Assembly (NCBI RefSeq): GCF_001447785.1
Contig: NW_015161415.1
Coordinates: forward strand, 208,266 to 272,265
From: Gekko japonicus
Lineage: Eukaryota
DNA length: 64,000 nt
Reading direction: 5' to 3'
Part shown: piece by piece, positions 1 through 64,000 of the stretch
Layout: every line of letters starts with the position of its first letter
Numbering within the stretch: the stretch's first letter is position 1
Notes under the pieces: generated by a model
The model's database searches: none
Seen by the model: the letters and a program-made list of their open reading frames with translations, nothing else
What the model was told of the DNA's origin: nothing
Translations under genes and position numbers: made by a program

Positions 1-2759
1 TGTAAGAGAGGTAGGGGGAGAGGGGAGGAAGCAAAGGTGTGAGGAATGGGACAACCATCCCGCAAGTTTCTTGTGGGGCTCCACTTGTTCTTGTAGCTTC
101 TAGTCTCAGTTATAAAACTTTGTTAGTGCCCTTCTAAAGGACTTGATGATAATCCATTTTCACTTGACTTTCAGACTGTAAACAAATTGAATGGACATAA
201 GATTTGGCAAGACAGTAAAACAAACAGGGTTTGGTGTATGATGTTAAAAATAATCTTCAGCCACCCTTCATATAAAGGAAATTCCTACCACACATCAAAC
301 CAAAAATTAGAGAAAGAGAGCTAAACCACATAATTTCACCAAAGTATACCCTTATTTGAATAAATCATCCATGCAACAAGGAACAGAACTTAAATTTCTC
401 CACAGCCTTTTTCAGCAAATTACACTTCATCAAGTGCTTCAAACCCATTTCCTAGGGCATATACTTTTTATGGATTTTAAGAGCATCTGCATCTGACTCT
501 TTCTAGAGTTTCTGGCACACGTACTGTCAGGTAGGAAATTATTTATTTCAAATTATTTTATTTTCTCAGTGGTAATGGGCTTCAGATGATTACACAAGCT
601 TTAACTCTGATCCTATACATTTATGATACATAGTCAAACCCATCCAGCATTCATTGCACTATCAGACACTTTTATCTGCACAGCTTTTAACTTTAAAGAA
701 AAGGAATCTTGGTATATTCTCTACATTAAACAAAATGATTGGTTAATGTTAGATGAACACTAAATGTAGTTATTTCTTAAGATGCTCTTGATATATTTAT
801 TAGGATATACTAATTTTACATAGGTATACCATTGTTCATAGAAACAGAGGTCAAACAACAGCAAATTATGTAACATTTTACAGTCCCTAGTCAAGCATTT
901 AGAGCTTGAATCTATTTTCCATGGCACAACAATAGCAGAATATAGGTCTCTCATCCTCTTGACCCCTTTTCTGAGAAAAGCTCCTTTTCCCTTCTCCAAG
1001 CTATTCATCTATGTATGAGCCAGCCATTTAATGTACTTGTTCAGTAATATCTTTGCCACTATCAAAATCAATTATTTCTAAAACATTTCATATAAAGTAT
1101 TTCATTTAAAAATGAGTTGGAAAATGAGTTCATTTAAAAATGAGCAGCATACCTGGAAGAACTGAAAGTTTAAAATATATAGGAAAAGATTATAATTGAT
1201 ACAAAGCTAGCAATTTATGGCCAGACTTAGATAAGGAAAACATGATGAAGTAATCTAGCTGGAGGATGTAGCTGAATGTTGTCTCCAGTGGGAACACTTT
1301 GGAAGAAAGAAGACTCCTTAGCCTCCTGCTCTAAATAAAGCCATACAGGAAAGTAAGCATTTAAAATCATTTTGTTAGCAATTTTTGGGAGTTTGGGGGA
1401 TCAACGTGAAGTAGAACAGCCATTGTAAAGTAGAGGGTAGTTGGGGAGAAAAATATATGTCACGAAGAAGAAAGTTGCTTAGTATTCTTCAGTAGCAGTC
1501 AAACAGGGAACTTGTAGGAGACAAAAGAAAGTATAGGGGGTAATGCAACTACATTATTGAAATTATAAACATATCTAAAATTATTAGTATCAAAAAAGAT
1601 TATAGGGACAGATTTTATAGAAATGGTTTAGAAGTGAAAATCTAGTCAGCTTTTAAAACATTTCCTGTGATTAACTTGGATTATTATATCACTTTTTCTA
1701 CAACTAGGTTATAAAAACCATTTTAAACATTGTGTAAGCCTTTGCATAGCTTTTGTTTACTGCTTTGTTATTTGAGAACATACGGTGAATATGTGCTTTG
1801 AAAACTGGGTAAAGTACAATAGACAGCTAGAATTTATAGCCATAATAAGACTCCAGCCATAATAAGACTCCCATCAGCTTTCTGATTTTGATTTATTATC
1901 ATACTCTTTAACACTGGGAGGGGACTTTGGCTTTTATAGAAAAACACATGTTTTGTGATACTTGGCAATCAAAACAGTTAACTACACAACATTGTGTTTA
2001 TATTTTCAGCTCAAAAGCAACACTGTAAGCTTGACTTTCTAATTATATTCTGAAATAAAGCACCCAACTTTCTCTCTTAATACTGGCTGTGAAGCTGTTC
2101 CACATCATAATTATATTTTAGTCTATTTTATTGTTTTGCAATGTCTAACCATGAATTAACTGGTTACTGAATACTCATTACTTTTGAAATCAGAATTTAG
2201 GAGGTAAAGTAACAAATAATGAATTTTTTAGAATTGTGAGAATGAATTTTGCAAGCACCTTCTCAAATTGCTTTATGCAACATTTTAATCTTTGCAGCAC
2301 ATTAACCATAGAAAGGGAAAAGTAGAAAAACTATTAGAACATGTTAAACCTATTCTAGAGCTCTATAGATATCTAACAAAAATAAGAAAAGGAGTAAACA
2401 CCTTGAATATGCAAAATGCACAGCTTCTCTTGAATTGTACTATCCAAAATTATAGGGAGTTAATGGGAAAAGACAGTAGATTGGCACATAATCTGATGTC
2501 AGATATAAACACTTTCTGTAAGTGGATCAACACTTTTGGATCCAAATCTCAAATTTAATGCCAAAGTTTAAAGCTTCAGATAGCATTCAAATTGACAAGG
2601 TAAAATATAATTTTCTTAGCTGGGACAAGCAACGTCAGGCATGCTCAAAGGCAATATGCAGCAAGATTTTTTTTCTTTGAACATGCTAGTACAGACTACT
2701 TTTAAAGTTGGCTGAATTCCAAATGCAATTTGTCACATGGCTTGAAAGTCTGATAAACA

Positions 2760-2920
2760 AAAGCCAATTTTTCCCTTATATGTATGGAATTAAGCATATA
2801 GGCTTCGGCTTGTGACTTGTCTAAACAGCTGTTTCGAAAAGCTTGGAGGGGCTTCAACCACATTCAGACACTATTTAGCTAACTATGCACAAAGCTTGTG
2901 AAAAAGTTTCACCAAGTCAG
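2760..2920 (+). other. OMD: Possible non-coding first exon / promoter region of OMD
   Basis: OMD needs an upstream non-coding exon because an acceptor lies just before the ATG. This apparently unique sequence has CCAAT near 2764 and a donor CAG|GTAATT at 2920/2921. An alternative donor TTG|GTGAGT is at 8786/8787. Speculative. Confidence 0.25.
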
Positions 2921-2944
2921 GTAATTTCCCCCCTCAGTCTATTA

Positions 2945-3643
2945 TCTATATATCTAATTCTGAAGTCGCCCCCTGGTGTGCCGATACCTAAATCCGCGCA
3001 CCGGGGGCACCTGGGGGGGAGGGAGAGTTTTGTGCACATGTGGGGCGGTCCCCAGGTGTGCACAAAAATCTTAAAACTTTAAAAAACTATCGGAGGGATA
3101 CTTCAATCTCCCCAAAAGTCACAGAGCGTCCCTTTCGCATGCGCAGGGAACGCTCTGCGACCTCCCTCAACGATGACGACGACGCTTGGGGGGGAAGAGA
3201 GCAGCGAGGCCGAGCGGCAAACCGCTCAAACCTCGCTTCGGAGACCGGGGGGCCTCGCTTCGGATCGGGGGGGCCTCGCTTCGGATCCAGGGCGGAAGAG
3301 CTTCGGAGCCGGGGGGGAGGAAAGGGGGGAGATTGAGTGGGGGGTGGAGGAGATGGGGGAGGAACTGGTGGGATGGGGGGGAACTTACCTCCTCCTCCTG
3401 CTTCCTCCTCTGCCTCAGGTGTGGAGGTCCCTCCCCCCCGCGAGTATCGCGGGTCCCGCCCCTTNNNNNNNNNNNNNNNNNNNNNNNNNNNATGGGGGGA
3501 AGGCAAGGGGGGAAATCGAGGGGGGTGGAGGAGACGGGGGAGGAACCAGCGGGATGGGGGGAACTTACCTCCTCCTCCTGCTTCCTCCTCTGTCTCATGT
3601 GTGGAGGTCCCTCCCCCCGCGAGTATCGTGGGTCCGCCCCTTG
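2945..3643 (+). mobile_element. Non-autonomous Helitron-like element (GC-rich, duplicated 3' portion, spans N gap 3465-3491)
   Basis: A|TCTATATATCTAATT start; subterminal hairpin CCCGCGA-GTA-TCG(C/T)GGG; ends CTTG|T; no TSD. Confidence 0.6.
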
Positions 3644-5144
3644 TTTATTATTATTTATACAGTGCTGTCAGAATGCATGTGAATTTTCAGAGTTTCCTCA
3701 ACAAAAAATGGACAAGTTATCACCCTCAAAATTTCATAACCTAAAATCAAAACTGGAGAAAAACAACAAAGAAAACTGTTAGTAGAGATAAATGCGAACA
3801 GTGAAAGTGAAGGGAATATGGCAGCACTGAGGAAGTGGTCTAAGGGAAAGGATCCTCTGAGATCTCTGAAAGGTACAAAAGAGTTTCAAGGTTAGAGATG
3901 CAGAGCAAGGGTAGTCCAGTGGGTAGAATATTAGCCTAAGACCTGAGAATCCTGGGTTCAGATCTCCACATTATTGATCCAGTCACACTTTTTCAGCCTA
4001 ACTAGTTTCACACTTTCTCATAGGGTTGGGAAAGGGAAAAGCACATATGGGCCCTGAATTCCTTGGATAAAGAATGGGATAAAAATGGGCTACATAGAGC
4101 AGTGATTAGAAATTTTTCTGGCTTTCATAACGTTGTATTTAAGTTGAGGGGCATTCCAAGGCAGGGAAAATTATCTGCCAAGCTTGTCAGTTTCAGAGAG
4201 TCAATGTCTGGGTAAAATACAGGGCAAAATAGAGGAAACTGCAGTGCAGAAGTTGACTTGAGACATGGAAGTATGCATCATTGAGATCGACAACGCAAAC
4301 CAAAGAGGTTCTAAGAAGTACAATCATTTGCAATTTTCTTGTTTGGATGAAGGCGGACCTATATCAGAAACAAGATGGGACAAAGACTCCCTCCTTCTTT
4401 AGGGCCCTAGAGTACAAGGAGCAGGAGTCCTTGAACTTTTAGTAGGAAGATCACACATTATGGTATCCTTCTGTAAGACAGCAAAGACGTGGAAGGTAGG
4501 CAGTGTTCCAGAAAGTAGTTTTTAAGGGGCTGAAGAGGAGAAGAAAAACAAATCTGATGACATAGTCTGAGCAGATGATGGTGAGAATACCATTGTTTTC
4601 ATTTTCATAACCTCAGCTGGCAGGTACTGACATAAGTGAGAGCTGAGATCGATGGCCCAGGCTAGCTTGATCCTGTCAGATCTCAGAAGCTAAACAGGAG
4701 CAGCCCTGGCTAGTACTTGGATGTAGGGCTGCCAACTCCCCCGGTAGGGCGGAAATATGCAGAATAAGATAATGGCAAACTACCCCCATTAGTCTCTTGC
4801 CCTGAAAATCCGACAGAGTTGACATAAGTCACCTGCAACTTGAAAGCACTTTATGAAAACACACTTTGAAGCTACAGCTGAGCTGGACTGTTGTGACGTA
4901 AAGTGAGTCTTAGTGTAGAAACAATGGGACACTGCTTAATATTGTGAAGAAGGACAGCGAAAGCTCCTCCCATTGCTGCTTCTGTGGCACTTGAAGAAGT
5001 GAGTGGGAAGACTAGGGCTACAAAGTCCCAAATCAGAATCCCAACAGTATGCCTGCGAAGAGACCACAAAGAAGCTCCCACTCTCCTGGCTTTCTGCAAA
5101 CTATGCAAAACTGAAGTTTTTTGTGCACAGGTAATAGGGTTGCA

Positions 5145-5481
5145 GGAGCTGCGGTGGCTCAGTGGTTCAGATCCTGAACTGCAGGCTGGAGGGTCAGTAG
5201 TTCAGCAGTTCGAGACCTGAGTGCTACATGACGGAGTGAGCTCCCGTCTCTGGTTCCAGGTCCTGCCAACCTAGCAGTTCGAAAGCAAGAAACTGTGCAA
5301 GTAGATAAATAGGTACCACTTCAGTGGGAAGGTAACAGTGTTCTGTGCACCTCGGCGTTAGTCATGCCGGCCACATGACCACGGAAACGTCTTCGGACAG
5401 CACTGGCTCTTCGGCTTGGAAAGGGAGATGAGCACCGCAACCTGAGAGTCGGATTCGACTGGCTTTCGAGCAAGGGAAACC
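5145..5481 (+). mobile_element. Sauria SINE, full length
   Basis: tRNA-like head; diagnostic CCTGCCAACCTAGCAGTTCGAAAGCA and GTAGATAAATAGGTACC; TSD TAATAGGGT(T/A)GCA. Confidence 0.9.
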
Positions 5482-8145
5482 TAATAGGGTAGCACTACAC
5501 AAAATGGTTGTACAAACGTTGCTTGGATAAATGATTAGGAACAGTGGTCTATACTAGTAAGTTGGATGCTAGTATGTAATTTCTGTACTGCTTTATGTGT
5601 CTTGGTGAATACTATGCTATGCTTCAGTTCTTTCTGGTTGTTCCAGACTTCTAATATCCTAATGCATTGGTTACTGAATATTCCATTTTGTTGATTGTAC
5701 TGGCTAACTAGGTGTAATCTGCCTTGAGTCCCTGTGAGGAAGGTAGACTATACATAAAGTAAAAAAATAATAAGAACCGAAGCTTATTTGTGTTTAGTTA
5801 TAAGAAGCTCACCAGTCAACAAAGTATACATTATGTACTGTCAAGTTGATTCTGACTTATGGTGACCTCAGCAAGGGGTTTTCAAGGCAAGTGAGAAGCA
5901 GGGGTGGTTTGCCATTGCTTTCTTCTGCAGATTCTTCCTCAGTGGTCTCCCATTCAAGTACCAACACAGCTTAGTTTCCAAGATCTGACAAGATCAGGCT
6001 AAAGCATGCCGCCTTCCCTTATGAATTTTCTATAGAAGGGCTGAATTAGTGAGCAAAATATTACTGGAAGGGCTTGCAAATATCAGACTGGAAATATGAC
6101 TGAAATTCTCATTAAAAGTTCTCTGATCACAATGGGTGATGTTTTGGATGGACCCAAAAGGACTGTACTATATGATCACTTTATGTTGCTAACAACTCAC
6201 CTTCGTTTCTTTTTTTAACTGAAAGACTTCTATCAAAGTTACATTATTAAGTGGAGATTTCAGTTATGTTTTATGGCTCCTCCCTGATTGGCTCTCAAGA
6301 CATTAAAGTAATATCTAGTAATTTCAAGCCTACTAATGGTGGGGAGAGGAGTTAAATATATCGGAAATGAAGGTATAGTGTTGCATTTTAAAATTACTGT
6401 GAGCCATTTACAGGATATATTTGGTAAAAAATAACATAAATCAAATAAATATTTTCCTCCTGATGTCAACTTTTATAGAGATGAAGATGTTTACATATGT
6501 AGAACCCAGAGTATCACTCAGTTCTTCTGGCCATTATGCTGCTGGACACTAGGAATTTCAATTCCCCTTCTTCACTGCAGTCCCTCCATGCCACATGGCA
6601 TTTTATCCACATCCCCTAATTTCCAGCTTTATCCTTTCAAGATCTCAAGGGGAAGCAGGAAAGACTTGCCTATGTCAGCACTCTGAATTTGAATTCTTAG
6701 GATCTAACACCCCTCTCCTAGGATACCTTTCCAACACTCCACATAGCTCTTCCTGTCCCTGGAACCATGAGGTTTTATTCCCAGTAAAATTCACTACTTT
6801 CCCTTTCATTACAGAAGCTGAGCTATACATATGCTGTTTGCTGGTAGTTTTTTTCTTTGAGCAACTAGAATGTACATAGAAACAAATGACACTTGAGTGA
6901 CCCCTGAACCCCAGTTCTAGAGTTGAGACATCTTTCTCACTCTACATGGCCACTGAACCTGGTTCAACTCTATTTATCTAGAAGACAAAAATCACAGATG
7001 GAAGAGGAACCACTCCTATTGTGTCTGAAGTTGGAACCAACCCATAATGGTGGAAGAAGGATGACAGAAAGACATCATGCCAGGAGAATCAGGCCACAAT
7101 TTTATTGGTTATAGGTTCCTCAAATTTTGCCACAGGATTGGTTGGGCACAGTGGGTACAGTTCACAGCCCAATTACTGTCAGCACTTTCTTCAACCCACC
7201 TGTTGGCATCTCCGAGGGCAGAGGGCTGGTGTTAGAGCTGGAAGTGGTGGCCAGCCCAAGGTGGCTGTGCTGAGCCCCCCCCCCAAAAAAATCCTTTGAT
7301 CATGCAGGAGCCCTGGCCTGCACAACCTGCACTATACTCCCAAGCCCTCAGCCAGCTCCTTTTTACCCTAAACTGCAACCAGAGGGAAACCTAGAGTTCC
7401 AGGTCCCTCTCCCCCCCTTGCCAGGCAGCCCCTCGGAGACAGGCTACAGGAAGCTGCTTGATATCTGCCTGGCTTACAAGAAATCTAGGCCCATCCCCCC
7501 CAGACATCCTTGCTTCCCCCACACACAAATGGTTCCCCTAGCCAAATGGCCTATCAGGAAGGAAACATGTCATTTTCAGAGACAGCCTAAAGAAAAAACT
7601 TCAGAAGTAATTACACTACAGTTAGGAACGTCCAGTAATTATATCAGTGTGATTTGCCACAAAAGTCTCTTAATTGTCACTACCAGCGAGTCATTTTTGT
7701 CTTCATATGTGACCAACCAAATTCTTCCTCTTGAAACACAGTGTATGCAGCTATTTCCCAGGGAACTGATTATTTTAGTCCATTCCTCATGAATTTTCTA
7801 GTCCCACTTTGCTCCAGATTTAATACAACCTGGAGGAAGTTTTTTCCTCCTTCCTCCAGTTTTGATTCAAAGAAAGCCAAGAAAGAAAGAGAGCCAGTTT
7901 GGTGTAGTGGTTAAGACTGGTGGACTCAAATCTGGAGAACCGAGTTTGATTCCCCACTACACATGAAGCCAGTTGGGTGACCTTGGGTCATAGAATCATA
8001 GAGTTGGAAGGGACCTCCAGGGTCATCTAGTCCAACCTGCTGCACAATGCAGGAAATTCACAAATATCTCCCTCTCCACACCTCCAGGGACCACTGTTCC
8101 ACACCCAGAAGATGACAAAAAACCTATTCTACAAGAGGATTTATA

Positions 8146-8560
8146 TTCTGGCTATAGTCCCTATCAGTGTTCCCTAATGTGAGCTAGCTCACAGTCTTTT
8201 AGCCTCAGGCTCACACATTTTTGTATCAGCTCAGGAAGGAGGACTCCAGAGCAAACTAGTTTATGCAGTAGCCAAATTGCTCATTCACAACTTTAATGCC
8301 AGCAGCTCACAAAGTAGGATTTTTACTCACAGGACCAGCTTAGAGGAAACATTGGTCCCTATTGTCCCGTTCAATTTTTTTGATCTTATTTTCCCTAATA
8401 TTTTTCTCAAAGGACCTTAATTCTTCTTCCATTGTTTTAATACGAGCACTAAAATCATCAGCAGGCATAGAAGTTTGAATTTTGTCTTCCATGTTTTTAA
8501 TTTCCTCATCCAGTTTTTCCGATTCTTGCATGGCCTGATCTATGTAGACATGGACCTTTC
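8146..8560 (-). mobile_element. Penelope-like ORF fragment, split by hAT MITE copy 1
   Basis: Coiled-coil-like peptide ending KIKKIERDNRD, continuing YSQN once the MITE is removed; KKxxRDxxDY is recalled from Penelope-like element ORFs. Confidence 0.45.
8165..8354 (+). mobile_element. hAT MITE family A, copy 1
   Basis: TIR CAGTGTTCCCT.../...AGAGGAAACATTG; 8-bp TSD GTCCCTAT. Confidence 0.9.
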
Positions 8561-10944
8561 ATGCTTTTTAGGATAGGTTTTCCTTGTCATATAGTGTTTA
8601 AGTCCGAATAAGTATAAGTATTATAACTTTATGATGCAGCAAAATAGGATCGTGTTCCTTTTAAATAAAATGTCTGAGAAATATATATAGGCTTACAACA
8701 TATCAGAAGATTAAGGCATTCTAACTCTTGATAGCGCAGAGCAGATTGGATTGGAGCCTGATATGAAGATGGTTGTTTCCTATTTGGTGAGTGCCTGTCT
8801 CTTTATAAATCCTCTTGTAGAATAAATTCAATAATGATTATATAGGTTATCCTATAATGGCTTATAAAATGTAAAATGATTTTACCTTAGGAATGTAAGC
8901 TTTGACAAGCAAGGAAAAGGACTGAAGAATATGAGACAACACTCAGTTAATGGTACATAAGATATTTTATTATAAAAATTTCCAATCTGTATTTCTTGTG
9001 ATTCTCTTTCTGATACATGTAAAATTGCAATATTTGTTTCATAGCAAGTTGTTGAATGGGAGAATTTATTTCTGAGGAAGCATAGAATCGAAATGAAGAC
9101 ACAAACCGGAAGCTTCGTTAAAATAGAATATATTGTGATTCTCTTACTTCTTATATGTAACCTTTTGGTAAACTTATGTATGTAGCACTTTATTAATTGT
9201 TTTCACATTGTATAAATTTATATTTTGCATAATTACGTTTCCCAGGTTGATTCTGTAATTTTGATCCTTTGCAACTGGGAGGTCTCTTTGTATTTATCAG
9301 TCCTATAATTAAGAACAGAATTCTTCCACAAAAGGTACATGCTTGGCCTTCCCTTTCAGAGCCCACTCATATCCATAGAGTTACTCAAGCCTCTTACGTT
9401 TTGTGTATCATATGTGGTCATATACTCCTCTCCTGATTTAATAATAGCTGCCCATCTGAATGAATGTTCTTAATCAGAACTGGATTCTCTATTGGATCTC
9501 AGGAGTGGAAGCTCCCTCAGTCTCTCTTGCCAGTCTTTTCTCCTTGCTTCCTTCCTGCTCTTGAGTGGGATAATCTGGGATATCCTGGAAGTTTTGGTAT
9601 CCTAGTTCTTGCATCTTGATGCTTTTAAGGCATAAAGCCTCACAACTTCATCACCCAATCAAGATATTTTTATTGCTAACATGTGGATCACTGCTTTGAA
9701 TTGGTATCTGGCCTAATTGGATTGGAAGAAACCACATAAGAGTGCTGCTCCGACCCAAGCCAGTAGCTCTACAATTTAAGAACTACAATGCTGCAAAACA
9801 ATTAGTTTCTCCACATTGGTTTAAAGAAGCTAGTATTGTAAAGGTGGTTTCCACCTTTACTGTAACACAGTACTGATATGTAAAGTACATATATGTCGGA
9901 CTACGTGTAGTAACGTATGGTTTATTCGTAGTGGCACATTGCTCTTAAGTATTTATTCTCTGAGACTAAGCCACATTCAATCTTTAACAGAGTTGCAGTT
10001 GTTTTTACATGGCATCTTTTCAGAAGACCCATCATTATGACGGGTCACATCAACTTAATTATGGCTGCCAACATGGCACAAAGCTTCCTTTCTGGCAAAG
10101 ATTTCTTTACTTTCTATCTGGCAAAGATATCGCTACTTTCCTTCCTTTCCCCCTTATCACCACAAAATGGTAATACTTTTTTCCTATTCCTACTTTAGCC
10201 TGCTATTCAGATTAAATCATCTACTCACATTTTAAACTGTTTAAATGAACATCACATAAATTATTCAATTATACTTAAAAATATAAAATATATACAATCT
10301 CTTTGAAAATGAGTACAAGGTACCAACAGTCTGATAACTGTTGTACTTACGAAATGGTTTTCAGTTGAAAAGTAGCAACCATTTATGCTAACACATTGTC
10401 TGCTCACGTTTCATGAGAATTGATAGCCGAATGAAATAGGTGGAACAGACAATGCAGTGATGTGATATGCAAAATACCTACCTAAAATGTTAAACTAATA
10501 CAGTTTGGAACTAAATAAAGCTGCTGGTGTGCCTTGCTCTCTCTGCAAAGGCAGGACTGGGCCTATGGAATGCTCTCCCTCCAGGCCTTAAAAATCTTTC
10601 ATTCTTTCCTCCAGAGCAGATGGAGAGAACAACGCAATCCAGAATGTTCTACACTGCTGAGAGAAAAGGCTATTCTGCCTTTAATGAATACCAAATAATC
10701 TACTAAGAAGTTGACACTCAAGCTATATACAAACAAGGTTTTGGCTCCGAAACCTTTTAAAGTAACTTTTTTTAAAAGTCTCCAAACAGTATGATTATGT
10801 TAATCCATAGTCCAAACATTAAAAGAAAACAGATTACTTCTTGCCAATTACATAAATCCTAGTACATCTTGTACCACAATTTTATTATGCACACATTTAA
10901 TCTGATTTTCTTCTTCCCACAGGATACCACATCAGTGCTTGAAC

Positions 10945-11881
10945 ATGGGAATCCTAAATCCACTCTTAATTCTCTCTCTTGTCTTTGGAGCCACAGTGTT
11001 CTGTCAATATGATTTTGATGAATTTGAGGATGAATTTGAAGATGAACTGGATAATGAATATCCATCTGTTTTTCATATTCCTAGTGTGGAATACGCTATT
11101 CCTTACCCAGCTTTACCTGCTGAATGTGCCAAAGAATGCTTCTGCCCTCCTGCTTTCCCAAAGTCAATGTACTGTGATCATCGTAAACTCCGGACAATAC
11201 CAAACATCCCTTCTCACATCCAACAGCTCTATCTGCAGTATAATGACATTGAAGCTGTCCTTCTGGAATCCTTTGTGAATGCCACTGCCTTGAGAGAAAT
11301 TAACCTTAGCCACAACAAGATTAAGTCTGATATGATTGATACTGGTGTCTTTGCCAAACTTTCAAACTTAGTACAACTCCACCTAGAACACAATCTGTTA
11401 GAAGAAATTCCATTTCCTCTGCCCAGAGGCCTAGAACGTCTGATCCTTGGTTTCAATAAAATGTCCAAGATATCTACACAAGCCCTGGAAGGTTTGGAAA
11501 ATGTGACTATGCTTGACCTCTGTAACAACAATCTCGTTGATTCTGAAATAAAAGGAAAACACTTTTCAAGTATGCAAAGCCTAATGCAGCTCAACCTCTG
11601 CAGCAACAGGCTAGAATCCCTGCCTCCTGAGTTACCATTTTCACTTCTATATCTGTCTCTTGAAAATAACTCAGTTTCCTTCATTCCAGATAATTATTTC
11701 CAGAAGTTTCCAAAAATTATTGCTCTAAGACTGTCACACAACAATCTGCATGAAGTTCCATATAATGTTTTTAACCTGCCTAATCTTGTGGAACTCAACC
11801 TTGGGCACAATAAACTGCAGCAAGTATTCCACATTTCAAGAAGCCTGCAGCATTTATACTTAGAAGATAATGACATAGAAG
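10945..11881 (+). CDS. OMD: Osteomodulin, first coding exon (signal peptide, acidic N-terminus, class II SLRP Cys cluster, LRRs)
   Basis: Acceptor ttcttcccacAG ends at 10922; ATG at 10945 ([24 protein letters not shown]). CX3CXCX9C motif ([17 protein letters not shown]) and LxxLxLxxN repeats; [14 protein letters not shown] resembles OMD. Donor G|GTTAGT after 11881 (phase 1). Confidence 0.96.
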
Positions 11882-12812
11882 GTTAGTTAATGACTTTTCA
11901 CTGTCCTCTTACTTTAAAAAAAGTTATTGGAATGTTTATACTAGTTTTGATCCTTCCTAAATACCCTAAGATTATGAATTATAGGCAGCAAAGGGGAATA
12001 GGAGGTAAATTATCTTCATAATTCTCTTAATTCACTCAGTAATTGTTTTGATTTTTGTATTAGCTATTTTATAATTTATATTGCTTCTTAAATAGCTTGC
12101 AAGTCATCTCATGAACAATCTGATTTGGTAAACAGGGAAGACATTTTAAAATAAATGCATGTTCTTCCATGCATGAACTTCCCCATCCAGGTACTTACAG
12201 TTAAAAAGTATACCCTGCCACTAGAAACTGGATGCAGTTTCTAGAATATAAATATAACAAATTATCATATACAGTAAGATAAAGCATTATTAATAAGAAC
12301 CTGGAAAAACAAGGTGATATATGAATCAACATACAGTATTTGTCAGAACAATGACAGAGAACCTTAAACCTAATAGAGAAAACAAGAAGGAATGTTTTTT
12401 ATTTAATGAGGACTAATGTAAATTATTCCAGGATCTTTCAGCTAAGATGTTTGAAGTTGGAAATTCAGTCTGGTAGAAAAAATACAGATTGGAAAACACT
12501 TTGGTTTAAAATTCCAGTAAGAACCAAAATACTTAACTCAGTAGGAGAGACTGTTCTGCTCCTGTGAATTTTATAAGGGCTTAAAAAGAACTAGTGTAGC
12601 ACAGCAGTTAGAGCAGGTGTTCCCAATTCTGCTGAGCTCATTGACATTTTTGGAATTTTGAGAAATGGTAGTGGGCACTATCATAAAATGGAAAAAAGAG
12701 AGCAATATATCTGATCCTAAGCAACCTCAGTTAGAGTGGAATACGCAGACCTAGGAGGCACAGGTTCAAATCTCTAATTGATCATGAAGTTCACTGGGTG
12801 ACCTTGGGCCGG

Positions 12813-12848
12813 ACACACACACACTCACACTCTCTCTCTCTCTCTCTC
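12813..12848. repeat. (CA)n(CT)n microsatellite within a degraded SINE
   Basis: Directly visible. Confidence 0.8.
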
Positions 12849-14082
12849 AAATTAACCTACGCTGCAAGATTGTTTTAAAGAGAAAACTGGTATTGGAAAA
12901 CCATATAAGCCAGCTCCTTGGAAGGAAAGGGGCACTCAGCTCTGCATTTATTTAACTAAGCACCTAGGAGCTGTGGTTTCTGTCATGAACTGGTACTTGG
13001 GGAATATGGTAAAATGAGTGAAGGCCAACAATGTGAAGTGATCCAGGGCTTTTTCCTGGTGGAACTCTCTGCTGAACAACATCAATGCCCTGCAGGACTT
13101 AATGCAGTTCCATGTGGCCTGTAAGGCTGAGATGTTCCAGGCATTTGGTTGAGGACAGCAATGGTTTCCATCTGGCTGGCACTCCTGTCCTTGCTTGTCC
13201 CTTGCCTGGCTGGTACTCTTACCTTCTGCCTCCCCCATGAGGCAGTGTCACAACTGAAGTTTAGCACCACAAGTTTAGGTTGGGACTCCCTCTCCCGGCC
13301 TTCGATGGGGCGCCGCTCGTGCCGGTGTCGGGGGTTAGGAGTTTGGGACTTCTGCTACTGTTGTACACTGCCCTGAGCCCTGTCTCATGGGGGAGGGCAG
13401 TACAGAAATAGAATTTAATAAATAAGTAAAGTAATGATCAGGGAGTGAACCTTTTCTGTAGTTGTGCCCAAGAAAGTTGCCTGGTGCTTTCTCTGTTTTG
13501 TTTTATGTACCAGGCAAAGTCAGCTGCGTTTTTGTAATAGCTGCCTGAGTTTTTGTAATAGAGGGATTTCCCCCCATCTTTTCCTGTTGTTGCCTTGCTC
13601 ATGATAATCTGGCTATTGTGCTGTTCCTCCTGCTCTGATTTTAGCCCTTTCTTCAATTTTATTTGGTGTCTTAAGTTGTTAATAATGTCAATATATTATT
13701 TAATGCTTTGTTAGCAATTTGTAAGTTGCCTATGGAGAAAGGTAGTATCATACTTTTAAAAAATAAATGGAACATACAGGGAATGTTTTATATGTTTAGG
13801 TTTAATTCCACTCACTACCACAAATTTTAGCTAAGCACTGTTATTTCATTGTTAAGTTGTATGTATCTTCACAGAGCAAGCTTGGATCCTTCTTTTCTAG
13901 GTTATAGACTGCTAATGGAATAGGAAGGCAGGTAATATTGAACTTCATAAATTCCATTCTCGTGAGTTAGGATACAATCCTATGTTTATTTTTCATAATG
14001 GCAAATATTATTTCATTAAAATATAGACTTGAATTACCTCGTTCAAATTTTAACTTTTTGTTTTTTTGTTTTGTTTGTACAG

Positions 14083-14411
14083 TTATGAATATTACTTTAA
14101 TGTGTCCATCTATTGATCCACTGAACCTCAACCAGTTGACCTATATCCGTGTGGACCAAAATAAGCTCACAGCCCCAATAAGTACATATGCCTTCTTCTG
14201 CTTTCCTCTCATACGCAGTATTTATTATGGTGAACAAAAGATTAGTTCCAACCAACGAACACAACTGAGGACTCCAGTGTTCCGAAGATATCTGACTCCA
14301 GAAGAATATGATGAAGCAGAAGAAAACCATGAAGCAGAAGAACACTATGATGAACAAGATCAAGATCACAGAGGAAGGGATGAAGACTATTTTGATCCCT
14401 ACTTATATTAA
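14083..14411 (+). CDS. OMD: Osteomodulin, last coding exon (C-terminal Cys pair, acidic Tyr-containing tail)
   Basis: Long T-rich tract plus AG at 14081-14082. Phase-1 join gives [10 protein letters not shown]...EDYFDPYLY*. 937+329 nt = 421 aa plus stop. Confidence 0.95.
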
Positions 14412-15174
14412 GTGATTGTAATATGCAGAAATAGCATATCATAAATAATGCCCATTTTAAGAGCAAGCTGAAACATTTCGGAAATATAATTTATTCATGA
14501 GCCAGCTGAAGTAGGTCAATATATTCTGCCCAACAAAACCAGCAAGTGTTTCTATGGCAAAGCTATACGCACACACACAAAAAGACCTCCTCAGATCTTC
14601 AAACCATGTAACTTGAGTATGGAAGTTCCTTAAATATTAGGTTAGATCATAAGTTATCTTCTGCAAGAGAAGTGGGGGCACAGAGAAGGAGTAGTTTTTC
14701 CAGATGTTCCCTTTCCCACTGAAAAGTTCCAAATAGCACTTCATATTATTTCTAAGGGTCCACCAATCCTCATTAGTCATGTTTTGGAAAGGGCCACAGT
14801 AAGAAGGGAAAGGCGGGAAAGAGCAGTTCTGTGAATGGTGCTTCACTTGTGGTGCTTAGACCAACCTATTATACCAATACAATCACAATTTTTCAATTAT
14901 ATAAAATATAAGGACAGCTTTGCTTGCATTCATCTTGCCTTATCTAAATATAAAACAAAGGAAATTTTATAGCATGGGATACAGCACAGGAGGCTGTAGT
15001 CTGAGTGGGAAACCAACTGAAATCTCAGAATTCCCTTACGTAATGGTACCCTTGGATCAAATTCATTGATTCAATGGAAAAAAAATTCTATCTACAATAT
15101 GTAATAACAGCTCACTGTTAAGGATGTATAACTATACACATTTATATTGCATGCTAAATACACAATCAAAGCCT

Positions 15175-15180
15175 AATAAA
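15175..15180 (+). terminator. Candidate OMD polyadenylation signal (another AATAAA at 15994-15999)
   Basis: AATAAA hexamers downstream of the OMD stop in AT-rich sequence; usage not verifiable here. Confidence 0.3.
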
Positions 15181-16067
15181 TCAAGTGGCAAAATAATTGC
15201 GACCTTAAAGGATCTGGACTGAACTTTTAGATATATGTTGCAATTTCATCATCAGCTTGAGTTCGACCCATAGATATAGATATAGATATAAAAAACAAAT
15301 ATTAAAAATAATTTTAAAAGCACTATAGCAATAACTTCTGCCAGACTTCACATTTTGCCATGCCATACATAGCATAATATTGAAATATCTGCTCAAGAGC
15401 TTAGAATATATAAACTGTAATATTAGATACTAGACAAAGTTGGCTAGGAGAAAAACTAGTTTCTCCATAAAGTAACACTAAACAAATGCTTTAAGGTTTA
15501 ATTTGAAAGTCTGCTGCCAGAGTAAGTTTTCTATAATGTGTCAAGCACACTTAATCTATAACGTATTCAAATATATAGGATGTAATCTACATAACACTGT
15601 TTTCCAGCCTATTACCAGTCATAAACATTTCAATAAGTTTTATATTTTAATCACAATGCCGGTAAAGAAGTCAACAGAAATTATTTCTCTTCAATTCAGT
15701 GACAATACAAGCCCATAATAATACTAATAATATTTTTTAAAAACACTTGGTCATTCTAAGTTTAATTTTTATTCCCTTTAACCATTAAAAAGATCAGATG
15801 CTGTCTTTGTGAGTGTTTTGAAACACAGCTTTTGAGTACTACAGGTTCAGGAAAAAGTTATATTGAACATATCATCTATCCTTACTATGCATTTTTAATT
15901 TATTAACATTCTAAAAAAAATTGAAATAATTTCTTTTTACTGTTTTCTGAAACAAAATGATATGGGTAATTTTAAATGATGTACTTTAGAGCAAATAAAG
16001 AACATACCAGAAATATTAATATTTGTTCATGAACAGAGTGCTGTATCATTACTGAACCTTCCAGGCA

Positions 16068-16322
16068 TATATCTTCAACTATGCATGTTGGTCATACCTT
16101 CACAAAGTTTTAAAATGATACTGGATTGGATCCAGACATCCTCAACCAGAGTGCAGCTTGTGAAAGGGCATGCACAAAGAAAGTTTCCTTTCTTTCTATG
16201 TTCTCTCCTTTCTTTCTGTGTTCCCTTTTACTAACTGCACTCTTTGTGGTTGTTTGGATTCAATCCAGTATCATTTTAAAAACTTTGCATAGGTATGACT
16301 AATGTACATAGCTGAAGATATA
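16068..16322. repeat. Imperfect inverted repeat, arms about 70 bp
   Basis: 16068-16138 is the approximate reverse complement of 16251-16322. Confidence 0.85.
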
Positions 16323-17960
16323 ATGTCCACATGAAGCAGCAGAACAAAGTCCTGCTGCTCCCGAAACCCTTGGGAACAGGAGGAGATGGGGGGGGGGAGG
16401 TTAGACAAGGACACAGAAGATTGCAAGATCCTGGGGAGGCTATTTCAGCTGATTGCCACTGCTTCTCATATTGCTTTGAAGGATCCCAACCTTCAGAATG
16501 CCTTTTCAGGTGTAGTATACACATTTGTGTGTTGGAGGGCAGGGGGCTTCAGAGAGCTACATTCTGCAAGTCCACTCCATTTATGGAGAAAAACAATATA
16601 AATGTTAGATATAGAATGTTCCAGAACAACTCTGGAGTAGTTTACAGAACTGAATCAGTGTTTACTAAAAGCTTTGTTTAACCAGACAGTGGTTATTAGT
16701 TAGCATCTTGGTTCCATGTATCCAGGAACTAATTTTCATTCATAGACAACCTTGAAATACAATATCCTATTGTCTATTTTGATTGTTCATGGACCTCTCT
16801 CTTTCTTTGTACTTCCACTGATCTTTACTCCTAATTTTATTAAATAAACTCTCCACATTGGAAACCCAGGAGATCATTTCCCAAAAGTAAAATGTAATTC
16901 TATAAAAGCTAATGAGATATCATGGATAGACAAATAAATTGAAATCCACCAATATATTTTCTTCATGCCTTGTCCAGTTTTGTTCTGTAAAATTATTGCA
17001 ACTTCTCCAAAAAGTGTACCAGTTATCTTGGCAAAAGTGTATACAGTCCTTAATCATTGTTCACTTTTTTGTTATCATGAAAAAATAGCATCTCCAGTCA
17101 AATAAAAACTAAATAAGATATACAGAAACGGGCAATATGAAGACAGCATGCAAGTCTACACTATAGCTTTCACGTACCTTACTTTCAGGTGGGGTAGCCG
17201 TGTTGGTCTGAAGCAGCAGAACAAAGTTTGAGTCCAGTGGCACCTTTAAGACCAACCATGAATAAAACTTTGCCAATGGACTCAAACTTTGTTCAAGTGC
17301 ATTACTTTGTAATTTTGACATTATTTTTTATAAAGAATTTTATTAGTTTATACACAGAAAGGGGGAAAGAAGGGGAAAGAAAAGATACAGAAATCTGTAA
17401 AAAAAAGTCTAATTTAACATTCTGCATGCAAATCTTCTCATAAAAGTATATAACCATCATTCTTATTGCTCTTCATTTAATCTTAGTTTCTCAGTACTTA
17501 TGTCTTAATCAGTCATAAAAGGCCCTCCATTGTCACATAATTCTTCTTCCATTTCTCCTTTAATTTTGACATTATTGACATTGAATTGTATATATTAAAA
17601 TTTATCATTAGAGTAATGAATGAGCCCAAGAAGTGTACTACATAATGAGAATGTGACATTTTAATAGTTCAGATAGTCTTCCTTCAGGTGACAAATTCCT
17701 ACCACATCGCAGCAAATACGAACAGTTGGGTTGTAGTTAGTTACTAAAAACAGCACCAAATGCACATGATTTCATCTGATTTTAAAACTGTCAGAAAAAA
17801 AACCTTGTAGTATGTTTCCACATGTGAAAGAGATAGTAGGGATACAATTGCATTCTCTTTGTGCAAGTATACAGCAAGGAATAATTTTAGTGCTTCCGCA
17901 AGGGCTGTTTTATATGCTAAACTCTTCCATGGGATCCAACATTTAGCATCTCATATCAGG

Positions 17961-18157
17961 GACCCTGATGCTGGGAAAGATTGAAGGTCAAAGAAGACGG
18001 GGACGGCAAAGGATGAGATGGTTGGACAGTGTCATCGATGCAACGAACATAAAATTGAGCAAACTTCAGAGGACGGTGGAAGACAGGAAGGCCTGGCAGG
18101 AGCTGGTCCATGGGGTCGCGAAGAGTCGGACTCGACTGTGCGACTGAACAACAACAA
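17961..18157 (+). mobile_element. BovB (RTE) LINE 3' fragment
   Basis: GACCCTGATGCTGGGAAAGATTGAAGG... with (CAA)n tail; ATCAGGG flanking duplication. Confidence 0.92.
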
Positions 18158-18454
18158 ATCAGGGTCAGGTGGTATATGTGTAAAGGCCGAATGTTTGTAT
18201 TCCCCTGGGTGTCTTGGGTAACATGGCCCAGTACTATAGCACAGCTAGCTGTTCTGCATCTTTGAGGACACGGTTTCCCTGTAATTCACAATCAAGTGCT
18301 AGGATTTGTTGCACTGTGAGGGCACTCACCTCAAACACTGTGTACCCTTTTAAAACCTCTTACATATAGGCACAACATAAATGTCCCAAGTTAGTCTTCC
18401 TAGCAATGAGGGGGAGACACCTGAAATATGAACAACTTACCTTCTTTTCTGTCT

Positions 18455-19470
18455 ACTGAATACTGGGTTAGGACTGAGAGGCACTGCTCTGAAGTGGTTT
18501 CAGTCCAACCTAGAAGGTAAGTTTCAGAAGGCAGTGCTGGGAATCTGCTGCTCATCATGTTGGCCCTTGGGAATCCCACAAAGTTCCATCCTGACCCACA
18601 TTCTTTTTAACATCTATATGAAACCACAGGGAGAAGTCATTCAGATATTTGGGCTGGTTCATCACAACATACAGATGACATGCTTCCAGTAGATCCCAGA
18701 AAGGCTGTGGAAACTGTAAACCTAGGAGCAGTTTGGGGATGAATGAAGGCCAACAAGCTAAAATTTGATCCTAAAAAAATGGAGAAGCTACTGGTGAACA
18801 GAAGGACTGACCCAGGAATTGATGTTTCTCCTGCTTGGGATGGGGTTGCACTCCTTCTAAAGGAGCAGATTTGTAGCTTGGGATGCTTGTGGACCAAGAC
18901 CTGCTGTTGGATAAACAGGCACCAATGGTGGCCAGAGGTGAAGCTGGTGAGCCAGCTTTGACCTTTCCTGGTCAAAAAACATCTTGCTACAGTGGTACAT
19001 GTTCTGGTAATATCTAGATTAGATTACTGCAATGCACTCTATGTGGGGCTGCCCTTGAAGAGTGTTTTGTACAGTTGGTATAGAATGCTGCAGCCAAAAT
19101 GTTCATATGGTCATACGGACCATATCATTTCAGTCTTGTTTCACCTACACTGTCTTCCAGTTTGCTTCTGGACTGAATTTAAGATGCTGGTATTGACTTA
19201 TAAAACCCTACCTACACAGCTTGGGGCCAGCATACCTTTAAGGACCACCTTCTTCCATATGAACTTTTCTGTCTACTCTGGTCATCTTTGGAGGCCTTGC
19301 TTCAGGTACCCCTGCAATCTGAGGCTAGGTGTGTGGCAACCTGAGAAAGAGCCTTCTTGGTTGCAGCACCAAAACTTTGGAACTCCCTTCCTCAGAGAGA
19401 TTTGTCTGGCTCCCTCATTCATTATCTTTTGCCAGCAGGGGAACACTTTTCTGTCTCTTTTGGCCTAACC
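18455..19470 (+). mobile_element. Degenerate L2-type LINE 3' portion
   Basis: NKLKFDPKKME, SRLDYCNALYVGLP and LHCLPV motifs; a second short tail lies at about 19650-19930. Confidence 0.85.
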
Positions 19471-21659
19471 CCAGTAAACTTTTCTTGTCCCTCCTACCTT
19501 GTTGTGTTGTGTTTGTATGTGTATGTGTAATTGTTATATATTCTACATATAAATTTAAGTGCCTTTAATGTTTTAAGGGTTTTAGTGCCTTGTTGTTTGC
19601 CACTTTGGGGACTCTAGGTTTTAAATAAGTAAATAAATCAGCTTTGGGGCCCAATTCAAGGTGTGATATTGACTTTTAAAGCCTTATATAGCTTGAGACC
19701 AATATGCCTTAAGGACCGCCTATGCCCATATCATATGAACCTACCCAATCAGTAATCTTCAGATGTCCTTCTCTTGGCTGCCCTCGCCATCTGACCCTAG
19801 ATGGGTGGCAACCTAAGAAAAGGCCTTCTCAGTCATGGCAACAACATTGTAAAATACCCTTCCCCAGGGAGATTTGTCTGTCCCCTTCAATCATTGTCTT
19901 CTACCTGCAGGTGAAGACTTACCCGTTTCATTTCCCATTCTCTCACTGACCCTCCTTCCTGATTGTGTTTTCTTAAATTATTGTTTTTACTTGGTTTATA
20001 ATATAAATTTTTTTAAAAGCTATTCTGATGGCTCATTGTCTTGATAACCTTAAGCTGGGTGGCAAAGGAAAAATAAAAATGTTCTAAATAGATAAAATAA
20101 ATATTAGAGAAGATGGAGAAGACAAAATGATGGACTAGGAAATAACCCAGTAAGTCATCTAGTACAGTGATGGGAAATTTCTATGACCGCAGGATTAACA
20201 TCCATTCTAGGTTGGTGAATCTTCCTGCAAACCAGCCCCCTCACGTGTTAGGTTTAGTAGTTAAAAGTTCTCTAGTTAGCTATTAGACCACTTTATAAAA
20301 CTTCACAGGATTGGTGTATTTCAATCTGTTACCACAGAAGTTACTCTGGAATTCGGTTTCTGGGAAGGAGGGAGGGTGCCTGCCAGCCAAAAAACCAAAA
20401 TTCAAAGCAGGGGCCAACATATTAAGAGTCCAAAACGTTAATTTGGTGCTGCAGGCATCAAGAAAGAGAAACTGTCTACAACTCCATCAAGGCTAACACT
20501 TTTCTCTATTATCATCATACGTTTCCTTAGTTTTTACAGAGAACCGAGATGACAGCTAGTTGTGTTTTCCCCAGTGTGTCACCACGTTTCTTCAAGTATA
20601 GTTTTTAAAAATTTGTACTGAAAACCTAACACAATTCAGTTGTGAGCTCACGGTAGCACTCTTGTCTTATCATGTGAGGAGGAGCAGCCTATGGTATGGA
20701 AGGTAATGCTGTATCACCTCCTCCATGCTTTTTAAAAAATTAATCACTAGGGAAGTTTAGAAAGACTTTCTCCATCTCAGCAGTTATGGCCAGCCTTGTC
20801 AGTTTAACCATGCTTCTCCTTAAAGCCAGAGGAAAAAAATCTGTCTCCTCCCCTCAGTAGTCTTTTTGGCTGTTATCCAGAAGAACTCTTCCTCTCCAAT
20901 TGAACTTTTAGCCTATCTGGGTGTAGAGGAGCTGAGGGGGTGTAATTTTTAATGAAAAAAATGTTGCAGAGACACACTTTTAAAAACACTTCAGTTTATA
21001 CTGGTCTTCTACTTTAGACTACACTTCATAAAAGAAAAGGCTTTCACAGAACAGCTACATACCTGAAAAAAGCTGTGACTAAGCCACAATCCAAACATTC
21101 AGAAAAAAATGCAATTATTATTCTGGATCTGCATCATTTAGGAATTGAAGATTACATATTTTAATTTTGTCCAAATAGAGGGAAAGCGTCTGCATACCAA
21201 AAGGTATCATATTAAAAGAAAGGGTAAGCGAGAACCCTTCTCAATGACATGCCAGCTTTCCACTGAAAGTTATTTTGTGTGGAACTCTGATACTCCGAGA
21301 CCCTGCCCCCATTCTGCAATAATATAGCTTCTAAAGAATTTCTGACTCTTTCAGCACTTCCAAGAAAATGTTCCAATCTGTGCATGTAGTGGGGGGAGGG
21401 ATAATGCTACAATGAATCACTATGCAGTGATGTACATTGAACCAATCCACACTTCATATGGTTATAGTGTTTGAGGCATGTATACTAAAGTTTACTGCAG
21501 TGAACATTGTAAAAAGTGAACAGAGAATATATATAGGATTGTACATGCTGTATTCTGTCCTTGACCTGATAATGATATTCCATGTAATAGGGAAACTAAA
21601 GCATATTAAAGGACTACATACTGTATTTACCTGAAAGGAAGAAAGCCCTGAATATAAAA

Positions 21660-22536
21660 CAATCATCCTAAAAAGGGGGGGGGATCTGCACAATGAGACA
21701 AAGAGTGCTGGACAGGCGACTTTGAACACTGACCCGGTAGAATACGCCTCAACGGTGAGGAGAAGGTAGGCGGTAGGCGGATCACTGCGGGATCGAGCTT
21801 CAGAGCCAAAGTCGACATTGAGGGCTTTGATTTCGGCTTAGCCAACTGTTTGTCTTCATGCTTTTTAGACTTATGCTTTAGGGGTTTCACATTATCAGAG
21901 TGTTTTTGTAGAGCAGAAGACTGGGATGCGACTGAAGACATCGCAGGGCGCAAAGCTGCCTCAAGGAGAGACATTCGAAGTCGGGCGGCCCTATTTCTGT
22001 GGGCCTGACGGGTGAAGTTCGCACAATGAGGACAGGAATCAACCCGGTGAGACTCGCCCAGATAAAACAAACAAAGATCGTGGCCGTCATTGGATGGAAG
22101 TTTGGCTGGGCAATGGCGACACATCTTAAAGAATTTTGTTCCTCCCATACAAACACCTCCGGCCGGGGGGGGGGGGGCAGACAGAAACAAAAGTGAAGAA
22201 AAATAGTAAAGATTTTTTTGTTTTTGTTTTTCAGAAGAATAAGAAGGAATAAGGAGAAATGAGAAGAACAAGAAGACGAAACTAGGAGAGAAGTACTCAG
22301 CTGAGGCAATTTGAAGAGTGACACTAGCGAGGTATGAACGCAAAGGCGGTCGAAGAAGAACTGAGTGGGAGGTGGCTCTCTCCCCCGCTCCAGGCATGAG
22401 CAGTGCGTGTCTGCTCCCCAGGGTGGGAAGAGAGCCGCCAAAAAGACTCATGAAGCAAGCTCTGGAATGTTCTCCAGTCGAGGTCGTGCGCAGGCGCCCA
22501 ACCCATGTGTGGGACTGCACAGAGACCACGACAAAG
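21660..22536 (-). mobile_element. DIRS1-like retrotransposon 5' fragment (gag/ORF1 zinc finger)
   Basis: FKMCRHCPAKLPSNDGHDLCLFYLGESHRVDSCPHC...RNRAARL fits the Cys/His pattern of vertebrate DIRS1 ORF1; CpG-rich relative to flanks. Confidence 0.75.
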
Positions 22537-23203
22537 ATCTGTAACTTGTATGTGAATTTAAGATGGACCCCTCTTTTTCTTGATGGTACATATAGGAAGA
22601 AAACTAGTCTTCTATTCAGGTAAGCAGGGGTAATAGACAGAATTATCTGCTACCTCTTAAGGTTTCCCCCCCACTGTGATTTACCAAAACTGCCTTGAGA
22701 CCTTCAAACACTCCTTCTGGGTCATACCAGGAGTCCATTTAGTCATGTGTTTCTTTATGCAGCAATGGGCAGCCAAATAGGAAGCACCCATATAGGCCAT
22801 TAAAACAACAGCCCTTCACTACAGCACATTCCTGCCATAAGGTTGTCTTCTTTCTTCTAGCTTGAGAGATATGGTGAGACAAATAAAACATAATCTCCCC
22901 AAAAAGGATAGTGAAAGACTGATGTTGCTCACTACACCAAGTAGTATAGTGAACCTTGACACAGAGAGTACTCCGTCTTTCTGTGTTATACCTCTGAGGA
23001 TGCCAGTCACAGCTACTGGAGAAACGTCAGGTCCTACAATGCCAAGACCACGGTCAGACAACCCGGAAAATCTACAACAGCTAGTATAGTGAATATCCCA
23101 AATTTTGGTAGCTAAATTAAAATTGGACCACTCTTAAATTCCCAATTGTTTTGGCAGGAGTTCAGAAGCTGACGAGCCCAGACCAGATGCAGATGCAATA
23201 GAA

Positions 23204-23631
23204 CAGAGGTGTCAAACTCATTTGTTACAAGGGATGGATCTGACATAAATGTCACTTTGTCAGGCTGGGCCATGTGTGCCATAACACGTAATGCTAGGTA
23301 CCGGAGAGGTAAACTGTATAAAGGACAGCAGCTGGTAAGCTTTGAGTTGGTGTATCCTCACTGCAAGGTCTCATGGGCTGGGTGGGGGGTCCAAAGGAAA
23401 ACCCGTATGGGTGGACTGGAGAGCCAGCAGTGCAGCACTGGGCAGATGCTCCCACACTGCTTGACAGCTGAAGATGAGGTTGTTCCACCACGCTGAAGCC
23501 ACAATCTGAGTGGCTCTGCCACTCCCCCCCCCCCACACAGTCTCCTGTTCCCTTCCTTGTACTAGTTGCTCGCAGGTCACATAAGAACCCTGGACAGTTC
23601 TGGTCCCCGGGCCTTATGTTTGACACCCCTG
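23204..23631. mobile_element. hAT (Charlie/Buster-type) MITE
   Basis: TIR CAGAGGTGTCAAAC / GTTTGACACCCCTG; 8-bp TSD CAATAGAA with central TA. Confidence 0.88.
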
Positions 23632-23764
23632 CAATAGAACCTACTAGCTTGCATCGGTGAGGAGGGCAGAGTATAAATCAAATCAATAAATAAAGACATC
23701 AAATCTCAGAAAATCATTGTAATACACACTACTAAAAGTGGTTTCTGAACCAGCTGTACACATT

Positions 23765-24165
23765 AGAATCATAGAGCTGGAAGGGACCTCCAGGGTCATC
23801 TAGTCCAACTCCCTGCACAATGCAGAAAATTCACAAATAACTACCTACACACCCCCAGTGACCACTGTTCCACGGCCAGAACATGGCAAAAAAAAAAAAG
23901 CCCTCCAGGATCCATGCCCAAACTGGCCTAGATAAAATTGCTTTCGGACCTCAAAGTGGTGATTGGCATTTCCCTGGGCTTGTAAGAAAGGGCCACGAGA
24001 ACTAAGCACTGATGGAACCCTCCCTCTCATGATCTGCCTAAGTTCACAGAATCAGCATTGCTGTCAGATGGCCATCTAGCCTCTGCTTAAACACCTCCAA
24101 AGGAGAAGAGACTACCATCACCTGAGGAAACCTGTTCCAACTGAGGAACTGCTCTGTCAGGAAGT
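23765..24165 (-). mobile_element. CR1 3' end (similar short piece at about 7990-8120)
   Basis: TAGAATCATAGAGCTGGAAGGGACC...CATCTAGTCCAAC tail signature. Confidence 0.75.
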
Positions 24166-24492
24166 TAGAATCAAAGAAGAATCAAATCTGAAGAAGTGAG
24201 CAGTGACCATCTTGATCTATCACATTATAATCAAAGTTCACAAGTAGATTTCAAACCACACATTTTCAATTTGCTATACATTAGGATGAATTGGAGAAAC
24301 AGCAAAAGAGGATAGGGCTTTCAAGAATCACCACATGCACATGCATATGAAAGCGTATACCTAAAATTAAACTTTGTTTGTCTTAAAGGTGCCACTAGAC
24401 TCAGACTTTGTTCAAGAATTATCACATTTATTATAAAATATATAATGTCAGTAACAATTGTCCTTAGGAAACCTTCATTCATTAAAATCCAA

Positions 24493-24562
24493 GAACAAAT
24501 GATGGAATAATAGACCATTGATGTGAGGAACAAATGATGGAATAACAGACCATTGATATGAG
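24493..24562. repeat. 35-bp tandem duplication
   Basis: GAACAAATGATGGAATAA(T/C)AGACCATTGAT(G/A)TGAG x2. Confidence 0.9.
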
Positions 24563-25879
24563 ATTTTTATTATTATTTATGTACCATTCCAGGCTTTATT
24601 TACATATCTTTGTTATGATCATAGATCAGCCAAAACTGACACACAGGGTCATCAGCACACCTACATATAATAAAATTTCCAAGTCACATAACGGGCTGAT
24701 TTCAATAGTACAGGCATTCCTTGTTAGACATGCCTTGTTCAACATTCCTTTTTAAACATGCTTCCTTCTTTAAATATGCCAAGGTGCAAAAACAGGCCAC
24801 TTTAAAGATGCCTTGCTTCATTTACTAAAATTACTCCCAATCTGTGCAGGGATATACTGGGAAATAGTTATGGGCAAAGAGATCAAATTTCAAACAAAGC
24901 ATTATAAACATAGATTGTAAATGTACTAAACTGAAGCATCCACCTCCATCTGAGGCGTTCCAAAACCAACAGCTGTTTTCAGATCTCTGGCTTTTGTGGG
25001 GAAATAAACATTTTTCAACAGCACAGCTTTGGGCTTTTTTCAACCCTCCAACTTAAACTACTCAGCTGATACATCTTCTTTTAGTGACCTAACTAAAAGT
25101 AACATAATACTGGCAAACCACAAACAGTTCCAACAGTGTTGCATTTCAATATAAAAATGTTGTTTGTACATCTGGGTCTTGTTTATCTTCACTGTCTGAT
25201 TAAACCAACAAAGTTTTTTGTTTGGGGTCTGTTTTTTCCTTAAAGAGGCATGCAGTTGTGAGAACAGTTCTCATAACAGGACTTAGGACTTAATGGCACT
25301 CCTAATGAAATGCCTTAGTATGCATTGTGTTTCTACCTCAAGTGTATTCTAAATAAAAGTACTCCAGTATTTTGTATGATGAGGTATCAGTCTGGAATGC
25401 TAGACAGACTTCTAAAAAACTGGAAGCATTACTACTTCTAATGTTGCTAAGGAAAGAACCGGAACTCATCAGTGGAAAGAAGTGTTTGCTGATGAATACT
25501 TTGAAGTTTATACTACAAAAGTTCGAGCTTTTTTTGTATGCATTCGAATTGCACTGCAGCAGTTTATTGCACCAAGTGACTAAAATGGAATGTGAATGTT
25601 TCAGCTCTACAGACATCTGAAACGGAAGTCAGCTTCTTTGTCTCCCATTAAAACACTAAACTTAATGAAAACCATATGCTTTTGCTTGTCTTTACTGCCT
25701 GAAGCTGAAGCTGATTCATTACATTTTTTTTAACAATAAGAGCAGCTAGGTTAACATATTGGGATCTGATTCAATATGTTACTTCTGCAAGATTGACTTA
25801 CCTTGAAACACTACTCTTTTTTTGCAGAAGACCGCATTCCAGGATATATATTACCTCTTGCTCCAGGAAAGAATGCTGG

Positions 25880-26049
25880 CACAGTTCCTCTCTACCCCAC
25901 ATAAAGTATTTTAAAGCCTGTCAATCTTTACAGTAGTATTTCAGCCTGTTGAAAATAATCCATGATTTATCTAGTCATTTGGAATTAATGGATAAAAAGA
26001 AGTGATTGCATTTAGAAAATCGTAAAGGTGATCTCAATCAACTAAAAAG
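25880..26049 (+). other. OGN: Probable non-coding exon 1 of OGN (start approximate)
   Basis: Donor AAG|GTAGGT at 26049/26050, about 600 bp upstream of the exon-2 acceptor (tttttccccccAG, 26654-26655), in repeat-free sequence. Confidence 0.4.
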
Positions 26050-26713
26050 GTAGGTGTTCTTCAAGGACTTATCTTCATAGTAAATGGTTTTGTCTTACAG
26101 CTATAGGACTACAGTTGTATGTATTTTGTTTGGGGTCTGGTTTTGTGTATATGGTATCTACCTTACATACTACCCTGGTATAATACTTTCCCTTGATAGA
26201 ATTTTTGCTCTTAAATGAACTTACATTTCTCTCTTAGTTTTCTATTTCAGAGCCAACATGGACAATAGATATGTTTTGGAATATATCAATTTTACTATAG
26301 AAAAATAGCTCTTAATAAACCATTAAAATATTCTTTTCATTCCCAGGCTAGGCTCAGCTGAGCCCTGCTTCTTCTTTTAACTATTTATTTACTGCACAAA
26401 CCAGATTCAAATTACATTTTATAAACACTCCTCTTAGCACTCAAATTCACAAAACATATTTTGCAATTGTATCAGCTTTTAGATGAAAACTTTACACAAA
26501 AAATGGTTAATTACGCTTATTTTAAGATTAAAACTATTTAAATCTAGGACACTAAGAGTTAATACTCTTTCCATGTTCCTTTTGCATTAGAAACTACTGC
26601 CAACTAGTCTACTAGGCTTTAAATATTGTTTTGACAGATTGCTTTTTCCCCCCAGTCACAAAGAATTCATTCTCCATAGCCCTTCCAGCTCAATACAAGC
26701 CTGATCTTTTGCA

Positions 26714-26914
26714 ATGAAGACTTTGAAGCAGTTTGCTCTCTTTCTCCATTTTTTTATGCCTGTGGTGAAGTTAGCACCACCTAACCAACAGTCTGTTACA
26801 TTTTATGACTATGGATTGGCCACTCTTGAAGACACTGTATTTAAACAAGAGTATGAAGACACTATATTTAAGGAAGATGAAGACCAACCAGCACAGGATG
26901 CAGTAAAAAATAAG
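26714..26914 (+). CDS. OGN: Osteoglycin coding exon 1 (signal peptide, YDYG motif)
   Basis: MKTLKQFALFLHFFMPVVKLAPPNQQSVTFYDYG resembles the OGN N-terminus. Donor AAG|GTATTT, phase 0, 67 codons. Confidence 0.93.
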
Positions 26915-27989
26915 GTATTTTCCAAGTTATATTTTACTTTTCCCATTATGCAAACAAATCATCTAGGCATGCGTACATATTCCATGGGTAAATATAAAAG
27001 CAAGCAGAATAGTAAAACTATGCAAGTTGATCCAAAACAAGAGATTATAAAGTTAAATTTAAGCTACGTTTCTTTTAAAGCAGCAGAAGACAACAGGCTC
27101 TAAGAAAACATATGAATATGTAACATGAAATCCAGGTGGACCACAAACAGTATGAGTCAAAGTCAGCCAAAGTTTTATTGCAAGACTGGGGATTCTTTGT
27201 TTTTATTCCTACAGTACAATTTCCCCATGATTACCACCATCACATAGAGTGGCTTTTCTAAATTAATACATAGCAAAAACAGTGTAATCCACTGGCTAAG
27301 TATATTTTGGACATGTTTGGAAGCCTACTGCCTTGAAGTCATTTTATGGCCTTGGCTAAGTGATTGTCTCCCAGTCTCAGACCTGATTTATAAAATAAGA
27401 ATACTAGTGGTCTATATCATGGGCAAATATGGTACAAATTTTAAAGCATGTTGCACATTAAATGTACAATATAAATTATGATCCTCAGTAGTTCTGACAT
27501 ATAATCTTCATATTTTTACCTAAAACAGAATACTGTACCCATTATCAAGTATTACTAAATGTCCATTACATTTACTTTCAAAATAAATAGTACACTCACA
27601 GATTACTGCATCACACAGTGGCATCTCCTAATTTCCAGTACTTAAAACTAGCTTCCCGAATGCCAAACTCAGTTTAGGACTGCACAGTGTTTGTATGCTC
27701 AAGATAATGAAATACCTGTGACATTTTAATGGTTCTGCATATCCATATAATTACACATATCCTTACTTAGCAAAGGAAAGTTTATCATAAAAGCTAGTCA
27801 ATAGTGCAGCATTAAGAATGACTTGTAAAATTGCCAGTAATAGCATTTCTATAAGATGTTTTTTATTAAAATATGAATGTTTTAGTAATGGAGATACTGT
27901 AGGAAATCCCATCCAATACAACTGAAAAGAATTTAGAGAAGAGGGAAATGTGGAACGTGAAGTTCCTTGAAACTACAGACAAAGGTGCC

Positions 27990-30900
27990 CCTCATCAACC
28001 TCTCCTGCCCTTGGGACAAAACCCAGCCCCCTAATTTACCACAGAGCTGGGTGATCTAAAAAGGGCTGGCAGCTATCTAGAATGGTGCTGGCAGAGAAAT
28101 CATACTGAATCTAACAGATGATGCTATAGAGCTCACTGTAAGACCTATGAAACAGTGGTGATGGCAGCAAAGAAAGGTTACTTCACTACTACTATAGCAT
28201 CAGTTAGCCCACGTTCATCCCAATTGTTCAAGGTAGCTTAGCATTTGTTGATGCCTAAATTTTAGCCTCTATTGTCCCAAAAACGGATAATTAGCTGTGA
28301 TACTTTTGCCAAGTGTTTTGCTGATTAAATATTGAAAATACGCTCTGATCTGGATGTCAGTTATAACACTGGTAACCAGAAGAAAGGCCTAATTCACTGC
28401 TCAGGCTATTTATGGATCATTTTGACCCAGATCCCATGACGGATGTAGACAAGGTCCCTGCATCTGGCGAAGCCAGTCCTTGAACCCTGGATCCTTGCCC
28501 ATCCTGGCTGCGAAAAATCATGTAAGAACTGCATCAACAACTTCTTAGCATCTCTCCTTATATATAATTCTGTTCTGGTCATGGACTCCCCTGAACATTC
28601 CAACACGCTTCCAAATCAGTTGGCTCCGTGATCTGTCATTCAGAGGGTCTCCCTATCCACTGGTTGCATTGCCTGAGTCCTGCCTCCAACATTCTAAACA
28701 GTTTGCTGTTCCTCTCCCCCCCCATAGCCAGTCAGAACACAGATAATTTGCATATGTGACCTGATTGACCTTTGCCTCAGAACACAGAGGTCATTTGCAT
28801 ATGCGGCCTCATTGGCCTTTGCCTCTAATATTCTAAATAGTTTGCTGTTGCTGTTCTGAGGTAAAATACATTTCCCCTAAGTGCCTGTTGGGAGAAACCA
28901 TTGTTGCTATTTTCTAGGTGAGGGCTGAAGATCACTCAGAATTACAACTGCTTTCCAGATGGCAGAGATCAGTTCCCCTGGAGAAAATGGTGGACTCTGT
29001 GTCCTTATAACCAGCTGAGATGGCCCCTGTATGACAGCCAATGTGACGTAGCAGTCAGGGCTTCAAAGCACAGTAGAGGCTGCAGGTGGGGGGGTGGAAA
29101 GCTGAAGAGTGAGGGGGAAATAAAGGTAGGTTGATGATTGGCTGGGAAGGAGATAGAGTTGCCAACTCCAGGTGGGAAATTCCTGGAGATTTGAGGGATG
29201 GAGCCTGGAGAGGGTGAGGTTTCAGGAGGGGTGGGACCTCAGACATGTACAATGCCATAGATTCCACCCTCCAAACCAAACAGTTCCTCCTGGGGAACCA
29301 TTGTTGCCAATCTCCAGGTGGGGGCTGGATATGGAAAGCTGAAGTCAGAGGGGCAGATCAAGGTAGATTGATGGTTGGCTGGGAAGGAGATAGGGTTGCC
29401 AACTCCAGGTTGGGAAATTCCTGGAGATTTGAGGGGTGGAGCCTGGAGAGGGTAGGGGTTGAGGAGGGGTGGGACCTCACACAGGTACAATACCATAGAC
29501 TCCACCCTCCAAACCAGCTATTCCCTCCTGGTGAACTATTGTTGCCAATCTCCAGGTGAGGGCTGGAGATCACTCAAAATTAAAACTTTTCTTCAGGTAG
29601 CAGAGATCAGTTCCTCTGGAGAAAATGGTGGACTTGGTGTCATTATACCCTGCTGAGGTCACCACAGCAAATTGACACTGAGTGCTCGAGGCCGGGGCAC
29701 CCGCCCAGAGCCTCTTTCTAGAGCTCATTGTATTTATTTCCACAATGAGCCTTATTTCTAGTCTATTAAATCAGTCAGTAATGCAAGGCACCTTCCCTTG
29801 GTCACTGAAAGAGGCAGTTAGCCATCCGCTACTGTAAAAACCATCCCTACAGAAAAATGATGTGGCGAATTATTAACCAGTCTCTAATCTATCCTTTCTG
29901 GGGAAAGTGACAGAGAGCAGTAGCAGGCCAACTCCAAGTCTTCTTGGGTATCTCATCTGCTCTAGGAGCTTTTCAGTCTGGCTTCATGCCAAGCTATGAG
30001 ACAGACCTCCATCTGAGTGTAGACAAAGGCCAACCCTCTCTGTTGCTCTTATTGGATTTATCTGCAGCCTTTGATACAGTAGATCATAATATCTTGTTGA
30101 GGCACAGGAAGGCAGAAGTAGATATCAGGGGATGTGCATTGAACTGGTTCAAATCATTCCCTCATGATTCAGACTCAAACGGTATCTATTGGAAACCAGT
30201 TCTCTTCAGTGTTGGACCTATTTTGTGGAGTTCCACATGACACGATTCTATCCCCATGCTTTTCAATCTCTATGTTAAGCCCTTAGAAGAAATCCTTCAT
30301 AGTTTTGGGGCTGGTTGCCATCAATATGCTGACAAGAGTCAGCTCTATATATCCTTATCCAAAACCCTGGTGGTGCAGAAGAGGTCCTGAATTGCTGCCT
30401 GGCCATGGTAGTTAACTGGCTAAGAGTGAACAAATTGAAACTAAACCCTGAAAAGACAGAGGGAACACTGGCTGGGAAAGAGGAGGTCTTGACCCACATT
30501 GTTCTTCCCACTTTTGATGGAGTTCAACTGACCCTTGCTGACTCAGTTCAAAGCCTTGGGGCTATACTGGATCCAGCTTTATTACCCCTGGAGCAAGTTC
30601 ATCCAGCTGCAAAAATGACTTCTACCAACTCAGCCTAGTCCATAAGATGGCCCCTTACCTTGATACACCTGATCTGGCCACCTGGATCCATGTCACAGTA
30701 ACACTGAGACTAGACTACTGTAAGGCAGTATATATTGGTTTCCTCTCAAAATCAGCTTGGAAACTCCAACTGGTCCAGAATGCTGCATCTCAGCTATTAG
30801 CAGAAGCTAGATGGAGCATGCATACAACTCCCATCCTGCAGACACTCCATTGGCTCCCCAATTTTTACCAGGTTCTATTGAAAGTATCACTTCTCACATA

Positions 30901-31110
30901 CTTCGCCCTTCATGGCCTTGTCCCATCTTATTTGTGGGACAACCTCTCTCCCTTTGCTCCACCACATCACTTTAATTGATGTCAGCAGAAACTTCTGCAG
31001 GTGCCTACCTGCAAATGGACAAAACCAACAACTGCCCATACATGTGCTTTCTCCATTGTGGCTCCTGCCTTGTGGAATGGCCTGCCTGAGAAGGTCAGGA
31101 AGGCTCCCAA
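27990..31110 (+). mobile_element. Degenerate L2-type LINE, interrupted by a Helitron
   Basis: LDPCPSWL, LLDLSAAFDTVDH, NKLKLNPEKTE, RLDYCKA and LQLVQNAA motifs. Confidence 0.88.
28551..29761 (+). mobile_element. Non-autonomous Helitron inserted in an L2 LINE
   Basis: A|TCTCTCCTTATATATAA ... GCTCATTGT-ATTTATTTCC-ACAATGAGC hairpin, TTATTTCTAG|T. No TSD; removing it rejoins L2 reverse transcriptase sequence. Confidence 0.85.
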
Positions 31111-31549
31111 TCATAGAATCATAGTTACTCTTCCCTTCCTCATGGCAAGCCCCCTATCCTCTTTTCTTCTCAGCCATTCTCCTTCTCAGACGCCTTTTTA
31201 TCTGCCTTCCATCTTCAGCTATATTTATTCTTTATTTACTTCACATATACTCCACCTTTCTTCACAGTTGGGACCAAATCAGCTTACATCATTCTCTTTT
31301 ATCCTCATAACAATCCTGTGAGGTATGTTAGGCTGAAACTATGGGAATGGCCCAAGGTCACCTAGTGAACTTCCATGGCAGATCGGTGATTTGAACATGT
31401 GTCTTCTAGACTCTATTCTGAATCTCTAATTGCTATACCACACTGGCTGTTATAGGGTGGCTGCTGCTGAACAGAAGCAAGCAAGCCAGGTGGTAGCCCA
31501 GTGGTTGATTCTTGGCTTGGCCCAGATGAGACCTCCCTCAAATGCCAAA

Positions 31550-31891
31550 ACAGTTCTAGAAAGGGCCCTGCCCCCTCCCTTAGCTTTTATGGAAAGAAAC
31601 CAAGCCTGGAATGCTGGCAAACTGTTGTGATTGCCTAGCAATGGGCACTGAGGGCATCCATTTTTACAGGTGCTCCATTTATCATTTTAACCACCCAATG
31701 TATTTTTTTTTATATTTCACAGTTCTAGAAAGGGCCCTGCCCCCTCCCTTAGCTTTTATGGAAAGAAACCAAGCCTGGAATGCTGGCAAACTGTTGTGAT
31801 TGCCTAGCAATGGGCACTGAGGGCATCCATTTTTACAGGTGCTCCATTTATCATTTTAACCACCCAATGTATTTTTTTAATATATATTTCA
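31550..31891. repeat. 169-bp near-perfect tandem duplication
   Basis: The unit starting ACAGTTCTAGAAAGGGCCC occurs at 31550 and 31719. Confidence 0.95.
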
Positions 31892-33002
31892 GATTTTTCT
31901 GCAAACATGGGGTGTTTTCAGGTTGTAGAAAGATCTGTATTGTTCATTCACAGGGCCAATCTCTGGTTTAAAGAATCCTCAGATCTGGTTGGGTTGACAA
32001 TCAGAATATACAAGTGAGGGACGGGCAAGGACTTGTGGGGGACATTTCATTTTCCCCTCCCCCACTATTTCCTCTTTCCTTTACCTGAAAGCCCCCTTAG
32101 CCTCTCTCCTTTTTCTGCCTCATTCTTTCTTTCACAGCTGTGTCTACCTGTATCTCTTTCACCTGTATCTATCTGTACCTCCTCCCAGTCTTCAGTTTTT
32201 CCTCTGGTAGCCTCTTCTAGGGAAAAATCTGGCCAAATTGCACAGTGCCAGCTACCAGTCCAGGCCCAGCTGCACAGTGGGGAAATTCTTGGACTCGCAA
32301 GAGGCACCTCAGCTTCCCTATCTCCCTCTCACACTATTTCTTCTTTCCCTCCTCCTGGCAGCTGCCATATTCTCACCTTTCCCTNNNNNNNNNNNNNNNN
32401 NNNNNNNNNNNNTTCCCTACTCCTTTCTCTCCTTCCCTCCCATCTACCAACCTACATTTTATACTCCTTCCCCATTTTTAGCAATATTGATACTTATTTG
32501 CTACATTTATACCCTGCCTTTCTCCACAATGAGGACCCAAAGCAACTTACATCATTCTCTTCCCCTCTAGTTTATCCTCACAACGACCCTATGAGGCAGG
32601 TTAGGCTGCGATTGTGTGACTGGCCCAAAGTGATGCAGTGAGCTTCCACATCAGAGTAAGCATTCAAACTGGGATCCCACAGAGCCTAATCTGACCCTTT
32701 GACCACAAAACCACACTGGCTTTCATCTAGCAGCTACTGTTGAGCAGCAGTCTTGGTAGCTGGGCGTGAGTGAGTCATGGAACTCACATGGTATCAAGTT
32801 GCCCAGTGGTTGCTTCCAGGCCTGGCCCCAATGAGTTCTCCCTCAAAGGCCAAAAAAACACAAGGCTTCAACTGGTAATTCTATTATGGTTCTTTAGCAA
32901 CCCCCACAATGGCTACTGCAGGAGACATCTGTTTCTTAAAGGTTTGTTTGGTTGGTCTTGAATGTTCATGGCTCCAGTCTCCAAATTTGGCCATGTTGAT
33001 AA

Positions 33003-33937
33003 TCTCCCTTATAAATAAAAGCCGAATGGTAGTGGCACTTCTCTAGAACATTCCACACGCTCCAAAATCAGTTCGCTCTCTGATCTGTCTATCAGAGGGT
33101 CTCCCTATTCACTGGCTGCTTTGCCTGAGTCCTGCCTCCAACATTCTAAACATTTTGCAGTTCCTCTCCCCCCCATAGCCAGTCAGAACACAGGGGTTAT
33201 TTGCATATGCAGCCTCATTGGCCTCTGCCTCGGAACACAGAGGTCGTTTGCATATGCGACTTGATTGGCTTTTGCCTCTAACATTCTAAACAGTTTTCTG
33301 TTCTGAGGTAAAATGTGTCCAATCTCCAGGTGAGGGCTGGAGATAACTCAGAATTACAACTGCTTTCCAGATGGCAGAGATCAGAAGGGCTGGAGAAAAT
33401 GGTGGGCTCTGTATCCTTATATGCTGCTGAGGTGGCCCCGGTATGACAGCCAATGTGACGTAGCAGTCAGGGCTTCAGAGCACGGGAGAGGCTGCAGGTG
33501 TGTGTGGGGTGGAAAGCTGAAGAGTGAGGGGGAAATAAAGGTAGGTTGATGATTGGCTGGGCAGGAGATAGGGTTGCCAACTCCAGGTGGGAAATTCCTG
33601 GAGATGTGAGGGATGGAGCCTGGAGAGGGTGAGGTTTCAGGAGGCGTGGGACCTCGGACAGATACAAAGCCATAGACTCCACCCTCCAAACCAACTATTC
33701 CCTTCTGGGGAACCATTGTTGCCAATCTCCAGGTGAGGGCTGGAGATCACTCAAAATTACAACTGTTCTTTAGGTAGCAGGGATCAGTTCCTCTGGAGAC
33801 ACTGTGGACTCAGTGTCATCATACCCCGTTGAGGTCGCCGCAGCGAATTGACACTGAGTGTCCAAGGCCGGGGCACCCGCCCAGAGCCTCTTTATAGAGG
33901 CCATTGTATTTATTTCCACAATGGGCCTTTTTCCTAG
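33003..33937 (+). mobile_element. Non-autonomous Helitron, same family as 28551-29761
   Basis: A|TCTCCCTTATAAATAAAAGC ... hairpin, TTTTTCCTAG|T. Internal sequence is colinear with 28551-29761 with one fewer internal repeat unit. Confidence 0.85.
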
Positions 33938-34149
33938 TTAGATATATTAATAACTAGGAAAAAGGCCCGTTGTGGAAATAAATGTTATGGTAGCTTCCAT
34001 TTACTGTCTATATTCAGTGTGAAATATCACTCAATACACATCAAAAAGTTCTAATATAAGCTTTTATTGAACCATAAAGGCTTGATCATTGCTATTATTG
34101 AACAATACATTAATACCTGTAATGTGTTTTTTAATCCCCAATGTAAAAG

Positions 34150-34240
34150 GAAAACAATGGTATGATCATTTTCCATGAAAATGAACTACAAGTCCAGAGA
34201 GATGAAGAAGCACCTGAAGCGTCACCAACAAAAGATACAG
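34150..34240 (+). CDS. OGN: Osteoglycin coding exon 2
   Basis: ENNGMIIFHENELQVQRDEEAPEASPTKDT. Acceptor aatgtaaaAG, donor G|GTAAGT; 91 nt bridges phase 0 to phase 1. Not listed in this frame in the ORF track. Confidence 0.88.
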
Positions 34241-34629
34241 GTAAGTTTTCACCATATGACAATACCATACTTAAATAGAGAAAACAATGTCTAAAAATGC
34301 AACATGGTATACACACAGCATACATACATAACTCACAGGACAATTAGTTATTTATTTTGAGGAACCAGCAACTGCTACAGGAGAGCAGCAAAGTGCAGTG
34401 ATTTCTCAGTCAATGTCCCCTCCACTGTCTTTTTACCTATGTCTGACACCACTTGCCAGAAAAACAAGGACAGTTGGTCATTATTCTGCAATAGAAATCA
34501 GGAACTCAGATGATGCTGAGTTCAAAAGATACTGTGTCAGACCATAGGCTTCTGGCTCAGACAAGACAAAAATGGCTATTCAGCCTTTGAAAATATAAAA
34601 GCCAATGATTAATCAGACATCCCCCTACT

Positions 34630-36306
34630 CTAGCTGAACGGAAGAGATTTGCCTTACTTTATGCTGATGACAGTTTTGTTATCCAGAACCCCTGTTGGCC
34701 TTAGAAGGACATTGAAGGCATTCAGTCACTATAGTAACACGAACAACCTAGAGATTAATTACCAAAAGACTAAAATCATGTATTTTGGTAAGAGACCTAA
34801 AGTTAGGGCTTGGAGCATCAATGGCCATAAAATTGAGGAAATCAAATCAGTCAATCCTAAAAGAAATCAACCCTGACTGTTCCCTGGAAGGCCAGATCCT
34901 GAAGTTGAAGCTCAAATACTTTAGCCACCAAATGAGAAGGGAGCACTCACTGGAGAAGACCCTGATGCTGGGAAAGATTGAAGGTCAAAGAAGAAGGGGA
35001 CGGCAAAGGATGAGATGGTTAGACAGTGTCATCAATGCAACGAACATGAAATTGAGCAAGCTTCAGAGGACAGCAGAAGACAGGAGGGCCTGGCGTGATC
35101 TGGTCCATGGGGACGCGAAGAGTCAGACTCGACTGTGCGACTGAACAACAACAACAAAAATGAGTTTTAAATATTTGGGTGTGACGATCCAGTCTTCTGG
35201 GGCGAGGAAGGCCCATCACGATTACATGGCCAATATAGGTCAAAAATCGGTACAGGCTATTCTAAAATCCTTCTATAAAAATGGTGGGCAATATATTGCA
35301 GCAGCCCTCAGATTATATCAATCCAAAACAGTCTCTCAACTTCTGTATGGGATGATGTTAGGCCCACCATCTTCATTTTTTGCCCCATTAGAAAGAACTC
35401 AATCGAAATTTTTAAGAGCAGTATTTCGATTCCCCAGATGTGTATTGAATGCAAGCCTGTGCCTAGATTCCGGTATGATTAAATCAGAGGCTAGGATAAG
35501 CCTCACATCTATTAATCTATGGCTTAAACTAAACCATTCCTCCCAAGACCTTACATCATTAATGCCCTGGAATGGCTTTTGATCCACTTGGTTAAAGACA
35601 GTCTGTCACAAACTGAATATGCTAGGCATCTCCCCAGAGTTTCTCTTTAAAATGCCCTTAGGTCAAGCAAAGGCCCTAGTCAAGCAAAGGATATTGGATA
35701 CTGAAAGGCAGGGAAACATCAGCAGAGTTTCAAATTTTCTGGCATCAAAGAACACTAGATACATTGTAATTCCAGCAGCCTACTTATCCCTGCTAGAGGT
35801 CCCATCCCACCGCAGGGCTTACTCTATGGCTAGATGGAATATACTCCCCTCTGCGGTAGTGGAGGGACATTATAGGAGGATCCCATTAGCAGAGAGGGTT
35901 TGCCCGTGTGGAGCACGGAAGGTCGAGACAAATGAGCATATCTTGCTTCACTGTTGTTTCTACCAGGAAATCCTCTTGAAGATTATTGCACCCTTGCTTG
36001 GGATGTTTTCTGCCTGCTCTGAATCTGAAATTACGAGGAAGTTCCTTTCAGACACAAATCCTCAGCTCACACTCCCCTGTGCAAGATTTCTTGCAGCATC
36101 ATTCAGAATTCGCAGGGAATTAACACAGAATGTAGCTGAATCATAAAATGTAGATGCTTTGTTTAATCTGTTCTGTGATTTTAAGAATGCATAGGCCACT
36201 CAGTAATTTTAAATACTGTGTATTTCCTAAAACTTATCAGATTCATGTACATTGTTGTAACTGATCTTGTGCTGGTCACGAACCATAATAATAAATTTGA
36301 TTTGAT
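34630..36306 (+). mobile_element. 5'-truncated LINE ORF2, RTEX-like
   Basis: YADD-like motif at about 34660, KTKIM, FKYLGV, LLYG and C-terminal CPC...E..EH...C; ends AATAAA plus (TTTGA)n. Frameshifted. Clade assignment tentative. Confidence 0.7.
34841..35157 (+). mobile_element. BovB 3' fragment nested in an older LINE
   Basis: SNQSILKEINPDCSLEGQILKLKLKYF...LEKTLMLGKIEGQRRRGRQRMRWLD; (CAA)n tail. Confidence 0.92.
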
Positions 36307-36758
36307 TAATCAGACCCTTTCTCATCACTAATCACGCCACACAGATCTTTGATAACACATAGATTGCAAGAAAAATAATGTAAGGCTGATATGATGTTAA
36401 AATAGCTGGCCACTAATTTGACGTGATAAGTAAGGTAAGAGTCCACAGAAGTAAAACTGGGTGGTATCACCCCTAGACAGCAGATAACCCCTGCCATTAG
36501 CAAGCTCCCATCAAAAGATTATAACCATCTTTCCTTAGATATGACTACCATTTTTTCCTTGCTGTTTTCTGTTTTATCAGTTTTCCTCATTATCATATTG
36601 AAAGCTACTTGAACACAAGATGTTGAACTGAATTCAAAATCCTATAAAGTATTATAATAGTGTTTCATAAATGTGTTTGATTGAATGGAACTAACAGGCA
36701 TCTTTGAGGGTATCAAAGAGAACAACAGAATGACTGCATATTCTAATACACACACATA

Positions 36759-37442
36759 TCTCTCCTTATATATAAAAGAGTTTTGGTGTCCCTCCTGCAC
36801 CCGCTCCTGCAGCCTTTTGCTCTCGCCCCTGCCACTCTGAAGGATCCCCTGGCTGCACTGGCTGGCTCCCTTGCCTCCGTCCTGCCCACAGAGGTGTCAA
36901 GCCTGCACAGAGGTGGCGAGCCGGCCAGCAGTGTCTCTGGCTCACTGTGCTCTGAGCCACCCAAGGGGACGGGCACTTTGGTGGCCAGAGGGTGAGCAGG
37001 CCTACTGGGAGAGGTGGGGAAGAGGCGCAAGAGCCCACACATGTTCAGAAATGCCACTGTTAAGGCGGGGGCAGGGCAGCAACTGCTGCTGTGGCAAGAG
37101 ACTGCCCCGCCGCCAGCAGCCCTGTCGTCGTCGTCCTGGGCAGCCGAGGCGGCTCTGACACCGCTCCACTTTGTGCCCTGCTGGCATCACCAGCGCCACC
37201 GCCGAACACACCAAGAGGCCTCCCTGATGCAGCCCCACCACCACGCCAAGACCCTCCTCCTGTCCCACCCCAGCAGCGGGAGCTGGGATGCAGGTGCCGG
37301 TGGAGCAGCTGTGCTCTACCCACCGCTGGGCCTGGGGGACGAGGGTGCCGCCGCCCCTTCTTCTCCCAAGGGGGGGGGGCTGGCAGGCGGCGGCCCAGCC
37401 AGAGCTCGTTACATTTGTCTCCGCAATGGGCCTTCTTCCTAG
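36759..37442 (+). mobile_element. Non-autonomous Helitron with unrelated GC-rich cargo
   Basis: A|TCTCTCCTTATATATAAAAGAG ... GCAATGGGCCTTCTTCCTAG|T. Termini shared with the other copies, interior different. Confidence 0.8.
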
Positions 37443-37561
37443 TATATATATAAAATGCATCCTTGGAATATATTGTTTTCACTTCCTAAAAGTTCACCTC
37501 AGACTCACTGTCATTTTTAAAAATTTTATGCTTACATAGAAAATTGATTATATGCTTTCAG

Positions 37562-37720
37562 ATTTGCCTACTTGTTTGCTGTGCGTTTGTTTAATTGGTT
37601 CAGTTTACTGTGAAGAAACAGATATTGAAAGTGTTCCAGCTCTGCCAAAGGAAACAGGCTACCTTTATGCACGATTCAACAAAATCAAGAAGATCAAAAC
37701 CTCCGACTTTGCTGACATTC
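37562..37720 (+). CDS. OGN: Osteoglycin coding exon 3 (class III Cys cluster)
   Basis: [19 protein letters not shown] (CX2CXCX6C) ... [13 protein letters not shown] at 37560-37561; donor C|GTAAGT. Confidence 0.96.
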
Positions 37721-38017
37721 GTAAGTACATATTTAGAATTAACTGAGTAATACTGAACATTTGGGTGAACAATATATATTGGTTATTTTCTATAAAATAA
37801 ATTGCATATCATTCTAAATGTTTTATTTGCAATTACTCTTTAAACAATTTCCATGCAAGCTTCCAAGATGATTATAAAATAACAGAATGCGTAATGTTAA
37901 CGTCACAGTTCTAGGGTTGCTAGGCAACCAGCATGACACTGAAGGGGACGGGACATGGGCATATGACCAATGCTGCAATATAACTTCCAGGAAAACTTGG
38001 AAGTGATATCACAACTC

Positions 38018-38297
38018 TGGTGTAGTGGTTAGGAGCGCGGATTCTAATCTGGGAGAACTGTGTTTGATTCCCCACTCCTCCTCATGCAACTGCTGGTGTG
38101 ACCTTGGGTCAGTCACAAGTTCTCTCAGAGCTGTTCTCTCATAAGCAGTTCCTGAGAGAGCTCCCTCAGCCCCACCTACCTCACAGGGTGTCTGTTGTTT
38201 GGAGGAGAAGGGGAAAGGGAAGAGATTGTAAACCGCTCTGAGACTCCTTTGGGTAGTGAAGGGTGGGGTATAAATCCAATATCTTCTTCTTCTTCTC
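38018..38297 (+). mobile_element. tRNA-derived Squam3-like SINE (others: 7890-7990 +, 53750-54005 -, several degraded copies)
   Basis: TGGTGTAGTGGTTA A-box, GTTTGATTCCCC B-box, CCTACCTCACAGGGTG core and (TTC)n tail. Confidence 0.75.
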
Positions 38298-39333
38298 TAG
38301 GAATTGGCCAACACTCTATTGTAAAGCCATACAATTTGAGACAATTGCTAGAGCTGATGGCCATGACAATTGCTAGCAGCTGATGGCCATTTTTTAGAAA
38401 AAATAATTTTTCTCCTGCCAACATTCAGAATGGTGGCTGGAAACACCAGATGGAGGTAGAGGATTCCCTAGGGCTGGCAACTTTACACAGGTCAATTATA
38501 CAGATAACCTTTTCTTATAAAAAATTCATTGTGCAATGTGAACCAAGGAAGAAATTAAAGGAAACAGGGTTGGAAAATGTAGTAATGAACCGCTTTTAAA
38601 ACTTTTCATTTGTTTAATTGTAAATATTAAAAAATATTTGAACAATTCAAGTGTGGCTAACACATCAAAATACCATCTAAAAACAAAGAATGCTATTTTT
38701 TCAAAACTGTTTGATTCATATGCAAATTCAAGCAGATTAAATCAAGTAAATTACTACATGGCTTAGGACAGGGTATCTGAAAGACCATCTTCTCCTATAC
38801 GTTCCTACATGGGAATTAAAACCATGGGGAGATGCCCTTCTGACTAACCCACCAATTAAAGATGCTTGTTTGGTAGGTACATGAGTGAGGGCCTTTTCTG
38901 TGGCAGCCCCACAATTATGGAACAACTTCCACAATGAGGTGCACCTCGCCCCCTCATTGCCAATCTTCAGGAAGCAGTTGAAGACAGTTTTATTTAGGAT
39001 TGCATTTTGGTATTGTTGCATTTTTTGTGTGTGTGCGCATTACCATGTCTAGAAGTCATGGCGGCTTCAGCAATTCCTACTGGGGCATGGAGGACGTTCA
39101 GAGAAGTGGCTTGATAAGCCTGTCTCTGCCTCCCAGCCCTGGTATTTTTTTTGAGGTCTCCCACCCAAATACTTGCCAGGGTCGGCCCCGCTTAGCTTCC
39201 AAGACCTGACGAGATCAGGCTTGCCTGGGCTATCCATGTCAGGGCCTTTAGGAATGCATTTTGACAGATTTAGCTTTTATATCATCAGTCTTAATTGGAG
39301 ATTTTACACTGTGATTTTTATGGGTGTTATAAT

Positions 39334-39540
39334 CAATGCTCCCTCTAAGCTGTGGAATCTTGTGAGCAAAAAATCTACTTTGTGAGCTACTGGCATTAAA
39401 GTTTTGAGGAAGCAATTTGGCGACTGCATAAATTAGTTTGCTCCGGGGACCATCCTTCCTGAGTTAAGACAAAAATGTGTTAGCCAGAGGCTTAAAAACT
39501 GTGAACTAGCTCACACTAACTCAGCTTAGAGGGAACACTG
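39334..39540 (-). mobile_element. hAT MITE family A, copy 2
   Basis: TIRs CAGTGTTCCCTCTAAGCTG; 8-bp TSD GTTATAAT. Confidence 0.9.
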
Positions 39541-39969
39541 GTTATAATTGTTTTTATTGTCTTTTTATAATTTTATTTATATTCTAAGCCACCTTAAGTC
39601 CCACAAGGAAGGTGGCTAATAAATGTTTTAAATAAATATCAATAGGTAAATTGTCTGACATGTTCAATAAAATTTACAGCCCTTGCTGAGGAAGCCAAGT
39701 TACCATAAAGTTTTCCCACCATGTAACACCATGGCAGTTTGTGCAAAGATCAGTGGGAAGGGAGAGATATGATGATCTTCATTGATACCTGGTTGTGTTT
39801 TAAAGGGGATGAGTGTACTAGGGTTGGAGACACAGGGATTTTAACCATCAACACACACTTGACAGAACCTTTTCACTGTTGGATAATCTGGACACAGCAT
39901 CTGTGTGCATGGGTGGTATGGTGTACTTGGTCAAATGCAATGGCTGTGCTGTTGACATAAGATTACAAC

Positions 39970-40228
39970 GGGCCGAGCGCCGAAGAATAGATTCTTTTGA
40001 ACTATGGTGCTGGAGAAGACTCTTGAGAGTCCCTTGGACTGCAAAAAGATCAAATCAGTCAATCCTAAAAGAAATCAACCCTGACTGTTCCCTGGAAGGC
40101 CAGATAATGAAACTGAAGCTCAAATACTTTGGCCACCAAATGAGAAGGGAGCACTCACTGGAGAAGACCCTGATGCTGGGAAAGATTGAAGGTCAAAGAA
40201 GACGGGGACGGCAAAGGATGAGATGGTT
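39970..40228 (+). mobile_element. BovB fragment lacking 3' tail
   Basis: AERRRIDSFELWCWRRLLRVPWTAKRSNQSILKEI...RQRMRW. Confidence 0.92.
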
Positions 40229-40846
40229 TTTACAGGATAAGTTTTTTTAGCATTATTATTGATGGGTAAATTCAAGATTAAAATCATCAGTTCAATAAAG
40301 GAACCAAACAACAAGCGACAGTTTGAACATCACAGCTAACTACAGTTATCATACAGCATGGAAAGGAATAAGAAAATGAGCCTGAGAAGAGAGGGATACA
40401 AGAGCATGACCCCATGAAGGTGCACCCAGTTGCCAAACCACAGTTCGGTGACTGGCTCTGTCATATCTGAACAGAGACAGTATCTAACTAGCAGAGAAGA
40501 CTAATGAAGACCTTGAGCTATAAATCAGATTGAAATCTTGCCTCTGCTGAGAACTTGCTGGGTAGAATTACAGAAGCCAGTCTCAGTCCTAATCCCTGCT
40601 ATATGAGAATAATAATACTTACTTGTTTTATATATATATATACTTACTTATATTATGGGTTTATAGTAAGTATTAGAAGAAGATAGCCTGAGAAAAACTT
40701 TATTTTACAACGTAGACACCTTTATAAATATGACTAAAATACAGTCCATTCTACATAAATAAAAATTTTAAAAATTAAATTATGTTCTGTTTTAATCGCC
40801 AACTGTATAATATTTAGTATTATTATTTTGCATGTTTCTTTTCAAG

Positions 40847-41049
40847 CCACCCTAAGAAGAATTGACTTGACTGGAAACAATATAGAAGAAATTGAAGATG
40901 GGACTTTTGCAAAGCTAACATTATTAGAAGAACTTTCACTTGCTGAAAATAGGCTGCTCAAGCTTCCAGTTTTGCCTCCAAAGCTAACTACCTTTAATGC
41001 AAACCATAACAGAATTAAAAGCAGAGGAGTTAAAGCAAATGCTTTCAAG
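40847..41049 (+). CDS. OGN: Osteoglycin coding exon 4 (LRRs)
   Basis: [47 protein letters not shown]...KANAFK. AG/GT boundaries; phase 1 to 0. Confidence 0.96.
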
Positions 41050-41989
41050 GTAACAGAAGTATGGTTACAATTAATTATGCAAGACAGCAGTTTATCCCTC
41101 AGTACTGAATAGTCAATATCACTGTAAGTCTTAATTATTTCAATGGAATCTGCCTTTAAGTAACTACACCTCAGTTTGAACTCTTCACCAAAGGGAAATA
41201 TTACAGGTCAGGGGTATCTTCCAGTTAAGTCCATTACTATCTATAGTAATAGGTAAAATTCCTGTGGTGGGGGTGGAAAGTACATATTGGAATATCAAAA
41301 TAAAGATAAGCTTAGCCTGCAGCTTACGATGTGGTATGCAAGTAAAAGTTTTTAAAAATCCATCAGATAGGTCCAAGCCTTTCACTATGTCTAAATTAGA
41401 TCACTGGATCCCAATTTGTATGAGTTGCCTTATTTATTCACCATTTTATTTTTTCCATCCTGTGCAAGTTATTGGCTCCTTTACTTCCCTTTTCCTGCTT
41501 CTGAGTCCTACATATACTCCTTCCTAAACCTGAAGCATCCTTCCAGTTTCCATCCTTTTCAAAACCTACTTTTTGCAAAATCTTCCCAAGCCAGCACAGC
41601 CTAACCTTTTCTAAAATTTCTTTCTCACGTTCATTTAAAGTCTAAACTTGTTCAGTGAGGCTTACTCCCAACTGAATGGAAATAGGATCGCAGCCCTAAC
41701 ATATAAATGGTATAAGTAGAGAGCATGATGCTTCCATTATCTACCACGTTTGCATTGGTCCACCATGAAGTGCTGAATAATAGCTTCGAGGAATATTGCT
41801 ATGGCACTACTATGGACACTTAAGGATCTTCACTGGTAGGAATTTTTAACACTTTATAAGGCAATGAAAGTCTCTAAAAAATTACTCATGTGCCTGTTGT
41901 GAAAACTTTCTGTCCTATTACTGAACTTTGCTGTATATTATGTTTAAATACCAAGGAATGGAAATATACCTTTAACTCAGCCAACCTAG

Positions 41990-42360
41990 CTCCCTAGATC
42001 CACGCCATGGTAGCATCAAATGCAAAGCACTCTATATGCCACCATTCTACAGTCACTCCTTTGGATGACGATCAGCTATCAGGCTCACTTCAAGGTACTG
42101 GCTATCACATACAAAGCCCTTCTCTGCCTTAGACCTTCCTATCTGCACGACCCCTTCTCCTCCTATGTCCTGCCACAACAACTTCACTCATCTGAGCAGG
42201 ACCTTCTGCAGGTGTCATCCTGCAAATGGACAAGATCAACAACTACACATACATGTGCCTTCTCTATGTTGTGGAATGGCCTGCTTGAGGAGGTCAGGAA
42301 GGTCCTCACACTTCTTGCTTTCTGCGATGAAAAACCGAATTGTTCAGGAGGGCATTTTTA
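41990..42360 (+). mobile_element. L2 3' fragment (similar fragments at 38750-39000, 47030-47490, 55800-56400, 62160-62340; minus strand 50540-50940)
   Basis: FKVLAITYKAL and LWNGL motifs. Confidence 0.7.
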
Positions 42361-42891
42361 TAAAGGTAGCAGAGCTATATTATAATGCAACAGTTCAAGA
42401 AGGTTGCATTATAATATAAAGGGAGAAAGACGACTGGGTATAGTACATAAATTTGTTTCCTGCACATTTTATCTTACTTTCATGACATTGTTTTCTATCT
42501 AAACAATTCCATTTTTGCACTGTTAACGTAACATTCCTAATACGCTTTGTTTCATATTTCTGTAAACCTACTCCTATTACTGTGCTTGTCAGATGTCTTA
42601 GTCTATTGATTGCACTGACTTACATTGTGTAACCTGCCTTGAGTGTCAATAAGAAAGGTGGAGTATAAATAATGTAAATAATAGATTTACTTTTACATAA
42701 CATAGACTACTGCTCAAAAGGTTGAGAAGGTAACCTGATAAGGCAATTAACAGACGTATGATTCTTGTTAATAGACTGCAGACTCGCTACACAAAAAAGT
42801 AGATATCTTAGTTAAAAGCAATCTTTCAAAATAATCCAGAAACAGCCTCCATAATTTTCTTCCTTCTATCTCTCCACTTTTTTTCTTACAG

Positions 42892-42987
42892 AGGCTGACC
42901 AATTTATCATACCTCTACCTAGCACACAACGCACTGGAATCTGTTCCCCTTAACTTGCCAGAGAGTCTGCGTATTCTGCATCTTCAG
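42892..42987 (+). CDS. OGN: Osteoglycin coding exon 5
   Basis: [32 protein letters not shown], 96 nt. Strong pyrimidine tract plus AG; donor CAG|GTCTCA. Confidence 0.94.
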
Positions 42988-44049
42988 GTCTCAAAACTCC
43001 TTTCTTTAATTGCTGTTGTGCAACACAAACCAATGCCATTGTAAATTACTTTAAAAAAAATGTTTTACCAGTTTTTCTAACTATACAAAATGTCACAGTA
43101 CAGGAAATTCACCATTACCCAGAAAAAATATATTAATGCAGAGTATAGACAAAAGATTCACAGATTTTGGGTGAATCCAGACTAAGGCACAAGGATTGCA
43201 ACCCATGGAGATTGATTTTTCCTACCTACCTCCTCCCACAGCAGCCTCAAATGTTTCCCCAGTCTCGTCTCAGGGGGGGGGGGATTCCTCTTCCCCAAGA
43301 ACAGGATTCCAGGGGGATTTCAGGAGGGGTAAGGCAGGAAAATCACACTCTGTGGGCAGAAACTCATATACGCATGGAAACATCTAGTCTAGATACAAGC
43401 CTTAGATTAAGACACATGAAATTGTCCCAGTGTAGTATTAGAGAACTATGCTCTGTTTTTGAACTAATATTTATACATATTAAGTACATATTACTTTGTT
43501 GTGGCAAAGGCAGGTGTCCGAAATCCAAGGTAAGTACATCCATAACCTTCAATGGGTAATATATGGGATTGGATCCACCAGAGGATTTCTGCAGATGGAA
43601 GGGTATTATTTGTGCTGACGCCTCCATCATACTGTTCCCAGGAGATCCCATCTCCCAGGAACAGCATTCAGTAAACATTTGGGGCGGCAGTGGAAAGAAA
43701 GCAAAGAAGTCATACTCTGCAGCTAGATATCCCAAGGAAATACATGTTTTATTAGGAACTCCTATCTGTAGTCTATAACAGTTTGCAAATGTACAAGAAA
43801 GATGCTTCCTCATCTACATGTAAATTAAAAAAAATTCAGGATACCACACTGGAACAATTTAGTAGATAGTGTGTGAGAACAGTTACCGCAAAGCCATGCA
43901 TTTGTTAGAAGGTTATGGAAACAAACCATACTCTGTAGTATGTGTTTGCATACCTCTTTACAAAAATATTAATTTATGTTACTCAAAAAACACGTCTTAA
44001 TTAAGTTTGGATAGTCACCGTTTTCAAATTCACTCTTTTGGTTTTACAG

Positions 44050-44220
44050 TATAACAATATAACGAGCATCTCAGATGACACCTTCTGCAAAAACAACAAT
44101 ACACGTTATGTTCGTAATCGCATGGATGAGATACGAATGGAAGGGAACCCAGTCATCTTGGGAAAGTACCCCAACGCGTTTATGTGCTTGAAAATGCTGC
44201 CTATAGGTTCTTGGTTTTAA
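44050..44220 (+). CDS. OGN: Osteoglycin last coding exon
   Basis: [56 protein letters not shown]. Total CDS 921 nt = 306 aa plus stop. Confidence 0.96.
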
Positions 44221-45198
44221 ATTGCTAATGAAACTGGAAGTGGTAAAAAGTAGGTAAAGATGGCAATTATACCACTGTTTTAATGTATCTCCATGTTAGT
44301 ACCTTCCTACACATATTCAGACCTTTTAGCAGTTATAATGTATTTAGTTCTACCTTAAGGAACTGGGCAAAGTTACACCTTTTGATTTAATAAGCTTGAG
44401 CCTTTTTATTTCTATAACATAGATTCAACATGAGACCAGTAAAAATATTCTTTATGCATCAGAGCCAACCCTTTTCATGTGAACAAGAAAAAAATCATGT
44501 TAGCACTGCAAGAGGAATAGTTTGATCATTCGATAGATCCGTTGTATTCTTATAAGTCTAACAGTACACTTGCATGATGTAGGAAGCAAACAGTGCAAAT
44601 ATAGGAAAATACAGGGAGCTGAAATTGCTGAACTAAAGAAAGTCTTTGTTATTTTGTTGCCAATGCAAAGAATCTGTACTTAGTATACTACTGTTTTATA
44701 GTGGGCAGGTCCACAAACGGTAGTAAGGGATACCAGCAGGGGGATGAGAAGACACACACATAAACCTTCTTCTGTGTAATTAGTAATTTTCCAAAATGTT
44801 GGTGGTAACATCACTGTGATTGCATTAAAGAAGGAGGAAGACAGTTGTGAGCCAATCACTATTGAAGGTTCAGTTATGTCAGGCTAGACATGGAGTAGCA
44901 CTGGAAAGGGGGGCAGGTATAAGAATTACGGGAACACAGAAATGACATATATAGGAGCTAATGTGAAAGGTAAAGGATGGGGAGGGAAGAAGCAACACAG
45001 ACAATTATGAACTAGAAAGCTATATCCAATTAATGTTCTAGTGATGGGTGCATGGGGCAGAACATCTAAACATTTAAGAGGGAATACAGTGATCCTGATC
45101 CTACTGAAAGTCAGCAAGGGATATTTATTATCCTTGCAAATACAATGGCATTATTAAGATTCATATTTCTGTTTAACACCAATCAAATTAACTACTGA

Positions 45199-45204
45199 AA
45201 TAAA
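45199..45204 (+). terminator. Candidate OGN polyadenylation signal (another at 45770-45775)
   Basis: AATAAA hexamers 1.0 and 1.55 kb after the OGN stop. Confidence 0.3.
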
Positions 45205-46548
45205 ACAGATCAACAAGTCATAGACATGGAAAACGCTCAGCTTCAAAGACTTTTCATTATATGGTTATCAGAAAGGTGATAAACCCAAAACATTCCTCTT
45301 CACAACTCATCACAAAACAACTGGATTATGCTACACTTCAACAAGGACATCTCAAAAAGTTCTTCAAGTCCATTTAGAATGGATAGATCTTCTGAAAAGG
45401 AGAGCTAGCCATTTAAGAAACACTGAGTACATCCTTTAGAAGTTTAAATAGTACTTAACACTAGGCTACGATCGTACGCACTTACCTGAAAATCCCGTTA
45501 ATTGTTCCCAAGTAATCATGTTGTCTACAAAGTCACCTTTGTGAGACTTTTACTGCAGATATGATATACCTTTCCTTTAACAACACTATTTTGATCTCGG
45601 TTATGATGAACAGCCTGAATTGAATCAGCTTCAGACTGATTGTTGATATGGTCACTTAGGGAATTACTCAACAAATCAAGTTCAGTACAAACGTAAGTCA
45701 GTTTCACCACAATAGTCAAAGTGCTTTTGCCTGCAGTCCCAAGTCTTCTTCAGAAACAACGTATTTGTCAATAAATTATGATCATGCTCACTCTCTTTCT
45801 ATATGTTTGATTAGGCATTGGAGACTATTCTACAACCTATGACATTATGATGTAACTATGCTACTTTAATAATATTATGTATCAGACCTCAGTTACATGA
45901 TGATTTTATATGATGTGAAAACTTAAAATATTACTGTCTGACTTTTAGTTTTGCTAGCATTTTTTGTTTTGTTTTTGTCATTATCTAGAACGCTAAATGC
46001 CTGACAAAACAAGCTGTCATAGGAAAAAAGAGTCAGGCTTTTCTGTCCCCTTTGTAAGTGTCTTGTCTTATTTGGCTGGCTATGATAGTGAAGTTTTGTT
46101 TCTATTAGCTTTCCCTTGCCAAAAGAATGGTAGCGCTTTGTTCTGTCACCCATCACCTTTTTCTATTTTTGCTGCTCACCTTTCAACCTACTGGAAATTT
46201 ATGAATTCACACCACCTTCTTCCTCCTCTTTTCATATAAACTAACTTCACATGATTGCCCATTTTACCAATTCCACCATGATACACTAAAACCATTGAGG
46301 TGCCTTCAGGGAAATCAGCAACAAGTCATAACAAAACTCTCAGACACTAATCTGAGGATGATCCCAAAGTGGGATGGTTTGCCAAGTATTTCCCACAGCT
46401 CATACCAGAATACCATGTTGATCTCTTGTGGTAGAGGATAATTGGGTCTAGAAGCTTAGACCTTTCAGGCTATAAGTCTACAACTCAAGCCTGTGACATT
46501 ACTCAAAGTTGTCCACTTTCTTTTTGAATTAATTGTTATTCTTGCAAG

Positions 46549-46721
46549 CAGGGCTGTTTTTCTGGGGGAACGCACTGGAACAGAGTTCTGGAACCTCTTC
46601 GACAAAATTATTTTTTAAATGTTTAAAAGTTCATGAGTTTTCAGTATACAGATTGAAAACTTAATTTCCCTCTTGAGAGTTCTGGCACCTCTTTTTCAAA
46701 AAATAAAAATAAAAAGCCCTA
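46549..46721 (+). mobile_element. hAT-like MITE family B (second copy at 54020-54190)
   Basis: CAGGGCTGTTTT...AAAAAGCCCT ends; near-perfect 8-bp TSD (C/T)TTGCAAG; interior shared with 54020-54190. Confidence 0.75.
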
Positions 46722-48508
46722 TTTGCAAGCATTCTTACATTCTACAGTTCCCAGATCTGACTGGCTCTTCACTCCAGAATCCTGCTATTGATTGCTTTCT
46801 GCTCCAGATCAGTCACCCAAGACTTCCTTGTATCCCATATTCCTGTCCTTGCAGTAATAAAAGACACAGAACTCTTCCTTTTAAACCAAACTACACAAGC
46901 ACATGAGCTACCTTATACTGTCAGACCATTGGTATAGCAAGGTCAGTATTGTCTACTGTGACCGACAGGATCTCAGGCAAAGGTCTTTCACGTGACCTAC
47001 ACTCCAATACATCAGCTATGACCATTTCTCAAAAGTGTGACCTGACTATGGTCATCTATATTCTGATAGCATTCAAGTTAAATTATTGCAATGTGTGTTA
47101 CATGGAGCTGCTTTTTAAACTCCATCTGGTCCAAAATGCAGCAGACAGGCTACTGTCGGGGCAGGGAGCAGGGATCATATCACCCATGTGCTGAAAAATC
47201 TGCACTGGCTGCCTGTTTGTTTCCAGGCACAATTGAAAGTGTTGGATTACTAGCAGACAACTGGAGGACTGGACTGTATGGGAGGAGGTGGTCTTTCAAG
47301 TAAAGATTCTCTTCACAAACCCTGTTTTCTGCATCCCTGCTTGCAGAGGTGAGGTGGGAAGCAACCAGAGAAGTGGATTTTTCTGTGGTGGCAGACAACC
47401 CACCTGAGAAATGCCCTTCCTCTTAAAGTTCACCTGGTGCCTGCTCTTTTTTAGGCATCAGGCCAAAACATTTCTTTTTACCCTGGCTTTTAATTTAGAG
47501 TTTGTTTTTTTTAAATAAACTTTTTTTACAGCCTACTTATTTACTGTTATGACCAGCTTTTCCCCCCAATAGGGGCCTAAAGTGGCTTACATCATTAACT
47601 GTCCACTTTTCTATTTTATCCTTATAACAGCCACTCTGTGTAGAACACTAGGCTGAGTGAGTGTCTGGTCCAAATTTACGGAACAGGTTTCTGTGGAAAA
47701 GTAGGAATACAAAACTGGGTAACCCAGATTCTAGTACAACATTCTTACCATTACACAATGCTACTTCTAGGCTGCAGATTGTTATATGAGAAGAATTATA
47801 GGCTTCTAAACATTATGCTTTGTATTGGCTGGGTTTCTAATAGCTTGTTAATTTTAATTATTTCATGCTTTTTAATGATTTTATCATGTTTTGTTTTGTA
47901 AGCCACCTCAAGCAAGGTCCCTGGAGTGGCAGCATATCAATTTTCTAAACAAATACCCATGAATGTGTCATGTGAGCAGGGCTATAATGCCAGTAGTAAT
48001 ATTCTCCAATAGTCCAGGAGAAGATAGCATCCAGCTTAATTTAAAAAACATACTCCTTTTCATTATGTTCTTGACCAAATTGTCGATCACTTACATCGTC
48101 ATAACATTCTCCTACAATATCTGTAGGTAAGCTGTTTTACTCCTTCTCATCTCTGCTATGTTATAGATGATCTTTTCAAAAGATACCCACCAATTAGCAA
48201 TATTTTTATTTTATACACATTTTTACTTCATATAATTGTAGATAGTGAGAGGATCCAACTCCCAGCCAAGATGATCGTAAAACGTTTTGAAGCACCAAGT
48301 CATTCTACAAACAGCACAAAATCTAGCATGTGTAAATTTGTTACTGTTTTACCCAAAACTCTGCACACAATTATGCAATGGAATGCACTAAATCAATCAA
48401 CATTACAAAAACAGATGCATCAAAGTTCATTCTTTTTGCTTATTTCATAATTCCGCCAATAACATTGTAATAGGAAGCTTTAGAGAATGTAAGATTTGAA
48501 CACACTAC

Positions 48509-48605
48509 CTTGAAATGGGATAGAGTACATTTCCGATATTCACACCACTCAGAAAAACAGGAGAGGCTTTTGAAAAACAGCAAAAGATTTCCACTCTCTT
48601 CAACT
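48509..48605 (-). CDS. CENPP: Centromere protein P internal exon (probably exon 5), followed by the giant intron hosting OGN and OMD
   Basis: gttttccAG|A GTT GAA...AAG|GTAGTG encodes VEESGNLLLFFKSLSCFSEWCEYRKCTLSHFK (compare recalled human AEERKDLFMFFRSLHFFVEWFEYRKRTFKHLK). 97 nt, phase 2 to 0, in frame with the previous exon. Confidence 0.93.
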
Positions 48606-49224
48606 CTGGAAAACAATGTATAAAGTTTTGGGGTAAATAATAAATCTTTCTTTGGTGCACACTTCTTTCTAGATTATACAGAATTTCTATTGGAATGAAC
48701 CTTCCGCATAATTAGATTACTGTACAATAAAATAGCATTTGGTTCTCAGAAGTGGTAACTATCAGGGCTGGATTTTTGTGGAGGATTCCATCTTGGAAGG
48801 CCTGATGAGCTTCCTTTCCCATACTACAATGCTTATATGGCCAGATTTTTAAAGGATCTACATACAGTCTCCCCAGTCATTACGCATAGGCTTCCTCTAT
48901 CAAACTCTTGCCACTGAAGAGGAAATTAGTGGAATATCAGTTATGCAGTTGGTGCACACTTTGGCTGATTGTGCCAAAAGGCCCTTGACCTCAAAATTCA
49001 ACAAGTATCTTTATTTCAGCATCTCAGTAATTACAGGATTTGTTTAAAGCTAGAATCTTCTGCTCAGCACAACAAATGAGGGCCTCAGAGTTAAAAGCAC
49101 CTCATTTATCAGACACATTTACCACAAATACCAGCAAATGCAATGCTTTCAAAATCACAACCCTACAAGTTTTATCATACCCTTCCAACAGTTCTCTCCC
49201 ATTGTTTTAGACAAGTAAGACACA

Positions 49225-49955
49225 GGTGCTCCGTTTGATCTGGTGTCGTGACGGTTCAACAACAGAAACGGATTTTATCTGCACGATCACACAGTCAACA
49301 TCTGCCTCCCATCCCCAGCCATTAGTTTCCGGCTCAAAACCACTTTAACCGGAGTATTTTGTTACCAGGTCCCAAAGTGGTGTTTTCTCAGCTCTCCCAT
49401 TTAAAACTACATTTTCCCCCTAGGTGATCGCTCCTCCGGTGTCAAACCACTTCCGGTTTAAACCCCCTCCCCGCTCGAAAGCTGCCCGAGGCTTCCGCTT
49501 TTTGCCCGCCATTTTTTTTAATGCATTGGCGGTGTGTGCATAGGAGGAGCTCTGCCACTGGATTTAGAAAACCGGCATTTAAACGGTCACTTGTTTTAGC
49601 GTTTAGATGAGTTCGGGATCTCATGGAGGCCATTTTCAGGTCAAACGTTTAAAGGAAAGTTTTTGTTGGAGGGGTTGTATTGATTTGCCCTGGTGGTTCT
49701 GCGCATGCGCCATGGTAGTTTTGCCCCCCCCATTCTACGGATGAGTGCCTATGTGCATGCACAAACTGAGAAAAAAAATTAAAAAGCCGTCGACACACGC
49801 TCCTGCGCATCAGTAGTGTAGATAGTGGGGGGCGCTGCGACTGCACAGTAAAGTGGGATAAGGGAGGTAAGTGTGATCACAATTATCCAGCAAATATAAT
49901 CCGGTCAGAACTGGAGCAGTTTAACCCGCTCTCAGCATGCCGTCTGACCGCACCC
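49225..49955. mobile_element. CpG-rich MITE-like element related to the 54883 element
   Basis: Right end CGTCTGACCGCACCC (reverse complement GGGTGCGGTCAGACG) resembles the 54883 TIR; left end degraded; abrupt CpG-rich composition. Confidence 0.5.
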
Positions 49956-50947
49956 AGAAACACACATTAAAACATGTGTATAAAGATATAAGTAACTACA
50001 ATTTGGTCTGCGCTTGGCCATACCACTGTTCTTCCTTTGATTAAAACCAATTTGTTTTTCAATTTCTTTATGTTCCTTTCATTAAAATTCCATTTGCTAA
50101 GTTCCACTGCTGGTCAGTCAGAATAAGCCTAGTCGCCAAGGCAAGGTATTACTAAATTAATAGCACTGCAACTTCACATATGAAAAAACCTGTATAAAAT
50201 ACAACCCATGCCATTTTTACCAAGTTTAATAAGCAATTTTTCAGAAATTTATTAAAATGATTTTATTCTGCCTCATAGCTACAGGTTATTGAGCTATTAT
50301 ACAAGAATAATATTATTATATAATCCAATAAAACCATCATATTCAGTAAAACTACCAGCAACAAGTAATAAAAGCAGAGACAGTCAACATTTTAAAAACA
50401 TTTTGGATTAGAAACATATAGGAACACTACACTATAAATCAACATATAATTTAGCAGCAGGTTACAAGCACAAGCAGTTAATCAAAAACAAAAAGCAAAG
50501 CCATAAACAAAGAGGGGGGGGGATGGATGACTAATCACGAAATGCCAGGGAAAATACAAGTTCTCCCAGCTCTTATCAAAGTTTTAGATCCCAGAGAGGC
50601 AGAGACATGACAACAGGGTGAAAGCCTTGTGGCCATCTCCAGTCAATGGGTCTCTGATACGGCTTAGTACTTCAACAGGTTCATACAGGAGGAGGTGATC
50701 CTGCACTGAAATCCCAGGCTTTAAAGGTTAGCATCAGCACTCTGAATTCAGTTTGACAACTAAGTCACAGTTATGGCAGCTTTTTCAGAACTGTTGAGGT
50801 ACATCAACCCTGCTGCAGGTTTCTGCACTAATAGAAGTTTTGGAACAGTTTTTAAAGGTAGACAGAAATCAATCGTAGATGTTATGAGTGTGGTAGAACA
50901 ACCCCTCATTCCCCATGTTACCACAATGAGAACATGTATCACTGCGA

Positions 50948-51153
50948 CAGTGTTCCCTCTAAGCTGAGTTAGTGTGAGCTAGCTCACAGTTTTTTAGCCT
51001 CCGGTTCACACATTTTTGTCTTAGCTCAGGAAGGATGGTTCCAGAGCAAACTAATTTATGCAGTAGCCAAATCGCTCACTCACAACTTTAATGCCAGTAA
51101 CTCTCAAAGCAGAATTTTTGCTCGCAAGACTCCACAGCTTAGAGGGAGCATTG
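50948..51153 (+). mobile_element. hAT MITE family A, copy 3
   Basis: Same TIRs and interior; TSD only partly preserved (GCGA). Confidence 0.88.
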
Positions 51154-52620
51154 GCGACAATATGTTGTTTTTACAAGAAGCAGTTAAATGAATAAACAAA
51201 GATGGTTAAAAAGACACATCCATCTACTGAACACAGTACTCTCTTTCAAAAAGTTATTGCTGAGTTTGTATCCAAGCAGATACATCACACACACAAACAA
51301 CTTATTCAGCTGTAGTAGCAACTGCTATCACCATCCTCCACTCACACCCCACTGATGCGAAATATGTAAGTTCTGCAGTGCTCAATTGAATCCAGATGTG
51401 GACACTACTGATAGACTTAAATCTCAGATGATTACTAGACAAAAGCCAAGTTAAAACTCCTCACAGTACCAAAAAGCAACTTTGGGAAGAATTGTGTAAT
51501 GAGTAGGTTTATTGTGATAATGAAATGCAGGCATATCTAACATGAATTCTCAAAGGGCCATTTCTGAAAATATTTGCACCTTTTACACATTACTTTGGAT
51601 GTGGTAAAGTCATCATGAAATAAACCTATCACATGAATTCTATCAGGTGACAGCTGCCAGAATACAAATGTTTCAGTCTCAGCAGGTACCACATAAAAAT
51701 GAACACATTGGCCTGGATCCATCTACACTAAGAAAATGTCAAAGCACTTGCATTTTCTTAAGGGGCAGCAATTTTTGCTGATTTCTACCCTCTCCCAACC
51801 CACTGCAGATAACCATTATATTGTTCCTGAAGGTCAACTAATCTCCAGGAACAAAATGGGGAGGGGAGCTCAGTGTCCTTCAGTGGGAAGGGGAAACCAG
51901 CAAAAATTGAAGCCCTTCCTTAAGAAAATTTAAGAGCACTTCCTTTTTTTAACTGAATGGTAAAATAAATGTCCTATCACCTTAAAATGAAACAGTAAAT
52001 CATTTTGCATAAACCAGTATTAGCTACCACTTCTCTGAGAGTACGTCTTAAATTTGACAGCTATAACAATGCGTTAGAATGTTTCCAATCTTTTTTATAG
52101 GTGACAGGAACGCATCAGTCATTCTGCACAGCTACTGGCAGAAAACAAACCATCAGTTTGGCTATGAGATATTAGAGCTGAAACAGAACTGAAGGAACCA
52201 ATAGTCAGAAGAGAAGAGCATGGGAGTAGAGCAAGCAATCTGGCATCTTACACTGTAATGATGCCGGACTTTATTTTGCTTACAGTATTGAAACATTATC
52301 TTTGTTTTTATCCTCTTTGTGTAATGGGAGCATGCACTTCGGATTTCCATTTGATTTGATCTGAAAGGATGGGAATAATTATTCCAGGAAAACAATATCT
52401 AAAAAACAAAATTCAAGAACCCTGCCTTCTCTCAACAAATGAATAAAAGCTTATATATATCAAGATGGGAGTAGAAAAGAGAAAGAGTCCAGCAGCACCT
52501 TATAAGCTAACAAAATTTGTGGTAGAGTATGAGCTTTCGTGAATCACTGCTCTTTTCTTCCGATACTGAAGAAATGAGCCAGTGACTCACGAAATTTCAT
52601 CCCCTACCACAAGTTTTGTT

Positions 52621-53058
52621 TGTCTTTTTTATGTGTGGGTATTTTGGAGTGTGTGTGTTTGGAGGCTTGGAAAGCATGGTGACTTCGGGCGACCCTTACT
52701 GGGGGATCGGCTTGATAGCCTTTCTCTGCGTTGTGAGCCCCAATATTCCTTGGAGGTCTCCCTTCCAAGTAGTTACCAGCAGTGTTCCCTTTAAGCTGAG
52801 TTAGTGTGAGCTAGCTCACAGTTTTTTAGCCTCCGGCTCACACATTTTTGTCTCAGCTCAGGAAGGATGGCTCCAGAGCAAGCTAATTCATGCAGTAGCC
52901 AAATCACTCACTCACAACTTTAATGCCAGCAGCTCACAAAGTAGAATTTTTGCTCACAAGACTCCACAGCTTAGCGGGAACATTGGTTACCAGGGTTGGC
53001 CCTGATTAGCTTCCAAGTTCTGATGAGACTGGGCTGGCCTGAGCTATCCAGATGAGGG
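52621..53058 (-). mobile_element. 5S rRNA-derived SINE (others: about 4640-4850 +, 5835-6020 -, 39020-39245 -)
   Basis: Minus strand GGAAGCTAATCAGGG...TACTTGGAAGGGAGACC resembles the 5S internal promoter, followed by a non-5S tail. Confidence 0.7.
52780..52985 (+). mobile_element. hAT MITE family A, copy 4 (inside a 5S-derived SINE)
   Basis: Same TIRs; 8-bp TSD GTTACCAG. Confidence 0.9.
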
Positions 53059-54453
53059 CAAATATTGTTAGTCTTTAAGGTGCTACTGGACTCTTACTCT
53101 TTTCTACAGTTTATATATAAATGGTAGTCCAACCAAAATTCACAAACAAGGAAAGGGAGAATATTAATTCAACTCCATTTTTTTCCTTTCCTTATGTAGT
53201 CATATCGACATCTCTCTCTCAAAGAGACAGCAGTAATTTCAGGTACTTCCCATCCTCAACATCACAAAAGGGTAGGGGAGGAAATCTCTGAGTCTTCAGC
53301 CTAAGAAGGCATCTCTTTCACTAGGCACCTCTTTCACTCCTGCAATTACCTCGAATTTCACCAGGACCATTTGTGAGGCTGTTTTATTTTAAACGCACCT
53401 CCCCTCATGCCTTCACACTCCACATGCATGTGTTGAGTTCTCCCAAAAAGAGCTCTGTTTCATAATGATCCCACCAACACACACAGCCTCTTCTCACCTT
53501 AAAGACCCTGACATATGTGGTCCAGCTAACATTCGGAAAAGACAGCTCCACTTCCTACTCTTTAGTATCTTTCACAAGTCATCATTTCTTACAGCATCTT
53601 TCATCTATCCCTTCCTTGGCCCCTTTTTCTTTCATTCTTTCTTGGAGACCATGTGGCAATGTTTGCTGCATACTGCAACCACTACCATTTCTCATGTCTT
53701 TAGCTGAAAGCCTCTAGTTAATAATATGAATAAACAATAAACTACAAGAGGAGGAGGAGGAGGAGGAAGAATAGAAATTAGTTTTGTAACCCACTCTTCA
53801 CTACCCGAAGGAGTCTCAGAGCAGCTTACAATCGTCTTCCCTTCCTCTCCCAACAACAGACACCTTGTGAGGTAGGTGGGGATGAGAGAGTTCTGAGAGA
53901 ATTGTGACTGATCCAAGGTCACCCAGCTGGATTCATGTGGAGGAGTGGGGAATCAAACCTGGTTCTCCAGATTAGAGTCCGCTGCTCTTAACCACTACAC
54001 CAAACTATCATTTGCTGTCCAGGGCTTTTTTTCTGAGGGAACGTGCGGACACGGAGCTCTGGAACCTCTTTGCCAAAATTCTTTTTAAAATGTTTAAAAG
54101 TACATGAGTTTTCAGTATACAGATTGAAAACTTCATTTCCCTCTTGAGAGTTCCGACACCTTTAAAAAAAACCAAAAAAACACAACCCTGGTTGTATCAT
54201 TAACTGTATATCACTGCCAGGGATAAAGGGCCCCAGAGCAGAAGATCCCAAAGTCTGCTGTATCATTAACTGTATATTGTATATATTATATACAATATCC
54301 AGCTTTCTTTTACCAATTACCACAAAATGTCTATTAAACTGCTATTAACCTCCTTTCAGTATTCTCCAGTTATTAGAGGTTAGCTTTTTGTTCAAGGTAG
54401 AGTATCCATGAATGGTCCAACTAAAGGCTAAAATGGGAGACCTATGACTGGAT

Positions 54454-54659
54454 CAGTGTTCCCTCTAAGCTGAGTTAGTGTGAGCTAGCTCACAGTTTTT
54501 TAGCCTCCGGTTCACAATTTTTTCTCTTAGCTCAGGAAGGATGGCTCCAGAGCAAACTAATCTATGCAGTAGCCAAATTGCTTGCTCACAGCTTTAATGC
54601 CACAGAATCACACAGTGGAATTATTGCTCACAAGACTCCACCGCTTAGAGGGAGCATTG
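54454..54659 (+). mobile_element. hAT MITE family A, copy 5
   Basis: Same TIRs; 8-bp TSD GACTGGAT. Confidence 0.9.
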
Positions 54660-54819
54660 GACTGGATATCTTTTTTCTTACTAAAAACAGCCATTTAGGG
54701 CTGCCAATTTGATTGGGAATCAAGCCTTGTCGGAAGAGGAATGAGGTGGGGGTGAGGGATTACATATGGGAGAAATTAAGTGAGCAGAAAGCTACCAACG
54801 TGTTGTACTGCGATGTCGA

Positions 54820-55798
54820 AGACCCAGACAGGACACGATAGAGGTTTATAAAAGTATACAGGGGGCAAAGAAAGCAGACAGAGGCTGCGGTCACACGGAA
54901 CAGAAGCCACACAAGTGAGACGGAAAACAGGCGGAGTTTCCAGGCGCGATCTCACCAGCACATCTGGGAAGCGTAGCACTCCCGTGGCTCAACCGAGGCT
55001 TCCAGCCGAAACTGCGTGGCAAAAAACTAGTACCTCAGAGGTACTAGTTTCCGGAAACTGCGGGGCAAGGGCGGGCGTCTGATTGCGTTTCCGGTGGCAT
55101 CCGGCGCCCGCCCATGTCCCCTTGCAAATAAGGTGTGTTTTTTTTGTCCAAGTCTCTGTGGATGCGCACGCGCACCCAACGGAGCATGCGCATTTGTCAT
55201 GTACACACAAAAACAAAACACTTTGCCGCGGCGCGCGCTTCTTCGTTGCGCGCCGGCTTGTCCTGTGATCGGCACCTCTCCCTTGCCATGGAACCTCCAC
55301 GGTACCTCCACAGGAGGTCTGATCGTGTAACTGCGCAGTAGTTTGCCCCAGGGCAAACAGCCACGCTTCTCCCCCGCAGTTTCCTGCCCGTGTGACCGGG
55401 GCCAGAGAGAACTTCTTTGTCCTCTCCAAAATACCCGCACTCAGGGTCACTCAATGAAGTTGATGGTAAGTAGATTCAAGAAGGACAAAAGGAAATCCTA
55501 CTTTACTCAAAAAGTGCCAGAGGATGGCCACAGGCATATATGGCTTTAAAAGGGCAACAGACAGGTATATGGATAGGTCTATCAGTGGCTACTAGCCACA
55601 GTGACAAAAGGAAATCTTGACATGCAGAGACAAGGAATCCCTGAATACCAGTGTCAGGAGGCAACATCAGGTAAAGTCCTCAGCCTCTGTATGGTCTTGC
55701 TGGCTCTCCAGGGTAACTGGTAGGCCACTGTGTGAGATAGGATGCTGGCTGGCTGGACTATTGGTCTGATCCAGCAAGGCTCTTCTTATGTTATTATG
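54820..55798 (+). mobile_element. CR1 LINE 3' portion, interrupted by a MITE
   Basis: GATAGAGGTTTATAAAA...CAGGGTCACTCAATGAAG...; ends CTTCTTATGTTATTATG. Confidence 0.75.
54883..55403. mobile_element. CpG-rich MITE, PIF/Harbinger-like, inserted in CR1
   Basis: TIR GGCTGCGGTCACACGG / CCGTGTGACCGGGGCC; 3-bp AGA on both sides; CR1 sequence resumes on both flanks. Confidence 0.7.
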
Positions 55799-56554
55799 CT
55801 GTGCCTGGTAGACCAGCTCCAGAAGTTGGTGCTGGGACAAAACTGCTCAGCCCCATGGCATTTAAAATATGGGGTCCTATTTTTAACCTGCTTTGACTGG
55901 CTCACCGACTGCAGTCCTCCCTTGAGAGGCAGGACTTGGCCACAATTATTCATGCTCTGACTGAATCTAGGTTGGACTACTGCAATGCATTCTACATGTG
56001 GCTGCTTTTGATGAGTGTTCAAAATCTTCAACTAATTCATGATATAGAGGTTAGGCTGCTATCAGTTTCAAGTTACGGGGATTACATCTCAACAGCTTTA
56101 AAAGCTCTCCACTGGCTGCCAGTCAGCTTCAATTCTATAACATAAAAAGCTCTACATAGTTTGAGATCACTTTTGTAAAAAACTGTTCTCCCAAATGAAC
56201 CTGCCTGCTGGTTAAGGCCATCATCAGAAATCCCACTCTGTGTTCTACTAACAGAGACAAGATGACTAAACACCAGAGAAAGCATTTTTTCAGTAGTGGT
56301 GCCTAGGCTGTAGAATTCACTTCCTAAAGAGGCTTACCTGGTGCCAAGTGTATGATCTTATACGCACTAGGCAAAGCCTTCATTCTGCTCACACCTTTTA
56401 AGGGCCTTATTTTCTTAAATGTTTTAAAGCTGCTCTACTGTTATGTCATTAGTATTTTATAAGATTTTATGTTGCATTGTTTTTATAATATTAAAATAGG
56501 ATTAATTTTATCTGATGTTTCAATCACTTTTATGGTTATCATATTTATACAATA

Positions 56555-58391
56555 CTAGGAATAAGGTCCGCTGTGGAAATAAATACAACAAGCTCAAGAA
56601 AGAGGCTCTGGGTGGGTGACCTCAGAGTTTACCATTTTCTCCGGGGGAACTGATCTCTACCATCTAAAGAGCAGTTGTAATTCTGAGTGATCTCCAGCCC
56701 TCCCCCTGGAGATTGGCAAAAATGGTTCCCCGGGAGGAAATGGCTGGTTTGGAGGGTGGACTCTATGGCTGTGGTGGCGAACCTATGGCACGCGTGCCAG
56801 AGGTGGCACTCAGAGCCCTCTCTGTGGGCATGCGCACCGTCACCCCAGCTTCCTAGGCGGCCACCGATTGGGCAGTTTGAATGGAGGGCAGGGGCCATGC
56901 AAAGCAGACATCGAGCCAGCAGGGGAAGAGAAGCCGCCTGCGCCCCGCGACTCCCCTTCTCCTCCAAGGCGGCTGACCGCGACGAGCAGCACCAGCAGCA
57001 GCCTACAGGAGGGAGCACCTGCCCGAGTGAGTGCGCCTCTCTGCACCCCGAGCCCCGCCTGGCCGGCGCCTCGCCTCCTCCAAGCCTGCAAGCGAGTATC
57101 CCTCTCCTCCTCCTCCGTCCCGTCCTCTGCCAGCGTCAGCATCATCGTCTTCGTCCCTGGGAGGGGGGTGGGCAGCCCGGCCTCTGCCGTCTTCCCACCG
57201 CCACTCCCTCCCTCCCTCCAGCATGCAGGACTCTAGGTCAGGGGGCGAGAGCGGCTCCTCGGGGTGGGTGGGTGAAGACATGGGCATCGGCGTCGTTGTG
57301 GGAGTTGCAGGTCTTCAGGCTTGGAGGGGGGTTGAGGGGGCTTGCCATCGCCTCCTGTCTTCTGCTTGTTTCTAGCTGCTGGCATGACCAGGTGGGCGCC
57401 TGTTTTGATTCTTTCTCCTGGCTTTTCTGTTTGCCGGGGGGGCTTGGCGGGGGGGGGGGGGTGCTGGCTGCGATCGGCTCGTNNNNNNNNNNNNNNNNNN
57501 NNNNNNNNNNNNNNNNNNNNNNNNNNNNNNNNNNNNNNNNNNNNNNNNNNNNNNNNNNNNNNNNNNNNNNNNNNNNNNNNNNNNNNNNNNNNNNNNNNNN
57601 NNNNNNNNNNNNNNNNNNNNNNNNNNNNNNNNNNNNNNNNNNNNNNNNNNNNNNNNNNNNNNNNNNNNNNNNNNNNNNNNNNNNNNNNNNNNNTTATCTG
57701 CCTGTCTGTCTTCAGGTTTACATCTCCCCCCCCCCCAGCGTCTGTCTACGGAAAGGGCAGTTGTTCCCTGCAGTGGGAACCAAAGCAGCTGACAGCATTC
57801 TGCTCTCCCCCGTATGATCCTGTGAGGTATATTAAGGTTGAAAGTCTGTGAATGGTCCATAATCCCCCAGGAAGCTTTTATAACATGAACCTGGGACCTG
57901 CACACCATCCTCTGAAGCGCTCTCAGGTATGTATCTGTGGCAGTAATGGGGTGACTGCTGGCACCTTTTCCTATCGTTTTTTGCCTTGTGGTATTCTGTT
58001 TGTGGTGTGATCTGTCTTTTTTGTGGTGTGGCATGGTTGTGTTATTGGGTTTGTTTCTTTTGAAGGGGAAGTGATGTGTTGTGAGTGAGGACATATTTTA
58101 CCTCAGAATACACCAGGTCGCATATGCAACTGAGAGTTCCAACCAACTGTCTCATGGAGGAGGGGGGGAGTTTGAGGTGCGGAATGAAGTCCAATCAGTT
58201 TCCATATGCAAATGACCTTGAAACGCTGGCCCAATCAGAGAAGAGTGGCCTAGGCTGCAGTGGGTGGGAGAAAACTCAGGCAGCATAGCCAGTAGATAGA
58301 GACACCTTGTGATTGACACATCACGGAGCCAACTGATTTTGGAGTGAATGGAATCTTGCAAGACAAAAACGCTTTTATTATATAGGAGAGA
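56555..58391 (-). mobile_element. Non-autonomous Helitron (minus strand) with nested hAT-like end, GC-rich cargo and N gap 57483-57693
   Basis: Minus strand A|TCTCTCCTATATAATAAAAGCG...CCAAAATCAGTTGGCTCCGTGAT (shared with 28551) ... ATTTATTTCCACAGCGGACCTTATTCCTAG|T. Confidence 0.8.
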
Positions 58392-58864
58392 TAAATATTC
58401 TGAATAAGCAACACCAGCCACTATTTTCTAAAGTACGCAGTTAATCACTGATTTTGCACTGCGATTTGGTGGAAGTCAGAAAGTTTCCAAATCACAGTAT
58501 AAGGTTGGGAAGCAGAGGACTCAGGGAAGGAGCAGGGTCAACAGGGAAGGAGCAACCACAAATACTGGCTGGCTACAAAAGACACTATTCATATAGCACT
58601 ACTGAAGCTAAAGCTATATAACACTTCTATGAATACTGCGAATGCTGAAAACTTCCAAATATTTATGTGTTTTGGTAAGACACAGTATCTTAAAAGTGCA
58701 CTAGCAATTCATATTTTAATGTCAAAAAGCATGGTTATGTAATTTAGCATCTCAGTCACTAAGGCTATAGCACTGTGCATACATTTGTGTCAGCAACCAG
58801 TTAGGTATACCAACTAAATGCAATATCCATGTGATATTCCTCTGTATTATCAAGAGAGTCTTAC

Positions 58865-58953
58865 CTGGATACAAGCATGTTTAAATCAGAAGACTCCTCA
58901 GATTCTATTATAATGTTAAGATCAGTAACCGCAGCATAACCATTTTTGTTACT
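58865..58953 (-). CDS. CENPP: Centromere protein P internal exon (probably exon 4)
   Basis: caaaccAG|AGT AAC...TCC AG|GTAAG encodes SNKNGYAAVTDLNIIIESEESSDLNMLVS(R). AVTDLNII motif; 89 nt, phase 0 to 2. Confidence 0.92.
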
Positions 58954-61180
58954 CTGGTTTGAAAAAGAATAAATGTTTCATATTAGACAAAATGTTATCT
59001 TATAAGCACTTAACAGAAAAGTTACAAAACAGAACAGAAAACATGCACTCATTACTCATTAAGATTATCTCAATTTACATGAAATATGTGTACAAATGCT
59101 ACATAATATATCTGATCCAAGAGGATGAACACTGAGAGACCTAGGTTTTCGATATCTAATTGTTTAATAGACAAAATATGACCAAATACTTTAAATCACT
59201 ACAGCACAGCAACACAAAGTATACAGCAATCCAAAGGATGGATCCTACAGAGCATTTCTACAGGCAGGAGGAGCATGACTTTCTCCTCTCCTCATATCTA
59301 CTGCAACTCAAAATATCCCAAAAATGCCCCTTGAAATGCTACTCTCAGTGATTTCAGATCTGTTTCTTCTTCCTTTTATCTTGGTCTTTTCTAGGGCAAG
59401 TATCCAGTAAAATTTAGGGATGAAATAGGGAATGACTCCTGTTTCTGCAATAAATAAAAGATTCACAGTTCGCGGGCATTTATATGATGTGCACCAGCTG
59501 CAAAATACAAACAGCATTGAGTACTGTAATCAACAGGACAATGGTATGCCATGGAATACTTTTTTATGTTGTGCATCCCAAAAGAGAAGGGTGAAAAGAA
59601 AAAGAGATCACCAAACCTCAAAACAAATTAACTTTAAAAAAACCCAGAAGAACAGAAGCTACATCTCTTTAAATGCAGGAGGACTCAAAATGTATAAAAT
59701 ATACAAAATGGACTCAAAATGCTAGCATTTACAATGTAGTCCTCCTGCATTTACACCAAATCCCCCCCCCAAAGTCCTGATTCCCACAAAATGCTCCATG
59801 CTCACATGGAGCTCTGTTTGAGCAATATATTTCAACATTAGAAAAACTGCAATTGCCTGAAGGCACATGGGCACACCTAAGCAGACCCAAAGTGAGATGT
59901 GTAACAAATAATTGGGGTGCAACAGTGGCAGTTTACTGCTGGTTTTCTATATTTGTATTTCCTCCACGGAAAGGTTTAGCACTTGGCCATTCCTAGTTCA
60001 CAGTTTGATTATGTAGTAGATCCAGCAGTAATTACTGCTGTTTCCAGAGAGATGCTGAGAAGAGAGCATATCATCAGTTCAGAAATACAATACAACCCTT
60101 GAGAAAAACAGATAGCACAATTCTCTGTCTACCCTTTTCTCTACAAAGGACTCTATAATATCCATTGCTTTCTGTTGCACTCTGGAAACAAGACTGCAAG
60201 ATTTTTTACATTTCTTTAAATTTTACTTTATTTATACCCCTTCTTTCTCCCCAATGGAGACCAAAAGCAGTTTACATCATCCTCTTCTCCACTTTTTCCT
60301 CACAACGACCCTGTAAGGTAGACAGGCTGAGAATATGTGACTGGCCCAAAGGTCACCCAGTTAGCGTCTGAAGCAGAGTGGGGAATCGAACCTGGGTCTC
60401 CCAAGTTAATAACATTACTACTCGGAGTAACAAATAGTTATACAAAATAAGAAATAAATGGTGCAATAACAAGAAAGCCCATTCAAAGTGGGTTTATAAG
60501 GGTATAACTGCTTTGGACTGCACTAGAAGTACTTCACTACTTAAGTAAACTACTGCTGTTTGTCCATTCATAATTTAACAAAGTACCCAAGTAACATAAA
60601 TACAGGATTTGCATATTTCATTGTAGAAGTCTTCCACAGTGCTAAATCAGCGAAATTTCTGTGAAAACAACTGAAGTTACACAGGAAATTTTGTATCTAA
60701 AGAAAGTGAGATTACATATCTGTAGCCAATTGCCATCTTGTGGCTGGAAAAAGAAAGTGCAGTTTATTTACTGTTAGGGAGTTTGTATCCATACTTTAAT
60801 AGGAACCCTTCCTCCCAAAGCAGTACACAACAATTATAAAATATAATTCCATTATAAAACCACAAAATTAAAATCAAAACCATAAAAACACTGAAGATAA
60901 ATAAGGTAAAAGACAAGAAGAGTATTAGAAGTTCAAACTCACGGTTTTAAACGCTGACTAAAATAAATACGTATATGCTCACTGTACAGCAGAAAGGCAA
61001 TATACAAATATTTGAAACAAACACAAACATCCTAAAGCTACTCTTCTGTTACTCTTCTGCTACAAGATTTTTAAATACTGTGTGTTGGGGGGTGAAGCCC
61101 TTTTAAATAAGTTAGTATATAGAGTTCTTCAAACACAAATATACACTGATTTCAAAATTATGATAATCTTCTCACTGTAC

Positions 61181-61272
61181 CTGATTTTCCTCCATGAGCC
61201 TGAATTCCAACTGAAAGGGCACTGACTGGCAATTTCCTGATAGCCTACATTTGTATACAGTCTTAATTTCAC
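61181..61272 (-). CDS. CENPP: Centromere protein P internal exon (probably exon 3)
   Basis: Minus strand tttactgtAG|GT GAA ATT AAG...CAG|GTACAG encodes EIKTVYKCRLSGNCQSVPFQLEFRLMEENQ, matching the recalled CENP-P segment RLSGNCxxVxFQLEF. Confidence 0.9.
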
Positions 61273-61380
61273 CTACAGTAAAGAAAAATACAAGTTGATA
61301 CCTTAATTGGGGTCATTTGTTTCTTTGTGCTCCAGGCATTTAAATATTAGTGATTACATTAATATTTATTATTATCTACT

Positions 61381-62057
61381 TGTCAGGGGGGTGCCAAGTC
61401 CCCCCCCCCGACTCACCAACAGGAACATCGGAGTTCAACGAACCGAGCCAAGTGCCAACACAAACAGAAGAGGCAATACAATGAACCAGGGATGGCCCCG
61501 CAGGACGGGCCCACCCGCGGATGAGAGAACAGGCACCTATGGGATCCTGGCCTTCAGACTGCAGGACAAGCAAGGAAGACCCCAGAAAGGGTATCCCAGA
61601 GGACCAGGACTCTTACCTAGCCGGCCAGCAAGAGGGGCTCCAGCAGCAAAAGGGGGATGCAATGGAGGGAGCGAGAGACACCCCCAGAAATGCTGGCCAG
61701 ATCAAGAGGAAGGATGGCATGGAACTGACAGGATTAGGGAATTGGTGAGCCCTGTGGTCACTCTCCTCTGAATGGAAGGGGGGAGGGGCAGGTGCAGGGC
61801 AGGAGGATTTAAGGGAGAGAGATGCACAGGCTGAGGAGGATGATCCTCAACCCTCTATGCAGAGAGAGTAGAGCAGTGAGATAGCCTGAGAAGGATGCTC
61901 GGAATAGAGGGGAGGCAAAAGACAAGAGGACATAGGTGAAGAAACCCCCTCCGTTCCTTCAGTCTGAGGCCGCACCTAGATTCTCCCTCCCTAAAATCAG
62001 TCGCCCCAGAGTCTGGCTGTCCTCCTACCAACCCTGCAAGACTTCCACATCGTGACA
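61381..62057. mobile_element. Solo LTR (677 bp)
   Basis: TGTCA...TGACA termini with perfect 5-bp TSD CTACT. Confidence 0.85.
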
Positions 62058-62699
62058 CTACTTTATTTTAAAACTGATGGCCCACTTCTACTACATATGA
62101 AGCAGCTTAAACAGTTTTAAAATACAAGAATAAAACAATTAAAAATAATTACCAAAAAACATCTCCTGACAATTCCAGGCCCCAAGGAGGCCAGGCTGGC
62201 TGCCACCAGGGCCAGAGCTTTTTTGGTGGTGGCTCCTACCTGGTGGAACGAGCTCCCGAAGGAGATCCGGGCCCTGCGGGACCTTGTGCAGTTCCGCAGG
62301 GCCTGCAAGACGGAGCTCTTCCGCCAGGCTTTTGAGTAGGAGCCACCACTATTTTACCATCATTAGCTCTGGCCCTGGGAATGAGAGAACAACAGCACCA
62401 TATGGAACTGGAAGCACTGATTGGGTGTACCATCTTCGAGACGTCATATTTATGGAAGATCTTGTTCGAACATCTAGAGCACTTAATAGGTTGTAATTAA
62501 TGGGTAACGTAGTAGTGATGTTTTTATATGGTTTTTATCTGTTTTATGTGTTGGCTTTGCCTGCCTGTAAGCCGTCCTGAGCCCACGTTGCGGGGAGGGA
62601 GGGCTATAAATTGAAACTATAAATAAAAAATAAATACAAATTATTACCCAAATTAAAAAATATCCCACATCCCAACAAATACATAATTTAAGTCACTAA

Positions 62700-63750
62700 C
62701 ATAATTTAAGAAGAGCCATGCTGGATCAGACCAAAGGCCCATTAAATCCAGCATTCTTTTCACACCGGCTGCCTCTAGGAAGTCCACGAGCAGGATGACT
62801 GCAAGAGTATTCTCCCAGCCATGCCACTCAGCAACTGATAAAAAGAGGCATGCCGCCTCTGGTACTGGAGGGAATAGATATCCATCATGACAGCCACTGA
62901 CAGCCCCATCCTCCATGAGTTTGTCCACAACCCTTTTAAAGCCATCCAAGTTGGTGGCCACACTACATCCTCTGGCAGCCAGTTCCACGATTTAACCATG
63001 CGCTGTGTGAAGAAGTACTTCCTGTGATCTACCCTGAATCTCCCATCCTTGAGCTTCAGCGGATGACCCCAGGTTCTAGTATTATGAGAGAAGGAAAGGT
63101 TCTCCCTATCCACTCTTTCCACACCACGCACCATTTTATAGACCTCTTATCATGTTTCTCATTACTCACCTTTATCTAAGCTAGACAGTCATAAGCATTT
63201 TAACCAATCCTCAGCGGGCAGTTGCTCTAGCCCTGTTCAGTTTGGTTGCTCTTTTCTGTATCTTTCCCAAGCTCCACAATATCCTTTCGCAGGTGAGGTG
63301 ACCAGAACTGTACACAGGATTCCAAGTATGGTCTCATCACAGATTTATATATGGGCAGTATGATGGTGGCAGTTTTATTCTCTGTTCTTTTGCTTATTAT
63401 GGCCAGCATGGAATTTGCCTTTTTCACAGCAGGCACACACAGGCTTAACATTTTCATTAAGCTATCCACAATCACCCCAAAATCCCTTTCTTGGTCTGTT
63501 GCCGCCAGGTCAGATCTCACTAGTGTATACATGCAGTTGGGATTTTTTGCCCCAATATGCATCACTTTACACTTACAATGCACCTCATTTGACATTTTAA
63601 TGGTCATTTCCCCAGTTTGGAGAGATCATTTTGGAATCTTTGCAATCTGTTTTTGTTTTAACCATCCTAAAAAAAATTGTGTCTTTCGTAAACTTGGCAC
63701 TTCGTTACTCAACCTTAACTGCAGATCAATTTATGAACAAGTTGAAAAGT
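62700..63750 (-). mobile_element. CR1 LINE 3' portion
   Basis: KCKVMHIGAKNPN, ERDFGVIVD, RPYLESCVQFWSPH and TRTWGHPLKL motifs. Confidence 0.9.
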
Positions 63751-64000
63751 GCCAGCTAATAAACTGATTAGCCTTATAAAGAACTAAAACAACCAGTCAA
63801 CAATGCAACTCTTTCAAAAAGGTGTCATCAGTAGTTATAGTTCATTTTCAAGTCACATTTGAAAAGAGCAGCCTTATAAAGATATGTAGTCCCAGATTTT
63901 AAAGATTAAAACTAGCTCCTTGAAGTAAATTGGAAGACAGTGCAGCTGTTGTAATAGAGCCAAGAGTATAATATACTTTTTACAATGTGAAGTTTCCAAA

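What the first reader, a model, noticed from the sequence alone, without database searches (positions are those of the whole stretch)
28551..58391. Helitron family with conserved termini but swapped internal cargo (4 copies in 30 kb)
Seen: elements at 28551-29761, 33003-33937, 36759-37442 (+) and 56555-58391 (-) begin TCTC(T)CC(T)TATA(T/A)AT..AA. They end with a hairpin followed by TT.TT(C/T)CTAG, sit between host A and T, and lack a TSD. The first two are colinear. The fourth shares about 100 bp of 5' sequence and the 3' region, but has a different middle. The third shares only the extreme ends. Known: 5'-TC, 3'-hairpin-CTRR, A|T insertion and host DNA capture are hallmarks of rolling-circle Helitrons. 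Inference: a lineage-specific, possibly uncatalogued, non-autonomous Helitron family that shuffles sequence. From memory, the 5' end resembles the TCCTATATAATAAAAG start of bat Helitrons, which would raise a horizontal-transfer question.
Basis: partly seen in the sequence, partly recalled or inferred. Interest (0 to 1): 0.7.

Follow-up and report, generated by a model that had tools for sequence, protein, structure and literature searches.

The report
Abundant lizard Helitron family, spaced target
These four stretches are copies of a jumping-DNA family with thousands of members in this (likely gecko) genome, sharing their ends but not their middles and landing at a spaced A|T...ATA target; they are likely copied by the known rolling-circle (Helitron) enzyme, and a recent jump from bats is unlikely.

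Summary
Real, and a known kind of element. All four copies lie at the stated coordinates (A|TC...CTAG|T, no duplication); a fifth, lone 3' end faces copy 2. The 3' motif has 5,593 exact matches genome-wide and a sister end 2,780; 40 of 49 sampled 3' ends have a family 5' end upstream on the same strand. Copies 3 and 4 are absent at the same place in related organisms, and paralogous empty sites show a clean A|T join. Seven RepHel copies form one clade; six carry a related (60-70% over 30 bp) 3' end. Corrections: the GC-rich part of copy 4's 'cargo' is a nested hAT-type element private to that copy, and its length includes a 211-N gap; the cargo I could name is other repeats. No support for recent bat transfer: about 45-59% protein identity to Helraiser, and the clade is sister to Paroedura gecko proteins. 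Dfam/Repbase could not be checked.

The parts
28551..29761 (+). E1, non-autonomous Helitron copy, E1/E2 interior type with an extra 238-bp tandem unit (29095-29567); hairpin 29722-29751
33003..33937 (+). E2, non-autonomous copy of the ~935-bp subfamily; hairpin 33898-33927; interior holds pieces of a short TIR repeat
   Evidence: mean pairwise K2P 0.074, 6 copies; 1,730 exact 5' matches
33954..33985 (-). Lone 3' end of a fifth copy, tail-to-tail with E2 across a 16-bp AT spacer that gives both ends ATA at +7; the rest likely deleted
   Evidence: run X1 holds it from 33955, contigs of organisms B and C stop aligning at 33979-33980 and run on for about 1.85 kb unlisted
36759..37442 (+). E3, copy of an older ~660-bp subfamily with a GC-rich interior of unknown origin
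   Evidence: 19 of 19 other loci match over at least 616 of 684 bases; mean K2P 0.159, 6 copies; absent in organism B (record 23)
56555..58391 (-). E4, whole copy including nested element and gap
   Evidence: absent in organisms B and C (records 10 and 15)
57694..58391 (-). E4 5' module, amplified in many Helitron copies, found with several different 5' tips
   Evidence: (2,996 candidates, 40 scored)
57483..57693 (.). 211-N assembly gap; likely hides the rest of the Helitron interior and the other end of the nested element
56771..57482 (-). Visible half of a nested ~1.4-kb TIR element of hAT type (superfamily name inferred from TIRs and 8-bp duplications), ending at a TAG-centred 8-bp target
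37618..37719 (+). Host exon of a small leucine-rich proteoglycan gene; E2 and E3 likely lie in its introns (best PDB hit opticin; osteoglycin by recall)
   Evidence: E 9.1e-9

Best explanation
The four elements are protein-less copies of one large canonical Helitron lineage of this genome, likely copied in trans by its RepHel enzyme through rolling-circle (peel-and-paste) transposition. Shown: shared TC and hairpin-CTAG ends, thousands of dispersed copies, A|T insertion without duplication, empty sites, related RepHel elements of 8.7-10.6 kb, several amplified subfamilies of different age, and a target of A|T followed by ATA at +7/+8. Inferred from Helraiser work: the enzyme nicks at A|TC, displaces one strand, stops at the hairpin-CTAG and pastes a circle at a new site. 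Interiors differ for three reasons: read-through of a 3' end into neighbouring DNA or a neighbouring copy (composites seen; mechanism inferred), internal duplication and deletion (seen), and later insertion of other transposons (seen in E4). The target motif likely arises because the DNA downstream of the target nick is bound as the element's own 5' end is (both become the 5'-T side of an HUH nick), so sites that look like a 5' end are preferred (untested).
For: Termini and chance control. Genome counts 5,593 and 2,780 for two 3' types, reversed-pattern control 0; 467 and 1,730 for two 5' types. 5' match upstream on the same strand in 25 of 30 and 15 of 19 first-listed loci, none on the other strand (the 5' library came from these loci, a hit needed two other members). 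A at -1 in 92% of 51 starts, T at +1 in 78 of 80 ends. No flank overlap in 22 of 33 full copies, no fixed length in the rest. Paralogous empty sites with gap 0 for 4 of 45 paired copies. Orthologous absence of E3 and E4. Hairpin: 87% of cells paired, 3 of 10 pairs changed on both sides in 7 ends, slid controls 30-49%. RepHel: PF14214 and PIF1, HUH and Y2 motifs read in the ORFs; 7 of 19 fetched loci form one clade, 6 of them with the related 3' end, 3 with a family 5' end. Composites: L004 has an inner and an outer 3' end, L126 a doubled 3' module; C14036 has a non-autonomous copy starting 3 bp after a RepHel copy's CTAG; inner 5' ends in two loci; hybrid 3' ends in L122 and L125. Target: ATA at +7/+8 in 66 of 80, shuffles mean 12.0, max 22 of 1,000; 5,710 of 144,827 AT sites and 1,815 of 14,056 AT-rich sites; the motif is in the empty sites.
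Against: The RepHel copies' last 30 bp are only 60-70% identical to those of E1-E4, under the 80% family rule, so no RepHel copy with E1-E4's exact end was found among 19 loci examined. Apart from the ends, E1-E4 share no interior with the three full RepHel copies. The RepHel copies read are broken by stops or frameshifts, except C11350, which is open on both sides of a gap. Empty sites in B and C are off by 3 to 37 bases and are not base-precise; no bridging contig was listed for E1 or E2. 9 of 49 sampled 3' ends had no 5' match. E1 lacks the ATA motif at +7/+8; in the element's own start the first ATA lies at +9/+10 in 33 of 44 copies, two bases off the target spacing. No transposition was observed.
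Confidence: 0.88

Rival explanations
1. The different interiors are mostly passive: deletion derivatives of longer ancestors plus later insertions of other transposons, with little Helitron-driven capture.
For: E4's GC-rich half is a private nested element: it occurs at 19 of 19 other loci without Helitron ends and in none of 24 closest relatives of E4's 5' half, 16 of them gap-free. Nameable cargo is other repeats. Anole non-autonomous Helitrons are described as deletion derivatives (PMC3014272).
Against: E1-E4 interiors do not match the RepHel copies; foreign repeat pieces are amplified within subfamilies; the same module occurs with different 5' tips and both 3' types; double 3' ends exist.
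Confidence: 0.3
2. The family entered the genome recently by horizontal transfer from bats or a shared vector.
For: Helraiser is the best PDB hit of all three ORF pieces; the homologue tree mixes lizards, amphibians and arthropods, so older transfers in the wider clade are plausible; Helitron transfer to lizards is published (PMC2997563, PMC12001565).
Against: Identity to Helraiser about 45%, 59% and 51% in three segments (my count from the printed match lines); 519 bits against 644 for a Paroedura picta protein; the clade is sister to three P. picta proteins, support 1.00; published transfer cases are 80-100% identical in DNA; copies in this genome differ from each other by up to 25% in protein. 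Helraiser was not in the tree.
Confidence: 0.05
3. The elements are moved by a different, unfound RepHel or are relics whose partner is gone; the RepHel clade found drives only the second 3' type.
For: Exact RepHel-type end is on the second (2,780-match) group, not on E1-E4; the genome holds two further RepHel clades; 19 loci of the 34 matches were fetched.
Against: Both end types share hairpin arms and interiors and intergrade; both show the same target motif (34 of 41, 11 of 14, 21 of 25); no such end was found just downstream of the other clades' coding regions.
Confidence: 0.15

Closest known systems
Canonical Helitrons (HLE1), bat Helibat1/Helraiser and HelibatN families (PMC4778049, PMC4224331)
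   Same: 5'-TC, hairpin about 11 nt before CTAG, A|T insertion without TSD, RepHel with HUH/Y2 and PIF1 domains, many non-autonomous subfamilies with heterogeneous interiors, composite elements, AT-rich preference strongest on the 3' flank.
   Different: About 45-59% protein identity; hairpin loop of 9-10 nt; cargo identified so far is other repeats, not gene fragments (not searched systematically); a fixed-spacing ATA at +7/+8 is not stated in the passages read (the Helraiser logo figure could not be seen).
Heli1Xen1 of Xenopus, lacertid and cordylid lizards, caecilians and bichirs (PMC12001565)
   Same: TC/CTAG ends, TA-rich start, similar hairpin arms (paper: CCCGTTA...TAACGGG; here CCCGTTG...CAACGGG in RepHel copies), up to over twenty thousand non-autonomous copies per genome.
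   Different: Its members are 81-100% identical in DNA; Zootoca and Hemicordylus proteins (likely its members; not verified) are 59% or less identical to this clade; no gecko is mentioned in that paper.
Anole Helitron-1_AC / Helitron-2_AC families (PMC3014272)
   Same: Lizard Helitrons with few autonomous and many non-autonomous copies; one family carries SINE/retroelement fragments.
   Different: Described there as deletion derivatives with rare composite structure; here interiors are unrelated to the RepHel copies and mosaics are common. Sequences not compared.

Membership tests
Canonical Helitron (HLE1) | 5'-TC terminus | tested here: met
   4 of 4 window copies; boundary confirmed by empty sites
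Canonical Helitron (HLE1) | 3' CTRR preceded by a hairpin | tested here: met
   CTAG in all; 9-10-bp stem about 11 nt upstream; decayed in E3 and E4 singly
Canonical Helitron (HLE1) | Insertion between A and T, no TSD | tested here: met
   A at -1 in 92% of 51, T at +1 in 78 of 80, gap-0 empty sites for 4 of 45 copies
Canonical Helitron (HLE1) | Dispersed, mobile (empty sites) | tested here: met
   E3; E4; E1 and E2 not bridged
Canonical Helitron (HLE1) | RepHel partner with matching ends | tested here: inconclusive
   Homologous ends on 6 of 7 clade members, but 60-70% over the last 30 bp to E1-E4; exact match only to the second 3' type
Canonical Helitron (HLE1) | Rolling-circle transposition (circles, activity) | not testable with these tools
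   inferred from Helraiser (PMC4778049, PMC5876387 passages)
One family by the 80%/30-bp rule (Yang and Bennetzen, as given in PMC4224331) | [quoted passage not shown] | tested here: met
   0.80-0.90 in 5 of 6 pairs, 0.77 for E3-E4; 5' identity 0.63-0.87, so several subfamilies
Helibat1 / recent bat transfer | [quoted passage not shown] | tested here: not met
   protein only: about 45-59%; bat terminal DNA not seen
Heli1Xen1 | 81-100% RepHel DNA identity | tested here: inconclusive
   its sequence was not at hand; likely members from Zootoca and Hemicordylus are 59% or less identical in protein
HLE2 / Helentron | Subterminal inverted repeats and T|T insertion | tested here: not met
   A|T insertion and TC/CTAG ends; definition from PMC11417382
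Existing Dfam/Repbase entry | Library match | not testable with these tools
   no repeat library on hand
hAT-type TIR element (nested in E4) | Short TIRs and 8-bp TSD | tested here: met
   both TIRs at L146 and L149 with 7/8 and 8/8 matching 8-bp flanks; in E4 only one end is visible

The most novel reading that the evidence does not exclude
A gecko-lineage Helitron clade, undescribed in print, has amplified to tens of thousands of copies over a long period, and its enzyme reads a fixed-spacing target (A|T-N5-6-ATA) that mimics its own 5' end; this draws new insertions next to older copies and so drives the mosaic interiors, and one RepHel copy (G000:C11350) is still intact across an assembly gap, giving a natural vertebrate Helitron enzyme with a testable target rule.
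Probability: 0.25. Interest if true: 0.62.

Novelty: new member of a known kind. Interest (0 to 1): 0.36.

Why it matters
Helitron targeting is usually given as 'AT in AT-rich DNA'. A sharp spaced motif in 66 of 80 natural insertions gives a concrete, testable rule for how RepHel picks targets and a possible reason for tandem and composite copies. The family also adds a large vertebrate Helitron amplification outside bats, in a group whose repeats are poorly classified (PMC5381603). The element type and cargo shuffling are well known; this is catalogue work plus one mechanistic lead.

Tried and rejected
Recent bat transfer: rejected on protein identity and tree. E4's GC-rich half as captured cargo: rejected. 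TA target duplication: rejected by an empty site. A 328-bp pairing of the fifth 3' end with a TC start near 34281 was rejected: it would span a host exon, and B and C align there. Four copies in 30 kb as a special cluster: strict matches average one per 445 kb, 3 lie in this window; the local excess is real, but the strict pattern misses 2 of 5 here and a 2.49-Gb genome has about 39,000 such windows, so no special cause is claimed. The 3' motif is absent from metagenome contigs and has one viral match without the hairpin's left arm, taken as chance. No bridging contig for E1 or E2 was listed; this is no evidence either way. Summed contig depth suggests the E2 5' part is more abundant in organism A than in B and C, but the tool says depth is no copy number. 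The origin of E3's interior was not found: outside its own subfamily only one short hit at one other Helitron locus in 1.12 Mb. Literature searches for gecko or squamate Helitrons and for the target motif found no description; most subscription papers, the Helraiser structure paper, the Helraiser supplement and all figures were not available, and these may bear on the motif's novelty. Look-ups of earlier findings by words and by sequence gave nothing.
Full report
Observation. The 3' motif occurs five times in the window against 0.00 expected. The fifth is a lone 32-bp end at 33954-33985 on the minus strand, tail-to-tail with E2. E1 and E2 are colinear at 84-88%, E1 having an extra 238-bp unit. 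E4 shares 84 bp near its start and about 220 bp at its end with E2, and E3 shares only the ends. The hairpins of E3 and E4 barely fold singly, but the stem is kept across 80 ends and shows changes on both sides in 3 of 10 pairs among 7 aligned ends.

Genome-wide family. The window-type 3' motif has 5,593 exact matches in G000 and a sister end 2,780, reversed controls 0; two 5' types have 467 and 1,730. These are lower bounds. I took the first 30 and first 19 listed 3' ends with 1.5-6 kb upstream: 25 of 30 and 15 of 19 have a family 5' match on the same strand, none on the other. The base before the start is A in 92% of 51 starts, the base after the end T in 78 of 80. Flank overlap is 0 in 22 of 33 full copies and 1-6 bp without a fixed length in 11. 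Four of 45 paired copies sit in repeats whose empty forms lie in the 1.12 Mb fetched; all joins have gap 0.

Empty sites in relatives. One contig of organism B runs from 36754 to 37449 with 6 letters between, where an empty site predicts 10 in a CA/TA microsatellite (record 23): E3 is absent. Contigs of B and C join E4's flanks, 3 and 37 letters shorter than the exact empty form (records 10 and 15): E4 is absent. Run X1 (organism A) holds junctions of E3 and E4. No bridging contig was listed for E1 or E2. Family sequence is present in B and C, so the lineage predates their split from A while these two insertions are likely younger.

The enzyme. PF14214 gave 34 matches; I fetched 19 loci. Seven form one clade (75-93% protein identity), two other clades are 32-45% identical to it (4 loci dropped for short coverage, 39 of 120 listed homologues used). 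Six of the seven have the sister 3' end after the helicase and three a family 5' end, giving elements of 10.6, 10.6 and 8.7 kb. HUH, Y2 and PIF1 motifs are present. The hairpin arms are shared with E1-E4, but the last 30 bp are only 60-70% identical, so the partner is a close relative rather than an exact match. C15658 is split into three frames; C11350 is open on both sides of a gap.

Cargo. Three things make the interiors differ. First, true subfamilies: E3 matches 19 of 19 other top loci over at least 616 of 684 bases (430 candidates, 40 scored) and is older (K2P 0.159) than the E2 type (0.074; 6 copies each); E4's first 698 bp have 2,996 candidates and occur with several 5' tips. Second, mosaics and composites: double 3' ends (L004), doubled modules (L126), a copy with an E3-like start and an E1-like end (L106), inner 5' ends, hybrid ends, and a non-autonomous copy 3 bp behind a RepHel copy. 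This fits the read-through model shown for Helraiser (PMC4778049, passages) and the composite HelibatN539 (PMC4224331, passages). Third, later insertion: E4's GC-rich half occurs at 19 of 19 other loci without Helitron ends, stops at a TIR seen exactly in 10 of the 19, belongs to a 1.4-kb element with 8-bp duplications at two loci, and is missing from all 24 closest relatives of E4's 5' half, 8 of which have gaps. The E1/E2 interior holds rearranged pieces of a ~200-bp TIR repeat also found outside family copies. Gene capture was not searched systematically.

Target motif. ATA begins at +7 or +8 after the cut in 66 of 80 ends (34 of 41, 11 of 14, 21 of 25 by end type); shuffles give 12.0, at most 22; background is 3.9% of all AT sites and 12.9% of AT-rich ones. 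A few of the 80 are not independent (one duplicated locus, the two tail-to-tail ends). The motif is host DNA: it stands in the empty sites (at +8, +9 or +10 there) and in organism B's contig after E3. The element's own start has its first ATA at +9/+10 in 33 of 44 copies. Helraiser's AT-rich preference is reported as strongest on the 3' flank, so this may be a sharper form of a known bias; the logo is a figure I could not see. The explanation by shared binding of donor start and target is my inference.

Horizontal transfer. Helraiser is the best solved relative, at about 45%, 59% and 51% identity in three segments by my count from the printed alignments. The best identity in the protein collection is 54% to a Paroedura picta protein, 644 bits against 519, and the clade is sister to three P. 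picta proteins with support 1.00 (Helraiser not in the tree). Published transfers are 80-100% identical in DNA (PMC2997563, parts 1-2 of the text; PMC12001565, abstract, Results part 2 and passages). The latter calls a TA-rich start a general feature of canonical Helitrons. A recent bat link is thus unsupported; inheritance within geckos is likely; older transfer in the wider clade is not excluded. That G000 is a gecko is inferred from this tree and from recalled likeness of its repeats.

What is in print. Searches found no description of gecko Helitrons or of the spaced motif. Seen as passages only: PMC3014272, PMC4778049, PMC5876387 (plus part 1 of one supplement, its oligo table unreadable), PMC13286980, PMC4224331, PMC9409754, PMC5381603, PMC10379679, PMC11417382. 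Dfam and Repbase could not be searched; automatic libraries may already hold these sequences (recalled). Two earlier notes from this scan describe other Helitron copies in this genome; unchecked.

Verdict. A real, abundant family of a known kind, probably without a published description. The target motif is the one lead worth a specialist's look. Interest 0.36.

Noticed in passing
window 33938-33985: E2 and a lone inverted 3' end face each other across a 16-bp AT spacer that gives both ATA at +7; organisms B and C seem to hold about 1.85 kb here that the window lacks, which would fit deletion of an unstable long inverted repeat.
   Followed up: partly
G000:C11350 (L082 3519-8664, minus strand): RepHel coding region open on both sides of a 341-N gap; the locus also carries a 2.5-kb duplicate of its 3' part (95%).
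   Followed up: partly
L077, L092, L094, L096, L097 and loci C15808, C8342: Two further RepHel clades in this genome, 32-45% identical to the one studied; one has its own TC start, and a copy of the studied family (L127) sits in sequence also found at loci of that clade.
   Followed up: partly
3' ends of all copies, e.g. window 33894-33937: A second CTAG stands just before the hairpin's left arm in 61 of 80 ends, so the terminal CTAG can pair with it and extend the stem.
   Followed up: no
L123 and L172: Two different subfamilies inserted at the same base of the same host repeat at different loci, as a specific target would predict.
   Followed up: partly
window 31550-31878: 169-bp tandem duplication with 100% identity; run X1's contig ends at 31710. 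Possibly an assembly artefact.
   Followed up: no
window 34606-36302: A 1.7-kb LINE-like stretch with a nested repeat is absent from organism C's contig (record 27).
   Followed up: no
window 34181-34240 and 37618-37719: Exons of a small leucine-rich proteoglycan gene (opticin best PDB hit; osteoglycin by recall) hosting E2 and E3.
   Followed up: partly
window 8142-8375, 39330-39547, 50937-51170, 52769-53002, 54443-54676: Five copies of another ~234-bp dispersed repeat, three within 4 kb.
   Followed up: no
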